In this document: piece by piece, positions 1 to 64,000 of the stretch
How positions within the stretch are numbered: position 1 is the stretch's first letter
How the letters are laid out: every line of letters starts with the position of its first letter
IMG/VR virus record: IMGVR_UViG_3300013936_000014
Source of the DNA: a virus
Taxonomy: Duplodnaviria > Caudoviricetes
DNA: 64,000 nt
Strand: one strand, 5' to 3'
Notes under the pieces: generated by a model
The model's database searches: none
Seen by the model: only the letters and a program-made list of their open reading frames with translations
What the model was told of the DNA's origin: nothing
Translations under genes and position numbers: made by a program

Positions 1-630
1 GACGAACTCTTTTTTGCCAAAGAGGCAGACATCGCCGGACTCGAATGATTCGACCCCTTCCACGGTGGCTCCGCCTTCAGAGGACGGATCGGTGGTGGAG
101 GTGCCGACGAAATGCATCGCTCCGGTTATTCCGGCAAGCTTGCCTTCGGCCGCGGTGACCCTTGTGTCTAAGCCAGTTATGGCATCGGCATTCGTTTTTT
201 CGGCGGCTTTTGCCCTATCAGCCTCGGCGGTGATCTTCGCTTCCACCCCGTCAAGCTTCGCTTTGTCTTCTTTTGACATCAAGCCGTCTTTTTCGGTCGT
301 TGCGAGGATCAGCTTGCCCTCAATGGTCGTGCAGCGAGTCTCGAGAGCGCTCACTTTGCTTGCCAATTCGTCCGCGCTGGACGCTTGACCGAATTTCGTC
401 AAGGTCTTGCCGGCATTGATTTGATACAAGCCAACCCCGGCTTCGCTATCCTTGACGATCAAGAGCTGACCGATGTAATAAGCGCTGTCCGAACTGCCTA
501 CTTCGGCAGCTCCGGACGCGGCTTGGACCGCATCGTCGTAACTTTCGAAATAACTATTGGCGTCTAACGGGAACGCGGAGGTTCTGTTGAAACCAACAGC
601 GAAATTCAATTTACCAAATTCCATTGACAT
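1..630 (-). CDS. Partial (runs off window) putative tail fibre/structural protein, MSMEFGKLNFAVGFNRTSAFPLDA...
   Basis: Manual translation from ATG at 630 after a GAGGGGG/AAGGA RBS; open to the window edge; repeat-like DGLMSKEDKAKLDG motif typical of phage fibres. Confidence 0.7.
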   Translation of the reverse strand, partial: MSMEFGKLNFAVGFNRTSAFPLDANSYFESYDDAVQAASGAAEVGSSDSAYYIGQLLIVKDSEAGVGLYQINAGKTLTKFGQASSADELASKVSALETRCTTIEGKLILATTEKDGLMSKEDKAKLDGVEAKITAEADRAKAAEKTNADAITGLDTRVTAAEGKLAGITGAMHFVGTSTTDPSSEGGATVEGVESFESGDVCLFGKKEFV

Positions 631-647
631 ATTTCCTTACCCCCTCA

Positions 648-1715
648 TCAAGCAACCGTGAAATGCCATTTGTTGGCTTTGTCGCAGGCTGCTGCATTGT
701 CCTTATAATAGACATTATAGGATTTGGCCGTATAGCCGTTGGCGCCTTCAACATCCACAGTGATGTGCTTGAATGCGCTGAAAGCTTCGGCATTCAAACC
801 GTTCACGTCTTTGATCGACGTGATCGTCCTTGGCGCCGGAACGGCGATGATGACTCTCATATCGCCGACGGATTCAGCCGCATCTCCGGTATTGCCGGCG
901 GAAATCGATCCGCCTTTTTTGCCGGACAATCCGCGAATGACGGCGCTCGTTGGGGTGCCTTCCTTCGATTTGACACCGCCCCAGAAGCTGTTCCGGTAAC
1001 CAGTGATGGCAGATGAGGTGGAGCTCTTCGTGCCCGCTTTGATTGCCAGATCAGGCTTCTCAGTGCCTAAATTGTTCTTAGGGCTTACGCCTGCGGTGTG
1101 GGTTGCCACAACGCTCACTTTATAATTGGTGTCATCAGCGACGGTGAATTGATAATTGCCGTCTTCCACGGCGAAATTGCCGCTGTCGGCGGTAGCGGTG
1201 TGCTTATCGGTGTCAGAAACCGCAAAAGTGGCGGTAACCCCCGTAGCAGGGCCATATTGATAACTGCCGCTGCCAAAACCGACCTGATAGCTGGGGGTGA
1301 TGACCGTGCCGACCTCTTTTGCCCCAGCCTCATTCAATCTGATACTGACCCAAGGTTGGTCGACTTTAGGATCTTTCGCCGAAGCGAACAGCCCGGATAA
1401 GAATTCCTTCAATGTCTTGTCTTTGGCGGCTATCGTTCCGCTTCCGGAAGCCGGCACGGTGAAAGTGCCAATATTGACGGTCGCGGTGAAATCGCTTGTC
1501 ATTTTGACGTTTTCGTCGGTGAGCTCTATCTCGTCTTTGACCGCGTAAGGAAGCTCTTCCCAAGTCTTAACGCCATCACCGATCTTGAATTTGTTCGTAT
1601 CGGTCTCAACGCCAATCTCACCCGCCAAGAGAATGACGCTCTTATTGGCCAGCCAGTTGGCCGCGGTGTCATGACGAAGCTGAATTTTCATTTTCAAAAT
1701 ACTGTTTTCAGCCAT
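648..1715 (-). CDS. Tail fibre-associated protein with major-tropism-determinant/hyaluronidase-type N-terminal domain
   Basis: IQLRHDTAANW...LLAGEIGVETDTNKFKIGDGVKTWEELPY motif; GGAGGAGG RBS before ATG 1715. Confidence 0.75.
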   Translation of the reverse strand: MAENSILKMKIQLRHDTAANWLANKSVILLAGEIGVETDTNKFKIGDGVKTWEELPYAVKDEIELTDENVKMTSDFTATVNIGTFTVPASGSGTIAAKDKTLKEFLSGLFASAKDPKVDQPWVSIRLNEAGAKEVGTVITPSYQVGFGSGSYQYGPATGVTATFAVSDTDKHTATADSGNFAVEDGNYQFTVADDTNYKVSVVATHTAGVSPKNNLGTEKPDLAIKAGTKSSTSSAITGYRNSFWGGVKSKEGTPTSAVIRGLSGKKGGSISAGNTGDAAESVGDMRVIIAVPAPRTITSIKDVNGLNAEAFSAFKHITVDVEGANGYTAKSYNVYYKDNAAACDKANKWHFTVA

Positions 1716-1762
1716 AACTTCTAATTTCCTCCTCCTGAAAATGTGCCTTTTGGACAACACGG

Positions 1763-2368
1763 TCACAAACCGTTGCTGTCTCCCCCGAAAAGAATTACGG
1801 AACTCTCGTCGGATTCCCCGTTGAGAACATTCACTATGTCTTGCTTCGCGGTGGGCGAATCGGTGAGCTTCGCCGCTTTGACATATGCCAGCCCGTTTTC
1901 TTCGACCTTGACATAATTCCTTTCACCGTCTTCGGAGGTCTCGACCTTTGAGGATCTTATGCCTCCTATTGCATCTTCCGTGGCGATTTTCGCATCGAGG
2001 CTGGTGGCCCCAGCGGCATGCCATTCATTCTCGCTCCAGAAGTATAGCAAATAATTTTTCCCGTCTTCCGAAAGCACCGCATAAAGGGCGTTTTCGCTCG
2101 CCTCGTCTTCTTTTGGCAAAGAGCTCACGACCTCAAGCCTGAGGGACGGGATGTCCCCGGCGCCGAATATCGATTGCCCGCCTATCGTCTTGACGTCCAA
2201 CGGCGTCTGTCCTTCCAACGGCTCTCCTTTCCGATAAAGATAAAGCTTTCCGTCTACGGCGACGATGTCCGTGGGGGCCTGCTCCGTGGCGATTATGCCT
2301 GCGCTCGAAAGCCTGATTCTCTTTTTTATTACCAAATTGATTTCCGAGTTTTCCTTGTCTAATGACAT
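1763..2368 (-). CDS. Hypothetical tail-associated protein
   Basis: ORF with GGAGG RBS; co-oriented in the tail region. Confidence 0.6.
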   Translation of the reverse strand: MSLDKENSEINLVIKKRIRLSSAGIIATEQAPTDIVAVDGKLYLYRKGEPLEGQTPLDVKTIGGQSIFGAGDIPSLRLEVVSSLPKEDEASENALYAVLSEDGKNYLLYFWSENEWHAAGATSLDAKIATEDAIGGIRSSKVETSEDGERNYVKVEENGLAYVKAAKLTDSPTAKQDIVNVLNGESDESSVILFGGDSNGL

Positions 2369-2793
2369 ATTTCTACCTCCGCTTTGTTGTTGACGCAAAT
2401 CGTGGTAATATCCGTCGACACGGAACCATTCTCATCTTTGCGCACGTATCTCACGCAATAAGTGTATTTCCCGCGATGAAATTTATGGGAAATATCCTTG
2501 GTGAACTCCAAAGAAGCCACGTGGTAGTTCTCCGACCCATTGTCATTGCTTATGTTTTTGCAGATGAAAGAGTGGATCACCTCTTTCCTTCCGTTGTAGA
2601 AAGTCACAACTACCTGGTCATTTGGTCCGAAATCGATCAATTTGTTGACCTGGTTGCCTTTCTCATCGGTCTCCTGCTCTACGAGGTTGATTTCCATGTC
2701 GACAGCGAAAGTGTCCCCATAGAACCACTTCAGCACGCCCTTGTCCATGCGAGGACTCTGGGGCGCAGGAACCATAATATTCTCATCTTCCAT
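2359..2793 (-). CDS. Hypothetical protein (start may extend to 2910)
   Basis: ORF; GGAGGG RBS before ATG 2793. Confidence 0.55.
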   Translation of the reverse strand: MEDENIMVPAPQSPRMDKGVLKWFYGDTFAVDMEINLVEQETDEKGNQVNKLIDFGPNDQVVVTFYNGRKEVIHSFICKNISNDNGSENYHVASLEFTKDISHKFHRGKYTYCVRYVRKDENGSVSTDITTICVNNKAEVEICH

Positions 2794-2902
2794 AATTAAG
2801 CCCTCCGCGTTGAGATTCCTTTTTCGCAAGAAACCTTTGTTGAGGGAGCTTGAAATCCGAACCCCCTCTGAAAGATCCCTTGCAGACCTCTTTAAAACCA
2901 TG

Positions 2903-3394
2903 TCATCCATGGTTCTTCGTATCGCTTTCCCTCATCTTTTTCAGATTCAGTATTCTTTGGTTGGAACTGCCTCTCCAAAGAAGTTTGCCTCTGCCCGGAT
3001 TCAGGGCATCCACATAAGGACCGTCGATGAGCACGTCTATATATCTCATCATTTCAAGATCCTTGATGTCCTCATAGAGGAATCCCGTATAAACCCATAT
3101 GGTCTTGTCGGGATAGCGTTCTTTTATCCATTTCATGATTTCGGCGCCTTCCTCTCTGTTTGACGGGAAAGTGACCTCCCCTCCAGAAAAAGTGACGCCC
3201 GAGATCTCTTCTCTTCTCAATTGCTCATCAAGAGCGTCGTACAGCCATTCCCCGACAGGGGTGCCGACATTGGGGTCCCATGTCTCCGGATTATGGCAAT
3301 GCGGGCATCGATGGCTGCAGCCAGCGCACCATATCACGCATCTGAGCCCATCCCCATTGACCTGATTGTTCCTCTCAAATCTGATGATGTTCAT
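2903..3394 (-). CDS. nrdG: Anaerobic ribonucleotide reductase activase (radical SAM)
   Basis: NGDGLRCVIWCAGCSHRCPHCHNPETW (CxxxCxxC), GVTFSGGE, WRGSSNQR; start overlaps the nrdD stop. Confidence 0.93.
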   Translation of the reverse strand: MNIIRFERNNQVNGDGLRCVIWCAGCSHRCPHCHNPETWDPNVGTPVGEWLYDALDEQLRREEISGVTFSGGEVTFPSNREEGAEIMKWIKERYPDKTIWVYTGFLYEDIKDLEMMRYIDVLIDGPYVDALNPGRGKLLWRGSSNQRILNLKKMRESDTKNHG

Positions 3395-4377
3395 CACATG
3401 GACCTTCTGTCTTTCACTTCCGCCATTTTGGCGTCGTTCATTTTCGTGGTGCCCTCCACTTTGGAATAGCCGAGGTATCCGCACACCCTGTTTATGGTGG
3501 TGAGGTTATGGGACCCGCAGAAACCGCAGACCTCGTCGGCATCGTCGGTCTCGTTCCCACAGTCCTCACAATAGGATTTCTCTATGTTCACACCGAAATA
3601 ATATCCCAATTTCATCGCGCGCCTTATGCATTGTTTGATATATGCCTCATTCATCCCAGAGACGAAACGGCAATATTGGATGTGCCCGCCGCTCGCGATA
3701 TGGAAATATCGGAATTCCGCGTCCTGCTTCTCATAAGGCGTAATATCCTCGGTCACATGCATATGAAAGGAATTCGTGAAATACGCCCTATCAGACACTT
3801 TGTGGATCACGCCATATTTCTTCACGAATTGCTCTCGCTGAGTCCCACAAAGAGACTCTGCCGGAGTCCCATAAAGGGCCGCTATATAACACAGTTTTCC
3901 TTCTTGATATTCTATTTTTTTCTCATCGACATAGTTGCTTATGTATTTAAGGACTTTGTAAGCAAAAGCATCTTCGTCGTTTCTCACGTCATACAAAGAT
4001 TTCCCGTTATAAAGTTCTTGCAGCTCGTTCAAAGCGGTGAATCCATAAGAGAAGGTTATCCTCTTGACAAGAGGAGCGATGTCGTCTGTCGGCTTGAGGC
4101 GTCCAAAACCGCCTTCGCAATATCCGACCGGATTGCAGCTCGCTTTCAGTTTGCATAAGAAATCGAACGTTTTTATATGGAGATGGTTGATCATATCAAG
4201 ATAATAATCAAGCACTTCATAAAATCCTTTTTTCTCTTTCAATGATTTCTCATAAATCATCGGAAGATTCAAAGAAATTGCGCCGCCGTTAAAACGCCCG
4301 GTAAATATCGGCCTGTCTTCATCGCTGGCCGGCTTCAATCCGCCCTTCTCATAATAGGCGGACAAGTAGGCTCTACA
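3394..4377 (-). CDS. nrdD: Anaerobic ribonucleotide reductase, exon 2 (starts CRAYLS)
   Basis: GRFNGGAISLNLP, YGTPAESLC, C-terminal Zn ribbon and RVCGYLG glycyl-radical motif. Confidence 0.92.
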   Translation of the reverse strand, partial: CRAYLSAYYEKGGLKPASDEDRPIFTGRFNGGAISLNLPMIYEKSLKEKKGFYEVLDYYLDMINHLHIKTFDFLCKLKASCNPVGYCEGGFGRLKPTDDIAPLVKRITFSYGFTALNELQELYNGKSLYDVRNDEDAFAYKVLKYISNYVDEKKIEYQEGKLCYIAALYGTPAESLCGTQREQFVKKYGVIHKVSDRAYFTNSFHMHVTEDITPYEKQDAEFRYFHIASGGHIQYCRFVSGMNEAYIKQCIRRAMKLGYYFGVNIEKSYCEDCGNETDDADEVCGFCGSHNLTTINRVCGYLGYSKVEGTTKMNDAKMAEVKDRRSM

Positions 4378-4639
4378 CGTTTTATCGAATGTCACCATTC
4401 GCACTGACTATATTATCAGCTTTCGCTGTTTCCTATTTGGACTCGGTGCTTATCTCCGAGTCTACTCCGTTACATTCATCGCGGATAGTCGATACAGGTT
4501 CCTAATCTTTTTATAACCAATAAGATTAAGCTTCTCACGGTCTCATCTTATTTCTAAGACCTAACCGTTAGCAGCGACTAGTGTCGCCACACCCCCGAGC
4601 GGGGTTAAGGAAATTTAAGATGGGCTGTAGTTTGCGCTT
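4378..4639 (-). mobile_element. Group I self-splicing intron in nrdD (262 nt, no ORF)
   Basis: Exon ends AUGGGU and pairs with intron GCCCAU (P1, U.G wobble); CUACA pairs with 3' exon UGUAG (P10); P7 GACUAU/AUAGUC; terminal G; splicing restores PMG-CR. Confidence 0.92.
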
Positions 4640-5926
4640 ACCCATCGGGCTGATAATCGAATCAACCCATTCAGGATTCTCCTGAACATTCTCGTTCTTA
4701 TCCAAATACCATCTGGACACTCCGAATTTATGATATTTCTTGAATATGTTTGCAATCTGCGGGTCGTAATGAGGAGCGTGGGCGCCTTTGATCAAAGTCT
4801 CGTCCGGCTCATCGAGCGACAGCCAGTCCGGATACATTGCCACACAGGAAGTCTTCACGCCTTCGTTGAACAACCATTCTAATGGCTTGCCTTCCCCATG
4901 GAGTTCTTTCGTATAAAGGAACACCATCTTCGGGAAGATCGCCGGACGTTTGTGGCCAGGATGTCCTTGTCCTTCGCGTCTGACTTTCAGTGCCGTGGAC
5001 CAAACCAGAGCGCCGAATCTCGTTTCGTCACATCCGCCGGTGACGGTGATGAACGGGTAATCGCCGCGGCTTGAAGCCACAGTGTTGAACGTATGCTCGA
5101 ATCCCTGGAATACCTGCTCGATATCCCTTTCGACTTTCTTGATCGCGTACTGATCCGCCGCATGCTCATCGTAATTGCCGTTCGTCAAAGCGCAGAGCGT
5201 TTTGTACTCGAGCATGTATTTGTCATAGGTTTTTTCGGCATAGGGGGCCAAGATCGAATCTATCTCCGGCAATGTGAACCCCCCGTATTGCTGAGCCGCG
5301 CAATTCAGCGTGATGTCGCTGATCAGATTGCCTGCGGTTCGCACATCTTTAGGCTCATTGTAACCTATATGCTCCCACTCAAATCCGCCTTGCAATACTT
5401 TACCCATATCGAATAAACAGCAGTTTCCTGTGTCCAGCCTAGCGGACAGATCATGTATATAAATATACCCGTCGCTCATGGCGGACAATTCCTCTTTGCT
5501 GAGAAAATTCTTTTTGTAGATCTCTTTATTCAACGCGGAATACACCATGCTTCTCTTCGTGGAGACGAGAGCCGCCGATGTGTTCGCGTTGCTGCGATCT
5601 ATCTTGTAATTCATTTCATCCGCCGTTTTGAGGACGTTATCCATCATTTTGATGAAATCTTCCTTGTAGTTGCGGTAATCCCTATATGCCTTCGCGACAT
5701 CTTTATTCACTTTATCCAAAGCGCACTCCACGAAATTGTGCATCTTGGCCACAGGGATATTATCTTGTCCGTCTTTCTCGATTTCTTCTCCGATGAACCT
5801 CTTTATGTCTTCGAGGTCTTTGCCAGACAAAGAGATATTCACCCTATCCGCCGACTTACTCACCGCGGATCTGATTTTCTCGAAATCGAAAGGGACACAA
5901 TGATTGTCTTTTTTAATAACATTCAT
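4640..5926 (-). CDS. nrdD: Anaerobic ribonucleotide reductase, exon 1 (ATP cone; ends ISPMG)
   Basis: N-terminal ATP cone, IYIHDL, NCCLFD, QQYGG, IFPK; spliced product ~756 aa. Confidence 0.92.
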
Positions 5927-5977
5927 AAGATGATGTCTCCTTTTCAGAAAAGATTATACGATAAAAAACTTGCGGAA

Positions 5978-6706
5978 TCAAGCTTTTTGCTTTCCTTCCT
6001 GTTTCTCTTCGTTGTCTTTTTCCGTTTTCCCATCGGCTCCGCCGGCTTTGTTCTTCGTGTTAATTGGGGCAGAGATGCCAAGAGTGGAATATATCTCTTT
6101 GTCAAGGGCATTACCAAGAGCCTCGTCTCCCACGGCCTGCTTCAAAGCCTGCCAATGAGGATCTTCCCCATTGAGGATGCTCTTCATGTCAGACAGCATC
6201 TCGGGGGTGAGGGTCTTCGTCGCCTTGTCCATTTGCTTGACCAACTCGTCTATTTTCTCGCTGGAGAAATTATCCGCCGCTTCCGTGATTTTGTAGATGT
6301 TCCCGAAATTCACCATTTTGTCGATCAGATCACACAGACGGGCGAAATCGGCACCGCAGAATTTCATGATATAGTCGATGAAGCCGAATTCGCACAGGGC
6401 GTCATAAATCGTCTCATCCGCGACGAAACTGCCCAAATCATTCTCCAGATTGATGCAATATTCCAAGATTCCGTACATCGTTTCCGCCACCATAAGATGG
6501 ACGGCGGATTTCACCATATCCCTCTCAACATTGAAGATGTTGGCGGATATGATGGACGCGCAGATCGCCTTCCTGTCTATGCTGAGATAGGGGATCACCT
6601 GCAGTTTCTGCATGTATTCGTGGACTTTCTTGTCGTTTTCTTCCGTTGGGTTCTTCTGGAACTCAAGGACAGAAGTCAGAATGTCAGTAAGTTTTATTTT
6701 ATCCAT
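5978..6706 (-). CDS. Hypothetical protein (possible tail assembly chaperone)
   Basis: ORF with AGGAG RBS; position only. Confidence 0.55.
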   Translation of the reverse strand: MDKIKLTDILTSVLEFQKNPTEENDKKVHEYMQKLQVIPYLSIDRKAICASIISANIFNVERDMVKSAVHLMVAETMYGILEYCINLENDLGSFVADETIYDALCEFGFIDYIMKFCGADFARLCDLIDKMVNFGNIYKITEAADNFSSEKIDELVKQMDKATKTLTPEMLSDMKSILNGEDPHWQALKQAVGDEALGNALDKEIYSTLGISAPINTKNKAGGADGKTEKDNEEKQEGKQKA

Positions 6707-6726
6707 ATTGTTTTTCTCCTTTTGCC

Positions 6727-7737
6727 TCATTCCTGCTGAACAGGCTTTTTTGAGAAGAAATCGCTCAGGATCTCCTCATCGCTCACATCATTGTATATCT
6801 TTATCATATCGGGGCTGGACCAAGAGAATATAAGGGTCACGACCGAATCCGGGAGGTGCATGCTCTTCAGCAAAGTGCAGAAATAATGCCTGCCGGAATG
6901 GCTGTAGAAATCTATCCCGAATTTTTTCGAGATCCTTCTGGCGAACATATTCGCGGTGGAGACATTGGCGGGCACCCATTTGCCGTCTTTTTCGGTGACG
7001 AACAGATAGTCGTTTTCTATGCCCAGGTTATTCCTTTCCTCCATCCAGTTCCTCAAATAAGGGTCGAAACTGTCTTTTATGACGTATTTTTTGATCAATT
7101 TTCCGATTTTGCCTCTGCCTTTCGATCTGATTTGGGGGGTGCAGTACATATATCCGTCGAAAACCTCGTTCTCTTTCGTGAAAAAAGAGGCCTTCATCTG
7201 AAGCATCTCCGATTTCCTCGCACCGCAGGAGCATACCAAAGCCACATAACAGGCCAATTGGTATTCCTTTTCGGCCGTAAGCGTGTCCAGCATGCTCTTG
7301 ACCTCTTCGTTGGAAAGAACCGTTTTTTCCCTCACCGTCGTGATATGCACGGGCTCAAGCCCTCTGAGCTGATTATGAAAATTCGGATATTCGTCCTCGT
7401 AAAGAAGCTCAATCTCGGTGGAAAGACTGCTGAGGCATGATTTCAAGGAGGCAATTCTGTTGGGGCTCATCCCCAACTCTCTCAAATACCCGAAATAGAA
7501 TACAAAATCCCTCTTTTTCAGGTCGACGAAAAACTTATCGCCGTTCTCCCTATAATTCCAGCAGAAGAAGACCTTGAGCCACGCCTCGTATTGCTGCTGC
7601 GTTTTCGGGGATTTGTCGTTGCTTTTGCAATATTGCAGATATTCCTTCACCAGCCGTCTGTTCTGAGGCGAGACCTTTTCGTAATCGCTGGTGAGGTTGT
7701 CGTTGTATACCGTTGATCTTGCCATGGTAGATTTCAC
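6727..7737 (-). CDS. Tyrosine recombinase (XerC/D-like, SPbeta YomM-like position)
   Basis: N-terminal SAM-like domain, CGARKSE (catalytic R), HSGRH, C-terminal Y. Confidence 0.88.
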   Translation of the reverse strand: MKSTMARSTVYNDNLTSDYEKVSPQNRRLVKEYLQYCKSNDKSPKTQQQYEAWLKVFFCWNYRENGDKFFVDLKKRDFVFYFGYLRELGMSPNRIASLKSCLSSLSTEIELLYEDEYPNFHNQLRGLEPVHITTVREKTVLSNEEVKSMLDTLTAEKEYQLACYVALVCSCGARKSEMLQMKASFFTKENEVFDGYMYCTPQIRSKGRGKIGKLIKKYVIKDSFDPYLRNWMEERNNLGIENDYLFVTEKDGKWVPANVSTANMFARRISKKFGIDFYSHSGRHYFCTLLKSMHLPDSVVTLIFSWSSPDMIKIYNDVSDEEILSDFFSKKPVQQE

Positions 7738-7739
7738 CC

Positions 7740-8591
7740 CTATAACTCAGTCACGACATCAGACACCGTTAAACCTGTAAAGGCAGAAGTGGCATTAACG
7801 GTATTAAACAAAACCCCCATATCTTCACTAGTGTCGGGATAATATAAAATGGTGTTCTTAGAATTATCATATTGTATTTTTTCTATGATTGTTTTTATTT
7901 TAGCTGTCGTATCTACATAAACGCCTGTAACATAAACAACCCCATTATTGCCGAAAACTTCAGGAAATTGACTTGGATTTTTAACTGCAGTTTTATCACT
8001 AGAATAAACTATGGCGTTTATAGAAGCGGACTTAGTCTGATCCTCGCTAGTCCAATACATGCTCAAGCTATGGCTATAATATTCCTTTTGAGCGGCGCTG
8101 ATGGTGCTGTCGCTTGAAATGGTGATGTTGCTTCCCGCCTTCAATTTGTTTTGTTTACCATTCAGGTCATTAGCGGTGGCCAATCTGACCCAATCGGCCC
8201 ACGACGTCCCGTTGTATGTTCTTTCGTAGATTGAGCCGGTGTTCTGATTGCTGCTCACCAAAAACTGGGTGTACCAGCCTATGGCCGTTCTCACCACGGT
8301 CAGCCCGAAAGCCGCCACTCCCGAAGGTTTATTGGGGCTCTTATTGCCGCCATCGGCATAATATTTCCCTTCCCCAACCAAAGTATTCAAATCAATCCCT
8401 GCATCAAGAGCGCTTGCTGTAGCAGAGGCGGATCCTGCCGACCCACCAGATTCTCCGCCAGCGATATTGCCGACGAACATGGATTTCGTGATGGCTTTGA
8501 TCTCTCCCGCTTTCAAATCACCGTAATCAGAGCTGCCAGCATCCGCGGCGGCCAGAAACGTTTTCGTTTTTTTATTGATTTTCTTTGCCAT
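7740..8591 (-). CDS. Tail fibre/receptor-binding protein with pyocin-knob-like domain
   Basis: DLNTL..GKYY...NKPSG...TQFL...IYERTYNGTSWADW knob motif; AT-rich variable C-terminus. Confidence 0.65.
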   Translation of the reverse strand: MAKKINKKTKTFLAAADAGSSDYGDLKAGEIKAITKSMFVGNIAGGESGGSAGSASATASALDAGIDLNTLVGEGKYYADGGNKSPNKPSGVAAFGLTVVRTAIGWYTQFLVSSNQNTGSIYERTYNGTSWADWVRLATANDLNGKQNKLKAGSNITISSDSTISAAQKEYYSHSLSMYWTSEDQTKSASINAIVYSSDKTAVKNPSQFPEVFGNNGVVYVTGVYVDTTAKIKTIIEKIQYDNSKNTILYYPDTSEDMGVLFNTVNATSAFTGLTVSDVVTEL

Positions 8592-9285
8592 ATTCTTCCT
8601 CCTTTAATCTTGGCGCCACTTTCATTCTCTCCAGCCTCTCGATCTCTTGGTCTAAGGCCGAGATGGCATGCGCGGCTTTCAATTCCTTTTTGTGACGTTT
8701 GACTTCTCGCATTCTTTCAGCGATGTCTTTGTCCCATTTGAATTCGCAGAGCGTTTTTGCCAAAAAGACGGCGTCTGTCTCATCCAAAGTCGTTGTTTTC
8801 AATTCGGCGGGGAATATGCCATACAGGTAATCCCTCACCATTTCTTTCGTTACTTTATCCCCGGCACCCAGACCGTTGATATGCCTGAAATAAGCATGGG
8901 TGGTCGCCGGAGCCACCCCTTTGTAATCATAACAGGGTATCCCCCTTTCGTAACAGCAGACATCCAGAATTGCATGGCTTTTCGCCAAGGCGACGAAGGT
9001 CTGCACAGTTGACGACCCTCCATGAATCTGGGTTGGCATCATTTCCTTCGAGACGAAGTAATTTTCGCGTCCTATCTCCTTATCCAATTCATCAAAGAGC
9101 GCGTTTATCCTTGTTTTGAGCTCCGCGGCAGGAAGCTCTGTTCCGTCCTTTACCCTTATCACCGCGGTGCACAGAGGCTCTTTTTTCGCGATGTTCCAGA
9201 CGCATACTCCCGTGACCTTGCTGGCCAAATCGAACATGACAAGATATTTATAGGAATCCATTTTGTCTTTAAATTTAATCTCCAT
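8572..9285 (-). CDS. RuvC-like Holliday junction resolvase
   Basis: LVMFDLASKVTGVCV, SKE, DETDA RNase H-fold acidic residues. Confidence 0.7.
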   Translation of the reverse strand: MEIKFKDKMDSYKYLVMFDLASKVTGVCVWNIAKKEPLCTAVIRVKDGTELPAAELKTRINALFDELDKEIGRENYFVSKEMMPTQIHGGSSTVQTFVALAKSHAILDVCCYERGIPCYDYKGVAPATTHAYFRHINGLGAGDKVTKEMVRDYLYGIFPAELKTTTLDETDAVFLAKTLCEFKWDKDIAERMREVKRHKKELKAAHAISALDQEIERLERMKVAPRLKEEEYGKENQ

Positions 9286-9344
9286 AAAAATCCCCTTTTC
9301 AAAAAATACTATTGCCAATAATATGCTCTGAAAAGAGCATTTGA

Positions 9345-9371
9345 AAAAAGCGGACTTCATGTCCGCTTTTC
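9345..9371. terminator. Intrinsic terminator (possibly bidirectional)
   Basis: AAAAAGCGGAC-ttcat-GTCCGCTTTT. Confidence 0.75.
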
Positions 9372-9383
9372 TATTACTTCCTT

Positions 9384-10526
9384 TTATCTCTTGCTCGGCT
9401 CATTGAGCTCTTTCTCCAACCTTTCCAAATTGTCCTTCAGCCTCAAATCGCCTTTGTCTTCCTCGTGCGCAAGCCTGGCGTACATCAGAGCCGTGTGTTT
9501 CGCACCCGCGTAATAATAGGCTATGCACAGCAGATCGGCGGGCTCGCTCGTCCAGCATCTGTCCCATTCGAGCCACGAATAGAGCCTTCTTGACTTCAGC
9601 AACGCCTCATTGATGATGTTAATCGCCTCTTCGTATCTTTTCTGGGAGATGTACACTTTCGCCAACTCAAGGTAATTGTCCCTGAATTCCGGGCTTTGCG
9701 CGATTCCTTGCTTGAAATCGACGATGGCTTTCTCTGGCATCCCCAAATCGACATGGCACTTGCCTTTGAACATGAACAAATCCGTTTTGCATGAATACAG
9801 ATCATTCGCGCCGATATTCGGCATCACCGTCTTGTCTATGAATTCCAGGCACTTCTCTTTGTTTCCCGAATAATAATACTCATGTGCGAGGTAAACCAGC
9901 CCATAGTAATCATCCGGGTTCTCCTTGGCTCTCAATTCCAGCAACGGAAGATAAGACGACCTTCCTTCTTTATGCAAAGGATAATGATGCAGCCATATGT
10001 CATCGCTCACGGCGGTTCCGGATTCCCCATCATAAGAGGAATCCCCTCCCCAAGTCAGGGTTTCGTGCACCGGGTATCTCCAGAACCAGTTCCCGGAATT
10101 GTCATGGCATTTGTCATACCAGAAAACCCTAGCCGGACTCCCGTCCTGATTGTGGGACCATGCGTATTTGTACCACATGCGATGCTTGTTCCCTTTGCCC
10201 CACGCCTCCCTGAATCTGTCGCCCCATCCGGGCTCCAAAACCTCATCAAGATCCGTGGAGATGCAGAAATCCGCGTCTTTGGGAATCATCCTCATGTTCG
10301 CGTTTCGGGCGACATCAAACCTCCAAGGCCTAACTTCCGCCTGAGACAGGATAATTTTCCGAGGGTATTTCGCCTGCCATTCCTTCAGCCGTTCCCAAGT
10401 ACCATCGGAGCTGCCCGTATCGAGAATGCACAGGTAGTCCGCCTCCAGCATGGAATTCATCCATCTGTCGACGTTCTGCAGCTCGTCCTTGCAGATTGTG
10501 TAGACCGCGACCTTGTATTGACCCAT
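9384..10526 (-). CDS. Family 2 glycosyltransferase with TPR repeats
   Basis: VAVYTICKDE, ILDTGSSDGT, FDVARN, DLDE (DxD), VHE; C-terminal TPR helices. Confidence 0.88.
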   Translation of the reverse strand: MGQYKVAVYTICKDELQNVDRWMNSMLEADYLCILDTGSSDGTWERLKEWQAKYPRKIILSQAEVRPWRFDVARNANMRMIPKDADFCISTDLDEVLEPGWGDRFREAWGKGNKHRMWYKYAWSHNQDGSPARVFWYDKCHDNSGNWFWRYPVHETLTWGGDSSYDGESGTAVSDDIWLHHYPLHKEGRSSYLPLLELRAKENPDDYYGLVYLAHEYYYSGNKEKCLEFIDKTVMPNIGANDLYSCKTDLFMFKGKCHVDLGMPEKAIVDFKQGIAQSPEFRDNYLELAKVYISQKRYEEAINIINEALLKSRRLYSWLEWDRCWTSEPADLLCIAYYYAGAKHTALMYARLAHEEDKGDLRLKDNLERLEKELNEPSKR

Positions 10527-10614
10527 AAGATTCTCCTCTTCCTTTCGATAGATGGCTTTGAAGGGGGTTCTAAATCTATTGACCGACCCCCATCAAAGCC
10601 ATCTATATGTGCTG

Positions 10615-10643
10615 ATAATAAGCCGAAAAACACGAAAAGTCAA
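10615..10643 (-). promoter_or_regulatory. Sigma-A-type promoter for the glycosyltransferase
   Basis: TTGACT-17-TATTAT on the minus strand. Confidence 0.6.
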
Positions 10644-10648
10644 TCGGC

Positions 10649-11311
10649 TCAGAAAAAATCTTTCGAGACGTATCGCCGAGGAACGCCCCAAGATCTCGCG
10701 ATCAGACGGCTTTCTTTCCCCTCTTGGAAAATCCAGGTTATCTTCACGGAAAAATAAAGATCGAGATTGCGCACTATGATCTCCCCTCTGGGAGTCAGTC
10801 GCTCATCATCTTTGTCCGAATCATAAACAGCCCCGCGCTCTAAAGAATTATACCCGGCGAAAACAGAATAACAAATATCATTAGCGCAGCCTCTCATCCA
10901 TTCAAAAAAGGAATTGTCCCCAAACGGCTTCCAAAATAGGTTATCGGCCGTTACCGGCAATGCGAAATCGAGTGTAACCACACGTCCGGAACCGTTCTGA
11001 GAATAGTTCTTTGGTTCATACCATCCGCTTTCCGGGACCGGGTACCATTTTGGCGTTATCTGAGACACTATGCCGCTTCCTGTTTTCCCGTCTTTCGCCC
11101 TCAAATATTCGAACCCCCTATCAAACCATCCTTGGCGATGAGTTGGCGCGATGAGAGTAGCCCTTCCCACGCATCCGAAAGACAAATCGGAAGGAAGATT
11201 GTCAAAATGCAGGTTTACCGTCAGAACCTTGTTGCCGTCAACAATCGGCTCATATCGCCATTTTAGGTCTTTGTCGAGGAAATCCTTGAATTCATCCAAA
11301 CTTAGCCCCAT
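10649..11311 (-). CDS. Hypothetical protein
   Basis: ORF with GGAGGGG RBS. Confidence 0.65.
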   Translation of the reverse strand: MGLSLDEFKDFLDKDLKWRYEPIVDGNKVLTVNLHFDNLPSDLSFGCVGRATLIAPTHRQGWFDRGFEYLRAKDGKTGSGIVSQITPKWYPVPESGWYEPKNYSQNGSGRVVTLDFALPVTADNLFWKPFGDNSFFEWMRGCANDICYSVFAGYNSLERGAVYDSDKDDERLTPRGEIIVRNLDLYFSVKITWIFQEGKESRLIARSWGVPRRYVSKDFF

Positions 11312-11321
11312 AATCCCCTCC

Positions 11322-11978
11322 TTATCTGAGATCGATGATGTCTATCGTGCCTTTCGGTCCCTGGACGCCTGTCGGCCCAGCGGCCCCGGTAGGCCCGATG
11401 CCCCCCATCGGCCCAGTAGGCCCGACCGGTCCTATCAATCCTTGGAATCCAGTGGGGCCCATCGGGCCAGTAGGCCCGACGATTCCCGTGGGGCCGACAG
11501 GGCCAGTGGCCCCTGTTGGGCCGACAGGTCCCACCCCGCCGGCTGATCCCGTAGGACCCAAAGGTCCTTGAGGCCCCGTCGGGCCAACGATGCTGCTTCC
11601 CTGTGGTCCGGTTGGACCCATATCGCCCTTCTCGCCTTTCACGCTATCGGTGTAAAGATGGGTGCCGTCTGTCATGGTGAAATCGAGACCGTTGTTCGAG
11701 CCCATCGCGACGCCTTTGATGCCATTCCCGGTCTCTCCGGTGGCTCCTTTCTCCCCGATCGCCCCTCGAGGGCCGGTCGCCCCAGTGGGGCCTTTTATGT
11801 CGTCTCTCCAGCACACATAAAAGAGATTGTAGTTTTTGAGATTGTTCAAACCCGGTCCAAGGGTGATCTTGTTTCCGTTAAGATCCGTGACCGAGATGGT
11901 GTCTTTCCCGTTAACCAAGGTCTCATATTGAGATTGCGTCAGGAAAACAGTGGGTATATTTTCAAATGGATTCGCCAT
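11322..11978 (-). CDS. Collagen-like (GPT)n protein D
   Basis: Gly-X-Y/GPT repeats; N-terminal FLTQSQYETL domain. Confidence 0.85.
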   Translation of the reverse strand: MANPFENIPTVFLTQSQYETLVNGKDTISVTDLNGNKITLGPGLNNLKNYNLFYVCWRDDIKGPTGATGPRGAIGEKGATGETGNGIKGVAMGSNNGLDFTMTDGTHLYTDSVKGEKGDMGPTGPQGSSIVGPTGPQGPLGPTGSAGGVGPVGPTGATGPVGPTGIVGPTGPMGPTGFQGLIGPVGPTGPMGGIGPTGAAGPTGVQGPKGTIDIIDLR

Positions 11979-11994
11979 ATGAGACCTCCTTTCA

Positions 11995-12900
11995 TCATTC
12001 TATTGAGTCGTAGAACACCACAGACCCTGGTTGGACATTGTATATTATCTTTTTCGTGCCGGAATCGTAAGACATTCCTGTGACGACCCCCTCTGCGGAG
12101 GAATTCCCGATGACGCCGGCGACATTAGCCGTGACACCATCCGTTCCGTCTCTTCCGGCAGCCCCTTTGAAATTCGCCACCTTCGTCCAAAGATCGGATT
12201 CGTTGTATCTGAATACATCGTTTGAAGATAGATTAAGATAATAATCCCCAGTTTTCGGAGATACGGGAGGAATCTGCCCCGTGACGGATTGGATCACGTT
12301 TCCGGCATTATCCGTTGCCACGGACTCTCCCGAGAACCATGTGCTGCCCGTAGGACCCAGAGCACCCGTGGGACCGGTGGGACCAATAGGGCCGGTTGGA
12401 CCGATTTTCCCTTCGGGTCCGGTAGGGCCTATTAGGCCAGTGGGACCAAGGTTGCCTTGCGGCCCAGTTGGGCCGACTGGACCTGTGGGGCCAATTTTTC
12501 CTTCGGGACCGGTAGGACCGACGGAGCCCGTCGGCCCAATTTTCCCCTCAGGGCCAGTTGGGCCGACAGAGCCCGTTGGGCCGACATCTCCTTGCGGACC
12601 AGTAGGACCCATTGCCCCAGTTGGGCCAATTTTCCCTTCGGGGCCAGTAGGACCGACGGAGCCCGTTGGGCCCGCGTCTCCCTTGGCTCCCGTCGGCCCA
12701 ATGGCCCCTGTAAAACCTCTGGGGCCCGTTGGACCGATTATATCCTGATAATAGCAAACGAAATATCCGTCGCTGGGAAGGCCGGTCAAGGTTTTTTTGT
12801 TGCCGTTGTAGTCGGTGACTTCCGTGGATCCTCCGGTTCTCAGCATCTCATATTGAGCCTGAGTGAGAAAATAGGTTTTTGTATTGGTAATATCTGCCAT
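11995..12900 (-). CDS. Collagen-like (GPT)n protein C
   Basis: Long GPTG repeats between shared N- and C-terminal domains. Confidence 0.88.
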
Positions 12901-12914
12901 TCTCTTTTTCCTCC

Positions 12915-13814
12915 TTACCAGGCCACTTCCGTGTTTCCGTCATCGGAGAGCTTCACATAGAAAACGCCATGCACGGCATCGATCATCTCAGCGGCCGGAA
13001 CATTCGTGTAGACTATCTTTTTTGAAGAATCGTCATATTCCATTGCGACCGTCACGCCCGTGCTAGCTTCATAAGAGCCACTGGATGAAGAGACCCCCGA
13101 CACGTTTCCCGTCTCCCCTTTCGGCCCCTGCGGGCCTTTAACCTGAGCGATTTTCGTCCATTGTTTCTGCTCATTGTACCTGAATATCTCCGCCGTCGAG
13201 TTGTTGAAATAGAAATCCCCGACGACTGCGCCGACCGGGTCTGGATCGACGACGACGTTTCCCTGTTGGGTGGAAACCGCCGTGCCCGAATACCAGGTGC
13301 TTCCCGTTGGGCCGATCGCCCCAGTGAGCCCCGTGGGCCCGATGGGTCCGGTGTCGCCTTTGTCTCCCTTGGCGTGTACCTCCGTGTCGACTCCGCCAAT
13401 GAGCCAATTCCCCGATGTGGGATCTATTGTCGGGGAGTAGCCGTTTTTAACGACGATGTTCCCCGCTTCAAGCGTCTCATCTTCGGTATTGGTATATTTC
13501 AGGCCGTAAGTGGATTCGGCTCCTGAGCCTTGCTGCAAAGAGCCCGTCACCTCTATGCTTTTGAGTCCGACGCCGGTATTTCCCGTAGGCCCGGTTGGGC
13601 CGATTTCGCCCTTATCGCCCTGGACACCCCTCGGTCCGGTTGGACCGATTATGTCCTGATAATAGCAAACGAAATACCCGTCGCTCGGAAGGCCGGTCAA
13701 AGTGGCCACATTGCCATTGTAGTCCGTGACGGTCGTGGTTCCGCCCGTTCTCAGCGTCTCATACTGCCTCTGAGTGAGGAAGTAAGTTTTTTTCTGCGTT
13801 ATTATATCTGCCAT
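12915..13814 (-). CDS. Collagen-like protein B
   Basis: N-domain near-identical to protein C; short GPT runs; shared C-domain; RBS before ATG 13814. Confidence 0.85.
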
Positions 13815-13827
13815 GTTCTTCCTCCTC

Positions 13828-14976
13828 TCAATCCGCGACATCGTTGCCCGCGTCGTCTATCTTCGTGTAGAATACGCCATTCACGGATTCGAACATTGTT
13901 TTTATCGGCACGTTCGTATAAAGAATCTTCTTCGTCTCCTTGTCATACTCGACCTTTGTGGTGAGGCCGTTTTTCTGATCATAGCTCCCTTCGGCAAGAG
14001 CGGCCCCCTCCACGTTGCCGATATCACCTTTGGGGCCTTGAGGCCCTTTAAGGCTGGCGATTTTCGTCCATTCTTTCGACTCGTTGTATCTATATACCTC
14101 GCCTTTTTCCTCATTGAGGTAAAAATCCCCTATTTTGACCCCTTCGGGAGACGGATCGACGGAGACTTGCCCTTGGTCGGTTCCCACGTCGTTGCCGGAG
14201 AACCATGTGCTGCCCGTTGGGCCTATTGGCCCCGTTGGGCCGACCACGCCTGTTGGCCCTAAAGCCCCTGTGGGGCCGGTGGGACCCGTAAGACCGATTG
14301 GGCCCGTAGGCCCTACTGGGCCTATCAGCCCTTGGACCCCCGTGGGACCCATTGGGCCGGTGGGACCTGTAAGGCCGATTGGACCGGTAGGGCCGATAAG
14401 CCCAGTGGGACCCAAAGCCCCTGTGGGGCCGGTGGGACCCGTGAGGCCTATAGGCCCCGTTGGTCCCATCACCCCTGTGGGGCCTATTTGGCCAGTTGGG
14501 CCGATTGGGCCCGTGGCTCCGGTGGGGCCGATGTCCCCCTGCGGGCCGGTGGGGCCGATGTCCCCTTGATCGCCCTTCGCCCCAGTTTCGCCTTGGGGTC
14601 CCTGAGAGCCCCTCTCCCCTTTTGAGGAAGATCCAGAGCCCCCCGTTTCCCCCATTTCCGTCTCCAGTTGCTCCAACTGCTCCCTCAGATCAAGGTTGCT
14701 TCCGATTTTGGCGAAAATGAACGACTGCGCGAATTGGTTTCCCACTTTGTAGACATAGACGTAATCCCCAGTCTCCAGGTCGAATCCGAACTTGTTCGGA
14801 ATGCCATGGATGACATTGGCATCGTCGGGCACCACGTAAATGTTGTAATTGCCGTCGCTTCCGGGGGATGCGATCTGGCATAGCGCTACTTGATCCTTTG
14901 AATCGAGTTGCTGTTTTATCAACTCTTTTATGAGATCAAGCATCGATTTGGCTGACTTTTCATTGTTGTTGCTCAT
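13828..14976 (-). CDS. Collagen-like (GPT)n protein A
   Basis: ~45 Gly-X-Y triplets; shared GSTWFSG...GDFYLN C-domain; GGAGGG RBS. Confidence 0.85.
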
Positions 14977-15020
14977 GATGCTCCCTCCGTCGGTTGTGTT
15001 GACCGTCGAAATCACGACGG

Positions 15021-15048
15021 AAAAAAAGGAAAGGGTATCACCCTTTCC
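15021..15048 (-). terminator. Intrinsic terminator after the holin
   Basis: GGAAAGGG/CCCTTTCC hairpin followed by a U7 tract on the minus strand. Confidence 0.7.
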
Positions 15049-15104
15049 CAGAATCGACAGTCTCCTGTCTCAGCGGCGCTTGAATAAAAGCGCGTTTTTA
15101 TTCA

Positions 15105-15560
15105 TTACTTGCTTTCGTTGATTTTCTTCTCTTCTTCAGAAGTGACCATGAATTTGCGCGTGGTTTTCGCGCTTTTTTTTGCTTCTTTTGAAGAATCGAT
15201 CATATTGTTGAACCATCCGATGGTCTCATTGATGTAATCGGCCAATTTCTTGAGGTCGTCTTCGCTGACTTCAATTCCAGCTTCTTTGCATCCCGCCACG
15301 ACCGCGTCGATGACCATCTGTTGCTTCTCAGAGCCTTTCTTTCCGCTTGCTTCGGCTTCTTTCATGGCCGCCATGGCGATATCTTTGATTTTCGACCAAT
15401 TTTTGTTTTTCATCAGTTCCGCTCCTTTTTTGACCAAACTCACCGCGGTCGGCACCAGGGCCGCGACAGCGATGACAAAACCAGCTATGAAAGTGATGAG
15501 ATTCGCCCATCCTTCGACTGTGGTGGGCCAGATGGAATTTAAGATGATGATAGAGTTCAT
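15105..15560 (-). CDS. Putative holin (LL-H-like)
   Basis: Single N-terminal TM segment, AMKEAE..GKKGSEK motif, basic tail. Confidence 0.65.
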   Translation of the reverse strand: MNSIIILNSIWPTTVEGWANLITFIAGFVIAVAALVPTAVSLVKKGAELMKNKNWSKIKDIAMAAMKEAEASGKKGSEKQQMVIDAVVAGCKEAGIEVSEDDLKKLADYINETIGWFNNMIDSSKEAKKSAKTTRKFMVTSEEEKKINESK

Positions 15561-17380
15561 AATGTTTCCTCCTTTTTCCAAAGATATTTTTTAGAGCCAG
15601 AGCCCCATATGACGGCTTCTGCTTTCTCTTTGTACTCTTTGTATTTTGACGGATTGCGCTTATAGGCAACCCCATCGATCAGATAGGTCTTGTCAGGACC
15701 GGTGTATCCGACGAACTTCATCCCAATGGCTTCATAGGATCTGCCGTCGAATTTGTTGAAATCGCAATAGCTGAAAACCTCATCAGGATTGTAATCTTCG
15801 ACGAACCTGGAAAACAGTTTGCCCACGCCGCCGATCACCACATTATTGGAGCCCGGGCAGCCGCGGATGATCTCCCAGGAATTGCTTCCCTTCAGATTGC
15901 GATTATAGCGGGTTTTGCTGAAGCTCATCAATTGCACCAATTCCCCCTCATGGAAAAGACCATAGGTGACTTGGGCATTGCGATGCCCCTGCAAATGCAC
16001 TTTGTCATTAAGAGGCTTGGCCTCTTGATTAGTGATTTGCCTGATTTCGCATTTGCGAGCATAGATTTTTCTATCCACGATGCCAAGGGCTATCTTCAGC
16101 AATTGGATGATCTTGTCTTTCATGGCGTTCCACTCATATTCGTAGATGTGAATAAGACGGATGCCTTTCGATTCAGCCAGTTTTGATTTGTCAAAATGGT
16201 AATTCCTTTCTTTGACGGCATTCGAATGCCAATAATCGCCATTGAATTCGATACCCATCTTCTTAGAAGGAACGTAAATATCAATTTCCATTCCCCCCAA
16301 AACCTTTCGGTCATGGGAGACGAAGTCGATTTTCGATTGCTTCAGGAAAGACTGCAGCTCCAATTCGGGAGATGAAGTGTAAACAGAGAAATAATTTTCC
16401 CAATGATTCTTCTTTGCGGCGGTCCTCACTTTGTTATCCGAGCACCCCAATGCTTGAGCCGCCGCGGTATAATTTGGTTTGTCGCTGAAACTATCCGTCA
16501 GGAATTCTGCGAGCCTCTCTTCGGAAGCGAGAATTCTTGCAGATTTCTCAGATCCTTTGCCGACGGGATGATCAACGCCATATTTTTTGATGCAGTTTTC
16601 CCTGTAATGCGCTCTGACCGTCGATGAGGAAAAAGAGTTTTCCACTCCGAAACGCTCTTGGTTTGTTTTCCTTTTCGTAGCTTCTATGCAGGCTTGCGAT
16701 TTGCGAATGTCGTTTTCGGCAAGCCATTTCAGCAATGTCCTCACGCTCACTTTGAATCGAGCGGCGGTCTCCAATATCGAATGGGAATTTGCAACATAAT
16801 AATCATACAATTCTTCCCTAGAAGGAAGTTTTTTGGTTTTCTTTTCGCTTAACGCCTTTTTCGCCAATTTGGTTTTCGAATAGCACTCGACGCCATATTT
16901 TTCCAAACAGGTTTTTCTGCTTTTTTCGCGCACCTCTTCCGACTGCATGGCGTAATCGCAGCCCAAACGATCTCTCATGGAGTTCTTTCGGGTCTCTTCA
17001 ACCCCTTCCTTGTCTTTTTTGATCTCGTATCGGGACAGCCAGTTTCTCACAGTATCCAGAGACACCCCATAGAAAGAGGCCAGCTGCTTTTGCGTTTTTC
17101 CTCCCAAATATTCTTTTTCTAATGCCTCTTTGGCGGGCATTTTCCAGTCAAGTTTATTCACGGGGGGTTTTTTCTCGGAGACGGCAAAGTTCCTGCATAT
17201 CGTCTCCCTCCTTGTCTGAGCCACTTCCTCAGATGGTTTCTTGATATCATTCCTATGCAAAAATTTCTCCATGCCGCTGACGGATCTGTTAAAATGACCG
17301 GCAGTTTCCACAAGAGAACGGTGCTCGTTGACGTAATATTCCCTAACTTCTTCGGGATTTAATTTTGTCATTTTGCCCAT
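15557..17380 (-). CDS. Free-standing Hef-like homing endonuclease 1
   Basis: HTH plus KYGV repeats; EIDIYVPSKKMGIEFNGDYWH (Vsr/PD-(D/E)xK); C-terminal HLQG...SYCD domain. Confidence 0.8.
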   Translation of the reverse strand: MGKMTKLNPEEVREYYVNEHRSLVETAGHFNRSVSGMEKFLHRNDIKKPSEEVAQTRRETICRNFAVSEKKPPVNKLDWKMPAKEALEKEYLGGKTQKQLASFYGVSLDTVRNWLSRYEIKKDKEGVEETRKNSMRDRLGCDYAMQSEEVREKSRKTCLEKYGVECYSKTKLAKKALSEKKTKKLPSREELYDYYVANSHSILETAARFKVSVRTLLKWLAENDIRKSQACIEATKRKTNQERFGVENSFSSSTVRAHYRENCIKKYGVDHPVGKGSEKSARILASEERLAEFLTDSFSDKPNYTAAAQALGCSDNKVRTAAKKNHWENYFSVYTSSPELELQSFLKQSKIDFVSHDRKVLGGMEIDIYVPSKKMGIEFNGDYWHSNAVKERNYHFDKSKLAESKGIRLIHIYEYEWNAMKDKIIQLLKIALGIVDRKIYARKCEIRQITNQEAKPLNDKVHLQGHRNAQVTYGLFHEGELVQLMSFSKTRYNRNLKGSNSWEIIRGCPGSNNVVIGGVGKLFSRFVEDYNPDEVFSYCDFNKFDGRSYEAIGMKFVGYTGPDKTYLIDGVAYKRNPSKYKEYKEKAEAVIWGSGSKKYLWKKEETL

Positions 17381-17404
17381 CTGTTGTTTCCTCCGACCAA
17401 TTCA

Positions 17405-17433
17405 AAAATAACATAAAGCGCGCCAAAGGTCAA
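17405..17433 (-). promoter_or_regulatory. Sigma-A-like promoter of Hef-like gene 1
   Basis: TTGACC-17-TATTTT with a TG extension. Confidence 0.5.
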
Positions 17434-17522
17434 CAAGGCTTTTGGCCAAACGTTATCTTTTTGATAACGCCCAACCAAAAGCCTTGTTGAAGGCAGTTTC
17501 CCGCCTTGCAACAAGGCTTGTT

Positions 17523-17690
17523 TCATTCTTCTTCCTTTTTCTGAAATTGAGAACAAGTTTCCATATCCGTTATTTCAAAATGCTTTTTGACTGTGCACCA
17601 TCTCTGAAACGGGCACACTTCCATACGCAACTTGCAAATATAACGATAGATGTCGCCTTTCCCTATCAGAAATCGACATCTCTCAGGCAT
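17523..17690 (-). CDS. Small Cys-rich protein (55 aa, MPERCRFLIG...CPFQRWC)
   Basis: Manual translation; below the ORF-track cutoff; directly follows the tail tube gene. Confidence 0.6.
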   Translation of the reverse strand: MPERCRFLIGKGDIYRYICKLRMEVCPFQRWCTVKKHFEITDMETCSQFQKKEEE

Positions 17691-17698
17691 GAAATGCT

Positions 17699-18709
17699 TT
17701 ATTCTCCGACAGTGACGTCATCGCTGACAGTGGTGCCAGTGATGGTGATTTTGCTAGCGCCAGCAGCAAATTTGCCATCGGTCAAAGCAGGTTCAAAGGT
17801 CAAATTCTTATTATCCATCTTCATGACCTTGCCTTCTTTGGTAAGAACGTAGACAACGGGAATAAGACCCGCTTTCAAGCTGTCTTCATCAACAATCAAC
17901 TCGCTGTAATTGTCCGAGGCATAATCGTTGAGAGAGAGAACGATGTTATAAAGATTCTGTTCGCCCATCTCGCAGGTGCTGTCGGAAGCAAGAGCAGAAC
18001 CGGCCAAGCTGATGGTTTGGTTCTGAGACATGTTGAACGCCATTTCGGATCCGCCGTTCAAACGGAAACGAGGAATTTCGTAGGTGATGGTTCCGGCTTT
18101 CCTGCCATTGGAGGCAGAGCAGGCGTCTCCTGCGAAGACCGGGGCGGTAATGAGCAGCATATATTCGGCAGGAATGATATTCGACGTGACGTGGGCGATA
18201 ATGGCATTTGGATCCTGCTTGCAATAGCGGACGCAGTAGGACTTGCCGGCCTTGAAATCGGCGCTGGTGATTTCTTTGCCATCGGTGAATTCATAGGTAT
18301 TCCATTTTTCTTTGCCGGCTTCGAGGACCCAAACGTATTTGAGCTCGCCGCCGCAAGCGCCGAAATTGAGGGCGAGAGGCTGATCCGTAAGAGTTATTTT
18401 TCCCTCTTCGGCGACGACCGTTTCGGTGGCATAGCCATGGGAGCCTTCGTTTTTGAATTCGGTGCCAAGCTGTGCTTCAAGATATTCTTTCTTGAAAACG
18501 ACATCCGTGAGGGTGATTTCGACGGCAGGATCGTGATAGAAGCTGAATTGAATAGGTGCGCCAGTTCCGCCACGAACGTCGTCTTTAGTAATGGTGGTAT
18601 TGATACCAGAATCGGTTAAAGTTTTGGAAACGAAAGCCAATTCATAGCTTCCGTCTTCTTTTTTCTTAAAAGCTTCGACCGAACCAACTGATCCGAGAAA
18701 ATACTTCAT
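17699..18709 (-). CDS. Putative major tail (tube) protein
   Basis: SKTLTDSGI...DDVRGGTG pattern; highly expressed codon usage; synteny. Confidence 0.65.
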   Translation of the reverse strand: MKYFLGSVGSVEAFKKKEDGSYELAFVSKTLTDSGINTTITKDDVRGGTGAPIQFSFYHDPAVEITLTDVVFKKEYLEAQLGTEFKNEGSHGYATETVVAEEGKITLTDQPLALNFGACGGELKYVWVLEAGKEKWNTYEFTDGKEITSADFKAGKSYCVRYCKQDPNAIIAHVTSNIIPAEYMLLITAPVFAGDACSASNGRKAGTITYEIPRFRLNGGSEMAFNMSQNQTISLAGSALASDSTCEMGEQNLYNIVLSLNDYASDNYSELIVDEDSLKAGLIPVVYVLTKEGKVMKMDNKNLTFEPALTDGKFAAGASKITITGTTVSDDVTVGE

Positions 18710-18745
18710 GTTTTTATTCTCCTTTAAAATTTTATTTTATAAAAA

Positions 18746-19801
18746 TCACCTTTCGGTATACTGCTGAGCTTGATCGGTCGTCTTATACCCGTCTCCATAC
18801 ATATCCTTTTCGGTTTTGTACAGCCAATGCTCCAATTTGAAGCCTTTCGGGAAAGACACCATCCCGCTCATCATCGCCGACCTGGTGATCTTATAATTGA
18901 TTAAATCGTCCACCAGACTGAGAGCCATGGCGAACTTTCGAATTGTCATGTCGTAAATGTCGGATAGCTTATAATTACTGGCTATCGACAAACCGACAAT
19001 CTTTCGCTCCAGCGAAGCTGTAGCGCCGGCATTTGCTTTCTGCTCAAGAGCCAATCGCTCCTCGTAGTCAGCCTTCACATCAGGATCAACCCAAGAATCA
19101 TTTTGATAATCAGAAAAATTCTGATACATAATGATTTCTCTCAAATCATTGAACATCTGCGATGTGACCGTTTTCCCATCAATCAAAAATGAGTAATGTT
19201 TCCCTTTTTCGTCCTTAACTATTTTTATCATCTCCAAATACTGAGATTGGTCTTCGTTGCCGCACTTATCGCAGATAAGCTTGGGCTCCTCAAACTTTTC
19301 TCCCTGTTTTGGAGGATTGGCCAAAAGGTTTTGGACTTCATTCAGGAATTTCACAAAAATATCACTGTGATATTCAATGATGTTTCCACATTTCTTGCAT
19401 TTTAGACCATTCTTGAGATGAAAGACCACCTCAATCAATGAATTGAATCTGAAAGACCACGCCGGGCCTTCTTTCTTATCGTTCATTTTAGACACCAGAA
19501 AGTCAAGATTCGTCATCCGGATGCCTTCTGGCGTTTTGTTTTTGTCTAAGCTGAGACACGTGGATGCGGAAGCAAACTTCTCATAATCCCGAACGGTCGC
19601 CGGATATAATAGAAAACCATGAAAAGGGACCGGAAGGTCCAGTTTGAAATATTCTATCTCATCTTTGCGCAACTCGTCCGCGAGGGACTCGCTCAGGCCT
19701 TTATAACGGTCGGGCTTCGCCGCTATGGCCCCTGATTCTTCATTCGATGTCTGTGACGTCTCCTGATTGCTCGTCTCTCTGATTTCCTTATCTTCCGCCA
19801 T
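18746..19801 (-). CDS. Virion morphogenesis protein (tail/neck)
   Basis: ORF; SPbeta-like synteny. Confidence 0.55.
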   Translation of the reverse strand: MAEDKEIRETSNQETSQTSNEESGAIAAKPDRYKGLSESLADELRKDEIEYFKLDLPVPFHGFLLYPATVRDYEKFASASTCLSLDKNKTPEGIRMTNLDFLVSKMNDKKEGPAWSFRFNSLIEVVFHLKNGLKCKKCGNIIEYHSDIFVKFLNEVQNLLANPPKQGEKFEEPKLICDKCGNEDQSQYLEMIKIVKDEKGKHYSFLIDGKTVTSQMFNDLREIIMYQNFSDYQNDSWVDPDVKADYEERLALEQKANAGATASLERKIVGLSIASNYKLSDIYDMTIRKFAMALSLVDDLINYKITRSAMMSGMVSFPKGFKLEHWLYKTEKDMYGDGYKTTDQAQQYTER

Positions 19802-19804
19802 ATG

Positions 19805-20494
19805 TCACAATTGCTCCCCAGGAACTCCCATTGCCTCTCCGCTTGAATCGTTGTTCATGTTGCAAGCGAAGATTATCGAGTGCCCATAATAAGAGCGCCT
19901 GTTGTACAACGGCATGGTCGCCTTGCATTTGATCGGCATCCTCATGTTGAACTGAAGATACCCGGCGCCATCCAAATACAGGCCGTTGAACTCGGCCAGT
20001 ATGCACTTCAGCAAAACCGTCGCGCGATTCTTGAAGGCAACAACAACATTGTCTTTCCCATCCGAATCGTTTGGATTCGCCAACGGATACAGGAACTCAT
20101 CCCCGTCGCCGTTTATGGCGCTGATTTTGCTATGCGTCACAGTCTCGATCGTGACCCCCACCGTCGATCTCAGATGATCGACAGGAAGGACGTCTTCGAC
20201 GTAAATGTACAAAGAACTGCATTGTTCTTGCCACGCATCATCAACAAAAGGCGAGAAGAAGACCCTCTTCGACGTCGGATTTCCGTTGTCGTAGCACACG
20301 AGCCCCCATCTATCGGCCTCGCTGACAGTTGGCTTGCTTAACGCGTCTAAGCTGTTGTACTTCAGCAATTTCCAGATTATGTCCGCGAATTTGGTCTGTG
20401 ACTTGACCAAATGCGACACCATTTTGGCTTCTATGCCATCCAGATTCTGGTATCTGTTGAACTCATTGAAATCGCTGCGTTCCAAATAATCCAT
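19805..20494 (-). CDS. Putative tail completion/neck protein
   Basis: ORF; synteny. Confidence 0.5.
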   Translation of the reverse strand: MDYLERSDFNEFNRYQNLDGIEAKMVSHLVKSQTKFADIIWKLLKYNSLDALSKPTVSEADRWGLVCYDNGNPTSKRVFFSPFVDDAWQEQCSSLYIYVEDVLPVDHLRSTVGVTIETVTHSKISAINGDGDEFLYPLANPNDSDGKDNVVVAFKNRATVLLKCILAEFNGLYLDGAGYLQFNMRMPIKCKATMPLYNRRSYYGHSIIFACNMNNDSSGEAMGVPGEQL

Positions 20495-20513
20495 TCCTTT
20501 TACCTCCGAATCA

Positions 20514-21716
20514 TCACTCCAGCCCTCTCATCGTCATCTTGAAAGACGAGGAGATTTCCGCGCCGGTTGGCGATTCGTCGGCTGGCACGAAGCATCTCAC
20601 GGTTATGTCGCCGTTAGGATACAGTTTCTTTCTTCTCAAAGAGAAGCCCACACTGTCCTTCTTGAGCTCGAAATACGGGTTGTTGTATTGGTCGAATTCT
20701 CTCGACTCTGGCCAATTCTCAAGGGCGCACTCGACTTTGAATGCCGAATTCTCCCATTCGCCGTCGTAGGAATCCTTCAACACCGGAACGAATTCGACCG
20801 TCTCCGATCCAAGGTTCGCCGGTATGTAACCAGGCTCTTTGTATTCGATCCTGAATTCCCTGTCATGCGCGTCGTCGACGTCGATCTTCACTTTCGGCTC
20901 TTCCTCATACGCGATGCGGTTGACGAAGTCGTCGTAATGCGATTTCTCCGTGATCTCCATGTATATCCTCATCAGCCCCACATCCATCGGATTGTTGGTG
21001 CTGTTCGAATAGAATTTGTTTATGGCTTTCACCCTATACACCTCATCGTATCCGACGATGAAGCGCTGATTGAGCTTATACGCCATGGTGTATCTGTTGT
21101 GTTGGCAGATGACGGTCAGCCCCGATTGGGGCGATATCGCCACCTCGTTGTACGAAAGGTTGGTCGAGGAAAGGTCTTTTCCAAGTATGGCGGGCTCATA
21201 ATGGTAATGGGAAACCCCCTGCGCGTCCTCATAGACGCTGCCCAAGGTGCCATTGCATCTCTGCGCCACCACGCTTGACGTCACTTTGACGTCATCCCTG
21301 TTCGTCACCAGCCAAACGTTCTTCGATGTTTGTTCCGCGAAAAGGTCGTAATTGGGGGCGAATCTGAATTTGCCTCCTATCCTGAACCTGTCCTCACGGA
21401 TGTTTTTGAATACGAATCTTCTGCAGTCCTCTGAGATATCGGACCCTTTGTCGGTCTTCACCTGCTGGACCACGACCTCTATCGGCTTCCATTCCAGATC
21501 GGGATAGCCTTCGGTTTTCCAGTAATCGCCGGAATTCCATCCATCCTCATATTCGATGGTGACCGCGTTGGGCCTATAGCCCCATTCGGCTTCCACCTTC
21601 TGCTGAAGCGTCCTCAGATAGAAATTGTCCTTATCGTAATTCATCGGGGTTTGCGACAGCGACCCGTAAGCGCTATTGATGGGCATTTTGCCTATGTCTA
21701 TCACTTTATTTGCCAT
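20514..21716 (-). CDS. Putative head-tail/neck protein
   Basis: ORF with GGAGG RBS; synteny. Confidence 0.55.
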   Translation of the reverse strand: MANKVIDIGKMPINSAYGSLSQTPMNYDKDNFYLRTLQQKVEAEWGYRPNAVTIEYEDGWNSGDYWKTEGYPDLEWKPIEVVVQQVKTDKGSDISEDCRRFVFKNIREDRFRIGGKFRFAPNYDLFAEQTSKNVWLVTNRDDVKVTSSVVAQRCNGTLGSVYEDAQGVSHYHYEPAILGKDLSSTNLSYNEVAISPQSGLTVICQHNRYTMAYKLNQRFIVGYDEVYRVKAINKFYSNSTNNPMDVGLMRIYMEITEKSHYDDFVNRIAYEEEPKVKIDVDDAHDREFRIEYKEPGYIPANLGSETVEFVPVLKDSYDGEWENSAFKVECALENWPESREFDQYNNPYFELKKDSVGFSLRRKKLYPNGDITVRCFVPADESPTGAEISSSFKMTMRGLE

Positions 21717-21741
21717 CGTCAACCTCCGTTTGTCTCACTCC

Positions 21742-22128
21742 CTATTTGCCTTCCTTGTGGAAAGCGCCGCGGGCGGCGGCTTGTCTGAGGGAAGCGTTTA
21801 TGAGACCGTCCACTATCCCCCTACATTCCATGATCTGGCGCTTGATCTGCGCATGGGTCATGGTTTTGTATTTCTCCTCATCGTACAATCCGTGGACTTT
21901 CACCAAAACCTTGGTGAGTTTCTCGTCGCACAGCACGTTGGAGGAAGCAAGCTCGTAGACGAATCCGTAGAACCACAGGGAGATATCCTGCTCTCCTCTG
22001 GACTCCGCCTCGATCATATACAACAATTTTATCAATTGGGATCTGAGATCCCTGAAGCACTGGACCTCGCCTTCTGGGGTCAGCCTTATGGCTTCTCTCT
22101 CTTCTTTGAGTTCTTCGTTATTTGCCAA
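21742..22128 (-). CDS. Hypothetical virion-module protein
   Basis: ORF; synteny. Confidence 0.55.
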   Translation of the reverse strand: MANNEELKEEREAIRLTPEGEVQCFRDLRSQLIKLLYMIEAESRGEQDISLWFYGFVYELASSNVLCDEKLTKVLVKVHGLYDEEKYKTMTHAQIKRQIMECRGIVDGLINASLRQAAARGAFHKEGK

Positions 22129-22810
22129 AGCGGTACCCTCCTGTGGGCGTTGAGCCGATTCTCCAAGTAAGCTCAGAGATCAGCGTGTCCATGTCATGAT
22201 TGATTTGGTTATGCCATTCAACTTTCGCCTTTGCCGAATTTGCCGGGCTGTAGAAACTCAGATCGGAATCCGAAAATATGTTTCTCATCTCTATCGCGCG
22301 GTTCATTTCCACGTCCCCCCATGCGGAAAGGACGCCGTAAGCCAGGATGTTCTTGACCTTCTCCAACATCGCTCTTATGTTGAAGTCGCCTCTGAATACC
22401 CCCTTGAAGTCCGCTTCGAATGCGCCGGCATAGTACCATGTCACGGTCAGTTTCTCCGTCTCCAGAACGGGCCTTTCGATCTTTACCGTATTGGTCTCAG
22501 GATCGTATTCGCCTCTCACTGGCTTGCCGCAGATGCGGTAGCTTATGGCGGAATTGTCAACCGGATGCGATACCAAAGCGTAAGTATCCACGTCTTCGCC
22601 ATCAATGATCTCGACTTTGCCGACCGGGTCTGAATAGACCGTCAGCTTATCCGTGATCTCCGTCGGGCTCGTCCATTTGTGGAGCCCGTTTATGAGAAAA
22701 GGCCTCATCTCCTGCTGAAAGCCAGCGGGATCGAGGACATAATCTCTTCTGATATCGGGGTCGTCAAAAAGATTGACTGCCCTATCGAATATCTCGCTGA
22801 ATAGGATCAT
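22118..22810 (-). CDS. Putative head-tail adaptor
   Basis: FSEIFDRA N-terminus, DLSFYSPAN motif; synteny. Confidence 0.55.
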   Translation of the reverse strand: MILFSEIFDRAVNLFDDPDIRRDYVLDPAGFQQEMRPFLINGLHKWTSPTEITDKLTVYSDPVGKVEIIDGEDVDTYALVSHPVDNSAISYRICGKPVRGEYDPETNTVKIERPVLETEKLTVTWYYAGAFEADFKGVFRGDFNIRAMLEKVKNILAYGVLSAWGDVEMNRAIEMRNIFSDSDLSFYSPANSAKAKVEWHNQINHDMDTLISELTWRIGSTPTGGYRFGK

Positions 22811-22847
22811 TTTCTGACGCCTCCTTTGATTCAAACAAAAAATCCCT

Positions 22848-23540
22848 TTACGCCAAATCTATCGGGCGCAGCTTCAGGTCCATGCCGCTGGCTTCGATGG
22901 CCTCTCTGGAGAAGCCGTTGCTCGTGAGCCTGTTGAGCATGTCTATCTTGCTGCGATCGTTATATCCAGCCGCGCCTTCTATAAATTTCTGCTTATAGAA
23001 GAGAACGAGGCTCTCTTTCTGGCTGTCCATGGTAAGGGAATCCCATAAGGACTCGACCTCGGATGCCGTCATGCGCCCAAGCTTGTTCAGGGTGTCCGCT
23101 CCAAGCTTAAGCTGACTGAAGGTGTAGACGCCTTTTTCCGCGGCGACTTTAGCATCTTTGTCTGCCAAAGCCAGAATCCCTTGGTCGAACCACGAGCGGT
23201 ATTTGCCGACGAGGGCGTCCAATTGGGATCTGCTGAGAGAGAAAGTCTCTCCGTACTTAGTGCAATGCAGGCTCAGCCCCGAGCCTTCCACGAATAGATA
23301 GCCTGGGCTGGCGGAAGCATAGACCAAAGTGACGTCTGCGGACGAGGCGGCGTAAGCTGTTTGGGCCGCTGTAGACGTCTGGGCCTTCAGCAGCTGAGCC
23401 TGCATCTCCTGCAGCATCTGCATCATCTTCGCGTTCATGTCCTGCGAAGCCTTCAATTGAGCCGCAAGGGATTCCTTCTCGGAATCTGCGGCGGCGACCG
23501 GCGCTTTTGGGGCGACGGTTGTTTTCTTTGTTTCTGACAT
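22848..23540 (-). CDS. Hypothetical protein after the capsid gene
   Basis: ORF with AAGGAG RBS. Confidence 0.6.
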   Translation of the reverse strand: MSETKKTTVAPKAPVAAADSEKESLAAQLKASQDMNAKMMQMLQEMQAQLLKAQTSTAAQTAYAASSADVTLVYASASPGYLFVEGSGLSLHCTKYGETFSLSRSQLDALVGKYRSWFDQGILALADKDAKVAAEKGVYTFSQLKLGADTLNKLGRMTASEVESLWDSLTMDSQKESLVLFYKQKFIEGAAGYNDRSKIDMLNRLTSNGFSREAIEASGMDLKLRPIDLA

Positions 23541-23575
23541 ATTGATTTATATCTCCTTTTACCTCAAGGGCGGAT

Positions 23576-25336
23576 TCATTTCACCGAATACACCCATACT
23601 TTGTTTCCCGAGTCAAAAATACGCTTATATCCTTGCTCATGCATTATTTTATCTTCGTCTTTCATCTGACACGAATATCTGGATCTCACTTCACCCCTCC
23701 TCTTCCACCAAACGTAATTCGGCTTCGAGATATGGTCCAGAGTGAAACCCAGCTTTTCATACAGATCACCTCTCATTTTAGAGATGTCGCTGTAAGAAAT
23801 GATCTTCTGACCAGAGACGGCGTTTTTCTTTAGGAAATAGGAAAACAATTTGCTGGCCCCTCCCAAAACGCGCACGTTCCGGAGAGAGCAGTATCTCGAT
23901 ATCTCCCAATCGCCGGCTTTCGAGAATCTAGGTTTGCAAAAACTCATGAGAGCCACGAGTTGGCTACCGTCATAGAGCCCATAGCAGACAGAGCAACGGT
24001 CGTTGCCTTGGAGGTGATTGGCATCCAAAAATGCTTTTTTGTCCTTTTTAACAATCTCCTTGACAGCGGTGTCTCTCGCATAAATGCGACGAGCGCCGTC
24101 ATCTGAGAGGAGCTCTCGGATAATGCTAAGCATTTTTTCCTTTTTTGTCGGATTCTCCCATTCATATTCGAAAATATTGAAAATGAAAACCCCTTTTTGC
24201 AGCGCCAACAAAGATTTTCTCTGATGATACAGGAGATCTTTTCTGGCCTCGCTGTGCCAATAGCTTCTGTTGAACTCGATACCAATCTGCCTGGCTGGAA
24301 CGTAGAAATCTATTTCTTTTCCAGAAAGGACCGACCTGTCGTGCTCGACGAAATCGACATTCATCCCTACCAAAAACGATTTTATTTCCTTCTCCGGCAA
24401 AAAATCGCGGTATCCTATCAAATCCTGCATGCCCCAAGCGTTGATTTTGTGGCCAACAGCTGTTTCGCTGCAACCAAGGTCCGCCGCAATCTCTACTATG
24501 GTCGGTTTTTCACCACCATATTGAGAAGAAATAAAATCACGAAGGTTTTCTTTTGTTGATAAGACCGATACGGCCCCTTGCGTCGCATGAATCTGACCCA
24601 CATGCTCAACCCCATACTTCTCATGCATGCCTTCCTTGAATTTTTTGCGGAATTCCTCATTTTGCATAGGGCTTTTGGCGCCGTATTTTGCCAAATTGGC
24701 ATCTTTTATTTTCTTCTTTATCTCCTCAGAGGCAAAGACATTATCAACGCCATATTTACTACGCACAGTAGCAATGGCTTTGTTTTGAACCTCTTCGCTT
24801 TTGAGGCAGCAGTCAACGCCATATTTTTGCAAGCAGGTGTTTTTTCTGCACTCTGAGATTTCCTCTGCGGTTTTTTTCACCCCGAATCTCTTCAAAAGCT
24901 TTTGGGCGGTGCTTTGGTTCATGCCGAATTTCTCCGCGCATTCCGCAAGGCTGTGTTTCCGCAGGCAATAGTAGTCATAGAATTCCTCTTTCGTAGGCGT
25001 TTTGTAATGCTTTGAAAGCGAATCTTTGATCTTCGATACCACATCGGCCCTCTTGGAGACGTTATCTACCCCGTATTTGCCGAAGCAGGTCTCTTTTCTT
25101 CTTTCCAGGGCCTTTGCGTTGAGCTTTTCCCTGGAACCGTATTTCTCCTCTATGGATTTGCTGATGGACTGTTTGAGCAAAGCTGCGTCTTTTTTGATGC
25201 CATAATGGGAAAGCCAATGACTTATGGTCGAAACCGACACGTGATAATGGGAGGCCAATTCGTCCTTCCTGAGATTTTCCAGTATGTATTTGGAGCGAAG
25301 CTCCTCTTTGTCTGGCATGTCGATTTTTTTGCCCAT
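23576..25336 (-). CDS. Free-standing Hef-like homing endonuclease 2
   Basis: KYGVDN repeats; EIDFYVPARQIGIEFNRSYWH; HLQG/GGASKL/SYSD; RBS before MGKK at 25336. Confidence 0.8.
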   Translation of the reverse strand: MGKKIDMPDKEELRSKYILENLRKDELASHYHVSVSTISHWLSHYGIKKDAALLKQSISKSIEEKYGSREKLNAKALERRKETCFGKYGVDNVSKRADVVSKIKDSLSKHYKTPTKEEFYDYYCLRKHSLAECAEKFGMNQSTAQKLLKRFGVKKTAEEISECRKNTCLQKYGVDCCLKSEEVQNKAIATVRSKYGVDNVFASEEIKKKIKDANLAKYGAKSPMQNEEFRKKFKEGMHEKYGVEHVGQIHATQGAVSVLSTKENLRDFISSQYGGEKPTIVEIAADLGCSETAVGHKINAWGMQDLIGYRDFLPEKEIKSFLVGMNVDFVEHDRSVLSGKEIDFYVPARQIGIEFNRSYWHSEARKDLLYHQRKSLLALQKGVFIFNIFEYEWENPTKKEKMLSIIRELLSDDGARRIYARDTAVKEIVKKDKKAFLDANHLQGNDRCSVCYGLYDGSQLVALMSFCKPRFSKAGDWEISRYCSLRNVRVLGGASKLFSYFLKKNAVSGQKIISYSDISKMRGDLYEKLGFTLDHISKPNYVWWKRRGEVRSRYSCQMKDEDKIMHEQGYKRIFDSGNKVWVYSVK

Positions 25337-25398
25337 AGAGTCTCCTTTCCGCAACAAAGCGATATGGTTGTGGGTCAGCTTTTGCCAACCCACAACCT

Positions 25399-25427
25399 AT
25401 CATAATGCAAAATTACTTCGATTGCAA
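25399..25427 (-). promoter_or_regulatory. Sigma-A promoter of Hef-like gene 2
   Basis: TTGCAA-17-TATGAT immediately after the capsid stop. Confidence 0.6.
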
Positions 25428-25431
25428 GCTA

Positions 25432-26520
25432 TTAAGCGAGCTTGATGGTTCCATATTTTGAACCAGTGATGGTAGAGACGCCATAACGCATCTCAACAGA
25501 CAATCCAAGACGGCTGTCAGAGCACATTTCAGGAACGAAATTCACAGAGACCTCATTGCCTTCGAAGACGATCTTGACAGGTTTATCACCAGCGGCAGGG
25601 ATCATATACATGACCTTGTTGTCAAGAGCGAGCTTGGCAGTGGTGTTGGTGGTTCCAGGAACCAAAACGTTGTCAACCGCGATGATTGGGGTGCCGAGAT
25701 ATTGATCGAGGTAACCGACTTTGTTCATCTCTTCGCCGACTTGGACTTGGTAGTTGCCTTGCAGGGAAAGAGCGCTCAAAGCGACCGGGGTGCCAATGAC
25801 AATGACGTTCATTCCGCCATTGGCAGCAGAGACTTTGGCCTTAAGATCTCCGAAGAGTTCCGGGGTAACGCCATTGATGGTGTAGGCAGAACCGAATTCG
25901 GTGGTGGCAGCGGTCATTCCTTTAATGGCTTTGATGAAGATGTGGGCCATGAAGGAACGAGCGATGCGAACGCCCCAAGAGCCGATGTTGAAAACACCGG
26001 AGGCCAATGGATACCAGTCAATGTGGGTATCGATGGTGTGATTGGTGGCATTGACAGTGATTTCGTTGTCGAACAGAGGTTGATCGACGCCTTTGCGGAC
26101 GCCTTCGCCTTTGCTGTTGACGCGGAATAGGTCATTGCTCTCAATGACGAATCTCGCAGTTTCGCCGTAACCAACTTGATGAACTTCAGCAATGAATCTT
26201 GCGAAAGCATCATTAACGACTTCTGGGACAATGGCAGAGACGATTTGAGCCAAAACGACATCAAAGTTCTCGCGGACGTTGGTGCTGTTCTTGACCTGGG
26301 AATGATTGAAGACTTTCAGGCCTTCGTTTTCATACATGGCTTCGAATTTGGTGCCTTCGACAGCGAATTTGGCCATTCCTTCAAGGACAGCTTTGTTCTT
26401 TTCGTCATAATCAGCAGGTTTCTTGCCATCGTAGTAGTCTCTCGCTAATTCAAGAGCGGAGTCAACGATAGCGTTTTGATTCTCGTTGCTGGAACGAGTG
26501 TAGTTGAACATCTTTAACAT
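25432..26520 (-). CDS. Major capsid protein (putative)
   Basis: 362 aa; biased codon usage; position after protease/scaffold and decoration genes. Confidence 0.75.
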   Translation of the reverse strand: MLKMFNYTRSSNENQNAIVDSALELARDYYDGKKPADYDEKNKAVLEGMAKFAVEGTKFEAMYENEGLKVFNHSQVKNSTNVRENFDVVLAQIVSAIVPEVVNDAFARFIAEVHQVGYGETARFVIESNDLFRVNSKGEGVRKGVDQPLFDNEITVNATNHTIDTHIDWYPLASGVFNIGSWGVRIARSFMAHIFIKAIKGMTAATTEFGSAYTINGVTPELFGDLKAKVSAANGGMNVIVIGTPVALSALSLQGNYQVQVGEEMNKVGYLDQYLGTPIIAVDNVLVPGTTNTTAKLALDNKVMYMIPAAGDKPVKIVFEGNEVSVNFVPEMCSDSRLGLSVEMRYGVSTITGSKYGTIKLA

Positions 26521-26539
26521 ATTCTCGTTTCCTCCTCAA

Positions 26540-27067
26540 TTATAGGCTGACAACTTCGCAAAGGAAGATGTTGCCATTGGCTTTCATACCGACGGTCATG
26601 CCTTTTTCGGCAATGATCTTGACGGCATAGCCGGAAGCCGGCTTCTCGTCAGCGACTTTGTGCGTATACTTGCCAGCTTCGGCAGTGGCGAATTTGCCAA
26701 CGGTCGGAGCGGCGTCGAAATTGTCTTCGGCAAGCCAGAACTTGTCGTGAAGGGCCAAACGGCGGACGCGGAAGACCTCGCCGGCAGGGATCATCAAATC
26801 GTGCAATTTGACTCCCAATTTGTATTCGTTGCCAGCAATAGCGCCTTCGGAAATACCGGCATAATCGGCGATGACGACTTCTTCGCCATCAGCAGGCTTT
26901 TCGGCCTTGTAAGTATCATATTCGGCATCCCCGTAGACGTCGTCGGTGACAAGATCACCCAATTTGACGAGGGAGCCATCTTTGATAGCCTCGGCAGCTT
27001 TGGCATTAGCAAGCATGCTATCCAAAACATTAGAGGCCATTTTTCCAGAATAAACCATGTTTTTCAA
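26540..27067 (-). CDS. Putative capsid decoration/cement protein
   Basis: 175 aa; immediately upstream of the major capsid gene. Confidence 0.6.
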   Translation of the reverse strand: MKNMVYSGKMASNVLDSMLANAKAAEAIKDGSLVKLGDLVTDDVYGDAEYDTYKAEKPADGEEVVIADYAGISEGAIAGNEYKLGVKLHDLMIPAGEVFRVRRLALHDKFWLAEDNFDAAPTVGKFATAEAGKYTHKVADEKPASGYAVKIIAEKGMTVGMKANGNIFLCEVVSL

Positions 27068-27101
27068 TCTCCTTTATATTCATCAATATATGAGAACAAC
27101 G

Positions 27102-28820
27102 TTATTTTTCGCCTTTGCTATAAGCTTTGAGCGTGTCCCATGAGGACTTCTTCCTGGAAGACTTTTCGGCTTGGTCTCCGGAAAACACCTCAGGGTTGCT
27201 TATAGGCAACGATATATCGTTGTTTCCATCTTTGTTGCGATTGCTGTCGAACACAGCAACGGCGATATCGGTTTTCAAAGTATCGATATCATGATACTTG
27301 CCATCCTCGCATTCTTTGCAGAATTTCTCTTGAATGGACTTGTCGCATCCGGAAGAAGCGACGAAGGAAATCGCTTTGGAAACGAATTCCTTGCGTTCAT
27401 AATCCGCGATTCTCCTCTTGTCTTCCTCATTTGTCTTTGAGAGTTCCGCGAATTTCTTCTCGGACTCCCCGCATTCATGTTCGAGTGAAGCACATTTTGC
27501 CTCAAGCTCTTCATATTTCTTGCATGATTCCTCGCAATTTTCGTATGAGAGAAGCTTCTCTTCTTCGGAAGGGTCCATGACTTCGGCGTCCTCCGCGAGG
27601 CTGCCGACGGCTTTGGCCAGCAGACCAGTGACCTTTTCCAGGTTCTTCTTCGCTCTTTTGACAACAGCCACGACATAGTCGGCATTCTTGATAGAATCCC
27701 TATTGTCGCTGTAATAACCTATGCACCCGTCGAAACTGTCTAAGTCATATTTAAGTCCGGACATCAGGCAAGCCAAATCATAAACCCCGTCGTTTTTGAG
27801 GGGTTCGTCTTCAGACTCTGCCTTGATTCCCTCTTCGGGCTCGTCTTCCTCGAGCGATTCGCAGTGATGCTCTTCCTCTTCAGACTCCTTATGAGGCTCT
27901 TCATGCTCGCCCTCATCATGCTCGTCTTCATCATGGCCGTCTTCATCATGGCCGTCTTCATCATGGCCGTCTTCATCATGATCCGGTTCGGGTTGGGCTT
28001 CGTCTTCCTCATTATTCTCTTTTTTCTCTTCCGAGGACTCTTCCGAAGATTCAAAATCTTTCTTTTCCTCTTCGGGTTTCGTCTCTTCTTCATCCAGCAT
28101 ATCCTTTGCCTCCTCTTTTGACTCGTCCCCCTCAAGTTTGGCATAAGCCATCCTCAATTCGGAGCTTTGTCTCTCATAGTTGTCCGTGCCGACCATGTCG
28201 AGCACCGACAGTTCGGCATCTTCGATGCCAGGCTCGATCTTTTTGCCGTTCCTCGATCCAAGTATCGTTATTCCGACAAGCTTGAAGTCGTTTATCTTCA
28301 TGACGCCGTTCGGCAGATTGTCGTAATCGAGGACGTCTATCTCGACGGAGATGTTCTTCGTCGGGCCTCCTTGTTTTTGGGCTCTGAGAGCGTCTTTCAG
28401 CAATCTCTTCACCTGCTTGAAGGAATATTGCGTCCAAAGGGCGCAGGTAAGCGTTATCCACTTCAACCCGCCATCTTCCACGATTTTCACCTCATCCTCG
28501 GATCTTATCAGCCCAAGGATTCTCTCGCCGTTGGAGCCAAGGGTGTTCCAATAGGACATCCCCGTCTCCCCATCTTTCTCCCAAGAGCCGTTATGGCTCT
28601 CGAAATCGCCATTGCTGAAGCATCCCAGAATAGGCTTGTTGTAAAATGTCGGCAAAGCCTTTTCCATGGCCTCCGGAGTGAACCAGGACATATTCCTGTT
28701 GGGGTTCGCGTCGCTGATGGCTTTCATGGAAAGCTCAAGGAAATCCTTTTTGAGCAGCTTCTTGATTTTGATCTGCCTGGCGTCAACGTCGAACACCATT
28801 TTCTTATTGCTGTTTAGCAT
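27102..28820 (-). CDS. Prohead protease/scaffold protein
   Basis: NRNMSWF...KPILG...H...ISVEI...ITILG protease-like N-domain; acidic and coiled-coil C-terminus. Confidence 0.7.
   Translation of the reverse strand: MLNSNKKMVFDVDARQIKIKKLLKKDFLELSMKAISDANPNRNMSWFTPEAMEKALPTFYNKPILGCFSNGDFESHNGSWEKDGETGMSYWNTLGSNGERILGLIRSEDEVKIVEDGGLKWITLTCALWTQYSFKQVKRLLKDALRAQKQGGPTKNISVEIDVLDYDNLPNGVMKINDFKLVGITILGSRNGKKIEPGIEDAELSVLDMVGTDNYERQSSELRMAYAKLEGDESKEEAKDMLDEEETKPEEEKKDFESSEESSEEKKENNEEDEAQPEPDHDEDGHDEDGHDEDGHDEDEHDEGEHEEPHKESEEEEHHCESLEEDEPEEGIKAESEDEPLKNDGVYDLACLMSGLKYDLDSFDGCIGYYSDNRDSIKNADYVVAVVKRAKKNLEKVTGLLAKAVGSLAEDAEVMDPSEEEKLLSYENCEESCKKYEELEAKCASLEHECGESEKKFAELSKTNEEDKRRIADYERKEFVSKAISFVASSGCDKSIQEKFCKECEDGKYHDIDTLKTDIAVAVFDSNRNKDGNNDISLPISNPEVFSGDQAEKSSRKKSSWDTLKAYSKGEK
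27900..27981 (-). repeat. 15-bp tandem repeat encoding (HDEDG)n
   Basis: catcatggccgtctt x3 plus degenerate copies. Confidence 0.85.
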
Positions 28821-29742
28821 CGCCGTTGCCTCCTTTCTTGAATTCCTGTCTCATCTCCTCGTCCACGGCGCTAGCCTTGAAGACTCCGGAAATGCTGTCC
28901 GCCGCACGCGTGACAGGCACTTTTCTCGCGTGCCATTCCTTATCGCCCCATTCCGGGTGAAGGTCCATGTACTCGGATACCAGGAATCCAAGCATCACCT
29001 CGTCGTTCTTGTCATATACCGCCTGCATGATGGCGCTTTTCGCCCCTCTGTCTTTGAAAAACTGATAGGAAGCGGGATCATCGCGCAATTCTTCGACGTT
29101 CTTGATGATCAGACCTTTTCTGCTGGCATCCATTCTGTCAAGCAGAGAAGAGTATATGGCAACCTGGTAATCCTTCAACCTGCCTCCGACCGAGGCCAGA
29201 TTGTCGTCCCACGACTCCCCCATAAGGCTGAATTTATAGAAGTTGATGTTGTTCAGGGAATGCGACCCATTATGGAACATACAGAAAAAGGCTCTTTGCG
29301 AGCAGGTCTTTTTCATCACCGAATCCAGCGTCTCTTTAATGAACTTCCTGAATTCGACGTTCTTCTTCTCCTCTTCGGGGGAATATTTCTTTGGGAGGGA
29401 ACTCTCATTGAGGACCGTCAGCATCTTATTAATGGCGGAGGATTGGGCTTCCATCCATTTCTCCATCATGCTTTGCTGCGATTCCATCCATTGCTTGTTG
29501 CCCTCCTGCTCTTTCATGAACATGTCATGAATCTGTTTGGAAGCGTCGACCGACTTCTGCATCACGGCTTCCTCCCTTTTGCTGATGTCTTCATTTCTTT
29601 TCGTTATTTCCTCATTGTGCGCCTGGAATTGCTTCGATGCAATCCAAAGGCCGACTCCAATGGCAACCAAGACAACGCCGCTGATTCCCAGCTCCACCCA
29701 ATGACTGACGCCCATGTCAGTCAGCATATTCACCATTGCCAT
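28804..29742 (-). CDS. Membrane protein: TM, coiled coil and GAF-like domain (T-holin-like?)
   Basis: TM WVELGISGVVLVAIGVGLW; RAFFCMFHNG motif. Confidence 0.5.
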   Translation of the reverse strand: MAMVNMLTDMGVSHWVELGISGVVLVAIGVGLWIASKQFQAHNEEITKRNEDISKREEAVMQKSVDASKQIHDMFMKEQEGNKQWMESQQSMMEKWMEAQSSAINKMLTVLNESSLPKKYSPEEEKKNVEFRKFIKETLDSVMKKTCSQRAFFCMFHNGSHSLNNINFYKFSLMGESWDDNLASVGGRLKDYQVAIYSSLLDRMDASRKGLIIKNVEELRDDPASYQFFKDRGAKSAIMQAVYDKNDEVMLGFLVSEYMDLHPEWGDKEWHARKVPVTRAADSISGVFKASAVDEEMRQEFKKGGNGDAKQQ

Positions 29743-29761
29743 AAGATTGCCCGCCTTCCCG

Positions 29762-30259
29762 TTATTTGAGATAATGGGTGTAGTCGGCAATGTGAATGTT
29801 GAGTTCGGAATCCCCAAGTGCATCAGTTGCGTCAAGCCATTCAGCGGCTTGTTTTCTCAGAGGAAGAACCCTGTCAACCAGAAAATTCTCAAGCCATATC
29901 CTCACTTCAACGTCATCATTCATATCGGCATCGTCAATAGACAGGATGACATCCTTTCTCAATTCCTCGAAATAATCGGACAATTGAGCAAAAACCTCTT
30001 TCGCGTTTCCGTATTCGTCTTTGTAATCCGGCGTCCCATATCTCACCGCTCTGCCGCCCAGCTTATCCATGAAATCGCTGACATCGTCAGCGAGCTCCGG
30101 CAACCTGTGTGCGACTGGCGCATGAAGGGCGTCAGCCAGATTGTTCAGATGCAAATGCTGCAGATTATAGCAAAGATTGTCTATCTTTGCGTTGCCGTTA
30201 AATAAAACCTGCAAGACTCTATTGAGCGATTCTTGCGTTTTTTCAGTCATTAACAACAT
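29762..30259 (-). CDS. Ferritin/Dps-like protein
   Basis: 165-aa four-helix pattern, H..AH...ELADDVSDFMDKLGG. Confidence 0.55.
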   Translation of the reverse strand: MLLMTEKTQESLNRVLQVLFNGNAKIDNLCYNLQHLHLNNLADALHAPVAHRLPELADDVSDFMDKLGGRAVRYGTPDYKDEYGNAKEVFAQLSDYFEELRKDVILSIDDADMNDDVEVRIWLENFLVDRVLPLRKQAAEWLDATDALGDSELNIHIADYTHYLK

Positions 30260-30283
30260 CCTCTTGCCCTCCTTATGTTTTTT

Positions 30284-32029
30284 TCATTTCACCGTGTATA
30301 CCCATGTTTTCGTTCCACAGTCGCATACGCGATGATAGCCAAGAGAATGCATTCTCTCAACTTCTCCCGCTTTTTGCTCTTGATAGCGGGTTCTCATGTC
30401 TTTTGTTTTGAAATTTATCCACACATAGTTCGGCGCATTCACCGAGACGCACTCAAAGCCAAGGATTTTATATAAATCTCCTTTTGTCTTTGTAATGTCA
30501 TTATAAGAAGAGACGGTATCGCCACTATTCAAATGTTCTTCTATAAATTCTTTAAATAGTTTTGAGGCCCCTCCTTGCACCGTCACACCGTGCTTTGTGC
30601 AATATCTTGTCAGCTCCCATGTGTATTTATTGTTTTTAGGATGAGAAAAAGTCATACAAGCAACCAATTCTCCATTGTATTTCAATCCATATCCGAGATT
30701 GGCCCCCGAATTTCCCTGTATGTGGTTCTGATTCAGGAATTCGGAACGCTCTTTGGAGGATAATTCCACCAAAACGCATTTTCTTGCGGGAATCTTTTCT
30801 TTGTTCAGAATCAAAATAGAACTCAAGCGGTCTTGGATGGATTTCCTAATTCGGGGATCGTTCCATTCTCTTTCAAAAATAGTAAACAGAAAAACCCCTT
30901 TCTTTTCGGCGTTAAGAGATTTCTCCTGAGCCTGAGTGGACCTTCCGCCATGATCGGCATAGAAAATATCGCTATGCCAATAATCTCCGTTGAACTCGAT
31001 TCCGATTTTGTCATCGGGCAAATAGATGTCTATCTCTTTTCCGTTCAGGACACTTCGGTCATTCTTGACTATGTTCTTAACCCCCAAATATTCCAATAAA
31101 TCAATGATCTCGTCCTCATAGCAATATCTTGGCGGATTCAAAGAGACAAGATCTTCCAATCCCCAGTTATGAACCTTCTCATAAATGACTGTTCTGTCGG
31201 ATAGATTAAAGTAATCCTTCAATTCGTACACAGAGGGTTTCTCTGGTAGGGAAGAAAGAAAACCTTTCATCGCATCTTCTTCTTTCCAAACATCGAGATG
31301 ATGCATTTCCTTTTGCATGTGATTCTGAACTCCATATTTCTCTAATGAAGTTTTAATTCTTTTCTCTCTATATTCTTTCGTTTTGGAATAATTATCAATG
31401 CCATACCTGTTTCGCGTGGTGCTCTTAATTTTTTCTTTTATTTCCTCTGACTTCATGACATTATCGACCCCGTATTTTTCCAAACAGGTTCGGGCCGCTT
31501 TCTCTTTTACATTCTGTAACTGCAAAGTCGAGACAACCCCGTATTTGTCTTCCGTCTTGCGTCTGATGACATCGTAACGAAGCTCAGGGTCTTTGAACAC
31601 CCCGTAATAAGAGAGTATCCTATGGAATACCGCGTAGGTGATCCCCAACGACTCGCACATTTCCTCAGAGGACCTGTTCTGCGTCAAATACTGGGTTTTC
31701 AGCCAATCTACCGTATATTCTTTGCCGCAGACGGTGAATCTTTCCGCATCGATAAGCCTGATTGGGCTGTCCGCGGCGGTTTTGTTAGCCGCGCCGTATC
31801 TGACGATATTGGTATTTCTGATTTTGTTTTTCACTTCCTCAGATTTTTGCGTCTGGGAGTATATCTTCGATTTGTCCTCTTTGGATCTCCGTATACCGTA
31901 ATTCCTGAGATAGCGGTTGAAGGTCGCTCTTGCGACGCCAAAATGATCGGCGCATTGCTGGGCGGTGTGAAGCCCACGGACATAATATTCTTCTATTTGC
32001 TCTTTGGTGATGTTGTTTTTTTTGCCCAT
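30284..32029 (-). CDS. Free-standing Hef-like homing endonuclease 3
   Basis: KYGV repeats; EIDIYLPDDKIGIEFNGDYWH; HIQG/GGASKL. Confidence 0.8.
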   Translation of the reverse strand: MGKKNNITKEQIEEYYVRGLHTAQQCADHFGVARATFNRYLRNYGIRRSKEDKSKIYSQTQKSEEVKNKIRNTNIVRYGAANKTAADSPIRLIDAERFTVCGKEYTVDWLKTQYLTQNRSSEEMCESLGITYAVFHRILSYYGVFKDPELRYDVIRRKTEDKYGVVSTLQLQNVKEKAARTCLEKYGVDNVMKSEEIKEKIKSTTRNRYGIDNYSKTKEYREKRIKTSLEKYGVQNHMQKEMHHLDVWKEEDAMKGFLSSLPEKPSVYELKDYFNLSDRTVIYEKVHNWGLEDLVSLNPPRYCYEDEIIDLLEYLGVKNIVKNDRSVLNGKEIDIYLPDDKIGIEFNGDYWHSDIFYADHGGRSTQAQEKSLNAEKKGVFLFTIFEREWNDPRIRKSIQDRLSSILILNKEKIPARKCVLVELSSKERSEFLNQNHIQGNSGANLGYGLKYNGELVACMTFSHPKNNKYTWELTRYCTKHGVTVQGGASKLFKEFIEEHLNSGDTVSSYNDITKTKGDLYKILGFECVSVNAPNYVWINFKTKDMRTRYQEQKAGEVERMHSLGYHRVCDCGTKTWVYTVK

Positions 32030-32050
32030 ATGCCCCGCCTTCCTTTCCTT

Positions 32051-32078
32051 ATTATATCCGAGAAGGAGGCGAAAGCAA
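32051..32078 (-). promoter_or_regulatory. Sigma-A promoter of Hef-like gene 3
   Basis: TTGCTT-16-TATAAT. Confidence 0.55.
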
Positions 32079-32093
32079 CCTTTTTCGGCTGCC

Positions 32094-32732
32094 TCACATG
32101 TCGTCTCCCAGCCAATACATCGACGGGTCGATGCCGGGGGCGTCGTAGTCTCGGGTGAAAGGGTCGCCGACCAGCTGCTCGGAGGTCTTGCCTTCGCCTA
32201 TTTGGCTCATTGCGTCCTCCTGGGCGTCTTTGCCGGCCGACAGCATGTCGAGGTAAGAGGAGGAATCGTACTCCGCCGCGTTTGAGTACAGCCCGAAAGG
32301 CACGTACCCCTCATGGATGGAGTCTCCTCCGGCTATCGCTTTGGGAACGATGTCCCTGTTGTCCACGTACGGATTGACCATCTCCACGTGCACGCCGTTG
32401 CCGCTGCTGTAATAATGCGTCGGCTGCCCGAGGAACCACCCCACTGTATAAAGAGTGCTCGTCCTTCCGGTCCTGAGCGCCTCCGTCACCATGGGGTCCG
32501 TGGACAGCTTTCTGTAGTCCAGGCCCCTCCCGCTCGCGTTGTTGGCGAACATCACCATGGCTGGAAGCCCTTCGGTGTCCAGCACAGGGACTATCACCGG
32601 CTTATGCAGCCCCCAGGCGGCCGCGATCCTTGGATAATCCTCCCGTCTTACGTACATCAAAGAATCGGCGGTGGAGGTGATGCCCCCGCCGCCGACGCCC
32701 CGTTCCGTGAATGTCTGCGAGGTGAATGCCAT
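32094..32732 (-). CDS. Hypothetical protein
   Basis: ORF after the portal gene with a GAGGGGG RBS. Confidence 0.6.
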   Translation of the reverse strand: MAFTSQTFTERGVGGGGITSTADSLMYVRREDYPRIAAAWGLHKPVIVPVLDTEGLPAMVMFANNASGRGLDYRKLSTDPMVTEALRTGRTSTLYTVGWFLGQPTHYYSSGNGVHVEMVNPYVDNRDIVPKAIAGGDSIHEGYVPFGLYSNAAEYDSSSYLDMLSAGKDAQEDAMSQIGEGKTSEQLVGDPFTRDYDAPGIDPSMYWLGDDM

Positions 32733-32735
32733 GGG

Positions 32736-34685
32736 CTATTCCCCCTCGTCTATTCTTTCTTTGCAGGCTTCGCAGACGATCTGCCCGTCTTCGAGCTCAG
32801 CCCCGCAGATGGGGCATCTCGCCTCCATCGTGTCCCTGTTTTCCGCCGTGTTGCCCCCGGCGTCCCTTGAGGCCGCCGTGGCGTCGTTCTCGATGTCATT
32901 CTCATCGAGGGCCGGCCTTCCGACTTGGCTTTCGTCGGAGATCGCGTTTTGCTCCGCCTCCGCGGTTGCGGTGGCAGTTGACATCCAGGTGGAAAAATCT
33001 TTGTAAAAATCCAAAGTCTTGATGTAAGACATTATCGCTTTGGTATCTCTTAAGGACAGATCTTCGGCGGATGCGAGCTTCGGCAGCAGGAAGGTCGCCC
33101 CTCCGGCCACAAGCTCCTTGAGGTATTTCTTCTCATTCTCGAACGAGAAGATGTCGCCCCAGATATGGAGCGTCCAATCGTATTCGAATCCAAGTTTGTT
33201 CCTGATCACGAAATTCAGCGCCCTCTCAAACTGAAGGGTGACGTATTTCTCGCGCGCGGCGGCCAAAAGCTGAGCCGTCTTCACCTGAGAGACGTTTGGT
33301 TTATCCGTGGTTATGGTCAAACCGCCCTCTCCGGCGCTGGTAACGAAATTCTGCGTCGCCTTCGTGATGATGTCGCTCGAATTGACATCGGCGCTGAGCT
33401 GCTGCAATTTGATATTCTTGGCAGGCCACATCCACGCCTCCACATTAGTGGAGGTGACGGCGTTGAACATATCCTGATACCCTTGGATGACCTCTGGGCT
33501 GAAAACGGATTCGTTCTTCCCGGCTCTGGGGCTGGGAATCGTTTCTATTTCGCCAGTAAGGACAGCGGTAAGAGGCGTGCTCGCGATGAGCCCGGCCAAC
33601 TTGCCGTAATCGCTCAGTTCCTGCAGTTTCTGCAAAAGCCCCATCGTGTCGGGGGCGACCCAGGGGTTTGAGTTGTCGCTCCCGAAAGTGAAGCACATGT
33701 CGGCGGGGAGCCTCAGCCAGAAGAAATAGCTTCTCGCCTTCTTCCCCAACAGCTTCTGCTCTATCATGGACGGATAGGAAACCCCTTCGTATAGAAAGGA
33801 GTAATCCTTGGCCAGATCGTAATTTATCGACGCGACCCCGTTCTCGTCCTGATACACGACGCCCTTAGAGGTGATGTCGTTCCATGCCTTCACCATGAAC
33901 TCGCCGAAATCGGCCGGGGAATTCCCCATGTTCATGAAATACATCATGTTGAACGAGACAAGGAAGCCGTTTTGACCTATGCCGACCAATTTCACCCATT
34001 CGGTAGGAAGTTTCTGGAAAGTCGCGAAGGCCGTTTTCTTGTTCTTGCCCTCCCCGACGAATTTGTTCCTGAGGATGTAGCTCTGTTTGCCCTCCCTCTT
34101 GACTTCCAGCGCCATGGTTTTCAAAGTGGTCGGGATATTGAAGACCCGCAGCCAATCGTGCACGAGGTTGTCCTCGTTTTTGAAATCCTGCGCCTCATAT
34201 TCGCTTTCCTTCTCAAGAAGAGGAGGGGTGACGTAGTATTTGTATTGCGGGATATCCGCGGCGCGGCGCAGGATGTTGTAGTATATCTGCTGCGCCCCGC
34301 TCTGAGACCACGCGAGGCTTCTGAGCTCGGATTCGTGCCCGCCTGGGTTCTGAAGGAATTCCAGAATATGGGCTTTGTCGAACTCCCTCGCCCCGCTGTA
34401 GAGGTTCTTGATCCTCTGATTCTGAAGGAAAGGGTTCAGTTTGTTGTACTGCATGGCCGTCGCGTTGATGTAGCGGGAATCCTCCTCGCCGCTTCTGTGG
34501 GAGTCCGCCTGCATGATCTTGTTGTACGTCTTTTGGTACCTCGCGCCGAGATCCTCCAAAGTTATGATGCCCGACTCTTTCTCGGACATCTCGAGTTTCT
34601 CGACGCTTTGCTCGTCGACGGTGTCGAATTCCTTTTCCGGGTGCTTTCTAGGCCTTCCCGCTTTCTTTTTCTTCGTTTCTGGCAT
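32736..34685 (-). CDS. Portal protein (putative)
   Basis: ~650 aa after the terminase; C-terminal VGRP motif typical of SPbeta-like portals. Confidence 0.7.
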   Translation of the reverse strand: MPETKKKKAGRPRKHPEKEFDTVDEQSVEKLEMSEKESGIITLEDLGARYQKTYNKIMQADSHRSGEEDSRYINATAMQYNKLNPFLQNQRIKNLYSGAREFDKAHILEFLQNPGGHESELRSLAWSQSGAQQIYYNILRRAADIPQYKYYVTPPLLEKESEYEAQDFKNEDNLVHDWLRVFNIPTTLKTMALEVKREGKQSYILRNKFVGEGKNKKTAFATFQKLPTEWVKLVGIGQNGFLVSFNMMYFMNMGNSPADFGEFMVKAWNDITSKGVVYQDENGVASINYDLAKDYSFLYEGVSYPSMIEQKLLGKKARSYFFWLRLPADMCFTFGSDNSNPWVAPDTMGLLQKLQELSDYGKLAGLIASTPLTAVLTGEIETIPSPRAGKNESVFSPEVIQGYQDMFNAVTSTNVEAWMWPAKNIKLQQLSADVNSSDIITKATQNFVTSAGEGGLTITTDKPNVSQVKTAQLLAAAREKYVTLQFERALNFVIRNKLGFEYDWTLHIWGDIFSFENEKKYLKELVAGGATFLLPKLASAEDLSLRDTKAIMSYIKTLDFYKDFSTWMSTATATAEAEQNAISDESQVGRPALDENDIENDATAASRDAGGNTAENRDTMEARCPICGAELEDGQIVCEACKERIDEGE

Positions 34686-35082
34686 CAATAGGCCCTCCTT
34701 TGCGCCCGGCGGATGAGATTATCTCATCGGTTCTTCTGTCTATGATATCCAGCGCGTCCGAGATGCGTCTGAATTCCCTCTGGGATTCCGCCTCATAAGT
34801 CCTTGAGTTGATCGCGACCAGCTGGTCATACAGCCAGCCGTTGACGCAATTCTCCTCATGGGGCTCGTTCTCCTTGCCGTATTCCTCGATGAAGAACGCA
34901 GGGTATCCGGCTTTTCTCAGTTTGGCGCCCACCTTCCTCGCGTCGACCTTCTGGATGGTCGAGCCGAAGTACAGGCAGCCGTTGATGTAGAGAAGGTTGC
35001 CCATTTTCCCCAGGTCTTTGTAAAGGCTCCCGAAATTGCCGGCGCCGTTATGGAAATTACTCGTAATCTTGCAGCAAATCAT
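34648..35082 (-). CDS. Hypothetical protein
   Basis: ORF with AGGAG RBS. Confidence 0.55.
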   Translation of the reverse strand: MICCKITSNFHNGAGNFGSLYKDLGKMGNLLYINGCLYFGSTIQKVDARKVGAKLRKAGYPAFFIEEYGKENEPHEENCVNGWLYDQLVAINSRTYEAESQREFRRISDALDIIDRRTDEIISSAGRKGGPIDARNEEKESGKA

Positions 35083-35211
35083 AGTCTCTCTCCTTTCGCT
35101 TCTGGGTCCAATCGCCCAAAGCCGCGATAAAACGGCTGTTTTATTCGAGAGAAATAATGCTGATTCTCTCCTTTATCCATATATACAAATATCGTTTTTC
35201 GTGACTCCGTT

Positions 35212-37152
35212 TTAGTCCGCAAACGGGTTTTTCCCCGCGAAAGGAGACGGGTTTCTGCGCCTCGTCTCGCCCGGGAAAGAGCTTCTCTCCATCCTTCCGA
35301 ACCATTGGGAAGATTTGTCGGCTTGGGGCTTGGCCACCGACTCTTTGTTGAAATATCTCAGGTAATCGATGCCGCCGTCGTCCCCCAATGCGCTGTCTTG
35401 CTGCAGCTGGTCTATCCACCAGCAGGCCATGATGGCGACGTAGTTCCTATCGTCGTGCATCTTGCTGCTCTTTTCGGGAGACAGACCGAAGGTCACCGTG
35501 CCTTTCGGGGTTTTGAATCTCGTCATGCAAGCCATCTCCTCCTTCATCATGTCCATCTGGATCAAGGAGGCCAGCTCGTTCCGGTTGAGCTTCCTCTCCG
35601 TGCCATCGTCGAGGACGATGTGGTCGCCTTTCGGCGCGCGCGGCGGGAATTTGATGTCGCCCAGCGGCACGAGTTTTCTTGCCGACTCGAAAAACTGGTT
35701 TCTGTATCTCGTAGGCTCAAGGATATGCAAGGATCCCCCAATTGCGTGAGGGAAAGCCTCAGCCCATCGTTTCATGTTTTCGGAATCCTCATCATAAAGC
35801 CCTGGATGCATATTGCCCCTGGAGTCTTTCCAGTCTTTGCAAAGCTCTTGGGCGATAGCGGGGGCTTGTCCCCCTACGCCTGCGTCCATAAGGACGGTGA
35901 CGTTCTCATAAGGGTAAACCTTATCTCTGCCATTGTATTCGTAAATTATCTCTCGGAGCCTTTGGACCTGCTCGTCGATTCTCATGGGTCTCTTTGACCC
36001 ATCGCCGAACGTGACGATGAGGTTCTCCATGTGGATGAACCTGCCCCTTATGTGCCCGTCGTCGTCCGTCAGTATTTCCGTGATGAGCACCGGGGCGTTG
36101 TCCACCTTCGCGGCGGGGTCGTAGGTGATGAGGTATTTGTGTTTTCTCCCTCCCCAGCCGAGCTGCGGCGGGATGTTCTCCTCGTTCTGCGCGATGTCTG
36201 TCCTCGACACGACGCAGTCCTCGATATCGAACCTGTCGAATATATTGTAATACTCCCTGTTGCAGGCAATCTCGTTTTCCCTCCTCTTCCTCTCGATTTC
36301 CTCTTGGGAAAGCAAAGGCTTGACGCTTATGCCGTTGATCGTCGGATGCAGAGGGATCTCGCAATTGAGGTCGGCGACGAAGTATTTGTCGTTGCCGACG
36401 AGCATCTGCTTCGTGCCTTCCCTGTATTTTTCCCAGAACAATGAGTTGGTGTCGGAAGCCGATCCGACATACAGCCTTAGGTTCGGGACCTCTTGGGGAT
36501 AGACGTCCGGGTCGTAGGAGGCACCAGTTTTAAAGTCAGCACTTTGAGTGACGAATGGTTCCGTTGCATCAAAGAAATCCTTTGGAATTGTTCCAGCTTC
36601 GTCATAAATGTTAACATTACTTCTTTTGCCCCTGACGGTTTTCGCCGTGCCGGCGACCGCCTGAATGAACGAATTGTTCGACAGATCGCATCTGTCGCCC
36701 TTCTTGGCGTCGTGGGTGAAGCCATCCGAGTCCGATTTGGATTTCGCGACCTCATCCCAGAACACGGTGTTGTCGCTTATCAAAGTCTTGACGGTGTGCT
36801 TGGCGATGCTCTCCATCGTCTCGAACGTCTCATTGGCCTGCCTGGAGCCGCTGGACATGATGTGTATCTTCGATTTCGGATACAGAAGGGACCTCGCTTG
36901 CGCGAAGATCCCCACGAGGAACGATTTGCCCGCGTTTCTCGAGCATACCCAGACGACGTATTCTTTGTTCCAGGACATGGACAGAAGCCATTTCTGGTAA
37001 TCCATCAAAGGTATCTGGAAGATCTTCTCCACGAACTGGACGGGGTTTCTTCTGCCCCACTGGATCAACGACACGTACTTCCTGAGAGACTCTTCGTCCC
37101 TCAGGGTTATGCCATTGTCGGTCATGTTTCCGTAAACGCTCAGCATGATCAC
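35212..37152 (-). CDS. Terminase large subunit
   Basis: Walker A SRNAGKS, Walker B NIYDEAG, nuclease YDPA and HDDR. Confidence 0.9.
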   Translation of the reverse strand: MIMLSVYGNMTDNGITLRDEESLRKYVSLIQWGRRNPVQFVEKIFQIPLMDYQKWLLSMSWNKEYVVWVCSRNAGKSFLVGIFAQARSLLYPKSKIHIMSSGSRQANETFETMESIAKHTVKTLISDNTVFWDEVAKSKSDSDGFTHDAKKGDRCDLSNNSFIQAVAGTAKTVRGKRSNVNIYDEAGTIPKDFFDATEPFVTQSADFKTGASYDPDVYPQEVPNLRLYVGSASDTNSLFWEKYREGTKQMLVGNDKYFVADLNCEIPLHPTINGISVKPLLSQEEIERKRRENEIACNREYYNIFDRFDIEDCVVSRTDIAQNEENIPPQLGWGGRKHKYLITYDPAAKVDNAPVLITEILTDDDGHIRGRFIHMENLIVTFGDGSKRPMRIDEQVQRLREIIYEYNGRDKVYPYENVTVLMDAGVGGQAPAIAQELCKDWKDSRGNMHPGLYDEDSENMKRWAEAFPHAIGGSLHILEPTRYRNQFFESARKLVPLGDIKFPPRAPKGDHIVLDDGTERKLNRNELASLIQMDMMKEEMACMTRFKTPKGTVTFGLSPEKSSKMHDDRNYVAIMACWWIDQLQQDSALGDDGGIDYLRYFNKESVAKPQADKSSQWFGRMERSSFPGETRRRNPSPFAGKNPFAD

Positions 37153-38480
37153 TTACCGTCCCACATTTTGTATTCCCTGGAGATGAATTCCTGGATTTCG
37201 GCCTCTGAGATCCCCTTCTTCCGGTATTCGCCTTCCAGCTCTTCCAGTAGCTTCTGCTTCGTTATCTTGCTGCGGCAGATCCTCAAAGCCTCCAAAGCGT
37301 CTTTCGAGACCCTTTGAGCCTCATGAACCATTTCTGATTGCTGAGACAGGATATCGGCGTAATCTGTTCCGGATAATTTAACCTGGTTCATCTGGGCGCG
37401 GAAGCTTATCTCCGCGACCTCCCCGATGCTTTTTGACGTGGCTTGGTCATAATAATTCGTTATGCCGTCATCGTAATACTGAGTCTCAACCTGATTCATG
37501 ACATCCGAAAGCATGCCCCTTCCGCCGTTGCCCAATGTTTTGCCCGTCGAGAACCCGTTTTCCTTCGACGTCGCGTTGATGATCGCCTGTATCTTGGCGA
37601 TCATCGCCAGGAGATTGTCTATGGTCTCCTGGGTTTCGGGATCCACTTCGCCGCCTTTGAGAAGGTCGGAGACCCTGTTCTGGTATTTGGCGATGGTGGA
37701 GTAGTTCTTGACGATCTCTATCGCCGCTTTCTGCTTTGTGATGTCTTTCCTCAAATTATCGGTCAACAACCCCGTAAGATCTCGATAAAGCTGCGGCTTG
37801 TCTTGCTGAAGCTCCTCCTTGAAGGGGTCATAGCCGATGATGCTGATGATCTGCTGCCTGTTCTTTTTGTCATCTTCGGAAAGGGACAGCAAGCTCAGAT
37901 CCTCGCTGTAGACCTTCTCGAAATTCTCCCTCTTCAGCTGTGATCTGAAAGTCAGCCCCGAGTATTTCGGATCCGCTTCCAGATACCTGATGTACAGCTC
38001 AGGCATCTGCTCGAGCGCCTTCTCCGAAGAGAACAGGATATGGCGGGCCAATTGGCTGTCATAGAAGACGTTGTATCTGTAGCAGTAATCGAAAAGGGCG
38101 TCTTCCGAGGACGCCCCTTTTTTGACAAGGTCCTGATAATACTCCTTCCCATTCGCCGGAGCGAGGTCGGCTGTGTCCACTTCCCTTTCTTCGAATGTTA
38201 TTTCGTTTTTCGCCGCCTGGTTTTCCGCAGGCGTTCTTATGTTTTCCTCAAACTCCTTCTCTTTTTCCTCTTCCACTTTTTTCTCCGCTTCCCGCTCAAG
38301 CTCGGAAGCCGCCGTTCTCTTCGCGGCTTTTGGAGAGGAATTCGCCTTTTTGCCGCCGTCTTTCTTCTTCAGGTCGGCTTGCTTGGCCGGAGAGGGCTCG
38401 AATCTTTGGGGGGCCACCTTCGCGTCGCCCCCGAATGTAAATCCGGATCCGACGGTGGGCGCCGGTTTTGTTTTTTTCAT
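37149..38480 (-). CDS. Hypothetical protein upstream of TerL (small-subunit position)
   Basis: ORF overlapping the TerL start; synteny. Confidence 0.55.
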   Translation of the reverse strand: MKKTKPAPTVGSGFTFGGDAKVAPQRFEPSPAKQADLKKKDGGKKANSSPKAAKRTAASELEREAEKKVEEEKEKEFEENIRTPAENQAAKNEITFEEREVDTADLAPANGKEYYQDLVKKGASSEDALFDYCYRYNVFYDSQLARHILFSSEKALEQMPELYIRYLEADPKYSGLTFRSQLKRENFEKVYSEDLSLLSLSEDDKKNRQQIISIIGYDPFKEELQQDKPQLYRDLTGLLTDNLRKDITKQKAAIEIVKNYSTIAKYQNRVSDLLKGGEVDPETQETIDNLLAMIAKIQAIINATSKENGFSTGKTLGNGGRGMLSDVMNQVETQYYDDGITNYYDQATSKSIGEVAEISFRAQMNQVKLSGTDYADILSQQSEMVHEAQRVSKDALEALRICRSKITKQKLLEELEGEYRKKGISEAEIQEFISREYKMWDGK

Positions 38481-38499
38481 TTTTTCCCTCCTTATTCCG

Positions 38500-39759
38500 T
38501 CAATTCAGGTATATGTCCATATTATACAAGTTGATTCCTTCGAAAATGAGCAATTTCTGGCTTGCTTTGCCGAACAGCCTCTTGCTGAAGGCATACTGCT
38601 CCGGCCCGACTATGCTTGAGTTGACTATGACATTGCACCCCTCGAACACCTTCTGCTTGGGGCTGTGGTAATGCCCCATCAAGACATAGTCGATGTATCT
38701 GTGGGTCGCGCCCACCATGCTTTGCATCGATTGGTTTATGGAGTCGTGATGGCCATGGGAGAAGACAACCGTTTTCCCATTCATGAGCTCGAACATGCCG
38801 ATTTCCTCATTAAGGGGGCTTTCCTCGAATTTGATTCGGGTTTCCTTCAATCTCTCTTTGAGGTAGAAGTCTATCAGTTTGCCGAAATTCTCCTTTTCTA
38901 TGTGCTGCTTGAGGTCCGCCATCACCCTTGCGTGGTTGTCCGTGCAGCTGCGGTAGATGACTTCGGGGGCGGCCTCCTGCAGCTCGTTGAGGGCATCCGC
39001 GATTATCTCGGACGCGACCATCACCTGCTGCACGACGTCAAGCTCTTCCTCGAGCCTTGCCGTGACGTGGATGATGCCATGGATGGCATCGCCGAGATTG
39101 AGGAAATTGAGCCTTCTCACATGATTTCTTTTGCAAAGGGCGACCGTGTCTTTCACGAGCTTGTCCACTCTTCTCCTGGCTTCATTCACGTTGTAAGAAT
39201 TGTAGAAATCGTCGACCTGAACGCCTATGTGCAGATCGGAGAATAGGAGAATCGCCTCATTGTCCGTTCGCTCCTCTCCCTCGTATCTGGCTTTTGGCAG
39301 CTCTTTCAGCTCGGACACCGCTTCTTTGATGGTGTCCTTGAGGCTTTGTATCCTGGCTTCGTCCCTCAATGTCCTTCTGTATGCGTTCCATGTGTCCCTT
39401 GTTTTGGTCTGCTGTATGTAAAGGTCTCTCTTGATGGCCGCGGTCTCTTCCTTAAAGTCGTCGAACTCGAGCTCCTCGACCGTTTTGTCGGACAGCACTT
39501 TCGGGTTTTTCTCGAGCGTGCCGGCCGCCAATTGCTTGTCTTTGAGCCAGATTCTGAACGTCTCTCCGGACTTTTGGTTGCCGTCTTTGTCTTTGGCCCC
39601 CAGCGTCGTCGCCAATTCGTTCCATCTTTTCTCGCTGGTTGGCAGCGACTTGTATCTCATCCCGATCTCATACATCTCCTGATCGGTGTATTCCCCTGGT
39701 TCTTTGTTGAATCCGTCGAGGAATTCATTGAATTCTTTCTTGGTTATCCTGTCGGCCAT
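38500..39759 (-). CDS. Metallophosphoesterase (calcineurin-like)
   Basis: SDLHIG, LGDAIHG, DNH, SHGH, MGHYH. Confidence 0.85.
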   Translation of the reverse strand: MADRITKKEFNEFLDGFNKEPGEYTDQEMYEIGMRYKSLPTSEKRWNELATTLGAKDKDGNQKSGETFRIWLKDKQLAAGTLEKNPKVLSDKTVEELEFDDFKEETAAIKRDLYIQQTKTRDTWNAYRRTLRDEARIQSLKDTIKEAVSELKELPKARYEGEERTDNEAILLFSDLHIGVQVDDFYNSYNVNEARRRVDKLVKDTVALCKRNHVRRLNFLNLGDAIHGIIHVTARLEEELDVVQQVMVASEIIADALNELQEAAPEVIYRSCTDNHARVMADLKQHIEKENFGKLIDFYLKERLKETRIKFEESPLNEEIGMFELMNGKTVVFSHGHHDSINQSMQSMVGATHRYIDYVLMGHYHSPKQKVFEGCNVIVNSSIVGPEQYAFSKRLFGKASQKLLIFEGINLYNMDIYLN

Positions 39760-39830
39760 TCTGTGCCCTCCTTCTGCTTCTGGATTTGCTTCTTTATCCA
39801 TATATACAAATGTCGTTTTTTGTGACTCCG

Positions 39831-40655
39831 TCATTCTTTTTCCAAAGTTTGCATTTTAGCCAATCTTCTTTTCTCTCTCTTGCAAAAATTCTTGTTTTCC
39901 TGCCTTTGTTTCTTATAGCAATCCTCGCACACCTCTCTCTTTGTGTATCCGGTTATCTCGAACCTCTTGCCGCAGATGGGGCAGACCCCAAATGGTTTCT
40001 GCACGAATTCCTCGGCTCTCAGTATCGCCTCCAGCGGATCTTTGAATCTCAGGGCCTCTTTCCCGGATTTCGCGTAGAACACCGTCTCCGCATAGACCTT
40101 CCCCCTGACGCACGTCGAGGTCAGAGGCCTTCCGGCCTTGATGTTCGCCTTGATCATGTTTTCCGCGACTTTGCAATAGACCTTCCCTCCGTTCGCGTGC
40201 CAGAAGCAATAGGACCTGATGTCGTTGGTTATCTCGAATTTTCCTTCGGCGTCTCTGTAGAATTTCTCTATGCACAGCAGATTGAACAGGTATTTCCTGA
40301 AGACATAGGTGGAGTTCAGCGAATTGATCGCGTCTATCTCCTCCCGGTAAAGGACGTGCTCTTTTCCATAGTCCAAAGTGAGGGTGTGGGAATATTTTTT
40401 CTCCATGGCCCTTCCGTATATCAATCTGAATCTTCCCTCCAGCTCATCCTCCGCTATCGCATCCCTCTTCCGCCCTTCGGTCGGGATGGACCTCCATTTC
40501 TCGAATATCCTGCTTTTGTCCCATCCCAGAGAAGACAGATAGGCGCACAGCGTCAGCTGCTGCAGATATTCCTTTTTCCTCTCCCATTTGTCCCCGTCTG
40601 AGTATTTTCCCTCGCAAAGGACTTTGACGGCGTTCGCTTTCCAGTCGAATATCAT
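39831..40655 (-). CDS. Hypothetical protein with C-terminal Zn ribbon
   Basis: CPICG...CEDC; GAGGAGGTG RBS before ATG 40655. Confidence 0.65.
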   Translation of the reverse strand: MIFDWKANAVKVLCEGKYSDGDKWERKKEYLQQLTLCAYLSSLGWDKSRIFEKWRSIPTEGRKRDAIAEDELEGRFRLIYGRAMEKKYSHTLTLDYGKEHVLYREEIDAINSLNSTYVFRKYLFNLLCIEKFYRDAEGKFEITNDIRSYCFWHANGGKVYCKVAENMIKANIKAGRPLTSTCVRGKVYAETVFYAKSGKEALRFKDPLEAILRAEEFVQKPFGVCPICGKRFEITGYTKREVCEDCYKKQRQENKNFCKREKRRLAKMQTLEKE

Positions 40656-41028
40656 ATGCACGCACCTCCTCGTGCGCATCATATCATTTTCTCTTCGAAA
40701 GGTCAATGGCCAAATGCGTTTTCCCTTTTTTAAATGCCTCTCGGCTTCTCCCATCCCAAAGAAATACATAAAGAAAGTCCTTCCCCCCTCTACTCCCCTC
40801 TTTCTTTCCCTCGCTCGCTTCGCTCGCTCGGGATATCCACTTTAGCTCACTTCGTTCGCTATAAGTGTAGGCTATGCATATATTTTTTGTGTTTTCTTTT
40901 TCTAGTATACGCAAAACACTTAGAGCAGGCGGGCGCGCGCGGAATGTTATGTAGCAACCAATGCATATGCAAATCGCGCGCGACGCGCTCCAAATCAAGG
41001 AAAAAGCGGCGGGAAACGGAGAAAAGCC

Positions 41029-41057
41029 TTGACTCGCCGCCCCCGGCGTGATAGAAT
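41029..41057 (+). promoter_or_regulatory. Sigma-A promoter of the RNAP operon
   Basis: TTGACT-17-TAGAAT with extended -10 TG. Confidence 0.75.
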
Positions 41058-41112
41058 CGAGGAAAGAGAGGAAGGGAACCCCATCGCCCGACCCTGCGAA
41101 GGAGGACTGCCT

Positions 41113-41547
41113 ATGGCAAAAAGAATTACTGATTACGACATCCCGGATGGGTACGACGGCCCGGAGATATTCGTCGTGACGAAGAACCCGGACAACCATA
41201 AGCCCCACTATGAGAGGGCGACCCCAAGGAACGGGAGGCACGAGACCCTCTACCTCGTGGAGAGGATACTCAGGAAATGCAAATACTTCGACGAGCCGTC
41301 CGGCGGCTCCATCTATTACTGGGCGGGCTCCGAGGAATTCAGGGAGATCCTCGAATGGGTGCTGAGCAACCCGTCGATGTGGGAATTCCCGGGTTCAGAG
41401 GAAGACGTCTCCTCTTTGAAGACGGTGCCATTCGAAGAAGACCTCTTCCCCTATTTGGCCGACTGCGATTTCCTTGAGGAATCGGTCGACGAAGGGGAGC
41501 CAGAGAAAAAAAAGAAAACGCGCGCCATGCATCCGGAGGGGGATTGA
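41113..41547 (+). CDS. Hypothetical protein
   Basis: GGAGG RBS, ATG 41113. Confidence 0.65.
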   Translation: MAKRITDYDIPDGYDGPEIFVVTKNPDNHKPHYERATPRNGRHETLYLVERILRKCKYFDEPSGGSIYYWAGSEEFREILEWVLSNPSMWEFPGSEEDVSSLKTVPFEEDLFPYLADCDFLEESVDEGEPEKKKKTRAMHPEGD

Positions 41548-41602
41548 TTTGTCCGCGGCATTGCCGCAAAAGGCGCAGAAGCGCAGAAAGGAGGGCTGAA
41601 CC

Positions 41603-43271
41603 GTGCCAGTTGTGCAGAATCTATATCAGATCTTCAAAATTCCGGCGTCCGTCTTGGTCGCCAAAAACTGCATTTGGGACAATTATTCAAGAGCCCAAGG
41701 CTACAAAGACGGGAACATCGTCTCCATCGGCGACAACATCGTGTTCCAGCAGCTCCGCTATATCCACGGCGACATGCGCGAGCATCATGAGATCTTCAAT
41801 TACATCCAGCGTCTTCGCAATTCCATGAGGCGCTACAAAAAAGAAGGGAAGAAAGAAGAGGCGAAGATACTGGGATACAGGATAAACCAGGTCATGTTCG
41901 TGGAAGACATCGTGAACGTCTTCGTGGACGGCAAGAAATCCGATTTCCACAAATTCCGCACCAAGGGGTTCGAATTCAATGGGCACAGATACGTCTATCT
42001 CTGCTCGGGCGCCGGCCAGATCCGCCGCAACACCGCCACCTTCGTGCGCGAGGAATACCACGACAGGCTCGTCAAAACCATCAACTGCGGGCTCGACGAG
42101 AAGACCTCCGAGTTCGTCCTGGCGAAATACAGCGCCTACTTCGCGCTCGCTTTCTCCTCGATACTCTGGGTCCGCACCCCCCGCTGCTGCGTCATCAGGG
42201 ATTTCAAAAGAAACCTTCCCAAACAACCCGTCGACTTCATCTGCAAGGATGCCGCCGGCAAATCGATCATCGAGAAGCGCGAGATGGACGTCGAGCTCAA
42301 CTGCTTCGACGGGCAGGGGCTCATAGACCCCGAGTTCGCGCAGCTCTGGTCCGAGGACATGGACCTCAACTACACGCCATGCTCGTTTGTCGCCCGCTCC
42401 TGCTTCGTCAAGGGGAACCTCGCGACGTTCGACTTCAAAGCCTATGCCCGCGAGCACGGGATCAAAACCGTCAGGGACCGCTGGGGCAAGGAATACGACG
42501 TCGAGGACATCGACGTCATCCTCTCGGAGTCCCAGTTCAAGACCGCCAAGTATTACTCCTCTTGGGAGGAATACCTCGGCTACGCGAACGCGGGCAGCAT
42601 CCACTGGGGCGTCGCGAGATACAACAGGGAGACGGACGACGAATGGGTGCTGGCAAACTACCAGTACATCCAGTCGCTCACCCTCTCGAAAGACGACATC
42701 AAGGGGCTCATCGCCCCCACGATCGACTGGATAAGGAAGATCTGCTCCGGGGATGAGCTCTACACCCTGCTTTACTGCTTCGGCCCGAAATCCGGCTCAA
42801 GCGACTATCGGCAGATGCTTGGGACGGCGCAGACGACCATGATGAAGGCCATCGTGAAAAACGTCGACTTCCTCAAGGACTCATACGTTCAAGGCAAAAT
42901 ATACAAGAACATCGCCGAGACGATAAACAAGGCGAAGATCGGCAAGATATGGGTGCATGGCAATTACCAATTCATGGTGTCCGATCCGCTCGCCCAATGC
43001 CAATGGGCGCTCGGGCTCGACCCGGTGGGCGGGCTCAAGGCGAACGAGATATACTCAAAGTTCTGGAGCGACCGATTGCGGGAAGACCCCGCACGGGATA
43101 CGGGTTGCCTCGTTGACGCGTGCAGATCGCCGTTGATCGATCAGCATGAGCACAACCCGATGAGCGTCATCATGAACAACGAAGAAGCTGACAAATGGTA
43201 CAGGTTCCTGCCGAGCGGAATAATCTACAACTGCTACGACACGAGCTGCGCCAGGCACAGCGATTCGGACT
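41603..43271 (+). CDS. YonO-like single-subunit RNA polymerase, exon 1
   Basis: RdRP-like double-psi-barrel motifs (SGAGQIR, FDGQG, RSP); ends ..HSDSD+T. Confidence 0.85.
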
Positions 43272-43648
43272 TAACATCTAGGTCTTCCATATGGCGACAT
43301 ATGGTCAAGTCTTGGTGAACACGCAAAGTGGTGTGGGAGGGGAATCCCTCCTGCTAACATCAAAAACCGTAAAATAGGTATTGAAATGGAACGCAACAAA
43401 ACAATCGGCAATAAAAAGAAACAAAAGAGTCGATGGCTATTTGATAAGAAAAATACCTAAAGGCAATGATGTGCCAAGCCTCCGCAAGGAGGAAGGTGCA
43501 ACGACTAGGGAAACCGCCGGCAAAGCCGGAGAAGGGAGTACCGTAGGGGCGTCTGAGATGACGTCTCGAAGTGCCAAGCAACTCGGAAACGAGTTGAAGA
43601 AATAGTCTAAGCCCCTAATAAATATCGGGAAACCGAGGGTATCAACTG
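43272..43648 (+). mobile_element. Group I intron within the RNAP DFDGD motif (377 nt)
   Basis: P1 GGACU/GGUCU with U.G wobble; P7 GACUA/UAGUC; terminal G; splicing gives GAC TTC GAT GGT GAC. Confidence 0.9.
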
Positions 43649-44976
43649 TCGATGGTGACATAGTGATGACTACGGACAACCCGTACTTCATCAAAGGCTC
43701 CCACAAGGACCACAACATAATACTTTACGAAAAAGGCCTCGCGACCCCCGCGAAGATGACCACGTCCAACATAACGGCGGCTGTTCTCAGGGGGTTCGGG
43801 ACAGCTGTCGGGAGTTTCTCAAATTGCGCCACGATCATGTATGCGATGGCTGCGATTTTCGACAAGCCGGGCCAAGAGGACCAGGAAAACACAATTTACA
43901 ACCGAATAAAGCTTCTAAGAGAGATAGTCGGCCAAGAGATCGACAAAATAAAAGGCTGCAAACCTCCTCATCTCCCTTCTGACTGGAAGAAATACGAGCG
44001 CACGCTCCCAGACGATGAAGAGGAAGAAAGGCAGCGCAAATACAAACACAATGCTTTGGTGATATCGAAGAAACCCTATTTCTTCCGTTATCTCTACCCA
44101 GAGCTAAATCGTCGCTACAAGCAATTCGAGGCGTCCTACAACCAAGTCAGCCGCGACATGTTCGGGATCAAATTCAAGAAGCTTCTCGCCAAGCGGGACA
44201 AAACGCCAGAGGAGGTCGCGCTGGTCCGCAAATACCAGAAATACAACCCCCTCATCACCTCAAACTGCACGATGAACGTCCTCTGCAGGATGGTGGAGTC
44301 GGTCGACTTCGACATCCGCTTCGCGAAGGACGACTCGGACACGAGGAGGCAAGCCGTCTCCATGCTTCCAACATACGAGGGGTATTACGGCGCCTCCTTC
44401 TCGCAGGAGAAGTTCAATTACGTCAAGTCGCTCTACCGTCGCTATTGCTCCCGCCGCCAAATAAAACAATTGGAATCCATCATGGATAACGTGCCGACCA
44501 ATCCTTATTCCGACGATTTCGCGGAGATCAGGCACAACATGCTTGACGCATTCCTTGACGAATTGCGCAAAGATCTTGAGTCAAGCAATATCAACGATGA
44601 GGAATTCCTCTTCTATTGCTCCCGCCTTGCCCCAACCTATAACAATTTCAGCTGGGGATTCGCATGGGACGTCCTGGGGGATTCGATCTTGGAGGCAATC
44701 CCGCAAGGCAGAACCCTGTACCCGGTCCGCGACCCCGACGGCGTCGAGTATCTTGGGGGCCGCTACGTCCTGGAGGACATCTCCGACAAAGGGGAGCTCG
44801 CCATACAGTCCCTCCTCGATTCCGTCTTCGGGGACCCGGAGGGCACGCTCACCGAGGAGGAGATAGCCCAGATGGCGCGAGAGGAAAATCTTGACATCAA
44901 GGGGAAAAAATCGGATAATGACGCAGAAAGGGGAACGGAGAAGAAGGAAGGGAAAGACGATGACGAAGATGAGTGA
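43649..44976 (+). CDS. YonO-like RNA polymerase, exon 2
   Basis: (F)DGDIVMTTDN, GQEIDKIKG, KPYFF; spliced product ~998 aa. Confidence 0.85.
44891..44919 (+). promoter_or_regulatory. Sigma-A promoter inside the RNAP 3' end
   Basis: TTGACA-17-GATAAT. Confidence 0.55.
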
Positions 44977-45388
44977 GACCATAAGCAGAACAACGAAAGA
45001 GGAGATCGAGAAGCTTCGCATCGAGCAAAATCCCGTTCGCGACGAAGTCTGCTCTGTTCCTGGAATCGGCGAGACGTCTTTGGGAAGGCCCCGCAATAAA
45101 CTCGGCATCAAGGAAGACCGCAGGCTTTCTGCCCAATCCACCATCAGGCGAAATCTTGAGAGGCATGGGGTCAAGAACGCCTCCGCCCTTCCCGAAGTCC
45201 GCGCCAAGACAGAGAAGACCGCCATGGAGCGCTACGGCGTCCGAGCGTCTTCCCAATCCCCCGAGACCAAGGAAAGGCAAAAACGGACGAACCCGAGAAA
45301 ACACGGCGCCGGATCCCGCAAACACGTCTGGGAGCCAGAAGCCCCGGATGCCGACGAAAAAGGAAAGGAGGGCAGACAGGATGCATAG
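44960..45388 (+). pseudogene. Internally deleted Hef-like remnant (HTH and repeats fused to the C-terminal tail)
   Basis: TKEEIEKL..EQN, ERHGVKN/ERYGV repeats, then GAGSRKHVW resembling the GSGSKKYLW end of gene 1; no nuclease motif. Confidence 0.65.
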
Positions 45389-46148
45389 ACCGATAGAATT
45401 CACGGAGCTCAAGCCGCGCATCTGGCGGCAGCTCCACTCGATATACGAGGCGCACAAAGGGGCGGATCCCGCCCCCGAGTCCCTCGCCGCCCTGCTCGTC
45501 CCGCCCCTTGAGAACGCCGGCTTCTCCGCGGGCGACTCGGCCAGGATAGCCGCCTCGTTCGTGCGCAGCTTCGACGCGATCGGGGACGCCAAGGCCCTCG
45601 GGGACGCCCCGGACGCCCCGGATTACGAGTCGGCGGATTCCCCGTCCGGCCGCCTTCGCCTCACGCTGTCGCTCCTGGACGTCAACTGCCTTCGCGCGAT
45701 GCTGGCGGATGAGCCGTCCTGCGATGCCCGGCGCCTCCTGGTCGCCTTCGCGGCCTGGGACCGCGCCAACCCCCACCCCTCCGGGTGGATCCGCTACGAC
45801 CGCGCGGCCATAATGTGCCTGGCCGGGCTCACGCATCTCCGCCCGTCGGAGCAGGAGGCGCTCACCCAGCTCCTCCACCGCTCCCATGGGCTCGACATGC
45901 AGGTCGTCGGGTCAAACAGCCCCATCCCCTGCTTCCGCCTCTCGTGGCTGGAGGAGGAGCCGCCGATCGGATCCCCGGCCAACCCGGCCCAGGACATGGG
46001 CCCCCTCGCCCCCGCCTCAGTCGCATACGCGACGCGCGAGGTCCTCGGGCTCCCGCCCGCCGGCGAGGCAAAGGCGGACCGAGGAGACAAAGGCGGACGG
46101 AAGGCCGGCAACGGCGGAAGGAAAACCAAACAAGGAGGAAACATCTGA
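45381..46148 (+). CDS. Hypothetical protein
   Basis: AAGGAGG RBS; GC-rich codon usage. Confidence 0.6.
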   Translation: MHRPIEFTELKPRIWRQLHSIYEAHKGADPAPESLAALLVPPLENAGFSAGDSARIAASFVRSFDAIGDAKALGDAPDAPDYESADSPSGRLRLTLSLLDVNCLRAMLADEPSCDARRLLVAFAAWDRANPHPSGWIRYDRAAIMCLAGLTHLRPSEQEALTQLLHRSHGLDMQVVGSNSPIPCFRLSWLEEEPPIGSPANPAQDMGPLAPASVAYATREVLGLPPAGEAKADRGDKGGRKAGNGGRKTKQGGNI

Positions 46149-46897
46149 TGGAAACACGCAGGAAAGACGGCGGCGACGCCGAACGCAAATGGAAGGAGGC
46201 TTCCCAGGCGGCGGAAGCGGCGGAGGCCGCCCGCGAGGCGCGCGAGGGGCTTGAGAGGGAGACGGAAAGCCGCCCCTCCCTCGCCTCCCGCGCCAAGGCG
46301 GCGCTCGCGAGGAAGGCCGACCTCTGGCTCGTCGTCCCGCTCGACGGCGGGGCGGAAAGCGACGTCCTCTACGCCGCCCCCACCAAGAAGGAGGCCTTCC
46401 AGGCGGTCAACCTCCTCCTCTTCCGCCATCTCTTCCCCCATTATTCCATGTGGCTCCCGCTGCACGGATACGAGGGGGACCCAAGGCAATACGGGGCGGA
46501 CAGCGAGGCGTTCGCGGAATACGCCTCCGCCAACCATGAGGAGGCGGACGCCTTCGTCTCATCCCTCGCCATCCAGAGGGTGCGCTACGACATGGCCGGC
46601 GTCGCCTCCATGTTCCGCATGCTCTGCGGCATAGCCCCGATCGGCCTCAGGGGCGAGTCGGGCGAGGAGGTCTCCTATTGGCTCCTCCAGGCCGAGGAGG
46701 CCCTCAGGGAGATGGAAGAGGGGCAAAAGGAAAGCGAAAAAGAGAAAAGCCTTGACAAAGAGGCAGAGGCCGCCCATAATGAGGGGGAGAGGGCAACGGG
46801 CGGCGGACCCCAAAGGAAGAAGGGACGCCCCCGCGGAAACAAGGGTGCCCGGAAAAGCGCCCCCCGCCCCAAGAAAGGAGACCCAAATGGAAATTAA
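46148..46897 (+). CDS. Hypothetical protein
   Basis: GGAGG RBS; TGATG coupling. Confidence 0.6.
   Translation: METRRKDGGDAERKWKEASQAAEAAEAAREAREGLERETESRPSLASRAKAALARKADLWLVVPLDGGAESDVLYAAPTKKEAFQAVNLLLFRHLFPHYSMWLPLHGYEGDPRQYGADSEAFAEYASANHEEADAFVSSLAIQRVRYDMAGVASMFRMLCGIAPIGLRGESGEEVSYWLLQAEEALREMEEGQKESEKEKSLDKEAEAAHNEGERATGGGPQRKKGRPRGNKGARKSAPRPKKGDPNGN
46752..46780 (+). promoter_or_regulatory. Sigma-A promoter inside a CDS
   Basis: TTGACA-17-CATAAT; upstream GAGAAAAGCC identical to that of the 41029 promoter. Confidence 0.65.
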
Positions 46898-47234
46898 GGA
46901 CATCGAGGACGCCCCCGCCTATCAGGTCATCATGCAGGACGAGTACGACAACCTCTACCTCCTCGGGCTCTACGCGAGCCTGGAGGACGCCAGGAAGGAC
47001 GTCAACGAATGGCTCGCCGCGTACGACGAGGACGGCGTCAGATACCTGGAGGAGGGGGAGCTTTCCGAATACGCCTCCACCTTCGGCGGCTGCTTCGACC
47101 GCGAGGTCGAATGGAAGGGCGAGGACGGCGGCCCGGGATGCGTGGCGGTCAGGGGATTCGCCCTCAGCGCCAAGTCGCTCAAAGAAGACGCGGAGAGGAT
47201 CCTCCGCGCCGCCGACAAGGAGGAAACCAAATGA
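46887..47234 (+). CDS. Hypothetical protein
   Basis: AAGGAG RBS. Confidence 0.65.
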   Translation: MEIKDIEDAPAYQVIMQDEYDNLYLLGLYASLEDARKDVNEWLAAYDEDGVRYLEEGELSEYASTFGGCFDREVEWKGEDGGPGCVAVRGFALSAKSLKEDAERILRAADKEETK

Positions 47235-47647
47235 GATTCATCGAAAGGCTGAAGGGGCTCTTCAAGAAGAGAGAGACCGAGAGATCCACATTCGCCATCA
47301 CGTTCAGGCACTCCGCCAAGAGCATCGAGTTCGAGGGGACCTGGGAGGAGGTCAAGGGCCTCTTCGGGAAGTTCGCCGGAGGCAAGGGGCTGAAGATGGG
47401 CAACTTCTTCGTCCCGTGGGACGAGGTCGCCTTCATCTATCAGGAAGACAAAGAGGAGAAGAAGGACGAGGCGAAGAAGGGGCCGAAGCCGGGGGACGAG
47501 ATCCCCGCGACGCCCGAGGCGAAGGACCTCGGGGCGGAGACCATGGAAGTCCTCGGGGAGAAGGAAAGCCCGAAGGACGCGAGGATCGACGAGGTCAAGG
47601 CGGCGGTCGAGAAGGAGACCGAGGTCAAGGCCGAGGAAATCAAATAA
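47231..47647 (+). CDS. Hypothetical protein
   Basis: GGAGG RBS; ATGA overlap. Confidence 0.65.
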   Translation: MRFIERLKGLFKKRETERSTFAITFRHSAKSIEFEGTWEEVKGLFGKFAGGKGLKMGNFFVPWDEVAFIYQEDKEEKKDEAKKGPKPGDEIPATPEAKDLGAETMEVLGEKESPKDARIDEVKAAVEKETEVKAEEIK

Positions 47648-47670
47648 AGGAGGGAAACCTCCTTTTTTTT
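47646..47670 (+). terminator. Intrinsic terminator
   Basis: GGAGG-GAAA-CCTCC-T8. Confidence 0.8.
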
Positions 47671-47924
47671 CATGCCCCCGGAAAACGCCCCGGGGGCTTT
47701 TCGGGCGGGCCGAACCGAAATCAGGGGCCGCGGGCCGCCGGAGGCCGCGCGCGAGGCGGGGGGCGGATGGGGCAGGGGCGACGGCAACGGCTGCGGCGAC
47801 GACTCGGGGGAGCAGCGGCGGCTGCGGCTGCGGCGGCAACTCGGGGGGCGGGGGAGACCAGTGAAAGGGAAATAAGAAAGAAATTATTTCTTTTAAAATG
47901 TAAATTAGGGTTTTCCTGGTTTAC

Positions 47925-47991
47925 CGTCGACTAGGCGACGTTAAACAGCCGTCAGGCCTAGTGCGTCCTTCCTTTTAAGGGAAGGGGTCGG
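47925..47991 (+). ncRNA. Pistol self-cleaving ribozyme
   Basis: P1 CGUCG/CGACG; loop ACUAGG pseudoknots with CCUAGU; UUAAACA linker; P2 CCG/CGG; GCG; P3 hairpin; GU cleavage site at 47987/47988. Confidence 0.88.
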
Positions 47992-48020
47992 ATCGTATAT
48001 CCGAGAAAGGAGATACTCTC

Positions 48021-48236
48021 ATGAAGTATCGTTTCATTTCGTTCCGCACTTACGGAACAGGCGTCGTTCAATACGACACAAAGGCATTCATGTCTGAAGA
48101 CATGGGTGCCTTGATCGAGGCCGTCTGCCAGGAGGCCCGAATCCTCTTGGCGAACGGCCACGACCGCATCACGGTCCACGAGACCTGCGATGCGGAGGAC
48201 GCGAAAAGATGGAATATTTCCATCTGCCGCGTCTAA
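48021..48236 (+). CDS. Hypothetical early protein
   Basis: AAAGGAG RBS; 71 aa. Confidence 0.7.
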   Translation: MKYRFISFRTYGTGVVQYDTKAFMSEDMGALIEAVCQEARILLANGHDRITVHETCDAEDAKRWNISICRV

Positions 48237-49152
48237 GCCGCAAGGCCCCTCTCTCAAAAGAGAGAGGATCGGTGCAAGCCCGATGCCCCGAAAGGGGTGG
48301 CGCTCATGGCCTATGACCATCGAGGTTGCTCTCGTTAAAAAGCTATGGCGCTTTCAGGCGCCAGCGTCGTGCGAATCTTGACGCACGATGGCTGGGCAAG
48401 ACGCTTGAAGGCAAATGCCAGCGGTGGCAAACTCACCATCGCCCAGACGGGGGTCATCCCCGAACGGTGCAAAGCAAATAACCTCGCTTTGCGTAGTAAA
48501 AAAGAGGTAGACGCCCCTGCTTCCGCGGATCATCCGCAGGCGGTTGGGAAACGCACAAAGGAAAGCCAGGACTCAGAGCCTGGCGGCCCGATAAGGGAAA
48601 AGATGGAGCGACTGCAATCCAGGCAGGAAATGGCTTGGACTAACGCGCAACAGCGGCGCGGCGGGAAAACGATACCACTGATTTGATGTGGCTGGGTGAG
48701 ACGCCTCTCTTCTATGTCCTTCGACCGACGATCGAGGGAATGCGGATGGAGGGATGGCGGAAGTACCTCTGCCTCCTCATGCACGTTTCATGAGGGGGTT
48801 GGCACAGAGGGAAAACAGTCGCACCTCAAGGTGGGAGCTCGGTTGCGAAGCAACCAGGTGCACGGCTCGAATGGGGGAGATTCCCCCGGGCCCGGGAACA
48901 AAAATGACATGATTCTGCGGTGTCTTGGGTAGGTTTGCGTCGAAAACCTATCTCCGCGACCCTCAATCGTGTCTCTAGTCAACTGGAGCATCCTCCCTCA
49001 CGATGGAGGGTAACGTCTGCTTCAACGTCGTCGTGAAGAGGCAGTGAGGCGGCATCACGCCAAGACCAGGAAAATGATGGCAGATATCGGACGCGAGGGC
49101 GCTAAGGCCACGACAACGTTCGCGTTCCGGACAAAACATAGTGGCACCGCCA
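48237..49152 (+). ncRNA. Large structured non-coding RNA candidate (~0.9 kb)
   Basis: No RBS-led ORF; more than 15 hairpins; long-range helices; ends at a terminator. Confidence 0.65.
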
Positions 49153-49180
49153 GGGGCTGTCTTCGGACAGCTCCTTTTTC
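49153..49180 (+). terminator. Intrinsic terminator
   Basis: GGGGCTGTC-TTCG-GACAGCTCC-TTTTT. Confidence 0.85.
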
Positions 49181-49240
49181 TTAATGCGGCAAGCTGGTCC
49201 CAAGCCCAGCGGAAGACGCAGAGGGAGAAAGGAGACTGAT

Positions 49241-49696
49241 ATGTCTCAAAACAGAAAAGCGGAAGCTCGCCTCATGTGCGACTATCCGATCTTCGGGACC
49301 GTCTCAGACGTGTCCCGAATGAGCACAGGCGTCGTCTACGTCCGCCCGTGCTACTTCAAAGCAGGCGTGGACAAGGAGGTCGCGATCTTCCTTCGCGACG
49401 CGAAGAAGGAGCGCTGGGCGACCAAAGAGAATCTGAAGGTCGGCACCAAGCTGACCTTCATGATCAGCATCGACCCATTCAAGGGGCCGATGGCGACGAG
49501 CCTCAGAACGGTGAATGCCGCGCCGAAGGACGCGTATTCCGAGCCTTACCGCCCGGACTGCATCCCGGATGCGAAAGGCTTCCGCCGCATCATCGAGGCG
49601 GCGAGAAGACGGGACATGAGGGCTTGCCGCGAAAAGCTGGCGGCCTCATCCGACCCCGTCGACAGGCTCTTGGCGGCCATCCTGCCACGAGACTGA
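49241..49696 (+). CDS. Hypothetical early protein
   Basis: AAAGGAG RBS. Confidence 0.65.
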   Translation: MSQNRKAEARLMCDYPIFGTVSDVSRMSTGVVYVRPCYFKAGVDKEVAIFLRDAKKERWATKENLKVGTKLTFMISIDPFKGPMATSLRTVNAAPKDAYSEPYRPDCIPDAKGFRRIIEAARRRDMRACREKLAASSDPVDRLLAAILPRD

Positions 49697-49793
49697 GACG
49701 AAAAACAACCTGGCGCCCGCCTCCGAGGCGCATTCTAAATATCGGGGCTTTGGCGGTTCGAAACCGCAACGACGGTTTGATTGAAAGGAGAAC

Positions 49794-50447
49794 ATGAGTA
49801 TGTCACAGAACCAAATCAAAAAAGTCAAGATCACCGATCTGGAAATCGGAACGGGAGTCGTCTACAAGGACAATGAGGGCAAATTCTTCCGTCTTTCTTG
49901 GGTGGAGGACAGCACCTCTCCCAGAGAGAGGGGGATAAGCGGAAGGCAATTGACCTTCTACACCTGGATCGAAGGGTATCGAAGCCCCGACGCCTGCAAC
50001 AAGACAATGAAGGAATTCTATGGTTCCTTCGGCGCCAAGAACACCGAAGAGCTCCTGGAGAACATGGACAAAAAAGGCTATTTCGTGAAGCCCGTCTATG
50101 CGATGATCCATTCGGGGATCTACTACTCCTTGAAAGACTTCCGCGATCCATATGACAGCGGATTGGCCGGATTCATCTTCGTGCCAAAGAAATGGATTGT
50201 GCACGAGTCCGAAGCCTCTTTCGAAGGGGTCGCCGAAATGGAGGTGAAAGAGTACAGCGCCTGGGCCAATGGCGAGGTGTGGGCCGTTGAACGCCTGGAC
50301 AAAGAAGGAAATGTCATCGATGGCTCCCACATTGTCTTCGGGGAGGGAGAGCTCGAAGACATAGACGACGCCCTCCGAGAAGCCATGATAGCCCCTCAAT
50401 GGGAATACGAGGTGGCGAAGGTGAAGACCTTCACCGTCTTGGAATAG
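49794..50447 (+). CDS. Hypothetical phage protein
   Basis: DSTSPRE, HSG, DSGLAGFI, WANGEVW pattern of a widespread phage family. Confidence 0.7.
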   Translation: MSMSQNQIKKVKITDLEIGTGVVYKDNEGKFFRLSWVEDSTSPRERGISGRQLTFYTWIEGYRSPDACNKTMKEFYGSFGAKNTEELLENMDKKGYFVKPVYAMIHSGIYYSLKDFRDPYDSGLAGFIFVPKKWIVHESEASFEGVAEMEVKEYSAWANGEVWAVERLDKEGNVIDGSHIVFGEGELEDIDDALREAMIAPQWEYEVAKVKTFTVLE

Positions 50448-50519
50448 CGTCCGAAAAAACAATTCCCTTTGCGGCGGGGTTATGCCGCAACGCCATTGAG
50501 GCAATAGGAGGAAACAAAA

Positions 50520-51155
50520 ATGCCAAATTATGTGAAAAATGCAATAACCTTCAAAACAACCGAAGGTTTGGAGAGATTCAAGAAGGCTTATATGCCGGAC
50601 GGAGAATTCTCCTTCAATTCCATAGACGAGATGCCCGCGTCTCTGGACATCGAAAGGGGCGGCAAAACGCTGCTTGCTTTCAAGATATACGTCACCAAGA
50701 ACCATATAGAAGGCGTCGAATATCCTTTGACTCTGGATTTGACCCCCGAAAAGCTCGAAGAGGTGTATTCTCACCTTTCCGAGAAAGAAAAGAAAGATTA
50801 CCTGAGACTCGGAGAGCAGATAGTCTCCAATCTCAGAGAATACGGCTGTGCCGACTGGTATGAGTGGAGGATTTCCCATTGGGGCACGAAATGGGACGCG
50901 AAAGAGGTTCAGATCGACGCGAAAACCCACTCGATCGTATTCCAGACGGCGTGGTCGGCTCCGATGCCGATCATAGAGAAGATCGCAAGGGAAATGAAAT
51001 CCCAATTCGCGTTCTCTTATGCAGATGAGGATATCGGCTATAATTGCGGAGTGTTCCTCTTTGGGGGAAAATACGGGTCCCAAGGATTCGGAGCGGAGAT
51101 GAGCGGGACGCCGGAAGGGAAGGAATTGGCCAAAAGACTATGGGACGCGGAATAG
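50520..51155 (+). CDS. DUF1281/YubB ferredoxin-like domain protein
   Basis: MPNYVKN, DWYEWRISHWGTKWD, FQTAWSAP, YADED. Confidence 0.75.
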   Translation: MPNYVKNAITFKTTEGLERFKKAYMPDGEFSFNSIDEMPASLDIERGGKTLLAFKIYVTKNHIEGVEYPLTLDLTPEKLEEVYSHLSEKEKKDYLRLGEQIVSNLREYGCADWYEWRISHWGTKWDAKEVQIDAKTHSIVFQTAWSAPMPIIEKIAREMKSQFAFSYADEDIGYNCGVFLFGGKYGSQGFGAEMSGTPEGKELAKRLWDAE

Positions 51156-51181
51156 CCGCGGCGAAAAAAAAGGAGGCAACC

Positions 51182-51292
51182 ATGAAAAACGAACAGAAAG
51201 TCTACGCAGAGATCTATTCTTACGGGGTTTCGGACCACATCGTATGGACAAAGTCCATAACATCTTCAATAAGAAGTACGACAGTCTTTTAA
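51182..51292 (+). pseudogene. 36-aa chimeric remnant of the duplicated 52009-53088 block
   Basis: 51194-51243 is identical to 52018-52067; 51243-51369 matches 52962-53088 with 3 mismatches. Confidence 0.85.
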
Positions 51293-51313
51293 ATTAAGGT
51301 CTGTTGTCAATTC

Positions 51314-51369
51314 CCGTCCCGAGCATGACGCTAAAAGGCTCTGGTTGGACTTCCATTAAAAGTCAACGA
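51314..51369 (+). repeat. Intergenic element type A (pseudoknot plus hairpin-CAACGA), copy 1
   Basis: CCGTCCCGAGCATGACGCTAAAAGGCTC...CAACGA. Confidence 0.9.
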
Positions 51370-51394
51370 TGTGTTCATTAGGAGGAAAACAAAA

Positions 51395-51991
51395 ATGGCT
51401 AACATTTGTTCAAACCAATACCGCTTCGTCTTCTCGACGGAAGAAGCGGCGAAGAAATTTGTCGAATTCGTAGAAAAGGAGACCGAAGAAAACTCTTCGG
51501 TTTATTTGCTCGGCATCAAAGCCGGCATCGCCGATGCGAATAACAGAGACGTTAGAGAATGGGAGGATACCGTGTCCTTCCGTTCTCCAGAAAACAAAAA
51601 AGAGGTGATGATTTACTCCGAGTCGAAATGGACGCCCTGTCCGAACGCTTGGAACGACATTGCGAAGACCTTCGACGAGAGGGTCGCAACATATTACGAG
51701 GCCGAAGAACCAGGATGCGGAATTTGGGCTTCTAATGACCCGGATTTCATTGGGAAATTTGTCGTCGATCCTTGTGTCGGGGAGGGATTCCCCGAAATTG
51801 ATAAACTCAATTATGGGGTTTACAACTACGAAGAAGTCGTGAAAATTCTTGATAGACTTCTAACAGGGAAAGGAGCCGGAATCCTTGATGATCTTGAGAC
51901 GTTGCTCTCGAAATTGAAGGCATCCAAGTACAAGGATGTTTTGTACGTTAATGAGATCATTGAGCAGCCACTCTCTAACTGGAAACAGTAA
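51395..51991 (+). CDS. Hypothetical protein (YubB-like)
   Basis: MANICSN, SESKWTP, YYEAEEPG. Confidence 0.65.
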   Translation: MANICSNQYRFVFSTEEAAKKFVEFVEKETEENSSVYLLGIKAGIADANNRDVREWEDTVSFRSPENKKEVMIYSESKWTPCPNAWNDIAKTFDERVATYYEAEEPGCGIWASNDPDFIGKFVVDPCVGEGFPEIDKLNYGVYNYEEVVKILDRLLTGKGAGILDDLETLLSKLKASKYKDVLYVNEIIEQPLSNWKQ

Positions 51992-52008
51992 GAAAAGGGG
52001 AATAGGAT

Positions 52009-52293
52009 ATGAAAAAGCAGAAAGTCTACGCAGAGATCTATTCTTACGGGGTTTCGGACCACATCGTGTGGTTCGACTCTCTGGAAGAGGCGGAAAAAGC
52101 GCTAGAAGAGCATATCGCCGCCATGCGGAAGGTCGGCGATTACGAGATCTTCAGAGATTCCGTTGCCGACGGGATCAAGATGACGGAGGGCGACATGTCC
52201 ATCACCATCTACATCCCATCGGGAAACGACGACGAGTGCGACCTTAACGTCGCCTTTGTCATCATCAGACCAATGAAAGGAGAAGGGAAATGA
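52009..52293 (+). CDS. Hypothetical protein
   Basis: ORF with RBS. Confidence 0.65.
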   Translation: MKKQKVYAEIYSYGVSDHIVWFDSLEEAEKALEEHIAAMRKVGDYEIFRDSVADGIKMTEGDMSITIYIPSGNDDECDLNVAFVIIRPMKGEGK

Positions 52294-52625
52294 AAACGTA
52301 TAATCTCAAAGTCGAAAAATGGAACATAGAAGAGGAGACGGGTTACAAACCGCTGTTCACCTTCTATGAGGATTTCTCCATCGCGGAGCCCTTCGGGGCT
52401 TCCGCCGTCGAGGAGACTTTCGATAGGATCTTCGAAGAGTGGAAAGGGGATCATAAAGCCCTGACCGAACTCGTGATGGCCCTCAATTGGAAAGTCTGGG
52501 TTCTTTTCGAAAGGGGGTCCAAACTGGCGGAAGTCTATTCCAGACTTTGGAATAAGGCGGACAGCTATGCCGTCTCTCACCTCAAAGGCGAGGAACTGTC
52601 GTACTTCTACAGGACGACAGACTGA
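52290..52625 (+). CDS. Hypothetical phage protein
   Basis: TFYEDFSIAE.FG, LTELVMALNWK, YFYRTTD. Confidence 0.7.
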   Translation: MKTYNLKVEKWNIEEETGYKPLFTFYEDFSIAEPFGASAVEETFDRIFEEWKGDHKALTELVMALNWKVWVLFERGSKLAEVYSRLWNKADSYAVSHLKGEELSYFYRTTD

Positions 52626-52633
52626 AAACGATC

Positions 52634-52687
52634 CGGGGAAGGAAAACCCCTCAAACCGCTTTGGGGATTCAGCTCAAATCCCAGCGA
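52634..52687 (+). repeat. Intergenic element type B, copy 1
   Basis: CGGGGAAGGAAAACCCC..AAACCGCTTTGGGG..hairpin..CAGCGA. Confidence 0.85.
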
Positions 52688-52716
52688 CATTGAAGCAATC
52701 ATAGGAGGAAAACGAA

Positions 52717-53016
52717 ATGAAAGACTTCAAGAAATTAGCCAAGCTCGTCAAGGAGCTCGACGCTCAGGACATCTGGGCCTACATGCTTGAGATCGCTACC
52801 GTCATCGACGGCAGAGGCGACCTCTCCGAAGGGCAGAAAGAGGATGCTTACTCTTTAGCGTCAACGGAATTCGAGAATTCCGAGGACAGCTCCATCGGCG
52901 CCAACGTCTTCGCCGAGGCGGCCATCGAAACCGTCTTGGATGAGGATTACGATGAGGATGATATGGACAAAGTCCATGACATCTTCAATGAGAAGTACGA
53001 CAGTCTTTTAAATTAA
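52717..53016 (+). CDS. Small acidic protein
   Basis: GGAGG RBS; D/E-rich. Confidence 0.7.
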   Translation: MKDFKKLAKLVKELDAQDIWAYMLEIATVIDGRGDLSEGQKEDAYSLASTEFENSEDSSIGANVFAEAAIETVLDEDYDEDDMDKVHDIFNEKYDSLLN

Positions 53017-53032
53017 GGTCTGTTGTCAATTC

Positions 53033-53088
53033 CCGTCCCGAGTATGACGCTAAAAGGCTCTGGTTGGACTTCCATTAAAAGTCAACGA
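53033..53088 (+). repeat. Intergenic element type A, copy 2
   Basis: As copy 1, with GAGT giving a U.G pair. Confidence 0.9.
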
Positions 53089-53111
53089 CGCGTGTTTTGA
53101 TAGGAGGAAAA

Positions 53112-53765
53112 ATGATCATGAAAAACACAATTCAACAAAATTTGGCCGCCGCGGCGGCAGCCAAGAAGGCAGAAGAAGCGGCAAGGAAAGCAAGGGCCGC
53201 AGAGGAGGCCGAACGAGCAAAAATCGAGGCTTTTGCCAAAGAACATGCCGATGTCGGCATTTCCACGATAAAAGGCATCATCGATGCCGCGAAGAAAGGA
53301 GAGCTCTTCTTCATCGCCATGGGAAAAGACGGCTTGGTCGCCGATTATGCGACCTCCGCGAAAGACGCCCAAAAACACGTTGAATGGATTTACAAATCCG
53401 CCCGTGAAAACAAGGAGGAATTGCTTCTCGATTCCTCAGCCATCATGGCCGGCATGATGGAAATGCAAAGAAAGTTCCAGATCGCGCATGACGCGATCGA
53501 AGCGGGGCTAATCCCAGAAGACGTCATCATCGACGAAGACAACGTCGAACACTGGGTGGCGGGCAACAGAGCCTACTCGACCGATGGGGTTGAGGAAGCA
53601 AACCTCGACGATATCGAGACGAGACTTTCTCTCAAAGACCGCAAAACGCTCCTCAAGGAGAGGATCAAAAAGTATCAGGAGCAATTGAAAGCTCTTGAGG
53701 AGGAAGAGGAGGGAGATGCAGACTCCTCTTGGGAGGAAGAAAACGACGGCGAAGAATATGAATGA
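53112..53765 (+). CDS. Hypothetical protein with acidic tail
   Basis: GGAGG RBS. Confidence 0.65.
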   Translation: MIMKNTIQQNLAAAAAAKKAEEAARKARAAEEAERAKIEAFAKEHADVGISTIKGIIDAAKKGELFFIAMGKDGLVADYATSAKDAQKHVEWIYKSARENKEELLLDSSAIMAGMMEMQRKFQIAHDAIEAGLIPEDVIIDEDNVEHWVAGNRAYSTDGVEEANLDDIETRLSLKDRKTLLKERIKKYQEQLKALEEEEEGDADSSWEEENDGEEYE

Positions 53766-53783
53766 TAAAACTTTGATTGCTTT

Positions 53784-53836
53784 CGGGGAAGGAAACCCTC
53801 CAAACCGCTTTTGGGGTTCAGCTCAAATCCCAACGA
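53784..53836 (+). repeat. Intergenic element type B, copy 2
   Basis: CGGGGAAGGAAACCC..AAACCGCTTTTGGGG..CAACGA. Confidence 0.85.
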
Positions 53837-53864
53837 AATTTTTCAAGAAAAGGAGAAAAATGAA

Positions 53865-56198
53865 ATGAGTTTTCTGAAAGAAACCAAATATGACGCAGGT
53901 CAGATCAGAAAAGACCTCACCTGGGAAGAAGCCAAGAAATTGCCTCTGTACATCAGCACCCCGAAAGGGAACGTCTGGGAAGGAGACAGAAAGGTCTCTT
54001 CGGAGGAGATCAGCGCCGGCAACTGCTACATAGCGAACGTCAGCGGCAAAGACATCCTCCTTTATTTCTTCGAGAAGGGGGAGTTCAATGGGATGAAAGG
54101 GGTCAGGCTCCATCTCATAAGGAAACGCCTGTCAAAGGCAAAATCCAAAGAGGAAATCTCCGTCGACGCGACCGGAGCGGAGCCGAATTGGATTTTCATA
54201 ACGCCCGATTGGAAGGCTTATGACAAGCAAGGGGAGCCCATATCCGCAAAGAGCCACTCGTACGGACGTGGCACGGGCTTTGGGTATTATGAGATTTCCG
54301 ATTGGAGGAAATATTCCCATGACCTCAGGATAACCGGCGAATTCAAAGAAACCCCTTATAACGAAAAGTCCGAGTGGCTGTCCCCGGCCAGCGTGGAGAT
54401 CCTGAAGGAAGCCGGATTCGACATGGAGACGAGGCCGGTTTCAAACTGGGAATTGCGGTGCGACTATTGCACTGAGGCTCCGGACGATTCCTACTCAATA
54501 GAATGGTTCGTGGGGAATCTCCTTCACCCCAACCGGATAAACCGAAGAAAGAAGATGTGCGCTTCTTTGCTTCACGACTATCGCTTCTATGATTCTTTTC
54601 TCGGAGGAAGGATATTCGGGATCCTAACGGAGAACGACCAAGCATACGGTGTCTTTCACTTGTTAAAAGAAGTATATAAATCGAATGCAATAATCGTATT
54701 CTCTTTGAAGATGCAGGGAAAGAAAGACATCCCGCCTTTTCTGGTCACGGAGAAAGGAAGCAAGACCATCTCTTCCGAGTTCATGCTCGAAAGCATGAAG
54801 GTGAGACCTTGCTGGTTCTCAAATTCGGAAAATTTGACCGCGGAGGAAATCTTGAAAGAGCTCGTCTCTCATGAAAGCTCCTTGGAACGAACGGAGGTCT
54901 TCAAGAATCTAATTCCTTTGCTGAAAGAGACTTTGAAAGAAATCTCCGTGAAAGGAGAACCTTCTTTCGACGCGATATGCAATCTGCTCTATCTTTTGAC
55001 CCCCAATGGGCAAAAAGACAGGGTTTTTGAAGAGACGCTGAAAGAAAACGGATTCGAAGAGGCGATGTCTGCCTCAGATTTCTTGGGGAAGATAGCTTGG
55101 AATTTGCCGCCCAATCTCAAAAAGAAAACCCCTTATTCTCAGGTGGGCTTGCCCAAAAAGATGTATTACGAGCTGAAGCGGCTGCCAAGAGGAAAAGGGG
55201 AAACGATAAATCTCGGTGGTATAATTCAGGCCATTTCCCCACGTTCTGACAGGGTGTCGTGCACAAATTCAAAAGAGAGAAAGGAGGCATACAAACCTTT
55301 TTTGGATTTCTGCTCCCATGCGGATCCGGCATTTCTGGACGCTTTCGCGGAATTCTCCGCGAGAGTCAAACAGATTGGAGGGAGATTCATGGGCAGGGAA
55401 GATTGGGCCACCATGTTCAGTCTGGGCGGAGGAGACCCCGCATCTCCGGTATCAGCCAAAATCAAGACTCTCGGCAGATCGATAAGGAAGATGCCCTCAG
55501 ACAATAGCAACCTGAAAGGCCTGCTGGACTATGAATGGGCCGATTACTACAGGCAGATAGAGGAGCTATCCCCCCTTGGGCTTGACTGGCCAAAGAGATA
55601 CGAGGCTTTCTCTTCCAAAAACGTCGCCTACTTCCTGAAGACCGTCAAAAGACGCTTCCCATCAATAGTGGACAACTCATACGCTTTGACAGAGAATGAC
55701 TTAATGTCGGCTCCTCTGGAGAAGAAAATGACGATGTTGCATGCGCTGCAGAATCTCATCTCCTCGGAAAACGAGCTGGAAATCGAGAAGGCGGAAATAG
55801 CGGGGCTGGACAACAAGTATGCACCATGGAGGGCGCAGCTTGCAAAATCCCTGTCCTGGAAAGGCAAAGATCTGGAGATCATCATCCCGGAAAGCCTGGC
55901 CGAACTTACCAGGGAAGGGCGGCTTCTCTGCCACTGCGTCGGCAGCTACAAGCAAGATGTCGCCGCCGGGAAAGAGGGCATCCTCTTTCTGAGAAAGCTG
56001 TCTTCGCCCCAAACCCCCTTCTTCACGATAGACGTGGTGAAAAAGGATGGGAAGTTCTCGGTGAGGCAGTGCCATGGGAAATGCAACAGCAATCCCACAC
56101 CGGAAATCGTGGAGGCCCTGAAACAATGGGCAAAAGCCACCGGGAAGATCGATGAGAGCTCAATCTCTTCGGCCTACAGGGCCCTCTGCCATCTGTGA
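53865..56198 (+). CDS. PcfJ-like domain protein
   Basis: C-terminal IIPESLAELTREGRLLCHCVGSY...ILFLRK...PFFTIDV...QCHG. Confidence 0.8.
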   Translation: MSFLKETKYDAGQIRKDLTWEEAKKLPLYISTPKGNVWEGDRKVSSEEISAGNCYIANVSGKDILLYFFEKGEFNGMKGVRLHLIRKRLSKAKSKEEISVDATGAEPNWIFITPDWKAYDKQGEPISAKSHSYGRGTGFGYYEISDWRKYSHDLRITGEFKETPYNEKSEWLSPASVEILKEAGFDMETRPVSNWELRCDYCTEAPDDSYSIEWFVGNLLHPNRINRRKKMCASLLHDYRFYDSFLGGRIFGILTENDQAYGVFHLLKEVYKSNAIIVFSLKMQGKKDIPPFLVTEKGSKTISSEFMLESMKVRPCWFSNSENLTAEEILKELVSHESSLERTEVFKNLIPLLKETLKEISVKGEPSFDAICNLLYLLTPNGQKDRVFEETLKENGFEEAMSASDFLGKIAWNLPPNLKKKTPYSQVGLPKKMYYELKRLPRGKGETINLGGIIQAISPRSDRVSCTNSKERKEAYKPFLDFCSHADPAFLDAFAEFSARVKQIGGRFMGREDWATMFSLGGGDPASPVSAKIKTLGRSIRKMPSDNSNLKGLLDYEWADYYRQIEELSPLGLDWPKRYEAFSSKNVAYFLKTVKRRFPSIVDNSYALTENDLMSAPLEKKMTMLHALQNLISSENELEIEKAEIAGLDNKYAPWRAQLAKSLSWKGKDLEIIIPESLAELTREGRLLCHCVGSYKQDVAAGKEGILFLRKLSSPQTPFFTIDVVKKDGKFSVRQCHGKCNSNPTPEIVEALKQWAKATGKIDESSISSAYRALCHL

Positions 56199-56202
56199 TA
56201 CC

Positions 56203-56255
56203 ATGTCCTGAGCATGACGTTAAAAGGCTCGGCTTTGCAGGCCTCAATGCAACGA
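56203..56255 (+). repeat. Intergenic element type A, copy 3
   Basis: ATGTCCTGAGCATGACGTTAAAAGGCTC...TGCAACGA. Confidence 0.88.
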
Positions 56256-56282
56256 TGTGTTAAACGAAAGGAGAAAATAGCT

Positions 56283-57029
56283 ATGGAAAACGTTAACACA
56301 AACAAGGACATCAGAACAGATGTCAAGCCGATCATGGACAAAATAAAAGTCCATGGAAAACCGATTGACAAATCGGATTTTTGGTTCTACGTCGAGGGAG
56401 ACCTCAAAACGGTCTTCCATGTCTCCGAAGGAGACGGGACGAACCTTTCGGAAGAAGATGAGGCCGAAGGATTCTCTGATTATATCTATTACGACACCTA
56501 TGAGGGGGCAATCTCCTACAGGATGATCGATGCCTTCATGGAAGGCGATACTGAGGCGCTTGACGACCTCGCGTCGGACGGAGGGCAGGTCATGCTTTAC
56601 AATCATTATACGGATTTGTCTTTGAAGCAAATCTGCTACAAAGTTCTTGATATGACCGGCTACAGCCATCCGGAGAATCTTGTAGTCAGAATTCTTTCGG
56701 GGGCGTGCGCAGACGCAGTTTTCCTCGATAAGGACTTGCCGGAGGATTCGTTGGCGAGGCAGACCTGCATCGCCATTTGGTACAAAACCAAAGGCGATCC
56801 TCTCAAGGCCATGGAGATCCTCAAAAAGAAGATCCCCCTTGACCAAGCCTACATCAGAGGCGTAGCCAAGGCAGAAAAAAGAGAAATCGAAAGACTAGGG
56901 GCGAAACTCCGCGTCGTAACCGACGAGGATTTCCCAGATGAGCTCAAGAAGATCACTCCAATCTCCCTCTGCTATATCGAAAAAGACGGGATGTACTCTT
57001 CTTTGCCGATTTTCTGCGGTATAAAATAA
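56283..57029 (+). CDS. Hypothetical protein with a C-terminal DprA-N-terminus-like segment
   Basis: AIWYKTKGD...ILKKK...VVTDEDFPDELKKI. Confidence 0.6.
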   Translation: MENVNTNKDIRTDVKPIMDKIKVHGKPIDKSDFWFYVEGDLKTVFHVSEGDGTNLSEEDEAEGFSDYIYYDTYEGAISYRMIDAFMEGDTEALDDLASDGGQVMLYNHYTDLSLKQICYKVLDMTGYSHPENLVVRILSGACADAVFLDKDLPEDSLARQTCIAIWYKTKGDPLKAMEILKKKIPLDQAYIRGVAKAEKREIERLGAKLRVVTDEDFPDELKKITPISLCYIEKDGMYSSLPIFCGIK

Positions 57030-57043
57030 AGGAGGAAAAGAAA

Positions 57044-57289
57044 ATGAAGCGTCAAATTAGGAAGGTCTTCCGCACCGAAAAGATGCAGAGACTCGCCCAA
57101 GAAGTAGTCGACAGAATCGACTATTCTGCAGAGGAACTCAGCGACTCTCTCGTTGAGGCCCTTGATGCTGCCGTCACGTGGAATGAGGATAAGTGGGCGG
57201 TTGTCGCCTACTACAGCCTCCCCGAGAAACCGTTGCCTTATGATAAGGCGGCTTGCAGATTCTTGGAAGACCTCACGAACTGCGTCTGA
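57044..57289 (+). CDS. Hypothetical protein
   Basis: GGAGG RBS. Confidence 0.65.
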   Translation: MKRQIRKVFRTEKMQRLAQEVVDRIDYSAEELSDSLVEALDAAVTWNEDKWAVVAYYSLPEKPLPYDKAACRFLEDLTNCV

Positions 57290-57294
57290 AAGAC

Positions 57295-57344
57295 CCGTCC
57301 CGAGCATGACGTTAAAAGGCTCGGCTTGCGGCCTACCGCAACGA
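57295..57344 (+). repeat. Intergenic element type A, copy 4
   Basis: Core plus TTGCGG-ccta-CCGCAACGA. Confidence 0.9.
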
Positions 57345-57374
57345 CGTGGTAATATATCAAAGGAGGAAAATGAT

Positions 57375-57950
57375 ATGAAAATCACCAAAAAAGAATTTCT
57401 GCAGAAGGATACTTGGGTCAACAAAGACTCAAGAACCATTATCACATCCGACATCACTTGGCTAGAAGGTGTCGGAGAAGTCCATCATGGCTTCAATATG
57501 AAGCAGAATATGGATAAGACCAAATTCGAAGAGGCTATGAAATGGAAAAATCCAGGAGATTACATCCTGGAAAAATATCCGGCCGACGGAACTTTTCTCC
57601 CGAATAGGCTTATCAGGCTCTCCATCGATGAGGCCTACGACAAAGTATCACAATGGGGGCGCGCGGAGAGCTTCACTTATGAAGAACACTCATTTGATTA
57701 CCAAATTTCTCTATGGAGAGGATACGGATATCAGATGAATACGTCTTTGGCTTTCGAAGCCAAAGACGAAGAGGAGGCTCTCATAAAAGCGTCTCTGGCC
57801 GACCCGAACGCCGATATAGAGGAGGCCGATGAGGGGCAGGTTCAAAACGAGCCGCCAGTTGATCAGGCGGTGTATTTGGACCGTTCTGAGTACGATGCAC
57901 CAAATATCTACTTGAACATTGAAAATGCACGAGTAGAAAAACTTGACTGA
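57375..57950 (+). CDS. Hypothetical protein
   Basis: AGGAGG RBS. Confidence 0.65.
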   Translation: MKITKKEFLQKDTWVNKDSRTIITSDITWLEGVGEVHHGFNMKQNMDKTKFEEAMKWKNPGDYILEKYPADGTFLPNRLIRLSIDEAYDKVSQWGRAESFTYEEHSFDYQISLWRGYGYQMNTSLAFEAKDEEEALIKASLADPNADIEEADEGQVQNEPPVDQAVYLDRSEYDAPNIYLNIENARVEKLD

Positions 57951-57965
57951 AAGGAGGTGAGAGCC

Positions 57966-58367
57966 ATGACACTGACCTATTGGTTCGGCAAGGACAACGA
58001 CGTCGAGTTCGAATACGAGGTCGACGAGAGATACGCGGATTATCTCGCGGATTATCTCGAAAACGAATATTCGAGCGTCGAGGAGGCCGTCAAAGACATC
58101 TACAAAGACGTGGACGACGAGGAAGAGGAGCAGGAGGCGCTCAAGTGCGAAAGCCTGAGCGACCTCGCGAGCTTCATCCGCGAGAGAGACGAATCCTGGG
58201 CCGAGGACATAGTCTGCAGAGATGGGAGCTACGTCGACTATCTCGAAGAGACCCTCAAAGACAAATACGAAGACGAGGCCAGCGAAGCGTTCGACGACGA
58301 GAACGACGGCTGCGACCCGGACGGCTTTTATGGCTGGGACGATTACTGGCATTGGAAGAACGGCTAA
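57966..58367 (+). CDS. Highly acidic small protein
   Basis: AAGGAGGTG RBS; very D/E-rich. Confidence 0.7.
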   Translation: MTLTYWFGKDNDVEFEYEVDERYADYLADYLENEYSSVEEAVKDIYKDVDDEEEEQEALKCESLSDLASFIRERDESWAEDIVCRDGSYVDYLEETLKDKYEDEASEAFDDENDGCDPDGFYGWDDYWHWKNG

Positions 58368-58373
58368 GCGCGT

Positions 58374-58427
58374 CGGGGAAGGAAAACCCTATAAACCGCT
58401 TTTGGAGTTCGGCTCAAACCCCAACGA
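58374..58427 (+). repeat. Intergenic element type B, copy 3
   Basis: CGGGGAAGGAAAACCC..AAACCGCTTTTGG..CCAACGA. Confidence 0.85.
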
Positions 58428-58454
58428 TCTCGCGCATTTGGGAGGAAAAATGAA

Positions 58455-58844
58455 ATGGCGACATTCAGAATCAAAGCCACCGCGACGGTGGAAATCGAAA
58501 AAGAGATAGAGGCCTCATCGAAAGAAGAGGCCAGAAAGCTCTTCTTTGACAACGGCTTCTCCGACATCGTCGAAGAAGCCGACTCGGCATCCGTGGAGGA
58601 CATCGACGTCGACGAGGTGGACATGGTCAGCATGAGATACGTGGTCAAGGCGTACGACATCAGGTATTTCCTCGATGATGAGGAGCCAAGGAAGAATCTT
58701 CCGACGGAACTCATCCTGGAGATCGACTCCGACGGGGAGAAAGAAGACGTCGATTTCGACGGCCTCGTCGGCGACGCGATCGAGGACAGGATCGGATACG
58801 AGCCCGTCAAAGACTTCAAATACCGCGTAATCGAGGCAAAATGA
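58455..58844 (+). CDS. Acidic hypothetical protein
   Basis: GGAGG RBS. Confidence 0.65.
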   Translation: MATFRIKATATVEIEKEIEASSKEEARKLFFDNGFSDIVEEADSASVEDIDVDEVDMVSMRYVVKAYDIRYFLDDEEPRKNLPTELILEIDSDGEKEDVDFDGLVGDAIEDRIGYEPVKDFKYRVIEAK

Positions 58845-58901
58845 CGCAAACCGTCCCGAGCATGACGCTAAAAGGCTCCTTTTGCGCAAGTTGCGCAACG
58901 A
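58845..58901 (+). repeat. Intergenic element type A, copy 5 (57 bp identical to copy 6)
   Basis: Direct comparison. Confidence 0.92.
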
Positions 58902-58924
58902 TGCTGAGAAATCACAGGAGGAAA

Positions 58925-59833
58925 ATGAAAATGAAAGATTTCAGCAAATTAAGCAGAGGAGAGAAAGCCTTTGCGATGAATGAGGTCATCGAAAGCCTCA
59001 ACGTCGAGACGGCATACTATTCCGATTGGCTCAACGAATGGCCGGACGGGGCCACCATTGAAGAGGCAAAAGACGATTTCGACATTCATGCCTCGGACTC
59101 GAAAGAGGACCGGGACTCCAAGGAAAGCCTTTGGGAAACCCTGGAAAGAAAATTCCGGATCAGAGTCGAGATGTTCGGATGCGAGGATGGCCGCTCCATC
59201 CAAGAGGAGGACGTCGTCGGGCTCTGGGTCCCGAAAACCAAGAATCCGGAGTATGAGGAAGATGAGAGGGGAGGAGGCTTCGCCATCCTTAAAGGCGAGG
59301 AAGGAAAGCTCAATAGGGTGAGAAAGACCCTCGAGGAGCTTGGATATCCCCTTACCCCGACGGAAGAAGGAAAGAATTACTATTCCTTCTTCGTGGACTG
59401 GAGGAAATGGAGGCTGCAGAAAGCGGTCTCCTTCATCCTCAAGTCGGCAGAGTGGCTTAGTCAAGAGGAATGCGGGTGTTGCACCATCCGCCTGACGAAG
59501 AACACCCAGCTTGCCGTTGGATGGGCGAACGGCTTCGATCCCGACGACAAAACGATCATACATTCCAAAACACAGCCCGAATGGGCGATCGCCGTGGCGG
59601 TCAAATCCCTCAAGGGCGACGACTTGAAGACGGATCTCGAATGGCTCACGACGCCATATGTGGCCGAAGGCGAGGATGAGGGCCTGGTGTTCTCCCAGCT
59701 GGAATGGACGCTGAGCCCGACGGGCACGGAGGATGACGCGAGAAGGGCGTTCTCCTACCTGATGTCTCAGCTGGACGGCATCATCAAGGGATACCGCCTG
59801 ATGGCTGACGGCAGATGCCTGCTCCGCAAATAG
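58925..59833 (+). CDS. Hypothetical protein
   Basis: GGAGG RBS; flanked by identical 57-bp repeats. Confidence 0.65.
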   Translation: MKMKDFSKLSRGEKAFAMNEVIESLNVETAYYSDWLNEWPDGATIEEAKDDFDIHASDSKEDRDSKESLWETLERKFRIRVEMFGCEDGRSIQEEDVVGLWVPKTKNPEYEEDERGGGFAILKGEEGKLNRVRKTLEELGYPLTPTEEGKNYYSFFVDWRKWRLQKAVSFILKSAEWLSQEECGCCTIRLTKNTQLAVGWANGFDPDDKTIIHSKTQPEWAIAVAVKSLKGDDLKTDLEWLTTPYVAEGEDEGLVFSQLEWTLSPTGTEDDARRAFSYLMSQLDGIIKGYRLMADGRCLLRK

Positions 59834-59834
59834 C

Positions 59835-59891
59835 CGCAAACCGTCCCGAGCATGACGCTAAAAGGCTCCTTTTGCGCAAGTTGCGCAACGA
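59835..59891 (+). repeat. Intergenic element type A, copy 6
   Basis: Identical to 58845-58901. Confidence 0.92.
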
Positions 59892-59917
59892 CTTGCTTGT
59901 ATAAGGAGGTAAAATAT

Positions 59918-60490
59918 ATGAAATACATATACAGCAAAGAAAAAATCGATGCAGCCATGAAGCGTCTCAGAAGGTTCCGCACCTTTAAAGCCTATATCAG
60001 CGAGCATTTCGCCGGCGGAAAGGATACCGTCATCGAAGTCTGTGGGATAGACGACGACAGAAAGGAGGGCTGGGAAAAGATCGATAAAGTTAACAAAATC
60101 CTTTCGGATCTTTTGGGCGAAGACGCCTATCTCGAATGCCACGACCATTGCTGCCACTATTGCTACATCGGAACGGATGAGCGGGCCGAAAAGGGAAGCG
60201 AGCACGACCCCATCCGGCTGAATGGGGGCAACCTGGAAGACTATCCCAACAAAATCATCTATCAGGTCCAGCAGCTCTGGAAGCAGCTTGCGGAGAACAA
60301 AGGAGACGAAGGGACCTGCGTCCTTGGGGAGAAATTGAATTTCTCCTACCAAGGGAAGCATTACTCCATGATCCCTTTGGATAGATGCCAGGGAAGCCTC
60401 TCGAGGGAATCGTACCTCAAGACAATCGAATCCCTTTTGGAATCGATCGGATGCGGCGATCTCCGCTTCGATTGGGGGATCATGGATTAG
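59918..60490 (+). CDS. Hypothetical protein
   Basis: AAGGAGG RBS. Confidence 0.65.
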   Translation: MKYIYSKEKIDAAMKRLRRFRTFKAYISEHFAGGKDTVIEVCGIDDDRKEGWEKIDKVNKILSDLLGEDAYLECHDHCCHYCYIGTDERAEKGSEHDPIRLNGGNLEDYPNKIIYQVQQLWKQLAENKGDEGTCVLGEKLNFSYQGKHYSMIPLDRCQGSLSRESYLKTIESLLESIGCGDLRFDWGIMD

Positions 60491-60599
60491 GAAGCGAGGC
60501 AAAACGCGCGTCTCCACAAATCGAAATGTCGTTAAACTTCTCTTTTCGGGCTTCAGTCAAAGCCAACGATATGCTATAATGTTCAAGGAGGCAAATGTT

Positions 60600-61073
60600 A
60601 TGAACGAACAGCAAATCAACAAAATCCTGGAAGGAATCCATTGCGGTTCCTTCACCAAGGTGGTCTATAAGACCGCCCTTCACGCCAACAAAGACCACAA
60701 AGGCGTGGAAGTCGTCAAACTGGTCAAGGCGATCGTCCGTTTTGGGGTAGAATACTCCAAAATGGCCTCCGTCAGGCAAAAGGCTGCCCAAAAAGCCGCG
60801 CTCGGCTTGGCGGTCGACACCCACAAGCTCCCATGGGGAAGCTGGAAGAACAGATTCCTCATCGAGAACAAAGGGCAGCTTTACATCCGCCTTACGTGCC
60901 CGAAGAACAATGTCTCTTTGAGACCGGTCGTCATTGGGTATTACGCCGATGGGAGAGAAATTTCCAGAGCAGAGGCTGAAAAGATGACCCGTCCATCTGA
61001 CTGGGACCAAAAAGACGAGGCCCTCGACGTCTACACCAAGAGAATCGAGGACATCGTCTCGATCGGCGAATAG
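60600..61073 (+). CDS. Hypothetical basic phage protein
   Basis: AAGGAGG RBS; LPWGSW motif. Confidence 0.65.
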   Translation: MNEQQINKILEGIHCGSFTKVVYKTALHANKDHKGVEVVKLVKAIVRFGVEYSKMASVRQKAAQKAALGLAVDTHKLPWGSWKNRFLIENKGQLYIRLTCPKNNVSLRPVVIGYYADGREISRAEAEKMTRPSDWDQKDEALDVYTKRIEDIVSIGE

Positions 61074-61079
61074 GCGATT

Positions 61080-61134
61080 CCGTCCCGAGCATGACGCTAA
61101 AAGGCTCTGATTTGACTTTCAACAAAGTCAACGA
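61080..61134 (+). repeat. Intergenic element type A, copy 7
   Basis: Core plus TTGACTTT-caac-AAAGTCAACGA. Confidence 0.9.
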
Positions 61135-61161
61135 TTTTCGCAACACAGGGAGGAAAATGCC

Positions 61162-61743
61162 ATGAGCACCAGAAGCTTAATTGCAAAACAAACGAAAGAT
61201 GGGAGGTATAAAGCCATCTATTGCCATTTCGATGGCTACGTGTCGGGGGTCGGCGTGACCCTTGACGCCAACTATGACACCGAGGAAAAAGTCGATGAGC
61301 TGATTTCTTTGGGAGATATCTCCGCCCTTATGGGGACCATCGAGAAAACGAGGGGAAAAGCCTATAAAGAAGGCCATCAGAGGATCTATGCCAAGCATGA
61401 TTTGGAAAATCTTCAGGGAAGCGGGATAGAGTACGTCTACCTGTATGTCAGCAACGGATTGTGGAACGTCTACGATGTCTACGGAGGCTATTGGGACCTG
61501 CTTCCGAATCTGCTTAAGGAACAGGGGCTACAATCCAAGTTCGCGGAGAGGTGGGACGCCAATCTCGGAAACATCGAGAAAGGCGACGCCTACATGCAGA
61601 TGAGGAGGGCTGAGGAAGAAGGCAAGCTCGCCGACCTCCTCATGGACGCTTTGGACTCGCTGAGCGAGGAGGATTACGAATCCTTCAGAAAAAGATGGTC
61701 CGAGGTCTGGGCATCCCACGTCTTCTACAAAAAAGAAGGATAG
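61162..61743 (+). CDS. Conserved hypothetical phage protein
   Basis: MSTRSLI...IYCHFDGY..GVG. Confidence 0.7.
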   Translation: MSTRSLIAKQTKDGRYKAIYCHFDGYVSGVGVTLDANYDTEEKVDELISLGDISALMGTIEKTRGKAYKEGHQRIYAKHDLENLQGSGIEYVYLYVSNGLWNVYDVYGGYWDLLPNLLKEQGLQSKFAERWDANLGNIEKGDAYMQMRRAEEEGKLADLLMDALDSLSEEDYESFRKRWSEVWASHVFYKKEG

Positions 61744-61760
61744 CGCAAATCCGGCAACCA

Positions 61761-61811
61761 TGGAAGGAAAACCACCCAAACCCTCCTGCGGCAGGAAGTC
61801 GGCCGCAACGA
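61761..61811 (+). repeat. Intergenic element type B variant
   Basis: TGG-AAGGAAAA-CCA (covariant stem)..AAACC..TGCGGC..GCCGCAACGA. Confidence 0.7.
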
Positions 61812-61842
61812 CCTTTGTTTGATCTGAAAGGAGAAATTGACA

Positions 61843-62763
61843 ATGTCAGCAAACCAAAGCAAAAAGACCGAAGCCCTTTACAGCTTCGCCGACAAAGACG
61901 TCGCGGGGCTTCACGTCCACATCTCTTCCGGAAACGGGAAGATCGGCCACATCTGGAACGTCTCGACCGTTCCGGGGGACGCCCTCAACGCGCCAACCGT
62001 CAGCCGCGACGGCAAACAGACGCGCATCACCGACGTCGCCGGCACCTGCGGAGGCGTCTGCAAGGACTGCCATAATTTCTGCTACGCCTTCGACTCGATG
62101 CGCCAGCACCACAATGCCTGCGCCCCCGCGTGGAGCGAGAACACCCTCGTCTACCGCAAGGACGTCGACCGCTTCATGAAGGAGATCGACGACGCCATCA
62201 CGGCGAAGAACTCCAGACCCCGCGGCAAGAAGGTCGAGGAGTTCCGCATCAATGTCTCGGGGGAGCTCGAGTCCTATCGCTCGCTCCTTCTCTGGATAAA
62301 GCTCGCCGAGAGGCATCCGGAGACCCGCTTCGGCATCTACACCAAGAGATTCTCCTGGGTCGTGGACTATCTCAAGGCGAACGCCAAGTTCCCGGCGAAC
62401 TTCTTCATCAACGCGTCCGAATGGAACCACAACATCGACCATCTCAAGCCGATGATCGAGGGCAGGACCAACATCTTCGCCTACTGCGATTCCCTCGCCG
62501 AGGCGCAGGAATACCTCGATAAGGGGTACAGGATGTGCAGGGCGATCGATCATCGCGGCTGCCACACCGGCGTGAAGTGCGACGAATGCGGCTATTGCTA
62601 CGGCCGCTACGGCATCATCAACGTCTTCGTCCTCGATCACAGCGCCGCCGGCCGCGTGCGCTTGGCGAAAGAGGCAAAGGAGCTTAAGGCGAACGGAAAG
62701 CTCGACGCCGTCATCAAGCGTCTCGAAGACGCCCAGGCCGTCGAAGGAAAGGAGGCCAAATAA
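61843..62763 (+). CDS. Gp88-like (radical-SAM-related) protein
   Basis: GNGKIG, TC..C..C...CYA, FRINVSGE, YTKR, C-terminal CDECGYC. Confidence 0.7.
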   Translation: MSANQSKKTEALYSFADKDVAGLHVHISSGNGKIGHIWNVSTVPGDALNAPTVSRDGKQTRITDVAGTCGGVCKDCHNFCYAFDSMRQHHNACAPAWSENTLVYRKDVDRFMKEIDDAITAKNSRPRGKKVEEFRINVSGELESYRSLLLWIKLAERHPETRFGIYTKRFSWVVDYLKANAKFPANFFINASEWNHNIDHLKPMIEGRTNIFAYCDSLAEAQEYLDKGYRMCRAIDHRGCHTGVKCDECGYCYGRYGIINVFVLDHSAAGRVRLAKEAKELKANGKLDAVIKRLEDAQAVEGKEAK

Positions 62764-63341
62764 TGACTCTCGCGGAATTCGACGTGATGATGGCGGAAGC
62801 CCTCACGCGCATCGGGATGAACGTCCCGTCCCTCAGACATCGCTACGCGCCTCTCGGCTCATGGGAGGCGAACGCCGTCAGGAACCACTCCCTGATAGCG
62901 ACCCGCGGGCCCGCCAGCGTCGCGATCGACCTCGAAAAGGTAATCGAATCCGGCGAGGATACCGGGGCATTGCTTCCGTCGTACCTGAAGTCCATAGCGA
63001 CCAACCTTCGCCGCATGCGCGAGTTCGGCGACGACGGCAACCGCCCCCTCCGAATGCCGAAATCGATCCCCGAAGAGGCGGTCCGCTCCTACGCCGCCCA
63101 TCTTGACCGATACGGCAGCACCGTCTGCAGACACGAGTATCTGGAGAGATTCGGCGCAGACGGGATCCGCGAGGCGCTGGCCGACCATGGATGCGAAGTT
63201 CGCGTCGATGTGCTCGAAAACCATTTCGAACCCATGACGATGACGAATTACGAATGCGACGGGGGCGGCTATTCGCGCGTCGTCGCGATTCAGCCGACCG
63301 TCAGGCTGACCCTGTTGAGGAAGGGGGGCAAAAACAGATGA
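62763..63341 (+). CDS. Hypothetical protein
   Basis: Coupled TAATG start. Confidence 0.6.
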   Translation: MTLAEFDVMMAEALTRIGMNVPSLRHRYAPLGSWEANAVRNHSLIATRGPASVAIDLEKVIESGEDTGALLPSYLKSIATNLRRMREFGDDGNRPLRMPKSIPEEAVRSYAAHLDRYGSTVCRHEYLERFGADGIREALADHGCEVRVDVLENHFEPMTMTNYECDGGGYSRVVAIQPTVRLTLLRKGGKNR

Positions 63342-63353
63342 GACCCGGAAGAG

Positions 63354-63380
63354 AAAGGCGCCTTGTGCGCCTTTTTTCTT
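63354..63380 (+). terminator. Intrinsic terminator
   Basis: AAAGGCGC-cttgt-GCGCCTTTTTT. Confidence 0.8.
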
Positions 63381-63414
63381 CTTGGTTTTCATATATAGGA
63401 AAGGAGGTGGTTCT

Positions 63415-63567
63415 GTGAATCGCAAACGCGTCTTCGTTTTGACTCTTTGGCTGATTCTACTGACGATGACCATAGCCGCATTGGCTATGGGGGTGAAACC
63501 AGAATATCTCGTCGGGGAATTCCTGGGACTCGCGTCGCCGCTCATCGTCTATCTTGTCTCGAGATAG
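63415..63567 (+). CDS. Small two-TM membrane peptide (50 aa)
   Basis: AAAGGAGGTG RBS; GTG start. Confidence 0.6.
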   Translation: MNRKRVFVLTLWLILLTMTIAALAMGVKPEYLVGEFLGLASPLIVYLVSR

Positions 63568-63622
63568 CGTCTGAGCGGCGACGGCATCGTTCCCCGAAAC
63601 AAAAAGAAAGGAGGTGAGCCAT

Positions 63623-63706
63623 ATGGGATTAGCCATTCTTCCGATTGCGCTTGTTGCCCTGATGATCTGGGCCCTTTGGGCCGTCAACCATCCGGACGGC
63701 AGGTAG
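63623..63706 (+). CDS. 27-aa hydrophobic peptide MGLAILPIALVALMIWALWAVNHPDGR
   Basis: AAAGGAGGTG RBS; manual translation. Confidence 0.6.
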   Translation: MGLAILPIALVALMIWALWAVNHPDGR

Positions 63707-63765
63707 CGGCTTTTTTGGGGGGCGAAAGCCCCCAACGACCCATTCCAAGAAAGGAGGTGACGAAT

Positions 63766-63852
63766 ATGTGGTTCGTTGTCACATTGGCCATGGCTTTTGC
63801 CTATCTGTGCATCCATGTGTTCAAAAACGATAGCCGCCATGGGCCATTCTAG
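63766..63852 (+). CDS. 28-aa hydrophobic peptide MWFVVTLAMAFAYLCIHVFKNDSRHGPF
   Basis: AAAGGAGGTG RBS; manual translation. Confidence 0.6.
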   Translation: MWFVVTLAMAFAYLCIHVFKNDSRHGPF

Positions 63853-64000
63853 GTCCGAGATTGGGGAGGGCTTCGAAAGAAGCCCTCCTTCAAGAAGGTT
63901 CGAAAACGGGTCCCCTTGAAGGTGGGCACGCCCCCCCCGAATTTTTCGCCCCGCCGGGGGATTTTTTCGCCCCCCGTTTTTTTTCTTTCCGCCCCCCTCT

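What the first reader, a model, noticed from the sequence alone, without database searches (positions are those of the whole stretch)
47925..63738. Candidate RNA-based early-gene system: pistol ribozyme, large ncRNA and ~15 pseudoknot/CAACGA leaders
Seen: the 16-kb plus-strand array starts with a pistol ribozyme, continues with a ~0.9-kb structured RNA, and then many genes or gene pairs carry a structured leader. I did not spot canonical sigma-A promoters at these leaders, in contrast to 41029, 44891 and 46752. Inference: one long early transcript is processed, stabilised or antiterminated by RNA elements, or these elements are the shared target of one regulator (a protein or the large RNA). 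I do not recognise this combination as described.
Basis: partly seen in the sequence, partly recalled or inferred. Interest (0 to 1): 0.88.

Follow-up and report, generated by a model that had tools for sequence, protein, structure and literature searches.

The report
Phage operon punctuated by RNA modules
A 16-kb block of small phage genes starts with three different self-cleaving ribozymes and a conserved 880-base structured RNA, and most later gene boundaries carry a small folded RNA cassette ending in CAACGA; the likeliest use is to cut or insulate one long transcript gene by gene, but no RNA data could be obtained to show it.

Summary
The array opens with three ribozymes, not one: pistol (47925-47992), twister-sister (48233-48316) and a twister-like motif (49178-49229, below Rfam's cut-off, core intact). 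They bracket a 71-aa ORF and an ~877-nt non-coding RNA. This RNA is conserved and covaries in at least three relatives and matches no Rfam family. Fifteen intergenic leaders end in CAACGA (13 exact; CAACGC, CAGCGA) 10-16 nt before a strong Shine-Dalgarno, on the + strand array only.

Two things are new. The "type A" pseudoknot of seven leaders belongs to a widespread phage RNA motif (over 100 IMG/VR loci, strong sense-strand covariation), often found beside tRNA genes or scaffold genes. The CAACGA leaders, the 71-aa ORF, twister-sister and the big RNA co-occur across the clade; pistol and twister come and go. A more distant relative fills the same slots with three pistols and about 16 tRNA-like (acceptor plus T-arm) elements; another uses ordinary sigma-70 promoters.

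Best reading (about 0.5): one transcript punctuated by RNA processing and stability modules, which also act as recombination joints. The cutter of the CAACGA modules is unknown. A tRNA acceptor-arm mimic cut by RNase P or RNase Z is my leading guess, untested. The scan had already noted a pistol-core-like pseudoknot of similar layout in T4-like phages.

The parts
47870..47920 (+). AT-rich island in a GC-rich spacer; candidate single promoter of the array (AATGTAAATTA at 47897-47907)
   Evidence: The motif is unique in the window. The same AATGTAAATTA stands at the equivalent place in relative L138. It follows the terminator at 47646-47665. Promoter function is inferred.
47925..47992 (+). Pistol self-cleaving ribozyme; predicted cut G47987|U47988
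   Evidence: RF02679, 67.1 bits. Own model R1 scores 80.8 bits. Homologous pistols stand before the 71-aa ORF in L167 and L168, and in G002 and G008.
48021..48236 (+). 71-aa ORF bracketed by two ribozymes ('mini-mRNA'); function unknown
   Evidence: SD-led ORF. Conserved with the same neighbours in L138 and L163-L168. No Pfam, PHROG or atlas family.
48233..48316 (+). Twister-sister ribozyme overlapping the ORF stop; predicted cut C48305|A48306
   Evidence: RF02681, 56.7 bits. Conserved in L138, L163 (two copies), L165, L166, L167 and L169, with compensatory stem changes.
48306..49182 (+). Large structured non-coding RNA (~877 nt) between the twister-sister and twister cut sites
   Evidence: z = -5.75. 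No Rfam hit at E<5. Against L138 it shows blocks of about 100% identity, hairpin-tip insertions, frame-breaking indels, and 19 compensatory pairs of 150 with none broken. A four-sequence alignment gives 42 compensatory pairs without a break.
49152..49175 (+). Terminator-like hairpin plus U-run at the 3' end of the big RNA, abutting the twister
   Evidence: A hairpin of different sequence stands at the same place in L138 and L155.
49178..49229 (+). Twister-like ribozyme (type P1, no optional stem); predicted cut U49182|A49183; its 3' strand runs into the SD of the next gene
   Evidence: 43.3 bits, below the gathering score of 67.2, with all core nucleotides present. 90-100% conserved in L138, L155, L161 and L168, with a G:C to A:U compensatory change in P2.
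49241..49696 (+). First gene after the twister, 151 aa, unknown function; hallmark gene of the clade
   Evidence: 60 clusters at 62-99% identity in metagenomes. No family found. The cold-shock-domain lead is not supported.
49697..49793 (+). Leader 1: pseudoknot plus hairpin with a T-loop-like UUCGAAA loop, then CAACGA (49767)
   Evidence: Orthologue in L138 at 4541.
50448..50519 (+). Leader 2: compact 'type D' pseudoknot (CCC...UUGCGGC..GGGG..GCCGCAA) plus CAACGC (50488)
   Evidence: The same type recurs in L138, L150, L153 and L155.
51293..51394 (+). Leader 3: type A pseudoknot plus second hairpin/pseudoknot plus CAACGA (51364)
52626..52716 (+). Leader 4: type B (GGGGAAGGAAAACCCC hairpin) plus hairpin plus CAGCGA (52682)
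53017..53111 (+). Leader 5: type A plus CAACGA (53083); near-duplicate of leader 3, including the end of the upstream ORF
53766..53864 (+). Leader 6: type B plus CAACGA (53831)
56199..56282 (+). Leader 7: type A plus CAACGA (56250)
   Evidence: It is one side of the recombinant junction seen in L161.
57290..57374 (+). Leader 8: type A plus CAACGA (57339)
58368..58454 (+). Leader 9: type B plus CAACGA (58422)
58845..58924 (+). Leader 10: type A plus CAACGA (58896)
   Evidence: In similar leaders of relatives the triplet pair CUU/AAG is replaced by CCA/UGG or CCC/GGG.
59834..59917 (+). Leader 11: type A plus CAACGA (59886), near-identical to leader 10
60491..60599 (+). Leader 12: divergent upstream fold plus hairpin plus CAACGA (60564)
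61074..61161 (+). Leader 13: type A plus CAACGA (61129)
61744..61842 (+). Leader 14: type B-like plus CAACGA (61806)
63351..63377 (+). Strong terminator-like hairpin after gene 62763-63341
63703..63765 (+). Leader 15: hairpin UUGGGGGGC-GAAA-GCCCCCAA plus CGA (63733) before a small membrane-like ORF
   Evidence: Orthologues in L150 and L157 carry different stem sequences.

Best explanation
The 47.9-63.8 kb + strand array is most likely transcribed as one or a few long RNAs from the AT-rich site at ~47900. RNA elements at the gene boundaries then divide this RNA into defined units.

The first three boundaries use self-cleaving ribozymes. Pistol trims the 5' end. Twister-sister and twister release a 71-aa mini-mRNA and an ~877-nt structured RNA with 5'-OH and 2',3'-cyclic phosphate ends.

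The other 15 boundaries use modular leaders: an optional upstream pseudoknot or hairpin (types A, B and others), then a hairpin or small pseudoknot that ends in the invariant single-stranded tail (A)ACGA, 10-16 nt before a near-perfect Shine-Dalgarno.

I infer that these leaders are endonucleolytic processing and stability signals. A cut at or near the CGA tail would leave a compact fold on the 3' end of the upstream RNA, which blocks 3' exonucleases. It would also leave a short 5' leader with a strong SD on the downstream mRNA.

My leading guess for the cutter is the host tRNA-processing machinery, RNase Z after the 'discriminator' A (A|CGA, never CCA) and/or RNase P. The module would then be read as an acceptor-arm mimic. 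RNase Y/E-type cleavage or self-cleavage are alternatives.

Because the cassettes are repeated, they also serve as crossover points that shuffle genes between related phages.

Shown: the elements, their folds, their conservation and co-occurrence, the recombination junction, and the analogous elements in relatives. Inferred: single transcript, early timing, cleavage, and the enzyme.
For: (1) Three recognised ribozyme motifs sit at the first three boundaries, each placed so that the next SD follows within about 12-30 nt.

(2) Relative G008 has a related pistol and the same genome type. Its same slots hold three pistols in series between small ORFs, then tRNA-like elements. Seventeen T-arm-like hairpins lie on the + strand and none on the - strand. 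Of the 16 analysed, 15 are closed by a covarying 5-7 bp acceptor-like stem followed by 'AC' (controls 4-8). tRNA-like elements are classical RNase P/Z substrates (established knowledge).

(3) The leaders act as RNA. The type A pseudoknot helix covaries: 115 double-change cells against 31.7 in shuffles, 0 of 500 shuffles reaching it. G-U outnumbers A-C 59 to 5 on the sense strand. The second hairpin keeps its pairing with wholly different sequences.

(4) CAACGA is sequence-invariant while flanks diverge to 65-75% identity. Of 190 SD-led + strand ORFs in the clade, 76 have it. In 62 of those 76 it lies 9-16 nt from the SD, and the next base is never G.

(5) No sigma-70-like sites lie at the leaders, and only two terminators lie in 16 kb. 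There is one conserved candidate promoter.

(6) The leader 1 hairpin carries a T-loop-like UUCGAAA. The 'type D' module has the layout CCC-UU-UGCGG-..-GGG-YAAUG-CCGCA-ACGA. I recall this as the layout of the TYMV acceptor pseudoknot ending in ACCA; that is memory, not a test.

(7) Crossover inside a type A pseudoknot removes genes 53112-56198 in L161.
Against: I have no transcript-end data.

The window's leaders, apart from leader 1, have no T-arm. ARAGORN and Rfam see nothing tRNA-like.

My statistical test for the small 3-bp helix of the CAACGA pseudoknot was inconclusive: 30 of 52 against controls of 7-26.

Relative G001 uses plain sigma-70 promoters in its intergenic gaps. A promoter role for the leaders, served by one of the phage's own RNA polymerases, therefore cannot be excluded.

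Type A pseudoknots in other phages often follow a terminator, or are followed by a U-run. A pure processing model does not explain this.
Confidence: 0.5

Rival explanations
1. The leaders are translational operators. One regulator, a phage protein made early or late or a host factor, binds the hairpin plus (A)ACGA tail about 12 nt upstream of each SD. It switches the whole set of genes on or off together, as T4 RegA does for many early mRNAs.
For: An invariant single-stranded hexamer lies next to a variable stem, at a fixed 9-16 nt from the SD. That is the anatomy of a protein operator. The element is restricted to this gene set.
Against: I found no candidate RNA-binding protein. The array proteins have no informative families, and the cold-shock lead failed. 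The big RNA has no UCGUUG complement. The ribozymes and the tRNA-like elements that occupy the same slots here and in G008 are cleavage devices, not operators.
Confidence: 0.17
2. The hairpin-CAACGA unit is a DNA-level promoter for a phage-encoded RNA polymerase: the YonO-like enzyme at 41603-44976, or a virion enzyme reported elsewhere in the genome. Each gene or gene pair would then have its own primary transcript starting just after CGA, comparable to the hairpin promoters of phage N4.
For: The window encodes a two-barrel RNA polymerase (PF05183 and phrog_8308). No sigma-70 sites lie at the leaders. The distance to the SD is fixed. Relative G001 has ordinary promoters in the equivalent gaps. 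A few C.A mismatches at the stem base would be G.T on the other strand.
Against: Relatives sharing the polymerase at 58-67% identity (G001, G002) have no CAACGA enrichment, and G008's leaders show no CAACGA. Pairing tolerates G-U on the sense strand, for example the U.G closing pair of the CAGCGA variant. Stem length and loop size vary widely (3-14 nt), unlike N4-type promoters (that comparison is from memory). The upstream type A pseudoknot is an RNA motif found in many phages of other types.
Confidence: 0.13
3. The leaders act on the transcribing polymerase. They would be cis-acting antitermination or anti-Rho RNA elements, reloaded along a long operon like HK022 put RNA, rather than cleavage sites.
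For: The elements are repeated along a 16-kb unit with almost no terminators. The type A pseudoknot elsewhere sits just after terminators and before tRNA arrays as well as mRNAs, so it acts on something more general than translation.
Against: There is nothing to antiterminate inside the array. The elements are very short. The ribozyme and tRNA-like analogues in the same slots argue for cutting. No similarity to any known antiterminator RNA in Rfam.
Confidence: 0.07
4. The cassettes matter mainly as DNA. They would be repeated linkers that promote homologous recombination and gene shuffling (PeSL-like), with the RNA folds incidental or only mildly stabilising.
For: An exact crossover inside a type A pseudoknot and swaps at CAACGA are seen between near-identical phages. 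Leader copies within the genome are near-identical, including flanking ORF ends. PeSL cassettes do this in T4-type phages (PMC2839356, PMC4122927).
Against: Compensatory changes and an invariant single-stranded tail show selection on the RNA fold and sequence, which recombination alone does not require.
Confidence: 0.08

Closest known systems
Intercistronic RNase III processing sites of phage T7 early mRNA (established knowledge, from memory)
   Same: Repeated structured RNA elements lie between the cistrons of one long phage early transcript. They yield defined, stable monocistronic mRNAs.
   Different: The T7 sites are ~20-bp interrupted double helices cut by host RNase III. Here the stems are 4-9 bp or pseudoknots, three boundaries are self-cleaving ribozymes, and the enzyme for the rest is unknown.
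Clusters of different self-cleaving ribozyme classes in phage-like DNA (Weinberg et al. 2015, recalled from memory; reviewed in PMC6765202)
   Same: Pistol, twister-sister and twister lie within 1.3 kb on one strand beside phage genes. Processing of polycistronic transcripts has been proposed for such ribozymes.
   Different: Here the positions are resolved relative to ORFs and SDs. The arrangement is conserved across a phage clade, brackets a large ncRNA, and continues as non-ribozyme cassettes.
PeSL cassettes of T4-type phages (PMC2839356, PMC4122927)
   Same: Short repeated regulatory cassettes sit in front of small accessory ORFs and act as recombination joints for modular shuffling.
   Different: PeSLs are a terminator-like stem-loop plus a sigma-70 early promoter. 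These leaders have neither a U-run nor promoter hexamers, and they carry RNA pseudoknots.
tRNA punctuation and tRNA-like elements (mitochondrial transcripts, MALAT1 mascRNA, the TYMV 3' tRNA-like structure with an acceptor pseudoknot; all from memory)
   Same: Relative G008 has acceptor plus T-arm elements in the same slots. The CAACGA module resembles an acceptor-arm pseudoknot with tail AACGA against AACCA. Leader 1 has a T-loop-like loop.
   Different: No complete tRNA-like fold is detectable in the window's leaders. The resemblance to TYMV was not tested with a model.
Pistol ribozyme P1-pseudoknot-linker core, and the GP20-b motif (RF03003)
   Same: The type A pseudoknot (CGUC-CNNNNAU-GACG-YUAAAAG-N'N'N'N') shares P1, the A-rich linker and the loop pseudoknot with pistol. 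The phage's own pistol reads CGUCG-ACUAGG-CGACG-UUAAACA. GP20-b has the same GuC..G.CgUAAAAg layout, and many type A copies lie upstream of GP20-type scaffold genes.
   Different: It lacks pistol P2 and the G-U cleavage junction. It scores nothing with the pistol models and 11.8-14.2 bits against GP20-b's gathering score of 36.2.
Large ornate phage-associated ncRNAs (GOLLD, ROOL; from memory)
   Same: It is a phage-borne, highly structured RNA of 600-900 nt with conserved cores and variable peripheral hairpins.
   Different: No Rfam match. It is flanked by two self-cleaving ribozymes that would give it 5'-OH and 2',3'-cyclic phosphate ends.

Membership tests
Pistol ribozyme (RF02679), element 47925-47992 | Score above the curated gathering threshold, with P1, P2, P3, loop pseudoknot and G-U junction | tested here: met
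   67.1 bits against 34.5, full-length alignment.
Pistol ribozyme (RF02679), element 47925-47992 | Self-cleavage at the G-U junction | not testable with these tools
   Needs an in vitro transcription and cleavage assay.
Twister-sister ribozyme (RF02681), element 48233-48316 | Score above gathering threshold; stems kept by compensatory change | tested here: met
   56.7 bits against 34. Two stems change compensatorily in L138.
Twister ribozyme (RF03160, clan CL00120), element 49178-49229 | Score above the curated gathering threshold | tested here: not met
   43.3 bits against 67.2. The shortfall comes from the missing optional 21-nt stem.
Twister ribozyme (RF03160, clan CL00120), element 49178-49229 | Conserved core nucleotides (UAA, GC.GC, GGUCCCAAGCCC, GC.GAGGG) and paired P1/P2 | tested here: met
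   Alignment. P2 changes G:C to A:U compensatorily in L138 and L155.
Pistol ribozyme, as a home for the CAACGA leaders | Match to a pistol covariance model; P2 helix and G-U junction | tested here: not met
   No leader hit with Rfam at E<5 or with own model R1 at E<=1. There is no P2 strand between the linker and the pseudoknot.
GP20-b RNA (RF03003), as a home for the type A pseudoknot | Score above gathering threshold (36.2 bits) | tested here: not met
   11.8 bits in the window. 11.5-14.2 bits in one of five other phage records (G003) and no match in the other four.
tRNA-like element (acceptor stem plus T-arm), for the window's leaders | T-arm (5-bp stem, UUCRANN loop) closed by an acceptor stem, with a 3' discriminator | tested here: inconclusive
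   No T-arm enrichment in the window: 3 on the + strand against 4 on the - strand. Only leader 1 has a UUCGAAA loop. ARAGORN finds none. G008's leaders do meet this test, 15 of 16.
PeSL cassette | Repeated cassette at boundaries of small ORFs that mediates shuffling | tested here: met
   Crossover inside leader pseudoknots between close relatives.
PeSL cassette | Terminator stem-loop followed by a sigma-70 early promoter | tested here: not met
   No promoter-like or U-run sites at the leaders.
GOLLD/ROOL or any Rfam large RNA, for 48306-49182 | Match to the family's covariance model | tested here: not met
   No hit at E<5 over 40000-64000.
RNase III processing site (T7 type) | About two turns of double helix with an internal loop | tested here: not met
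   Leader stems are 4-9 bp.

The most novel reading that the evidence does not exclude
The CAACGA modules, and perhaps the widespread type A pseudoknot, are a new kind of RNA cutting signal. They would be either tRNA acceptor-arm mimics that recruit host RNase P/RNase Z, or a new small self-cleaving class. A clade of abundant phages would then 'punctuate' a 16-kb transcript with interchangeable devices (ribozymes, tRNA-like elements, pseudoknots), and use two of them to release a new ~880-nt ornate RNA with ligatable ends that may circularise.
Probability: 0.22. Interest if true: 0.88.

Novelty: new variant of a known kind. Interest (0 to 1): 0.72.

Why it matters
The natural role of pistol, twister-sister and most bacterial twister ribozymes is still an open question. 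This locus places them at exact cistron boundaries of a phage operon, conserved across a clade and replaceable by tRNA-like elements in a relative. That makes the "processing of polycistronic phage mRNA" idea directly testable.

It also yields three uncatalogued RNA families:
- an ~880-nt structured RNA released by two ribozymes;
- the CAACGA leader;
- a compact pseudoknot present in more than a hundred unrelated phage contigs, next to tRNA and scaffold genes.

If the leaders are cut by tRNA-processing enzymes, this would be a bacterial-virus version of tRNA punctuation. It would also supply compact natural insulator parts for synthetic operons.

Tried and rejected
No whole genome is held for the window.
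- Close relatives: none in INPHARED, none via the 777-aa protein in IMG/VR.
- Type B leader pattern in IMG/VR: chance hits only.
- UCGUUG complement to CAACGA in the big RNA or mini-mRNA: none.
- Leaders as other known elements, checked by eye. Hammerhead: no CUGANGA...GAAA core. HDV-like: a CUUUUAA partner for the linker exists only in leaders 3 and 5, not in the others. Integron attC: the polarity of the TTG...CAA arms is the reverse of AAC...GTT.
- Type A pseudoknot at transcript starts: a -10-like TANNNT 3 nt upstream occurs in only 11 of 75 copies. No consistent promoter.
- Three-bp helix of the CAACGA pseudoknot: 30 of 52 against controls of 7-26, inconclusive. Compensatory triplets in similar leaders of relatives (CUU/AAG, CCA/UGG, CCC/GGG; UGG/CCA, UGA/UCA) still favour it.
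- 151-aa protein as a cold-shock-domain RNA binder: atlas lead at 0.87. No Pfam hit, no PDB profile hit, AlphaFold2 pLDDT 51. Dropped, and no fold search was run on the poor model.
- 71-aa ORF against the small ORFs between ribozymes in G002 and G008: no convincing homology.
- Literature string searches for the pseudoknot sequence and for the TYMV pseudoknot sequence: unrelated hits only.
- Metagenome records could not be reached through the genome search.

Full report
**What the window is.**
The window is phage DNA. A terminase, a portal, an exonuclease and three paralogous HNH homing endonucleases lie on the - strand in 1-40 kb. A two-barrel, YonO-like RNA polymerase gene lies on the + strand at 41603-44976 (PF05183 and phrog_8308). 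That operon ends in a terminator at 47646. A GC-rich spacer follows, then an AT-rich island at 47870-47920, then the array in question.

**Checking the observation: ribozymes.**
Rfam confirms the pistol at 47925-47992 (67.1 bits). It also shows a twister-sister at 48233-48316 (56.7 bits). A third motif at 49178-49229 matches type-P1 twister at 43.3 bits. That is below the curated 67.2, but every core nucleotide is present; it only lacks the optional stem. In relatives its P2 changes G:C to A:U compensatorily.
- Pistol cuts 33 nt before the start of a 71-aa ORF (48021-48236).
- Twister-sister overlaps that ORF's stop codon.
- Twister's 3' strand runs into the SD of gene 49241-49696.

**Checking the observation: the large RNA.**
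The predicted twister-sister and twister cuts (48305/6 and 49182/3) enclose 877 nt with no SD-led ORF. This stretch folds at z = -5.75 and ends in a terminator-like hairpin.

**Checking the observation: the leaders.**
Downstream, 15 of the 23 gene boundaries carry a 70-110-nt leader. Each contains CAACGA (once CAACGC, once CAGCGA) 10-16 nt before a strong SD. The other boundaries are tight junctions of 26 nt or less. The hairpin-CAACGA-SD arrangement is absent from the - strand genes. No sigma-70-like site lies at a leader.

**Anatomy of the leaders.**
They are modular. The 3' module is always a hairpin, usually UUG...CAA, 4-9 bp. Its sequence differs completely between copies, followed by single-stranded CGA.

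In many copies three nucleotides just 5' of the stem can pair with the start of the loop, giving a small H-type pseudoknot. Similar leaders in relatives show CUU/AAG, CCA/UGG and CCC/GGG at this position, or UGG/CCA and UGA/UCA. My genome-wide control for this helix was inconclusive.

The 5' module varies:
- "Type A" (seven copies) is CGUC-C(N5)AU-GACG-YUAAAAG-N'4-5.
- "Type B" (four copies) is a GGGGAAGGAAAACCCC hairpin.
- Others are unique.

**Type A is a widespread RNA motif.**
I scanned IMG/VR for GTCC-N7-GACGYTAAAAG, which leaves the pseudoknot helix free. In 81 of 116 hits the four central pairs form, against about 2% expected by chance (the 2% is my own arithmetic). On the 107-row alignment the helix covaries strongly: 115 double-change cells against 31.7 in shuffles, 0 of 500 shuffles reaching it. 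G-U outnumbers A-C 59 to 5 on the sense strand, so the fold is in the RNA of that orientation.

In other phages the motif sits in several contexts:
- 3-10 nt upstream of tRNA genes;
- 10-15 nt upstream of an SD;
- in longer leaders of GP20-type scaffold genes, for example Lactobacillus phage CV244.

It shares its layout with the pistol P1-pseudoknot-linker core and with Rfam's GP20-b, but it meets neither model. Earlier notes of this scan describe a pistol-core-like pseudoknot in the T4 rIII-30.9 gap and in tRNA clusters of other phages. T4's copy has a similar layout but a different sequence.

**Relatives that share the polymerase or pistol.**
- G002 (RNA polymerase 58% identical) has a pistol, two ORFs and a twister, then tightly packed genes. 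It has no big RNA and no leaders.
- G001 (67% identical) has sigma-70 promoters in its gaps.
- G008 shares a near-identical pistol. It has three pistols in series, each between small ORFs. It then has a run of leaders built from a T-arm-like hairpin, 17 on the + strand and none on the - strand. Of the 16 analysed, 15 are enclosed by a covarying 5-7-bp acceptor-like stem followed by "AC". ARAGORN calls none of them tRNA.

**Relatives in the window's own clade.**
A metagenome scan for type A followed by CAACGA, plus look-ups of the 151-aa protein's homologues, recovered the window's own clade at 50-99% nucleotide identity. All members that cover the region carry:
- the 71-aa ORF (L138, L163-L168; not called in L169);
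- twister-sister (two copies in L163; the core search found none in L168);
- the big RNA (sequence match in L138, L163/4 and L165/6; a gap of similar length in L167 and L168);
- the 148-151-aa gene;
- 12 or more CAACGA leaders per ~13 kb on the coding strand, counted in L163-L165.

Pistol is present only in the window, L167 and L168. Twister is present in the window, L138, L155, L161 and L168. Across the clade 76 of 190 SD-led ORFs have the hexamer. In 62 of those it lies 9-16 nt from the SD, and the following base is never G.

**The big RNA in relatives.**
Against L138 it shows long blocks of identity. It also shows 20- and 36-nt insertions that are themselves hairpins, and indels that break any reading frame. 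Nineteen of 150 predicted pairs changed compensatorily and none broke. Four sequences, down to 50% identity, give 42 compensatory pairs without a break, although 73 pairs have a broken cell, partly from alignment error. It matches no Rfam family.

**Recombination at the leaders.**
In L161 (90-96% identical) the upstream half of leader 5 is fused to the downstream half of leader 7, inside the 26-nt type A pseudoknot. Genes 53112-56198 are missing. Elsewhere the same pseudoknot-hairpin is followed by a different spacer and gene right after CAACGA.

**Interpretation.**
In this group of phages the slots between small accessory genes are filled by recognised ribozyme motifs, by tRNA-like elements, or by these pseudoknot/hairpin cassettes. 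Add RNA-level selection, an invariant single-stranded tail at a fixed distance from the SD, no promoter-like sites and almost no terminators. The best-supported reading is then one long transcript punctuated into defined units. The folds would protect the new 3' ends, and the strong SD close to the new 5' end would protect the downstream mRNA.

The enzyme is unknown. I favour the tRNA-processing enzymes for four reasons:
- G008's elements in the same slots are tRNA-like.
- Leader 1 has a T-loop-like loop.
- The tail AACGA is never CCA.
- The layout resembles the TYMV acceptor pseudoknot.

The last point rests on memory and was not tested. Operator, phage-polymerase promoter, antitermination and pure recombination-linker readings remain possible and are scored as rivals.

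**What could not be done.**
I obtained no RNA-seq. I identified no binding protein, and the cold-shock-domain lead for the 151-aa protein failed. "Early" timing is an assumption.

Noticed in passing
window 43276-43630: Candidate group I intron (RF00028, 27.5 bits, E 0.002, below the gathering score). It lies between two ORFs (41603-43318, 43663-44976) that match the N- and C-terminal parts of the same PHROG (8308), the YonO-like RNA polymerase.
   Followed up: partly
window 3394-4404 and 4568-5926 (- strand): The anaerobic ribonucleotide reductase NrdD is split into two ORFs covering profile positions 2-250 and 263-560, with a ~160-nt gap. Possibly another intron or an insertion.
   Followed up: no
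window 15557-17380, 23576-25393, 30284-32029 (- strand): Three paralogous ~600-aa HNH homing-endonuclease genes (phrog_3339) are scattered among the structural genes.
   Followed up: no
L134 (IMGVR_UViG_3300043754_000046) 2528-3159 and 3700-17900: The relative phage G008 has three pistol ribozymes in series between 63-70-aa ORFs. About 16 mini tRNA-like elements (acceptor stem plus T-arm, then 'AC') then lie in the intergenic leaders, all on one strand. ARAGORN calls none of them tRNA.
   Followed up: partly
L026-L124 (IMG/VR loci); e.g. L069:9562-9595, L049:4907-4940, L125:2501-2539: The 27-nt type A pseudoknot (GUCC-N7-GACG-YUAAAAG-N4) occurs in more than 100 otherwise unrelated phage contigs. 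It lies inside tRNA arrays, directly before SDs, and in the leaders of GP20-type scaffold genes, where it often follows a terminator and is followed by UAUUUUUUAUG. It is not in Rfam.
   Followed up: partly
L138:2400-3500: In relative ERZ1026876.12 a 320-aa ORF is inserted between the big RNA's terminal hairpin and the twister. The 'hairpin-UCUUCUUAA' boundary is duplicated on both sides of the insertion.
   Followed up: no
L163:480-559 and 2405-2482: This relative carries two near-identical twister-sister ribozymes, the second after an extra 153-aa gene. No twister core motif was found before its 150-aa gene.
   Followed up: no
window 51182-51394 vs 52900-53111; 58845-58924 vs 59834-59917: Leader copies are duplicated together with the 3' end of the preceding ORF (about 95% identical over ~110 nt). 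This indicates recent intragenomic spread or gene conversion.
   Followed up: partly
window 47988-48020: After the predicted pistol cut, the new 5' end UCGGAUcguauAUCCGA can form a 6-bp terminal hairpin just before the SD. This resembles the hairpin added in synthetic ribozyme insulators.
   Followed up: no
window 648-1766, 6727-7737, 11322-15015 (- strand): Three further features: an Mtd_N (major tropism determinant) domain protein, a tyrosine integrase, and four collagen-repeat proteins. They suggest a variable receptor-binding region.
   Followed up: no

Follow-up and report, generated by a model that had tools for sequence, protein, structure and literature searches.

The leader of a small phage gene contains a pistol self-cleaving ribozyme whose predicted 3' product opens with a hairpin, and this hairpin re-uses the 3' strand of the ribozyme's own helix P2. 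Product-end hairpins are a real, recurrent, and non-universal trait of about a quarter to a third of pistols. We favour the reading in which the hairpin of this locus captures the product strand after cleavage and protects the new end of the message, and we give it a probability of about 0.45. The locus lies in a window of 64,000 nucleotides (the whole stretch of DNA that was analysed), where it comprises the following elements.

47646..47701, + strand: two terminator-like hairpins, with stems at 47646-47665 (U run) and 47674-47697 (UUUU)
47891..47907, + strand: conserved upstream motif TTTTAAAATGTAAATTA, which ends a conserved block 17 nt before the pistol
47925..47992, + strand: pistol self-cleaving ribozyme (Rfam RF02679 match), predicted cut G47987/U47988
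47988..48004, + strand: hairpin with which the predicted 3' product starts, 6 bp and a loop of 5 nt (sequence and fold)
48005..48023, + strand: Shine-Dalgarno (SD) sequence GAAAGGAG at 48005-12, 8-nt spacer, and start codon ATG at 48021-23
48021..48236, + strand: ORF of 71 aa, a conserved phage protein family with 78 homologue clusters
48233..48316, + strand: twister-sister ribozyme (RF02681) overlapping the stop codon of the 71-aa ORF, predicted cut C48305/A48306
48306..48320, + strand: small stem of AUGG and CCAU around a 7-nt loop, flush with the start of the twister-sister 3' product
49178..49229, + strand: candidate twister (type P1)-like element (RF03160), below threshold

The pistol class reportedly goes back to Weinberg et al. 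2015. In an Rfam scan of all 64,000 nucleotides, the RF02679 covariance model matches 47925-47992 on the + strand over model positions 1-68 of 68; its score of 67.1 bits (E 4.8e-10; gathering score, 34.5) is far beyond chance. Reading the sequence element by element, we find P1 with 4/4 bp paired and a pseudoknot with 6/6 bp between CUAGGC in the P1 loop (47931-36) and GCCUAG between P2 and P3 (47956-61). A seventh pseudoknot pair, A6-U38, involves two positions that covary among the pistols we collected. The A-rich linker has its AAA at 47943-45, and GCGU at 47963-66 is followed by a P3 of 8-9 bp. P2 consists of three Watson-Crick pairs (47949-51 with 47989-91) and a G.A mismatch at the fourth position; three pairs are the norm, and the mismatch is found in nearly all of the 148 pistols that were parsed. 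The cut dinucleotide, G-U at 47987/47988, lies just 5' of the P2 3' strand. A first-pass annotation of this DNA had listed all pistol elements as present and predicted the cut between G47987 and U47988. The full-model match and our reading of the sequence bear out both statements. We are nearly certain that this is a true pistol ribozyme. It is an ordinary member of its class, nothing in its core deviates, and it is probably active in the leader of the small phage gene.

Given a cut at 47987/88, the 3' product starts with UCGGAU/CGUAU/AUCCGA (47988-48004), a perfect 6-bp stem that would begin at product nucleotide +1. Because the 5' arm of this hairpin includes the P2 3' strand, as read from the sequence, P2 and the hairpin are mutually exclusive. 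The hairpin is part of the minimum free energy fold of the precursor as well as of the product, and nearest-neighbour energies in context give about -6.2 kcal/mol for the hairpin and -1.6 kcal/mol for P2. These results agree with the earlier claims that a hairpin stands directly at the product 5' end, followed by the ribosome binding site (GAAAGGAG from 48005), and that it competes with P2: the two share the strand 47989-91, and the energies favour the hairpin in uncut RNA. The stem is modest in strength. Folded alone, the 17 nt reach -5.4 kcal/mol (z -1.68), and 19/200 shuffles fold as well. Hence, the hairpin is within chance at this single locus and is lifted above it only by comparative tests, as a property of a subset of pistols.

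For these tests, pistols were collected from viral, genome, and metagenome collections with a search pattern that constrains only the part of the ribozyme located 5' of the cut. The 148 parsed pistols formed 75 lineages when clustered at 70% identity over the first 50 product nucleotides, and the cut-site assignment matched the Rfam coordinates on 20 loci. In 28% of the 75 lineages, pairing of product nucleotides +2..+4 (the P2 3' strand) within the product reaches P>=0.9, compared with ~12% when the downstream sequence is shuffled, ~12% in head/tail chimeras, and 7-15% in shifted windows. This excess is robust: with windows of 25-60 nt and two clustering thresholds it is 24-33% vs 9-15%, and 0 of 60 permutations per setting reached it. 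A model-free count gave a perfect complement of product nucleotides 2-5 within nucleotides 9-30 in 14/75 lineages, vs 4.1+-2.0 for the shuffle and 4.8+-1.9 for the chimera null (0/1000 each as high, p<0.001). Across lineages, the sequence of the hairpin's 3' arm changes together with that of the P2 strand, and very stable hairpins, of -13 to -20 kcal/mol, are found in some other pistol lineages. Among five Rfam-found pistols outside the test set, the hairpin is present in two, partial in one, and absent in two; two of the three tandem pistols of locus L009 lack it. Since the nulls reach ~12%, chance would account for a considerable part of the individual hairpins.

The lineages of the hairpin class have a stem that starts exactly at U+1 in 21/23 cases. 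We considered this flush start as independent evidence, on the basis of a p of ~0.002 against raw base composition, and dropped it: among sequences required to hold a stable hairpin including nucleotides 2-4, the conditioned nulls gave 0.79-0.88 (p 0.11-0.49). The stem can be extended across the cut to G-1 in only 3/21 cases, and the missing extension is weak as evidence because purine-rich SD sequences come next and confound it.

Pistols are also placed close to genes. An SD sequence and a start codon with an open frame lie within 60 nt of the cut in 52% of the 75 lineages, compared with 2.7% on the reverse complement, and the typical distance from cut to start codon is 26-48 nt. Pistols are often found in same-strand arrays of ribozymes between small genes. 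Dense arrays of this type, with one ribozyme per small gene, occur at L024 (3742-9597, two pistols and eight type II hammerheads in 6 kb on the same strand), L009 (1375-2006, three pistols spaced about 280 nt), L037 (4111-7628), and L084 (1532-2621), and the phage or prophage loci that bear arrays include some from Streptomyces.

The orthologues of the 71-aa gene provide a closer comparison and show three leader configurations (alignment A2). The close relatives L199, L065/L157, and L138 have the pistol and essentially the same hairpin, with 1-2 bases different. One of the six hairpin pairs is lost in L065/L157, the pistol P3 has diverged with compensation, and the ORFs have 92-94% nucleotide identity (6-8% diverged). 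There is no informative covariation in this lineage because the relatives are too similar. In the distant orthologues (L189, L195, L197, L200, L172) the pistol is kept and the hairpin is different and longer, still starting at product nucleotide +1 or +3. The third group (L185-188, L191-194, L202) lacks the pistol and has two plain hairpins in the leader, preceded by the same upstream motif. At the other end of the gene, the twister-sister is kept downstream of the orthologous ORF in most relatives, whereas L195-L198 and L200-L202 have a long stem-loop in its place; the complete pistol-ORF-twister-sister module recurs in L065, L157, L138, and L172. Judging from these alignments, ribozymes are exchangeable with ordinary stem-loops at both ends of the 71-aa gene. 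This fits, without proving it, a role in shaping RNA ends.

The second ribozyme of the unit, which the first-pass annotation had not mentioned, shows the same product-end design. The RF02681 match at 48233-48316 scores 56.7 bits vs a gathering score of 34 (Rfam scan), and its cut was mapped by the conserved CGCUC/AU segment, in which 48301-48307 correspond to C58-U61 and C62/A63 of PMC5660989. The stem at 48306-48320 re-uses the P1 3' strand of the twister-sister, and in relatives both of its arms are invariant and its loop is variable. Viral contigs provided 41 twister-sister lineages, and in 71-76% of these the equivalent nucleotides pair with P>=0.9, vs 38-42% in shuffles. A perfect 4-bp complement within nucleotides 9-26 is found in 22/41 lineages vs 6.3+-2.1, and the highest of 500 shuffles reached 14. 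The chimera null carries no information for this class, as its product heads are nearly all identical. The product-end stem is of GGG/CCC type in most lineages and AUGG/CCAU at this locus. Among the classes found here, pistol and twister-sister are the two with a cut close to the ribozyme's 3' edge, which leaves the 5'-OH almost bare. Downstream of each there tends to be a strand that mimics the partner of the product strand, and the enrichment is stronger for twister-sister. The two predicted cuts (47987/88 and 48305/06) would release an RNA of 318 nt with one ORF, that of 71 aa.

Homologues of this ORF form 78 clusters with 61-99% identity, and almost all are exactly 71 aa long. The protein has no match in Pfam or PHROG, its AlphaFold model has a pLDDT of 62.7, too weak for fold comparison, and searches of viral contigs with the protein and its alignment as queries confirmed no related locus. 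A blastn search of 47600-49400 against phage records also gave no match. The SD sequence and the start codon are predicted to pair with the first codons: the segment 47988-48060 folds with -22.2 kcal/mol (z -3.64), and 0/200 shuffles are as stable. This structure, 3' of the product hairpin, may serve to control translation.

Upstream of the pistol, the first of the two terminator-like hairpins comes from a terminator scan and the second was read from the sequence. They lie between the upstream gene and the pistol unit and together suggest that this unit is transcribed on its own or by read-through. The block at 47700-47907, conserved upstream of the 71-aa gene, contains a G-rich tract with GGC-type repeats, a small A/T hairpin, and the 17-nt motif TTTTAAAATGTAAATTA. 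The motif is conserved at orthologous loci with and without the pistol (alignment A2) and is possibly a promoter or an operator. The window contains a single copy of it, for which reason we rejected a repeated phage promoter, and a promoter scan found no sigma-70-type promoter beside the pistol and no -35 partner for the motif. In pistol-less relatives the motif lies inside a near-perfect inverted repeat, which suggests a protein-binding site.

About 0.9 kb past the twister-sister, the twister-P1-like element is a third ribozyme candidate on the same strand. Its RF03160 match at 49178-49229 has 43.3 bits (E 3.1e-06) in a permissive scan and is below the gathering score of 67.2. A terminator-like hairpin (49152-49175) directly precedes it, and its 3' part overlaps the SD sequence of an ORF that starts at 49241. 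In the intervening ~0.9 kb (48306-49182), no ORF is convincing and Rfam gives no match at E<=1. At orthologous loci (L185-L194, about 1720-2950), 0.8-1.4 kb without a called + strand gene are found in the same place, and the interval may be a large non-coding RNA.

The virus is, judging from its genes, a large SPbeta-like phage with a YonO-type RNA polymerase. Its minus-strand arm carries terminase, portal, exonuclease, NrdD, and homing endonucleases. The plus-strand arm opens with the YonO-type single-subunit polymerase (Pfam RdRP match), whose relatives are found in SPbeta-like Bacillus, Clostridium, and Enterocloster phages. This polymerase gene (41603-44976) consists of two ORFs that match the N- and C-terminal parts of the same PHROG; a group-I-intron-like element located between these ORFs (43276-43630, 27.5 bits, E 0.005) apparently interrupts the gene. 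NrdD (3394-5926, - strand) is also in two ORFs, with the N-terminal part at 4568-5926 and the C-terminal part at 3394-4404. There are also three large genes for homing/HNH endonucleases (30284-32029, 23576-25393, and 15557-17380), and the genome is rich in mobile insertions.

We infer from these observations how the unit would work in vivo. The pistol would fold during transcription and cut at G47987/U47988, after which the 3-bp P2 would release the product strand. This strand, with which the downstream RNA now begins, would be captured in the 47988-48004 hairpin by the downstream mimic of its former partner, and this capture would drive the reaction forward and make the cut effectively irreversible. 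The resulting mRNA would have its 5'-OH end buried in a stem and an exposed SD sequence directly 3' of it. Published precedents make end protection by the product hairpin plausible for a host of the Firmicute type: the stem could shield the 5'-OH from RNase J-type 5'-to-3' decay and from 5'-end trimming, with possible effects on half-life and translation. After the twister-sister cut at 48305/48306, the 3' end would be structured by most of the fold of that ribozyme, and the result would be a mini-mRNA of 318 nt. The pattern across lineages suggests, without proving it, that pistol and twister-sister ribozymes make protected message ends.

The first-pass annotation had proposed that cleavage produces a 5'-OH mRNA led and protected by the hairpin, and only part of this proposal stands. 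In its favour are the enrichment of hairpins after pistols and twister-sisters, the proximity to start codons, and precedents in Firmicutes (PMC11780869). Against it, the flush start at U+1 is matched by the conditioned nulls, the relatives are too alike for covariation, and the hairpin outcompetes P2 before cleavage.

The last point is the main difficulty of the capture-and-protection reading and concerns kinetics. The 3' arm of the hairpin is transcribed 12-17 nt after P2 is complete, and the measured pistol cleaves at ~10 per min in vitro under physiological conditions (PMC4604425). Cleavage is slow relative to this sub-second wait and the hairpin beats P2, so the hairpin may hinder cleavage. 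In the absence of tertiary contacts that hold the active fold, it should form first and slow the reaction. A serious rival, which we regard as quite unlikely all the same, takes the hairpin for an OFF-state element that captures the P2 3' strand in the uncut RNA and restrains or gates self-cleavage. Only a fraction of the RNA would then be cut, either before the 3' arm emerges or after the hairpin is melted, for example by a 30S subunit at the adjacent SD sequence, and the ribozyme would be a kinetic or translation-coupled switch and no constitutive processor. Besides this timing, the rival can draw on the mutual exclusivity of hairpin and P2, on a calculated balance that favours the hairpin by about 4.6 kcal/mol with tertiary contacts excluded, on a 3' arm that adjoins the SD sequence, and on the hairpins of -13 to -20 kcal/mol of some other lineages. 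However, the energy model misses the tertiary stabilisation of the ribozyme, and no ligand- or factor-binding element is evident. Most twister-sister lineages have an equivalent hairpin, and self-inhibition of a whole class would be odd. The rarity of stems extendable to G-1 (3/21) also speaks against an OFF state, a point weakened by the purine-rich SD sequence downstream.

It is somewhat unlikely, yet still to be taken seriously, that the stem is a product of chance, or an ordinary leader structure, with no selected role linked to the ribozyme at this locus. The single-locus statistics (z -1.68, 19/200 shuffles as good) are what such a stem would give, about 12% of the null sequences meet the pairing criterion, close relatives show no compensatory change and a lost pair in L065/L157, and at least two thirds of pistols have no such hairpin, including 2/3 of the tandem pistols in L009. 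Yet the excess at the population level (p<0.001) does not follow from chance, distant orthologues keep a hairpin on the same nucleotides with another sequence, and the twister-sister 300 nt downstream has the same design, which is strongly enriched throughout its class. A very improbable alternative concerns the unit as a whole: the flanking ribozymes would excise a 318-nt RNA (47988-48305) with a 5'-OH and a 2',3'-cyclic phosphate, to be circularised or re-ligated, and the terminal structures would help to bring the RNA ends together. RtcB-type ligases join 5'-OH and 2',3'-cyclic phosphate ends. The chemistry of both ribozymes, which leave such ends (PMC5660989), and the recurrence of the module in four relatives (L065, L157, L138, L172) are in line with excision. 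Nevertheless, the two ends are not evidently complementary to each other, several orthologous loci keep the ORF and lack the pistol or the twister-sister, such that excision by both ribozymes is not required, and no RtcB or other RNA-repair gene was found among about 40 larger ORFs of the window (Pfam/PHROGs).

Beyond this locus, post-cleavage capture with end protection can be generalised. Pistols and twister-sisters may commonly carry an accessory strand-mimic module and act as natural 'cut-and-cap' devices, by which the 5' ends of mRNAs are defined and protected between phage genes, a tentative proposal that we hold at less than even odds. A bolder version would make both classes kinetic switches, with cleavage gated by transcription speed or ribosome binding. 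To our knowledge, natural small ribozymes with a built-in OFF state are rare, and the hairpin would also be important if it mainly restrains cleavage. For most bacterial self-cleaving ribozymes, pistol and twister-sister included, the literature still gives the biological role as unknown, and it has already been suggested, and is unproven, that bacterial ribozymes process transcripts into RNAs of different stability (PMC6765202, a 2019 review). The released-strand hairpin gives this idea of processing and stability a concrete structure that can be mutated, and it makes specific predictions about the kinetics of cleavage, the mapping of 5'-OH ends, and the dependence on RNase J. The orthologous gene with and without a pistol in related phages is a natural comparison set.

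In comparison with known systems, the locus has the same phage setting with neighbouring ribozymes as was seen at the discovery of the pistol class (RF02679; PMC4604425). The family model does not include the product-end hairpin that shares the P2 3' strand. This hairpin is absent from PMC4604425 (Harris et al. 2015), where the words 'hairpin' and 'downstream' do not occur, and we found no description of a product-end hairpin made from the released strand in the literature searched, which left the 2015 discovery paper aside. Similarly, the second ribozyme of the locus is a clear member of twister-sister (RF02681, PMC5660989), with a product-end stem outside the described family.

Two natural systems of Firmicutes resemble parts of the proposed unit. 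In Bacillus subtilis cggR/gapA, an RNase Y-processed mRNA accumulates through a 5' stabilizing hairpin, as also for glnRA (PMC11780869). These mRNAs share with the locus an internal endonucleolytic cut with a stem-loop immediately 3' of it. They differ in that a protein nuclease leaves a 5'-phosphate and stability was measured, whereas the RNA of our locus would cut itself, leave a 5'-OH, and gain a stability that we infer. The glmS ribozyme of Firmicutes is, like this pistol, located in an mRNA leader and gives a downstream product with a 5'-OH. That product is degraded by RNase J1, and 5'-OH ends are trimmed by an unidentified activity (PMC11780869). Unlike glmS, which depends on a metabolite and destabilises its message via RNase J1, the pistol has no known ligand pocket, and the predicted structure at its product end would act in the opposite sense.

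A direct parallel is engineered. The synthetic insulator RiboJ consists of the sTRSV hammerhead and a 23-nt hairpin placed before the ribosome binding site; it raises expression, and its terminal hairpin was proposed to raise mRNA stability and expose the ribosome binding site (PMC6206723). The locus has the same order of ribozyme, hairpin, and ribosome binding site, and its predicted cut would likewise remove the upstream part and leave a hairpin-led mRNA with a 5'-OH. In contrast to RiboJ, it is natural and uses a pistol instead of a hammerhead, and its hairpin starts from product nucleotide 1, is built of the ribozyme's own strand, and competes with the active fold. The novelty is a recurrent accessory feature of two known ribozyme classes, the ribozyme itself being known.

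Follow-up and report, generated by a model that had tools for sequence, protein, structure and literature searches.

A probable family of large, structured, ribozyme-released RNA in phages of gut Firmicutes

Introduction

What does a large phage keep in about 0.9 kb of DNA that holds no credible gene? The question is raised by positions 48237-49180 of the 64,000-nucleotide stretch of phage DNA analysed here (the window), where only short open reading frames (ORFs) occur and none is led by a ribosome-binding site (RBS). In this large phage the surrounding genes all run on the + strand as one block, with a terminase and other phage genes on the opposite strand. A sequence-only reading had pointed to this gap, which is indeed present, and had proposed that it encodes a large ornate non-coding RNA, assignable to neither GOLLD nor ROOL and possibly of a new class. 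Covariation, the lack of a coding signal and the lack of an Rfam match, all described below, support that proposal. Few large, intricately folded RNAs are known from bacteria and phages (GOLLD, ROOL, OLE, HEARO and raiA), and each such discovery has opened new structural biology. The family described here is an undescribed RNA of ~0.88-1.15 kb, found in phages of ~130-155 kb that infect gut Firmicutes and carry a YonO-type RNA polymerase.

Results

The locus and its homologues

Upstream of the RNA lies a YonO-type single-subunit RNA polymerase gene (41603-44976; Pfam RdRP PF05183, phrog_8308), and the closest cultured relatives of this polymerase infect Bacillus, Enterocloster and Clostridium. 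The G+C content of the region is 57%, above most of the phage. Two tandem terminator hairpins (47646-47702) and then a G-rich tract (47703-47860) precede a promoter-like motif, and the same layout of terminators, G-rich tract and promoter-like motif, with a AATGTAAATT core, is shared by two homologous loci, L010 and L031. A scan of the promoter-like region for the sigma-70 consensus gave no match. Judging from the shared layout, the transcript appears to start at the conserved AATGTAAATT motif, after both terminators and the G-rich tract. The features from this point to the next gene are as follows.

47890..47910, + strand: promoter-like motif TTTTAAAATGTAAATTAGG, putative start of the transcription unit
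47925..47992, + strand: pistol self-cleaving ribozyme (Rfam RF02679; 67.1 bits, above the gathering score of 34.5)
G47987^U47988, + strand: predicted pistol cut, in the GU linker joining P3 to the 3′ strand of P2
48021..48236, + strand: p71 gene, 71 aa, RBS GAAAGGAG, stop codon within twister-sister P1
48233..48316, + strand: twister-sister self-cleaving ribozyme (Rfam RF02681; 56.7 bits, above the gathering score of 34)
C48305^A48306, + strand: predicted twister-sister cut, in the loop L1 strand GCUC^AU
48306..49182, + strand: predicted mature structured non-coding RNA, 877 nt, with predicted 5′-OH (twister-sister) and 2′,3′-cyclic phosphate (twister) ends
49152..49175, + strand: G+C-rich UUCG hairpin with U tract, intrinsic-terminator-like, directly 5′ of twister P1
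49178..49229, + strand: minimal type-P1 twister-like element (Rfam RF03160; 43.3 bits, E 1e-7, below the gathering score of 67.2)
U49182^A49183, + strand: predicted twister cut, at U^A of UAA
49241..49696, + strand: next gene, 151 aa, a neighbour outside the RNA

Gene callers had called spurious ORFs within the RNA, so that protein searches could retrieve homologues. Queries with the 113-aa ORF of the window and with an antisense ORF of a relative yielded 24 protein clusters, the contigs of which were then fetched, and an exact two-block DNA pattern added five further metagenome loci. Together these searches gave the set named L010-L031: about 20 homologous loci from metagenomes, 60-99% identical pairwise and falling into roughly 11 lineages. 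The RNA occupies one constant syntenic site in all of them and ranges in length from 877 to about 1150 nt. The exact pattern, which detects near relatives only, was absent from IMG/VR and GTDB genomes. Among GenBank phages, there was neither a blastn match to 47900-49260 nor a tblastn match to the 113-aa ORF, and a search of IMG/VR for related loci with the 71-aa and 151-aa proteins found none. Two IMG/VR relatives found via the polymerase (58-67% identical), of which one, G001, is a complete genome, are without p71, twister-sister and the RNA. The other, G002, keeps pistol and twister at the equivalent place, where they enclose two ordinary small genes.

The interval lacks a coding signal

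The only sizeable ORF in the gap is the one of 113 aa at 48345-48686, which has an ATG start and no RBS. In L015, which is nearly identical to the window (94% by blastn, 98% over aligned columns), two 1-nt deletions fall inside this ORF; other homologues carry several 1- and 2-nt indels, and the frame is broken in every homologue. Substitutions per codon position are flat (20/24/29, 23/23/24 and 22/27/28), with no codon periodicity. No ORF on either strand is common to the homologues, the longest ORFs differing in place, frame and strand, and searches of the ORFs of the RNA interior against Pfam, PHROG and, by tblastn, phages gave no match. A conserved coding signal in 48345-48686, which the sequence-only reading had named as evidence against an RNA, was thus looked for and none was found.

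Could the interval nevertheless be a protein-coding or decayed gene, with hairpins that are incidental in G+C-rich DNA? The ATG start of the 113-aa ORF, the annotation of that ORF and of antisense ORFs in public assemblies, and a G+C content richer than that of most of the phage would fit such a reading. Against it stand the missing RBS, the frame-breaking indels in all homologues, the flat codon positions and the lack of any Pfam, PHROG or tblastn match; moreover, the database ORFs are fragments of 70-222 aa over different parts of the RNA, and in a decayed gene, compensatory substitution would not have preserved 95% of a 225-pair structure (see below). We give this reading next to no credence.

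Covariation across homologues

Folding energy alone is weak evidence here, since the + strand folds better than its shuffles (z = -4.3) and the - strand does so too (z = -3.5). Covariation is far more telling. RNAalifold applied to 7 sequences gave a structure of 225 pairs, and in 47 of these both partners change. An independent count on the same sequences found 97.1% of cells paired and 47 compensatory pairs; in controls in which the partners were slid by 1-3 columns, about 40% of cells paired and the compensatory pairs numbered 2-10. Shuffling reached the observed compensatory count in 0 of 500 trials, a control that can overstate significance since the sequences are related; the slid control is safer. 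When the structure was moved unchanged to 14 sequences, 95.0% of cells were paired, with 65 compensatory pairs (11-21 in slid controls) and a covariation score of 0.261 (0.05-0.085 in slid controls). The covariation that the sequence-only reading had called for is therefore abundant and beyond controls (47 and 65 compensatory pairs versus <=10 and <=21). The individual elements are listed here.

48306..48320, + strand: 5′-terminal hairpin AUGG...CCAU, with AUGG/CCAU in nearly all homologues
48321..48340, + strand: hairpin CGAG-N6-CUCG, then UUAAAA; one copy in the window, 2-3 tandem copies in relatives
48353..48409, + strand: long three-part hairpin, 48353-48373 with 48382-48409; 10 compensatory pairs in 7 sequences, 12 in 14 sequences
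48468..48508, + strand: hairpin UGCAAAGC/GCUUUGCG with H-type pseudoknot; stem covaries
48565..48584, + strand: hairpin GCCAGG/CCUGGC with invariant loop ACUCAGAG; two compensatory pairs, CA/UG to UG/CA
48702..48759, + strand: long hairpin domain, 48702-48724 with 48732-48759; 10 compensatory pairs in 7 sequences, 13 in 14 sequences
48906..48973, + strand: domain with outer helix 48906-48916/48963-48973 and inner hairpin 48928-48936/48945-48953; covaries
49087..49145, + strand: 3′-terminal pseudoknot of helix X (49087-49096/49120-49130) and helix Y (49107-49111/49141-49145); covaries

Several stems are wholly swapped in sequence. The inner stem of the 48906-48973 domain (48928-48936/48945-48953) reads UAGGUUU/AAACCUA in some sequences and GCGCAAU/GUUGCGC in others, and the domain as a whole has 6-8 plus 3-4 compensatory pairs. 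In L018 the upstream copy of the CGAG-N6-CUCG hairpin is CAGG/CCUG, a compensatory change. At the 5′ end, the AUGG/CCAU hairpin may reuse the 3′ strand of twister-sister P1 by refolding after cleavage; in L027 a different, longer hairpin takes its place.

Each of the two pseudoknots has at least one compensatory event. In the first, loop ACCUC (48481-48485) pairs with GAGGU (48504-48508) over an A-rich linker; the pairing is invariant in close homologues, and the distant L031 has CCC/GGG instead of CCUC/GAGG. In the 3′-terminal pseudoknot, a palindromic loop AGCGCU lies between helices X and Y. Among the outer five pairs of helix X, a C-G/G-C exchange occurs in 4 of 8 sequences, alongside variation in other pair types. 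For the inner five pairs, the script alignment shows a fit in its 4 window-type rows only; elsewhere they were read by eye. Support for helix Y (GCCAC/GUGGC) comes from a single exchange, to GCCAU/AUGGC in L022. Long invariant A-rich single-stranded stretches (GGCCCGAUAAGGGAAAAGAU, which follows the GCCAGG/CCUGGC hairpin, GCGGGAAAACGAUACC and GGGCCCGGGAACAAAA) link the helices.

Several of the hairpins that had been picked out by eye in the window hold up in the homologues: GCAAAGC/GCUUUGC is real and its stem covaries, as is the pairing of its ACCUC loop with downstream GAGGU, and GCCAGG/CCUGGC and GGUUGC/GCAACC likewise covary. For the proposed hairpin CCUCCUCAUG/CAUGAGGGGG, compensatory changes are visible, but many cells are broken and the stretch is poorly aligned, so that support is weak. 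The nested long-range helices fared less well, three of the four not holding up among the homologues. CCAUC/GAUGG is paired in 8 of 25 cells of diverged homologues and GUCUUGG/CCAAGAC in 16 of 35, which speaks against both; one strand of UGGCG/CGCCA belongs to twister-sister, and its 3′ partner is not conserved. GCGACUG/CAGUCGC is partly kept, with one C-G to U-A exchange, yet has an A.A mismatch in most homologues. Several long-range helices of our own consensus consist of invariant pairs, and other pairings are possible. The partner of 48322-48336 differs between RNAalifold runs (48605-48615 or about 48981-48995), and a local hairpin is also possible.

Taken together, these features are what an intricately folded RNA leaves in its sequence, and that the interval encodes a structured non-coding RNA seems to us very nearly certain.

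Three ribozymes and their predicted cuts

Rfam was scanned at curated thresholds, and 47500-49700 was additionally searched by a permissive cmscan at E<=10. Pistol and twister-sister were found at the curated thresholds, and the permissive search added the twister. Beyond these three ribozymes and two chance matches, no other Rfam family was detected in that range. The models for GOLLD, ROOL, OLE, HEARO, raiA, group I and II introns and RNase P gave no interior match at E<=10, so the comparison that had been suggested with known families (GOLLD, ROOL, OLE, RNase P, introns) places the interior in none of them.

The first ribozyme, pistol, recurs in L010, L012, L020, L026, L029 and L008. We take its cut to be at the position corresponding to G53-U54 of the class, mapped on the Rfam alignment. 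The second, twister-sister, stands at the 5′ end of every homologue, scoring 57-68 bits. Both conserved loops are present, SL4 and also L1, in which GCAAG faces GCUCAU and its C^A step; the L1 residues and the cleavage step C62-A63 are those described for this class (PMC5660989). Its GCAAGG, GGUGCAAGCCC and GCGCUCAUGG segments are invariant across 14 sequences, and P3 and P5 covary among homologues. From the Rfam match it follows that the first two hairpins of the sequence-only reading are stems of twister-sister: CUCUCUC/GAGAGAG and the 'T-loop-like' AUCGGUGCAAGCCCGAU do form hairpins, but their identity must be corrected to P3 and P4. That reading had overlooked both the twister-sister at the 5′ end and the twister after the 3′ hairpin.

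The third element scores below the gathering threshold because a 21-nt optional stem is absent, with 3 nt in its place, and we therefore call it twister-like rather than a certified member of the class. The match recurs at 43-45 bits in L010, L011, L012 and L026. Its core (UAA, GC, GGUCCCAAGCCC and GAGGG) is invariant in 6 sequences, and its stems covary: in P2, UGCG/CGCA becomes UGCA/UGCA, and at the base of P4 a G-C pair becomes A-U. The element at 49178-49229 is probably active, and its cut is presumably at U^A of UAA, as in the class. The RBS of the 151-aa gene lies immediately 3′ of it, abutting P1. The predicted products of the cuts are a 318-nt p71 mRNA (47988-48305) and the 877-nt RNA (48306-49182).

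p71, the adjoining protein gene

A gene for a small protein, p71, adjoins the RNA in 17 of the 17 loci covering the site. The protein is 71-72 aa long, without indels, and 39-100% identical among loci. Its gene normally ends inside twister-sister P1; in L010 and L029, other DNA lies between p71 and twister-sister. The most distant p71, that of L031 (39% identical), was found by an HMM profile search of 1.84 billion protein representatives, and here too twister-sister comes next, together with a copy of the RNA that has diverged strongly. Besides repeat-protein noise, the HMM search returned only four clusters, all of 71-72 aa.

p71 matched no Pfam or PHROG family. An AlphaFold model (pLDDT 87; an earlier run with 11 sequences had given 64) shows a small alpha/beta sandwich with the order beta-beta-alpha-beta-alpha-beta. 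Compared with the PDB, this fold gave nothing below E 0.6 with Foldseek and a best Z of 5.4, within the noise range, with VIA-align; neither search revealed a recognisable RNA-binding fold.

Wherever a locus extends far enough upstream, p71, twister-sister and the RNA are jointly present, and they are jointly absent from G001 and G002. Going by this pattern of co-occurrence, the three behave as one accessory module. From their strict co-occurrence, we see close to an even chance that the RNA acts together with p71. The linkage between the two may also reflect shared inheritance only.

The 3′ side varies among lineages

The RNA proper ends near a conserved AAAACAUAGUGGCA motif (about 49146); the window and L015 are without a domain of ~270 nt that is found in most relatives. 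What follows the motif differs. The sequence-only reading had let the RNA end at a UUCG terminator, and a hairpin with a U tract is indeed present at 49152-49175, but it is part of a hairpin-plus-twister unit, with the twister directly following. In L011, L017, L010, L014 and L026, a hairpin of unrelated sequence precedes the twister, its shape being kept and its sequence not, and in relatives the unit comes after other genes. Transcription could simply stop at this terminator-like hairpin, with no cleavage involved.

A twister directly after the RNA is found only in the window/L012/L013, L015 and L024-L026 lineages; there is none at the 3′ end of the RNA in L010, L011, L014, L017, L018, L022, L027 and L019. 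The remaining lineages have, in the twister's stead, an unclassified three-hairpin element 3′ of the RNA, which is 96% paired with 8 compensatory pairs (0-2 in controls). In L027 it stands before the 151-aa gene, exactly at the place of the twister in the window. From their positions, the three-hairpin element and the twister look interchangeable. Since most lineages have the former, the chemistry of the 3′ end is not family-wide.

Homologues of the 151-aa gene lie downstream of the RNA in L010, L011, L014, L015, L017, L019, L026 and L027, with 0-3 inserted genes in between. The gene directly after the RNA differs among lineages: it encodes 97 aa in L011 and L017, 146 aa in L010 and 151 aa in the window.

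Discussion

How the RNA might be made

Overall, a structured phage RNA of a new family, released by ribozymes, is likely to be the best explanation of this locus. A single transcript starting just upstream of pistol would carry both p71 and the RNA. Cleavage by pistol would remove the leader, and cleavage by twister-sister would part the 318-nt p71 mRNA from the RNA, leaving the RNA with a 5′-OH; although cutting in vivo is inferred, release by twister-sister is, in our judgement, a good working assumption that is probably correct. In the window lineage, the 3′ end would be formed at the hairpin-plus-twister unit, either by cleavage, which would leave a 2′,3′-cyclic phosphate, or by termination at the hairpin. 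The released RNA would be stable, capped by the 5′ hairpin on one side and by the 3′ pseudoknot and hairpin on the other, and might, like other large phage RNAs such as GOLLD and ROOL, function in infected cells as a particle, here together with p71. We can speculate further that it is the founding member of a class of ~1-kb, ribozyme-built phage RNAs that assemble with p71 into an active particle (catalytic, scaffolding or anti-defence), a tentative idea that may well prove wrong.

Other fates and origins can be imagined for such an RNA. Ends with 5′-OH and 2′,3′-cyclic phosphate are substrates of RtcB by established chemistry, so the excised RNA could be circularised by the host enzyme into a stable circle, as in retrozymes and viroid-like elements. 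Ribozymes of two classes directly bracket the RNA in the window, L015 and L026, and the predicted ends would fit RtcB, making circularisation possible in the window lineage. However, most lineages have no twister at the 3′ end of the RNA, so circularisation is not the conserved mode; there is no conserved pairing between the RNA ends, the end-to-end helices proposed earlier failing in homologues; and with two ribozymes of different classes, reverse self-ligation is not available. RtcB (PF01139) is absent from the G001 and G002 records, but those phages are without the RNA, and a host enzyme could serve. On balance a circle is unlikely to be the answer.

It is very unlikely that the RNA instead acts in cis on p71 or the 151-aa gene, as a very long leader or as a 3′ UTR with a stabilising role. 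It does share a transcription unit with the two genes, the reading frame of p71 stops inside twister-sister P1, and twister P1 abuts the next RBS. The ribozymes, however, part the RNA from both genes, the variation of the downstream gene among lineages makes a leader function improbable, and the conserved multi-domain structure of ~900 nt, with invariant junctions, is to our knowledge far above that of any known leader. An element that moves or splices itself, for instance an intron without an ORF or a cassette travelling with its ribozyme, would account for a p71/twister-sister/RNA unit that some related phages have and others lack, for the different cargo held by the pistol-to-twister interval in G002, and perhaps for a weak group I intron-like match elsewhere in the window (43276-43630). 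Yet the interval has no group I or II intron match at E<=10, interrupts no gene, is without flanking repeats or an integrase and keeps a constant syntenic site, and we think an origin of this kind extremely improbable. Release of a structured RNA by ribozymes thus remains the reading that we prefer.

Should the more speculative idea of a ribozyme-built class that assembles with p71 hold, this RNA would be the first defined biological product of twister-sister, pistol and twister, which are orphan ribozymes in bacteria and phages. Three ribozymes in one transcript would release a mini-mRNA and a structured RNA, and the orphan-ribozyme question would become directly testable. Because its ends are defined by ribozymes, the mature RNA is predictable at single-nucleotide precision, and no engineering would be needed to produce it in vitro. 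The obligate protein neighbour of no known fold offers a second unusual handle on the RNA. If the RNA does found such a class, the three-hairpin element could be either one more self-cleaving motif, so far unrecognised, or a site at which host RNase III does an equal job.

Comparison with known systems

GOLLD and ROOL are large ornate RNAs of phages and prophages, which cryo-EM has shown to be RNA-only homo-oligomers (PMC12286853). The RNA described here resembles them in size class (0.6-0.9 kb for theirs, 0.88-1.15 kb here), in its location in phages, in its many covarying helices, invariant A-rich junction segments and pseudoknots, and in having no assigned function. It differs in that the Rfam models give no similarity at E<=10, and in its self-cleaving ribozyme as 5′ boundary and the dedicated small protein gene beside it. 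We know of no description of such a boundary or protein gene for GOLLD or ROOL.

RAGATH motifs are short, and twister-sister itself reportedly came from the RAGATH set. Like these motifs, the RNA is a structured RNA in a neighbourhood that holds twister-class ribozymes (PMC11061315); unlike them, it has no match to the RAGATH models of Rfam 15 and is fused to its ribozyme, not merely near it. Our search of the literature found no large RNA fused to twister-sister and nothing equivalent, and a description beyond the papers searched is possible.

Retrozymes and viroid-like circular RNAs are ribozyme-flanked non-coding RNAs of 0.6-1 kb (PMC4918200, PMC7761336), and release of a ~1-kb non-coding RNA by ribozymes at its ends, predicted here, is a feature in common. 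Those elements carry a single ribozyme class in two copies, multiply by replication or retrotransposition, and form circles. In the window, by contrast, the ribozymes belong to different classes, and the RNA is a single-copy gene of a DNA phage; the 3′ ribozyme is missing in most lineages, so ribozymes at both ends, as in the retrozyme type, are not family-wide.

A review of 2019 treated twister, twister-sister and pistol in bacteria and phages as functional orphans and discussed the hypothesis that ribozymes process polycistronic transcripts in bacteria and phages (PMC6765202). The arrangement seen here, with pistol, twister-sister and twister between the cistrons of one operon, resembles what that hypothesis envisages. 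There, the products would be mRNAs of differing stability, whereas here one predicted product is a large structured RNA.

Short features within the RNA

Two short features were seen in the window copy of the RNA.

48321-48340, hairpin CGAG-N6-CUCG followed by UUAAAA (homologous region: columns 100-170 of A5, the alignment of RNA homologues)
49098-49103, AGCGCU, a palindromic hexamer in the 3' pseudoknot loop

The hairpin is a copy-number-variable module at the 5' end of the RNA: together with UUAAAA it occurs once in the window, twice each in the homologous metagenome loci L011, L015, L017 and L018, and three times each in L010, L019 and L020. The hexamer is unchanged in seven of the eight aligned homologues, with L017 carrying AGUGCU; self-association through a kissing-loop is a candidate role for it.

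A three-hairpin element in sister lineages

Sister lineages carry a further element of ~90 nt, of which the window has no copy.

L010:613-703, 2370-2460 and 3517-3607, three-hairpin element
L011:1337-1427, three-hairpin element
L014:2364-2454, three-hairpin element
L018:2799-2889, three-hairpin element
L022, three-hairpin element
L027:160-250, minus strand, three-hairpin element

Its first hairpin is GCUACC/GGUAGC. In the second, a 10-bp stem (CUUCUUARRC/GYYUAAGAAG) leads through a 3x3 internal loop into an inner stem of 5 bp; the third, GAAGG-GAAA-CCUUC, overlaps the second. Eight compensatory pairs were found, vs 0-2 in controls, and the element matched no Rfam family. It lies ahead of several inserted genes and, in L027, takes the place of the twister. 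Possible identities are a processing site of the RNase III type and a ribozyme not yet recognised.

Sequence upstream of the RNA

Window positions 47646-47915 hold, in order, two tandem terminator hairpins and a G-rich tract of ~160 nt with 4-7 G per run; an A/T-rich hairpin comes next, and AATGTAAATT is the motif immediately 5' of the pistol ribozyme. The same order is repeated in L010:1-290 and L031:580-850. The ~3 kb at 45000-47900 has 62-66% G+C, compared to 43-55% in most of the window, and a strong A-over-T skew. ORFs here overlap one another on both strands, none has a Pfam or PHROG match, and the gene calls are uncertain.

Possible insertions, and a ribozyme pair in a related phage

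Features that may mark insertions are found elsewhere in the window.

43276-43630, plus strand, weak match to the group I intron model RF00028 (27.5 bits, E 0.002, under the gathering score of 50)
4568-5926, 15557-17380, 23576-25393 and 30284-32029, minus strand, 452-aa fragment of an anaerobic ribonucleotide reductase (NRDD plus ATP-cone); three large DUF7487/helix-turn-helix proteins

The weak RF00028 match falls exactly between ORFs 41603-43318 and 43663-44976, which together span a single RNA polymerase of the YonO type (positions 75-550 and 574-720 of phrog_8308); an ORF-less intron may split the polymerase gene. The three DUF7487/helix-turn-helix proteins resemble homing endonucleases and, with the NRDD fragment, suggest that this phage has taken up several insertions of the intron or intein type.

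The related phage G002, which lacks the RNA, also carries a ribozyme pair.

L008:2979-3749 (G002), pistol and type-P5 twister (38.2 bits, just above the gathering score)

There the two ribozymes bracket two small A/T-rich genes; the pistol/twister pair is a marker of a cargo-exchange site.

Follow-up and report, generated by a model that had tools for sequence, protein, structure and literature searches.

A hairpin-CAACGA module joined to different pseudoknots recurs before ribosome-binding sites in an early-type operon of an uncultured phage

Phage early operons hold anti-defence and host-takeover genes, and little is understood of how a single transcript gives even expression of dozens of unrelated small genes. 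Pseudoknot operators are known upstream of ribosome-binding sites (RBS), for instance in T4 gene 32, whose operator is a small H-type pseudoknot ahead of an unstructured stretch and the RBS of the message and exists as one autoregulated copy. Lambda nut (boxA + boxB) sets a fixed linear sequence beside a small hairpin in the nascent RNA; it occurs in one or two copies per operon and its hairpin is loop-specific. In T7, the early precursor of ~7,000 nt is cut by host RNase III at five structured, intercistronic signals made of long irregular duplexes, which divide the long early transcript into separately stable messages (PMC3867540). The PeSLs of T4-type phages are short regulatory cassettes that recur in the gaps separating small, non-essential early genes; they combine strong sigma-70-like promoters with terminator hairpins and act on transcription, each pairing a stem-loop of variable sequence with a fixed motif, and direct repeats around single genes favour modular shuffling (PMC2839356).

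The window analysed here, a stretch of 64,000 nucleotides (64 kb) from an uncultured phage, carries on its + strand, from 49.2 to 63.8 kb, an array of ~14 kb of small genes that forms an early-type operon. Two strong + strand terminators flank this array (49152-49175 and 63351-63377), and a search for sigma-70-like promoters gave six sites in 16.5 kb for 8.5 expected, none of them at any copy of the module described below. Rfam searches detected three ribozymes in the same + strand unit, pistol (47925-47992, 67 bits), twister-sister (57 bits) and twister (core, 43 bits; 49178-49229), placed at gene or RNA boundaries, and the relatives carry all three too. An RdRP/YonO-like polymerase is encoded at 41603-43318. 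In addition, a 66-nt direct repeat (95% identity) stands on both sides of gene 58931-59833, one copy at 58836-58901 and the other holding the module at 59872-59891, and a 151-nt repeat (91% identity) links 51243 and 52962. A scan of 20 array proteins found neither a nuclease nor an RNA-binding domain. For comparison we used six syntenic relatives, at 35-45% protein identity.

The array has 18 intergenic gaps that measure 25 nt or more, and in 15 of them a hairpin has CA[A/G]CG[A/C] at its 3' foot. CAACGA itself occurs 13 times in the 1,501 nt of array intergenic DNA, against 0.59 in dinucleotide shuffles (maximum 4 in 2,000), and only twice in the 13,070 nt of array coding sequence. When the 55 CAACGA sites with an RBS and an ATG downstream were collected from the window and the six relatives, 69% were found to close a hairpin with a stem of 5 bp or more, compared with 4% for shuffled upstream sequence. 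A sequence-only reading of this DNA had placed such hairpins roughly 10-20 nt before an RBS, and its observation is confirmed: all of those it listed were recovered, at its coordinates or 1-3 nt away. In the window, 10-15 nt separate CGA from the Shine-Dalgarno sequence; for the 70 copies in all, this spacing has a median of 12 nt (range 7-22) and a peak at 11-13 nt (37 of 70). All the copies stand before strong AGGAGG-type sites, and no module reaches into the Shine-Dalgarno sequence or the start codon. It is missing where genes abut or overlap (57029/57044, 52293/52290 and 62763), and a search of both strands found none elsewhere in the window. The copies are listed here with their upstream partners, named types A, B and C:

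49750-49772, + strand: module, 8-bp stem and 3-nt loop; type C partner at 49713-49747; RBS 11 nt downstream, gene 49794
50469-50493, + strand: solo module, forming a pseudoknot by itself (loop GGGG paired with flank CCC(U), 50465-50468); CGC replaces CGA; RBS 12 nt downstream
51345-51369, + strand: module after type A pseudoknot 51315-51341; flank UGG pairs with loop CCA
52661-52687, + strand: module ending CAG-CGA; type B unit 52635-52657 upstream; flank GCU pairs with loop AGC
53064-53088, + strand: module after type A pseudoknot 53034-53060; near-duplicate of the 51345 copy (the 151-nt repeat, 91%)
53811-53836, + strand: module after type B unit 53785-53806, in the leader of the PcfJ-like gene; G.U in stem
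56235-56255, + strand: module after type A pseudoknot 56204-56230, in which S1 is UGUC/GACG
57326-57344, + strand: module, 6-bp stem and 4-nt loop, after type A pseudoknot 57296-57322
58402-58427, + strand: module after type B unit 58375-58397; one A.C mismatch in stem
58882-58901, + strand: plain hairpin and CGA, 7 bp and 3-nt loop, after type A pseudoknot 58852-58878
59872-59891, + strand: plain hairpin and CGA, 7 bp, after type A pseudoknot 59842-59868; in the 66-nt repeat shared with 58836-58901
60545-60569, + strand: module after a diverged type A variant, 60517-60541; TGCTATAAT in the spacer
61112-61134, + strand: module, 8-bp stem, after type A pseudoknot 61081-61107
61786-61811, + strand: module opening with CUG, in the GP88 leader; type B unit 61761-61782 (UGG/CCA stem) upstream
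63715-63738, + strand: solo module downstream of the 63351-63377 terminator, before small gene 63766; flank CUUUU can pair with loop GAAAG

The module helix has 5-9 bp and a loop of 3-13 nt; its base is nearly always U-A, U-A, G-C, and an unpaired CGA comes next. The UUG opening described earlier holds for most copies, but the first pair is C.A, not U-A, at 61786 and in the orthologues of 60545. In the six relatives, 70 copies (60 unique hairpins) keep the U-A/U-A/G-C helix base and CGA, and the module is retained in phages whose PcfJ-like proteins share just 35-45% identity. In a model-fitted alignment of 49 distinct copies, the 280 pair cells contain 100% standard pairs with 23 double-sided changes, a result reached by none of 500 shuffles, while slid registers give only 32-60% pairing; helix positions 4-7 covary and the three base pairs at the helix foot are fixed, as is CGA. 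The stems contain 25 G.U pairs against 4 A.C, which assigns the fold to the coding (+) strand and, in the simplest case, to the mRNA. The covariation and the G.U excess support the earlier suggestion that a conserved shape with free sequence points to selection on a single-stranded structure, and on this sequence evidence we consider the hairpin-CAACGA unit to be a cis-acting RNA element of the messenger and not a DNA signal.

A compact predicted H-type pseudoknot accompanies every copy. In 36 of the 60 unique copies the module is itself predicted to form it: base pairing between the pyrimidine-rich 5' flank and the loop's first 3-5 bases leaves a YAAU-like third loop. Flank-loop complementarity has a mean of 3.56, compared with 2.82 ± 0.12 for permuted partners. 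In the solo modules the pseudoknot helix is 95% paired, with CG-to-UA exchanges, for 40-60% in slid registers, and both helices together are 95-100% paired with double changes; two interleaved helices with compensatory changes, which define an H-type pseudoknot, are thus found in the solo module, and also in type A. This predicted pairing of the hairpin's loop with its own flank is new relative to the sequence-only reading.

In the copies other than the self-knotted ones, a type A pseudoknot, type B hairpin or type C pseudoknot sits 3-4 nt ahead of the module. Seven type A cores were counted where none is expected, and their five S1 variants and nine S2 variants all still pair (strong covariation); type B cores number 4 within the array, and we confirmed that the module accompanies all 7 and all 4. 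The GG:CC pairing proposed inside type B is invariant in sequence, and in the copies joined to type B the bases directly after AAACC (GCU, CCC, CCU) pair with the loop of the second hairpin. In type C (49713-49747), a GCGCC/GGCGC stem carries the loop CUCCGA, which pairs with UCGGGG after an A-rich linker. For the unit near 60516, the ACA/UGU and GAA:UUC pairings reported earlier are present, with a UUAAAC linker, but the unit is a variant of type A; orthologues of the 60545 module in relatives L140, L142, L143, L144 and L146 have a canonical type A upstream. The proposal that the hairpin is joined in a modular way to different upstream pseudoknots stands, as orthologous genes in the relatives have different partners. 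Types A and B are independent units, common in other phages without the hairpin-CAACGA unit, which itself was found in this phage lineage only.

No Rfam family was matched by the hairpin-CAACGA module, type A or type B, and we define three uncatalogued RNA motifs whose predicted folds have covariation support. Pistol (RF02679) gave no match to type A, type B or the hairpin, at E ≤5 on 15 kb or ≤10 on 576 nt. Types A and C resemble it in their 4-5-bp stem, in a loop that pairs downstream and in a YUAAA linker, and the window's own pistol has the same CGUC/GACG stem as type A; however, types A and C have no P2 helix, no catalytic-purine internal loop and no G-U cleavage site, the 3' strand of the type A knot comes directly after the linker, and the hairpin is followed by CGA, not by GU and a P2 strand. 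Twister, twister-sister, hatchet, hammerhead, HDV-like and hairpin ribozymes did not match the module in Rfam either, and hatchet needs four stems in ~80 nt and is cleaved at its 5' end, an anatomy that differs from that of the module. An intrinsic terminator (G+C-rich hairpin, then U-tract) was flagged only at 53811-53833 among the 15 modules.

The module recalls the PeSLs in its repeated cassettes, its variable stem-loop with a fixed motif and the direct repeats around single genes, but it has neither promoter consensus nor U-tract, and its pseudoknot and invariant CAACGA lie on the RNA strand. Like the T7 signals it is structured and intercistronic; it is, however, a 5-9-bp helix with a predicted stacked knot of 3-5 bp. 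The layout of the T4 gene 32 operator is similar, whereas the module recurs ~15 times, before unrelated genes, and keeps CAACGA invariant. In lambda nut it is the loop that is specific, while in the module the loop is free and the stem base fixed. RiboJ-type insulators also place a hairpin shortly before the RBS, and self-cleaving ribozymes occur in operons of both kinds, but no ribozyme lies ahead of the module hairpins. Predicted Shine-Dalgarno accessibility is 0.60 with natural and 0.59 with shuffled upstream sequence, so no insulating effect is visible in silico.

Our preferred reading, to which we give a probability of about 0.4, is that the module may be a cistron-boundary RNA cassette, recognised by a trans factor, that processes or stabilises messages. 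We infer this role and this factor together with a transcript map in which one long early-type transcript would start near 47.9 kb and would already be cut by the pistol, twister-sister and twister ribozymes. An RNA-binding factor acting in trans, most likely a phage or host endoribonuclease, would read the invariant helix base and CGA; cutting at the module, or 5'-to-3' decay halted at the knot, would then give every downstream gene a message of its own, stable independently of the others and with a short open leader, while the upstream message would keep a knotted 3' end. Gene shuffling by recombination between the repeated cassettes would be a by-product. The presence of the module in 15 of 18 gaps and of three ribozyme classes in the same operon favours this cassette role, as does a stem base that is invariant together with its 3' single-stranded trinucleotide while loop and inner stem are free; the lack of promoter enrichment, the two terminators around the array, the T7 precedent and the retention of the module in distant relatives also agree with it. 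Such an invariant stem base and trinucleotide is the recognition mode of RNA nucleases and binders that read a stem base. Against it, the helices of 5-9 bp, at most ~12 bp with the stacked knot, are shorter than an RNase III substrate, which has about two helical turns of duplex and ideally 22 bp, the scanned array proteins showed no nuclease or RNA-binding domain, and the spacing peak at 11-13 nt fits a ribosome-linked role at least as well.

That peak is one argument for a translational operator or enhancer, a somewhat unlikely alternative in which a phage or ribosomal protein would bind the helix base and CGA on every early message and switch their translation on or off jointly, in the manner of T4 RegA or the gene 32 operator, or the knot would dock on the 30S platform as a standby site. 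Every copy does precede a strong RBS, and an invariant sequence within a variable fold suggests a common binder; yet the module keeps clear of the Shine-Dalgarno sequence and start codon, predicted Shine-Dalgarno accessibility is unaffected, no RNA-binding protein was found among the array proteins scanned, and the PcfJ leaders of L140, L142 and L143 have a second hairpin between module and RBS, which lie ~55 nt apart. Less probable again is a nascent-RNA signal for pausing, attenuation or antitermination, like nut or put, possibly specific to the phage's own two-barrel RNA polymerases. The RdRP/YonO-like gene, the 14-kb array without internal promoter-like sites and with terminators at both sides, and the order of hairpin then fixed linear sequence agree with such a signal, but antitermination needs one or two signals per operon and not 15, the tails after CGA are ~37% U by eye with one terminator-like copy in 15, and one copy of the module lies beyond the 63351 terminator and belongs to the following transcription unit.

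A new small self-cleaving ribozyme, with the pseudoknot, the UUG/CAA helix and CGA as catalytic core at gene boundaries, appears improbable. It would fit the operon shared with three ribozyme classes, a position relative to the RBS identical to that of the twister at 49178-49229, ~7 conserved unpaired nucleotides (YAAU and CGA), and the P1 CGUC/GACG, 8-nt loop and UUAAA linker common to type A and the phage's pistol. On the other hand, no Rfam ribozyme model matched even at E 10 on the 576-nt slice, the missing pistol elements and the hatchet anatomy speak against it, several copies are plain 7-bp hairpins with 3-nt loops, and the solo form, 30-34 nt, would be below the size of any natural class. 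Taken together, either a new, very small ribozyme class or a dedicated target of an undescribed phage endoribonuclease is an unlikely outcome; if it were true, the whole early transcript would be punctuated by RNA cutting, known ribozymes acting at three boundaries and the module at about fifteen others. We give least weight to a DNA-level element, be it an N4-like hairpin promoter used by an injected polymerase or a recombination site, folded from a single strand, that moves gene cassettes (integron attC, PeSL), although the repeats around 58931-59833 and at 51243/52962 indicate shuffled genes and leaders, partners vary between orthologues, and shape is conserved with free sequence. N4 promoters are short-stem DNA hairpins of the template strand with 3-nt loops, and attC sites combine RYYYAAC...GTTRRRY ends with extrahelical bases and a neighbouring IntI integrase. 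The G.U excess puts the fold on the coding, not the template, strand; neither extruded cruciforms nor N4 hairpins resemble a unit with bulges, flank-loop pseudoknots and loops as long as 13 nt, the helix ends are TTG/CAA (UUG/CAA in RNA) and not AAC/GTT as in attC, and the sigma-70-type promoter that a PeSL requires beside its stem-loop is absent from every module.

As an RNA cassette the module is compact, portable and strongly conserved, and it offers a clear sequence handle; it is combined in building-block style with two other mini-motifs widespread in phage metagenomes. If messages are cut or protected under its direction, it would be nature's equivalent of synthetic insulators, useful as an operon-design part, and would suggest that a new system of RNA and protein, or of catalytic RNA, is at work.

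In the relatives, the 49750 composite of type C and module is conserved in L140 (5549-5646) and L143 (6834-6931). The GP88 leader, matched in the window by model R2 at 61778-61811 (E 1e-5), has type B plus hairpin in the window and L142, and a solo knot in L140 and L143. The solo module at 63715-63738 has orthologues in L140 (21469), L142 (21605) and L146 (18465).

Every copy of the hairpin-CAACGA module listed in the sequence-only reading was found in the window. The module is a hairpin closed by UUG/CAA and followed by CGA shortly 5' of an RBS; its placement, proposed as roughly 10-20 nt before the RBS, was narrowed to 10-15 nt between CGA and the Shine-Dalgarno sequence. When both strands of the whole 64 kb were scanned, no hairpin-anchored copy with a downstream RBS was detected outside the array, the + strand operon of small genes at 49.2-63.3 kb. 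In the 1,501 nt of array intergenic DNA, CAACGA occurs 13 times against 0.59 in dinucleotide shuffles (maximum 4 in 2,000), so that the enrichment over shuffled controls that the same reading had named as a test was indeed observed. The 13,070 nt of array coding sequence contain CAACGA only twice. The broader CA[A/G]CG[A/C] is present in 15 of the 18 array gaps of at least 25 nt, and between abutting genes, precisely, the module is lacking. MFE z-scores of 30-nt windows were weak (mean -0.85) and are uninformative, since shuffled G+C-rich 30-mers fold too.

The window belongs to an uncultured phage of ~138 kb and is transcribed in the + direction from 40 to 64 kb. The features that define the setting of the array are the following.

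4568-5926: NrdD, marking phage identity
35212-37152: large terminase, marking phage identity
41603-43318: RdRP/YonO-like polymerase, 571 aa (Pfam RdRP PF05183, E 9e-9)
47925-47992, + strand: pistol ribozyme (Rfam, 67 bits)
48233-48316, + strand: twister-sister ribozyme (Rfam, 57 bits)
49152, + strand: strong terminator, 5' boundary of the array
49178-49229, + strand: twister core (Rfam, 43 bits, under the family threshold, with the conserved core intact)
63351, + strand: strong terminator, 3' boundary of the array

These two terminators are the only strong ones on the + strand, and sigma-70-like promoters are not enriched in the array region. The U-tract of the first terminator (49152-49175) extends into the first strand of the twister, which can therefore form on read-through transcripts only. 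The array comprises ~22 small genes with strong AGGAGG-type RBSs, and their products are mostly ORFans, the exceptions being DUF1281-like, PcfJ-like and GP88 proteins; when 20 array proteins were scanned with Pfam and PHROG, no RNA-binding or nuclease domain turned up. The RdRP match corresponds to the fold of single-chain two-barrel RNA polymerases of the YonO type, and the homologue in the related contig L142 has 986 aa.

The PcfJ-like protein has no relatives in IMG/VR; a large protein collection yielded 70 full-length homologues (35-45% identity). Six PcfJ-linked contigs (L140, L142-L146) were compared with the window. They are syntenic with it, carry the same three ribozymes where tested and have a module in nearly every gap of 70-115 nt. 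Together, the window and these relatives gave 70 module copies with 60 unique hairpins, whose stems have 5-9 bp and whose loops measure 3-13 nt. Pairs 1-3 are U-A, U-A and G-C in 59-60 of the 60, positions 4-7 vary among C-G, G-C, A-U, U-A and G-U, and CGA follows in 57, the next base being almost never G. In a covariance-model alignment of 49 distinct copies, which is model-fitted and hence leans towards structure, every one of the 280 pair cells holds a standard pair, and 23 changes are double-sided; no shuffle out of 500 matched this, and slid registers were 32-60% paired. An anchor-based control, independent of that alignment, showed that, of the CAACGA sites preceding an RBS and ATG, 69% have a hairpin of 5 bp or more ending at CAA, a share that falls to 4% after shuffling. 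A MAFFT alignment (A1) pooling hairpin subclasses lost register and was not used. G.U pairs outnumber A.C mismatches by 25 to 4, and thus the fold belongs to the coding strand, most simply to the mRNA. Together with the free inner stem and its kept pairing, this bears out the earlier view that selection acts on a single-stranded structure.

The module also forms a pseudoknot of its own. In solo modules, which have no upstream partner unit, the hairpin is directly preceded by a pyrimidine run (CCCC, CCCCU, CCUC, CCUU) whose pairing partner is the start of the loop (GGGG, AGGGG, GAGG, AAGG); YAAU remains as third loop. Among 16 equal-length copies, pairing in this flank-loop helix is 95%, two positions showing C-G to U-A exchanges; over the entire structure it reaches 98%, and slid registers give 40-60%. 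Loops measure 6 nt or more in 36 unique copies, and over all of these the best flank-loop helix has a mean of 3.56, compared with 2.82 ± 0.12 for permuted partners and 2.73 ± 0.10 for shuffled loops; UGG/CCA to UGA/UCA and GCU/AGC to GCC/GGC are among the exchanges. The first loop has 0-2 nt and spans a second stem of 6-8 bp, which is the geometry of a classical H-type pseudoknot. Modules with loops of 3-4 nt, for which this knot is impossible, all stand 3-4 nt 3' of another unit.

The upstream partner was type A-like in 25 of the 70 copies, type B in 24 and type C in 3, and 18 were solo. The proposal that one module is joined to different upstream structures is thus upheld, partners varying even between orthologues: in the window and L142 the GP88 leader combines type B with the hairpin, in L140 and L143 it has a solo knot. 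Judged from these comparisons, the units are exchanged as modules, the partners of orthologous genes differing between phages. Type A is a true pseudoknot, as several variants of S1 (CGUC/GACG, UGUC/GACG, CGAC/GUCG, UGAC/GUCA, CGCC/GGCG) and of S2 (GAGC/GCUC, AAGC/GCUU, AAGU/ACUU, GGCA/UGCC, UGGC/GCCA, GGGC/GCCC and others) each pair; its third loop is YUAAAAG or UUAAAC. The partner noted earlier at 60516 does exist, but as a diverged type A member (60517-60541) rather than a separate type. At position 5143 of L145, a hybrid has a type A second stem (UUGGC/GCCAA) followed directly by CGA, which indicates a common architecture for type A and the hairpin unit. Type A is similar, too, to the initial 23 nt of the pistol that this phage carries (same CGUC/GACG stem, 8-nt loop and UUAAACA linker), but everything catalytic is missing from type A. 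The type B units of the window are:

52635-52657: type B unit
53785-53806: type B unit
58375-58397: type B unit
61761-61782: type B unit

Each type B unit consists of a covarying stem of 3-4 bp with a Shine-Dalgarno-like AAGGAAAA loop containing GGA, then CAAACC. By their distribution in sequence collections, types A and B are both widespread, and each is an independent unit. The 27-nt type A core GUCCUGAGCAUGACGUUAAAAGGCUC, which the window has at 51315-51341 and in six further copies, recurs unchanged in 19 very diverse IMG/VR contigs (L001-L019), where it usually stands 10-20 nt 5' of an RBS and lacks hairpin-CAACGA. It lies 10 nt 5' of a tRNA-Ile gene in L008 (6923-7046) and has a terminator directly 3' in L012; it seems to be a widespread but uncatalogued phage RNA motif with no tie to translation. 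In IMG/VR (L020-L139), type B, which has no Rfam match, has 70 or more unique copies, with as many as 5 in one phage; these stand immediately 5' of AGAAAGGA-type RBSs and often precede genes for small proteins starting MKK(N/S)T.

The module itself was detected only in its own lineage: in 852 kb of other phage loci with types A or B, R2, our covariance model of the module, gave no match below E 0.18. Matches to TTGCGG..CCGCAACGA..GGAGG (6 in IMG/VR, >120 in GTDB) were dismissed as chance in G+C-rich DNA, none being multi-copy or array-like across IMG/VR and 185,000 genomes.

What is constant in the module is the helix base and three unpaired bases 3' of it, while loop and inner stem are free, a pattern expected for a factor gripping stem base and tail. 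A putative trans factor would recognise helix base and CGA at the cistron boundaries of the presumed long transcript, and cutting or a block to decay would then give each gene its own stable message. We tentatively favour this boundary element (probability about 0.4) because of the stem-base pattern, the position at cistron boundaries of a transcript with three ribozyme classes, and the absence where genes abut. Its purpose would parallel that of the five RNase III signals in the T7 early precursor (PMC3867540).

The main rival, a shared translational operator or standby site, is rather unlikely; the CGA to Shine-Dalgarno spacing, peaking at 11-13 nt, speaks for it. Predicted Shine-Dalgarno accessibility was 0.60 with natural and 0.59 with shuffled upstream sequence, so that the module is not obviously a switch sequestering the RBS, nor could an insulating effect be demonstrated. 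A small upstream ORF starting at the module UUG was rejected (RBS missing 5', inconsistent stops), as was pairing of CAACGA with the large non-coding RNA (no UCGUUG on the + strand at 48.3-49.2 kb). That the module is a polymerase signal carried in nascent RNA seems less probable still; intrinsic terminator and sigma-70 promoter were both rejected as its identity. A new ribozyme is improbable: Rfam returned nothing on the modules at gathering or permissive thresholds (window, 576-nt slice, L143), pistol was ruled out by model score and anatomy, and hatchet, HDV-like and hammerhead anatomies, compared by eye, are unlike the module. Slightly less credit still goes to a DNA-level role, as N4-like hairpin promoter or attC-like recombination site, both disfavoured by strand bias, long loops and knots.

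Two leader repeat pairs were observed, 58836-58901/59826-59891 (66 nt, 95% identity), flanking gene 58931-59833, and 51243-51393/52962-53112 (151 nt, 91% identity), linking two leaders. They support genome dynamics resembling PeSL cassettes (PMC2839356); by that analogy, near-identical leader cassettes would be a substrate for deletion, duplication or mini-circle formation. In L140 (2808-4744) and L143 (1010-4641), an intergenic element of ~200 nt (gggaaaccuuc..uugaacgcc at its start), with 4-5 copies and no Rfam match, precedes small genes in the interval from the large RNA to the twister.

An AT-rich motif, AAATGTAAATT, lies just 5' of the pistol at 47896-47906, a position kept in all relatives (L140 ~2540, L142 ~5440, L143 ~380). 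It is a candidate promoter for the entire ribozyme-plus-array transcript, possibly used by a phage polymerase; as an internal array promoter it was rejected, the copy at 47896 being the only exact one in the window. Some CGA-RBS spacers (60570-60585; L140 18440; L142 13650 and 18035) contain an extended -10-like TGnTATAAT, for example TGCTATAAT, kept among orthologues, which may mark an internal promoter of host type whose leader would be very short. Finally, 3' of the last small genes, 63880-64000 has unusual C and G runs with T-tracts (ccccccccgaattttt..., gccccccgtttttttt) and may be a genome end or packaging region.
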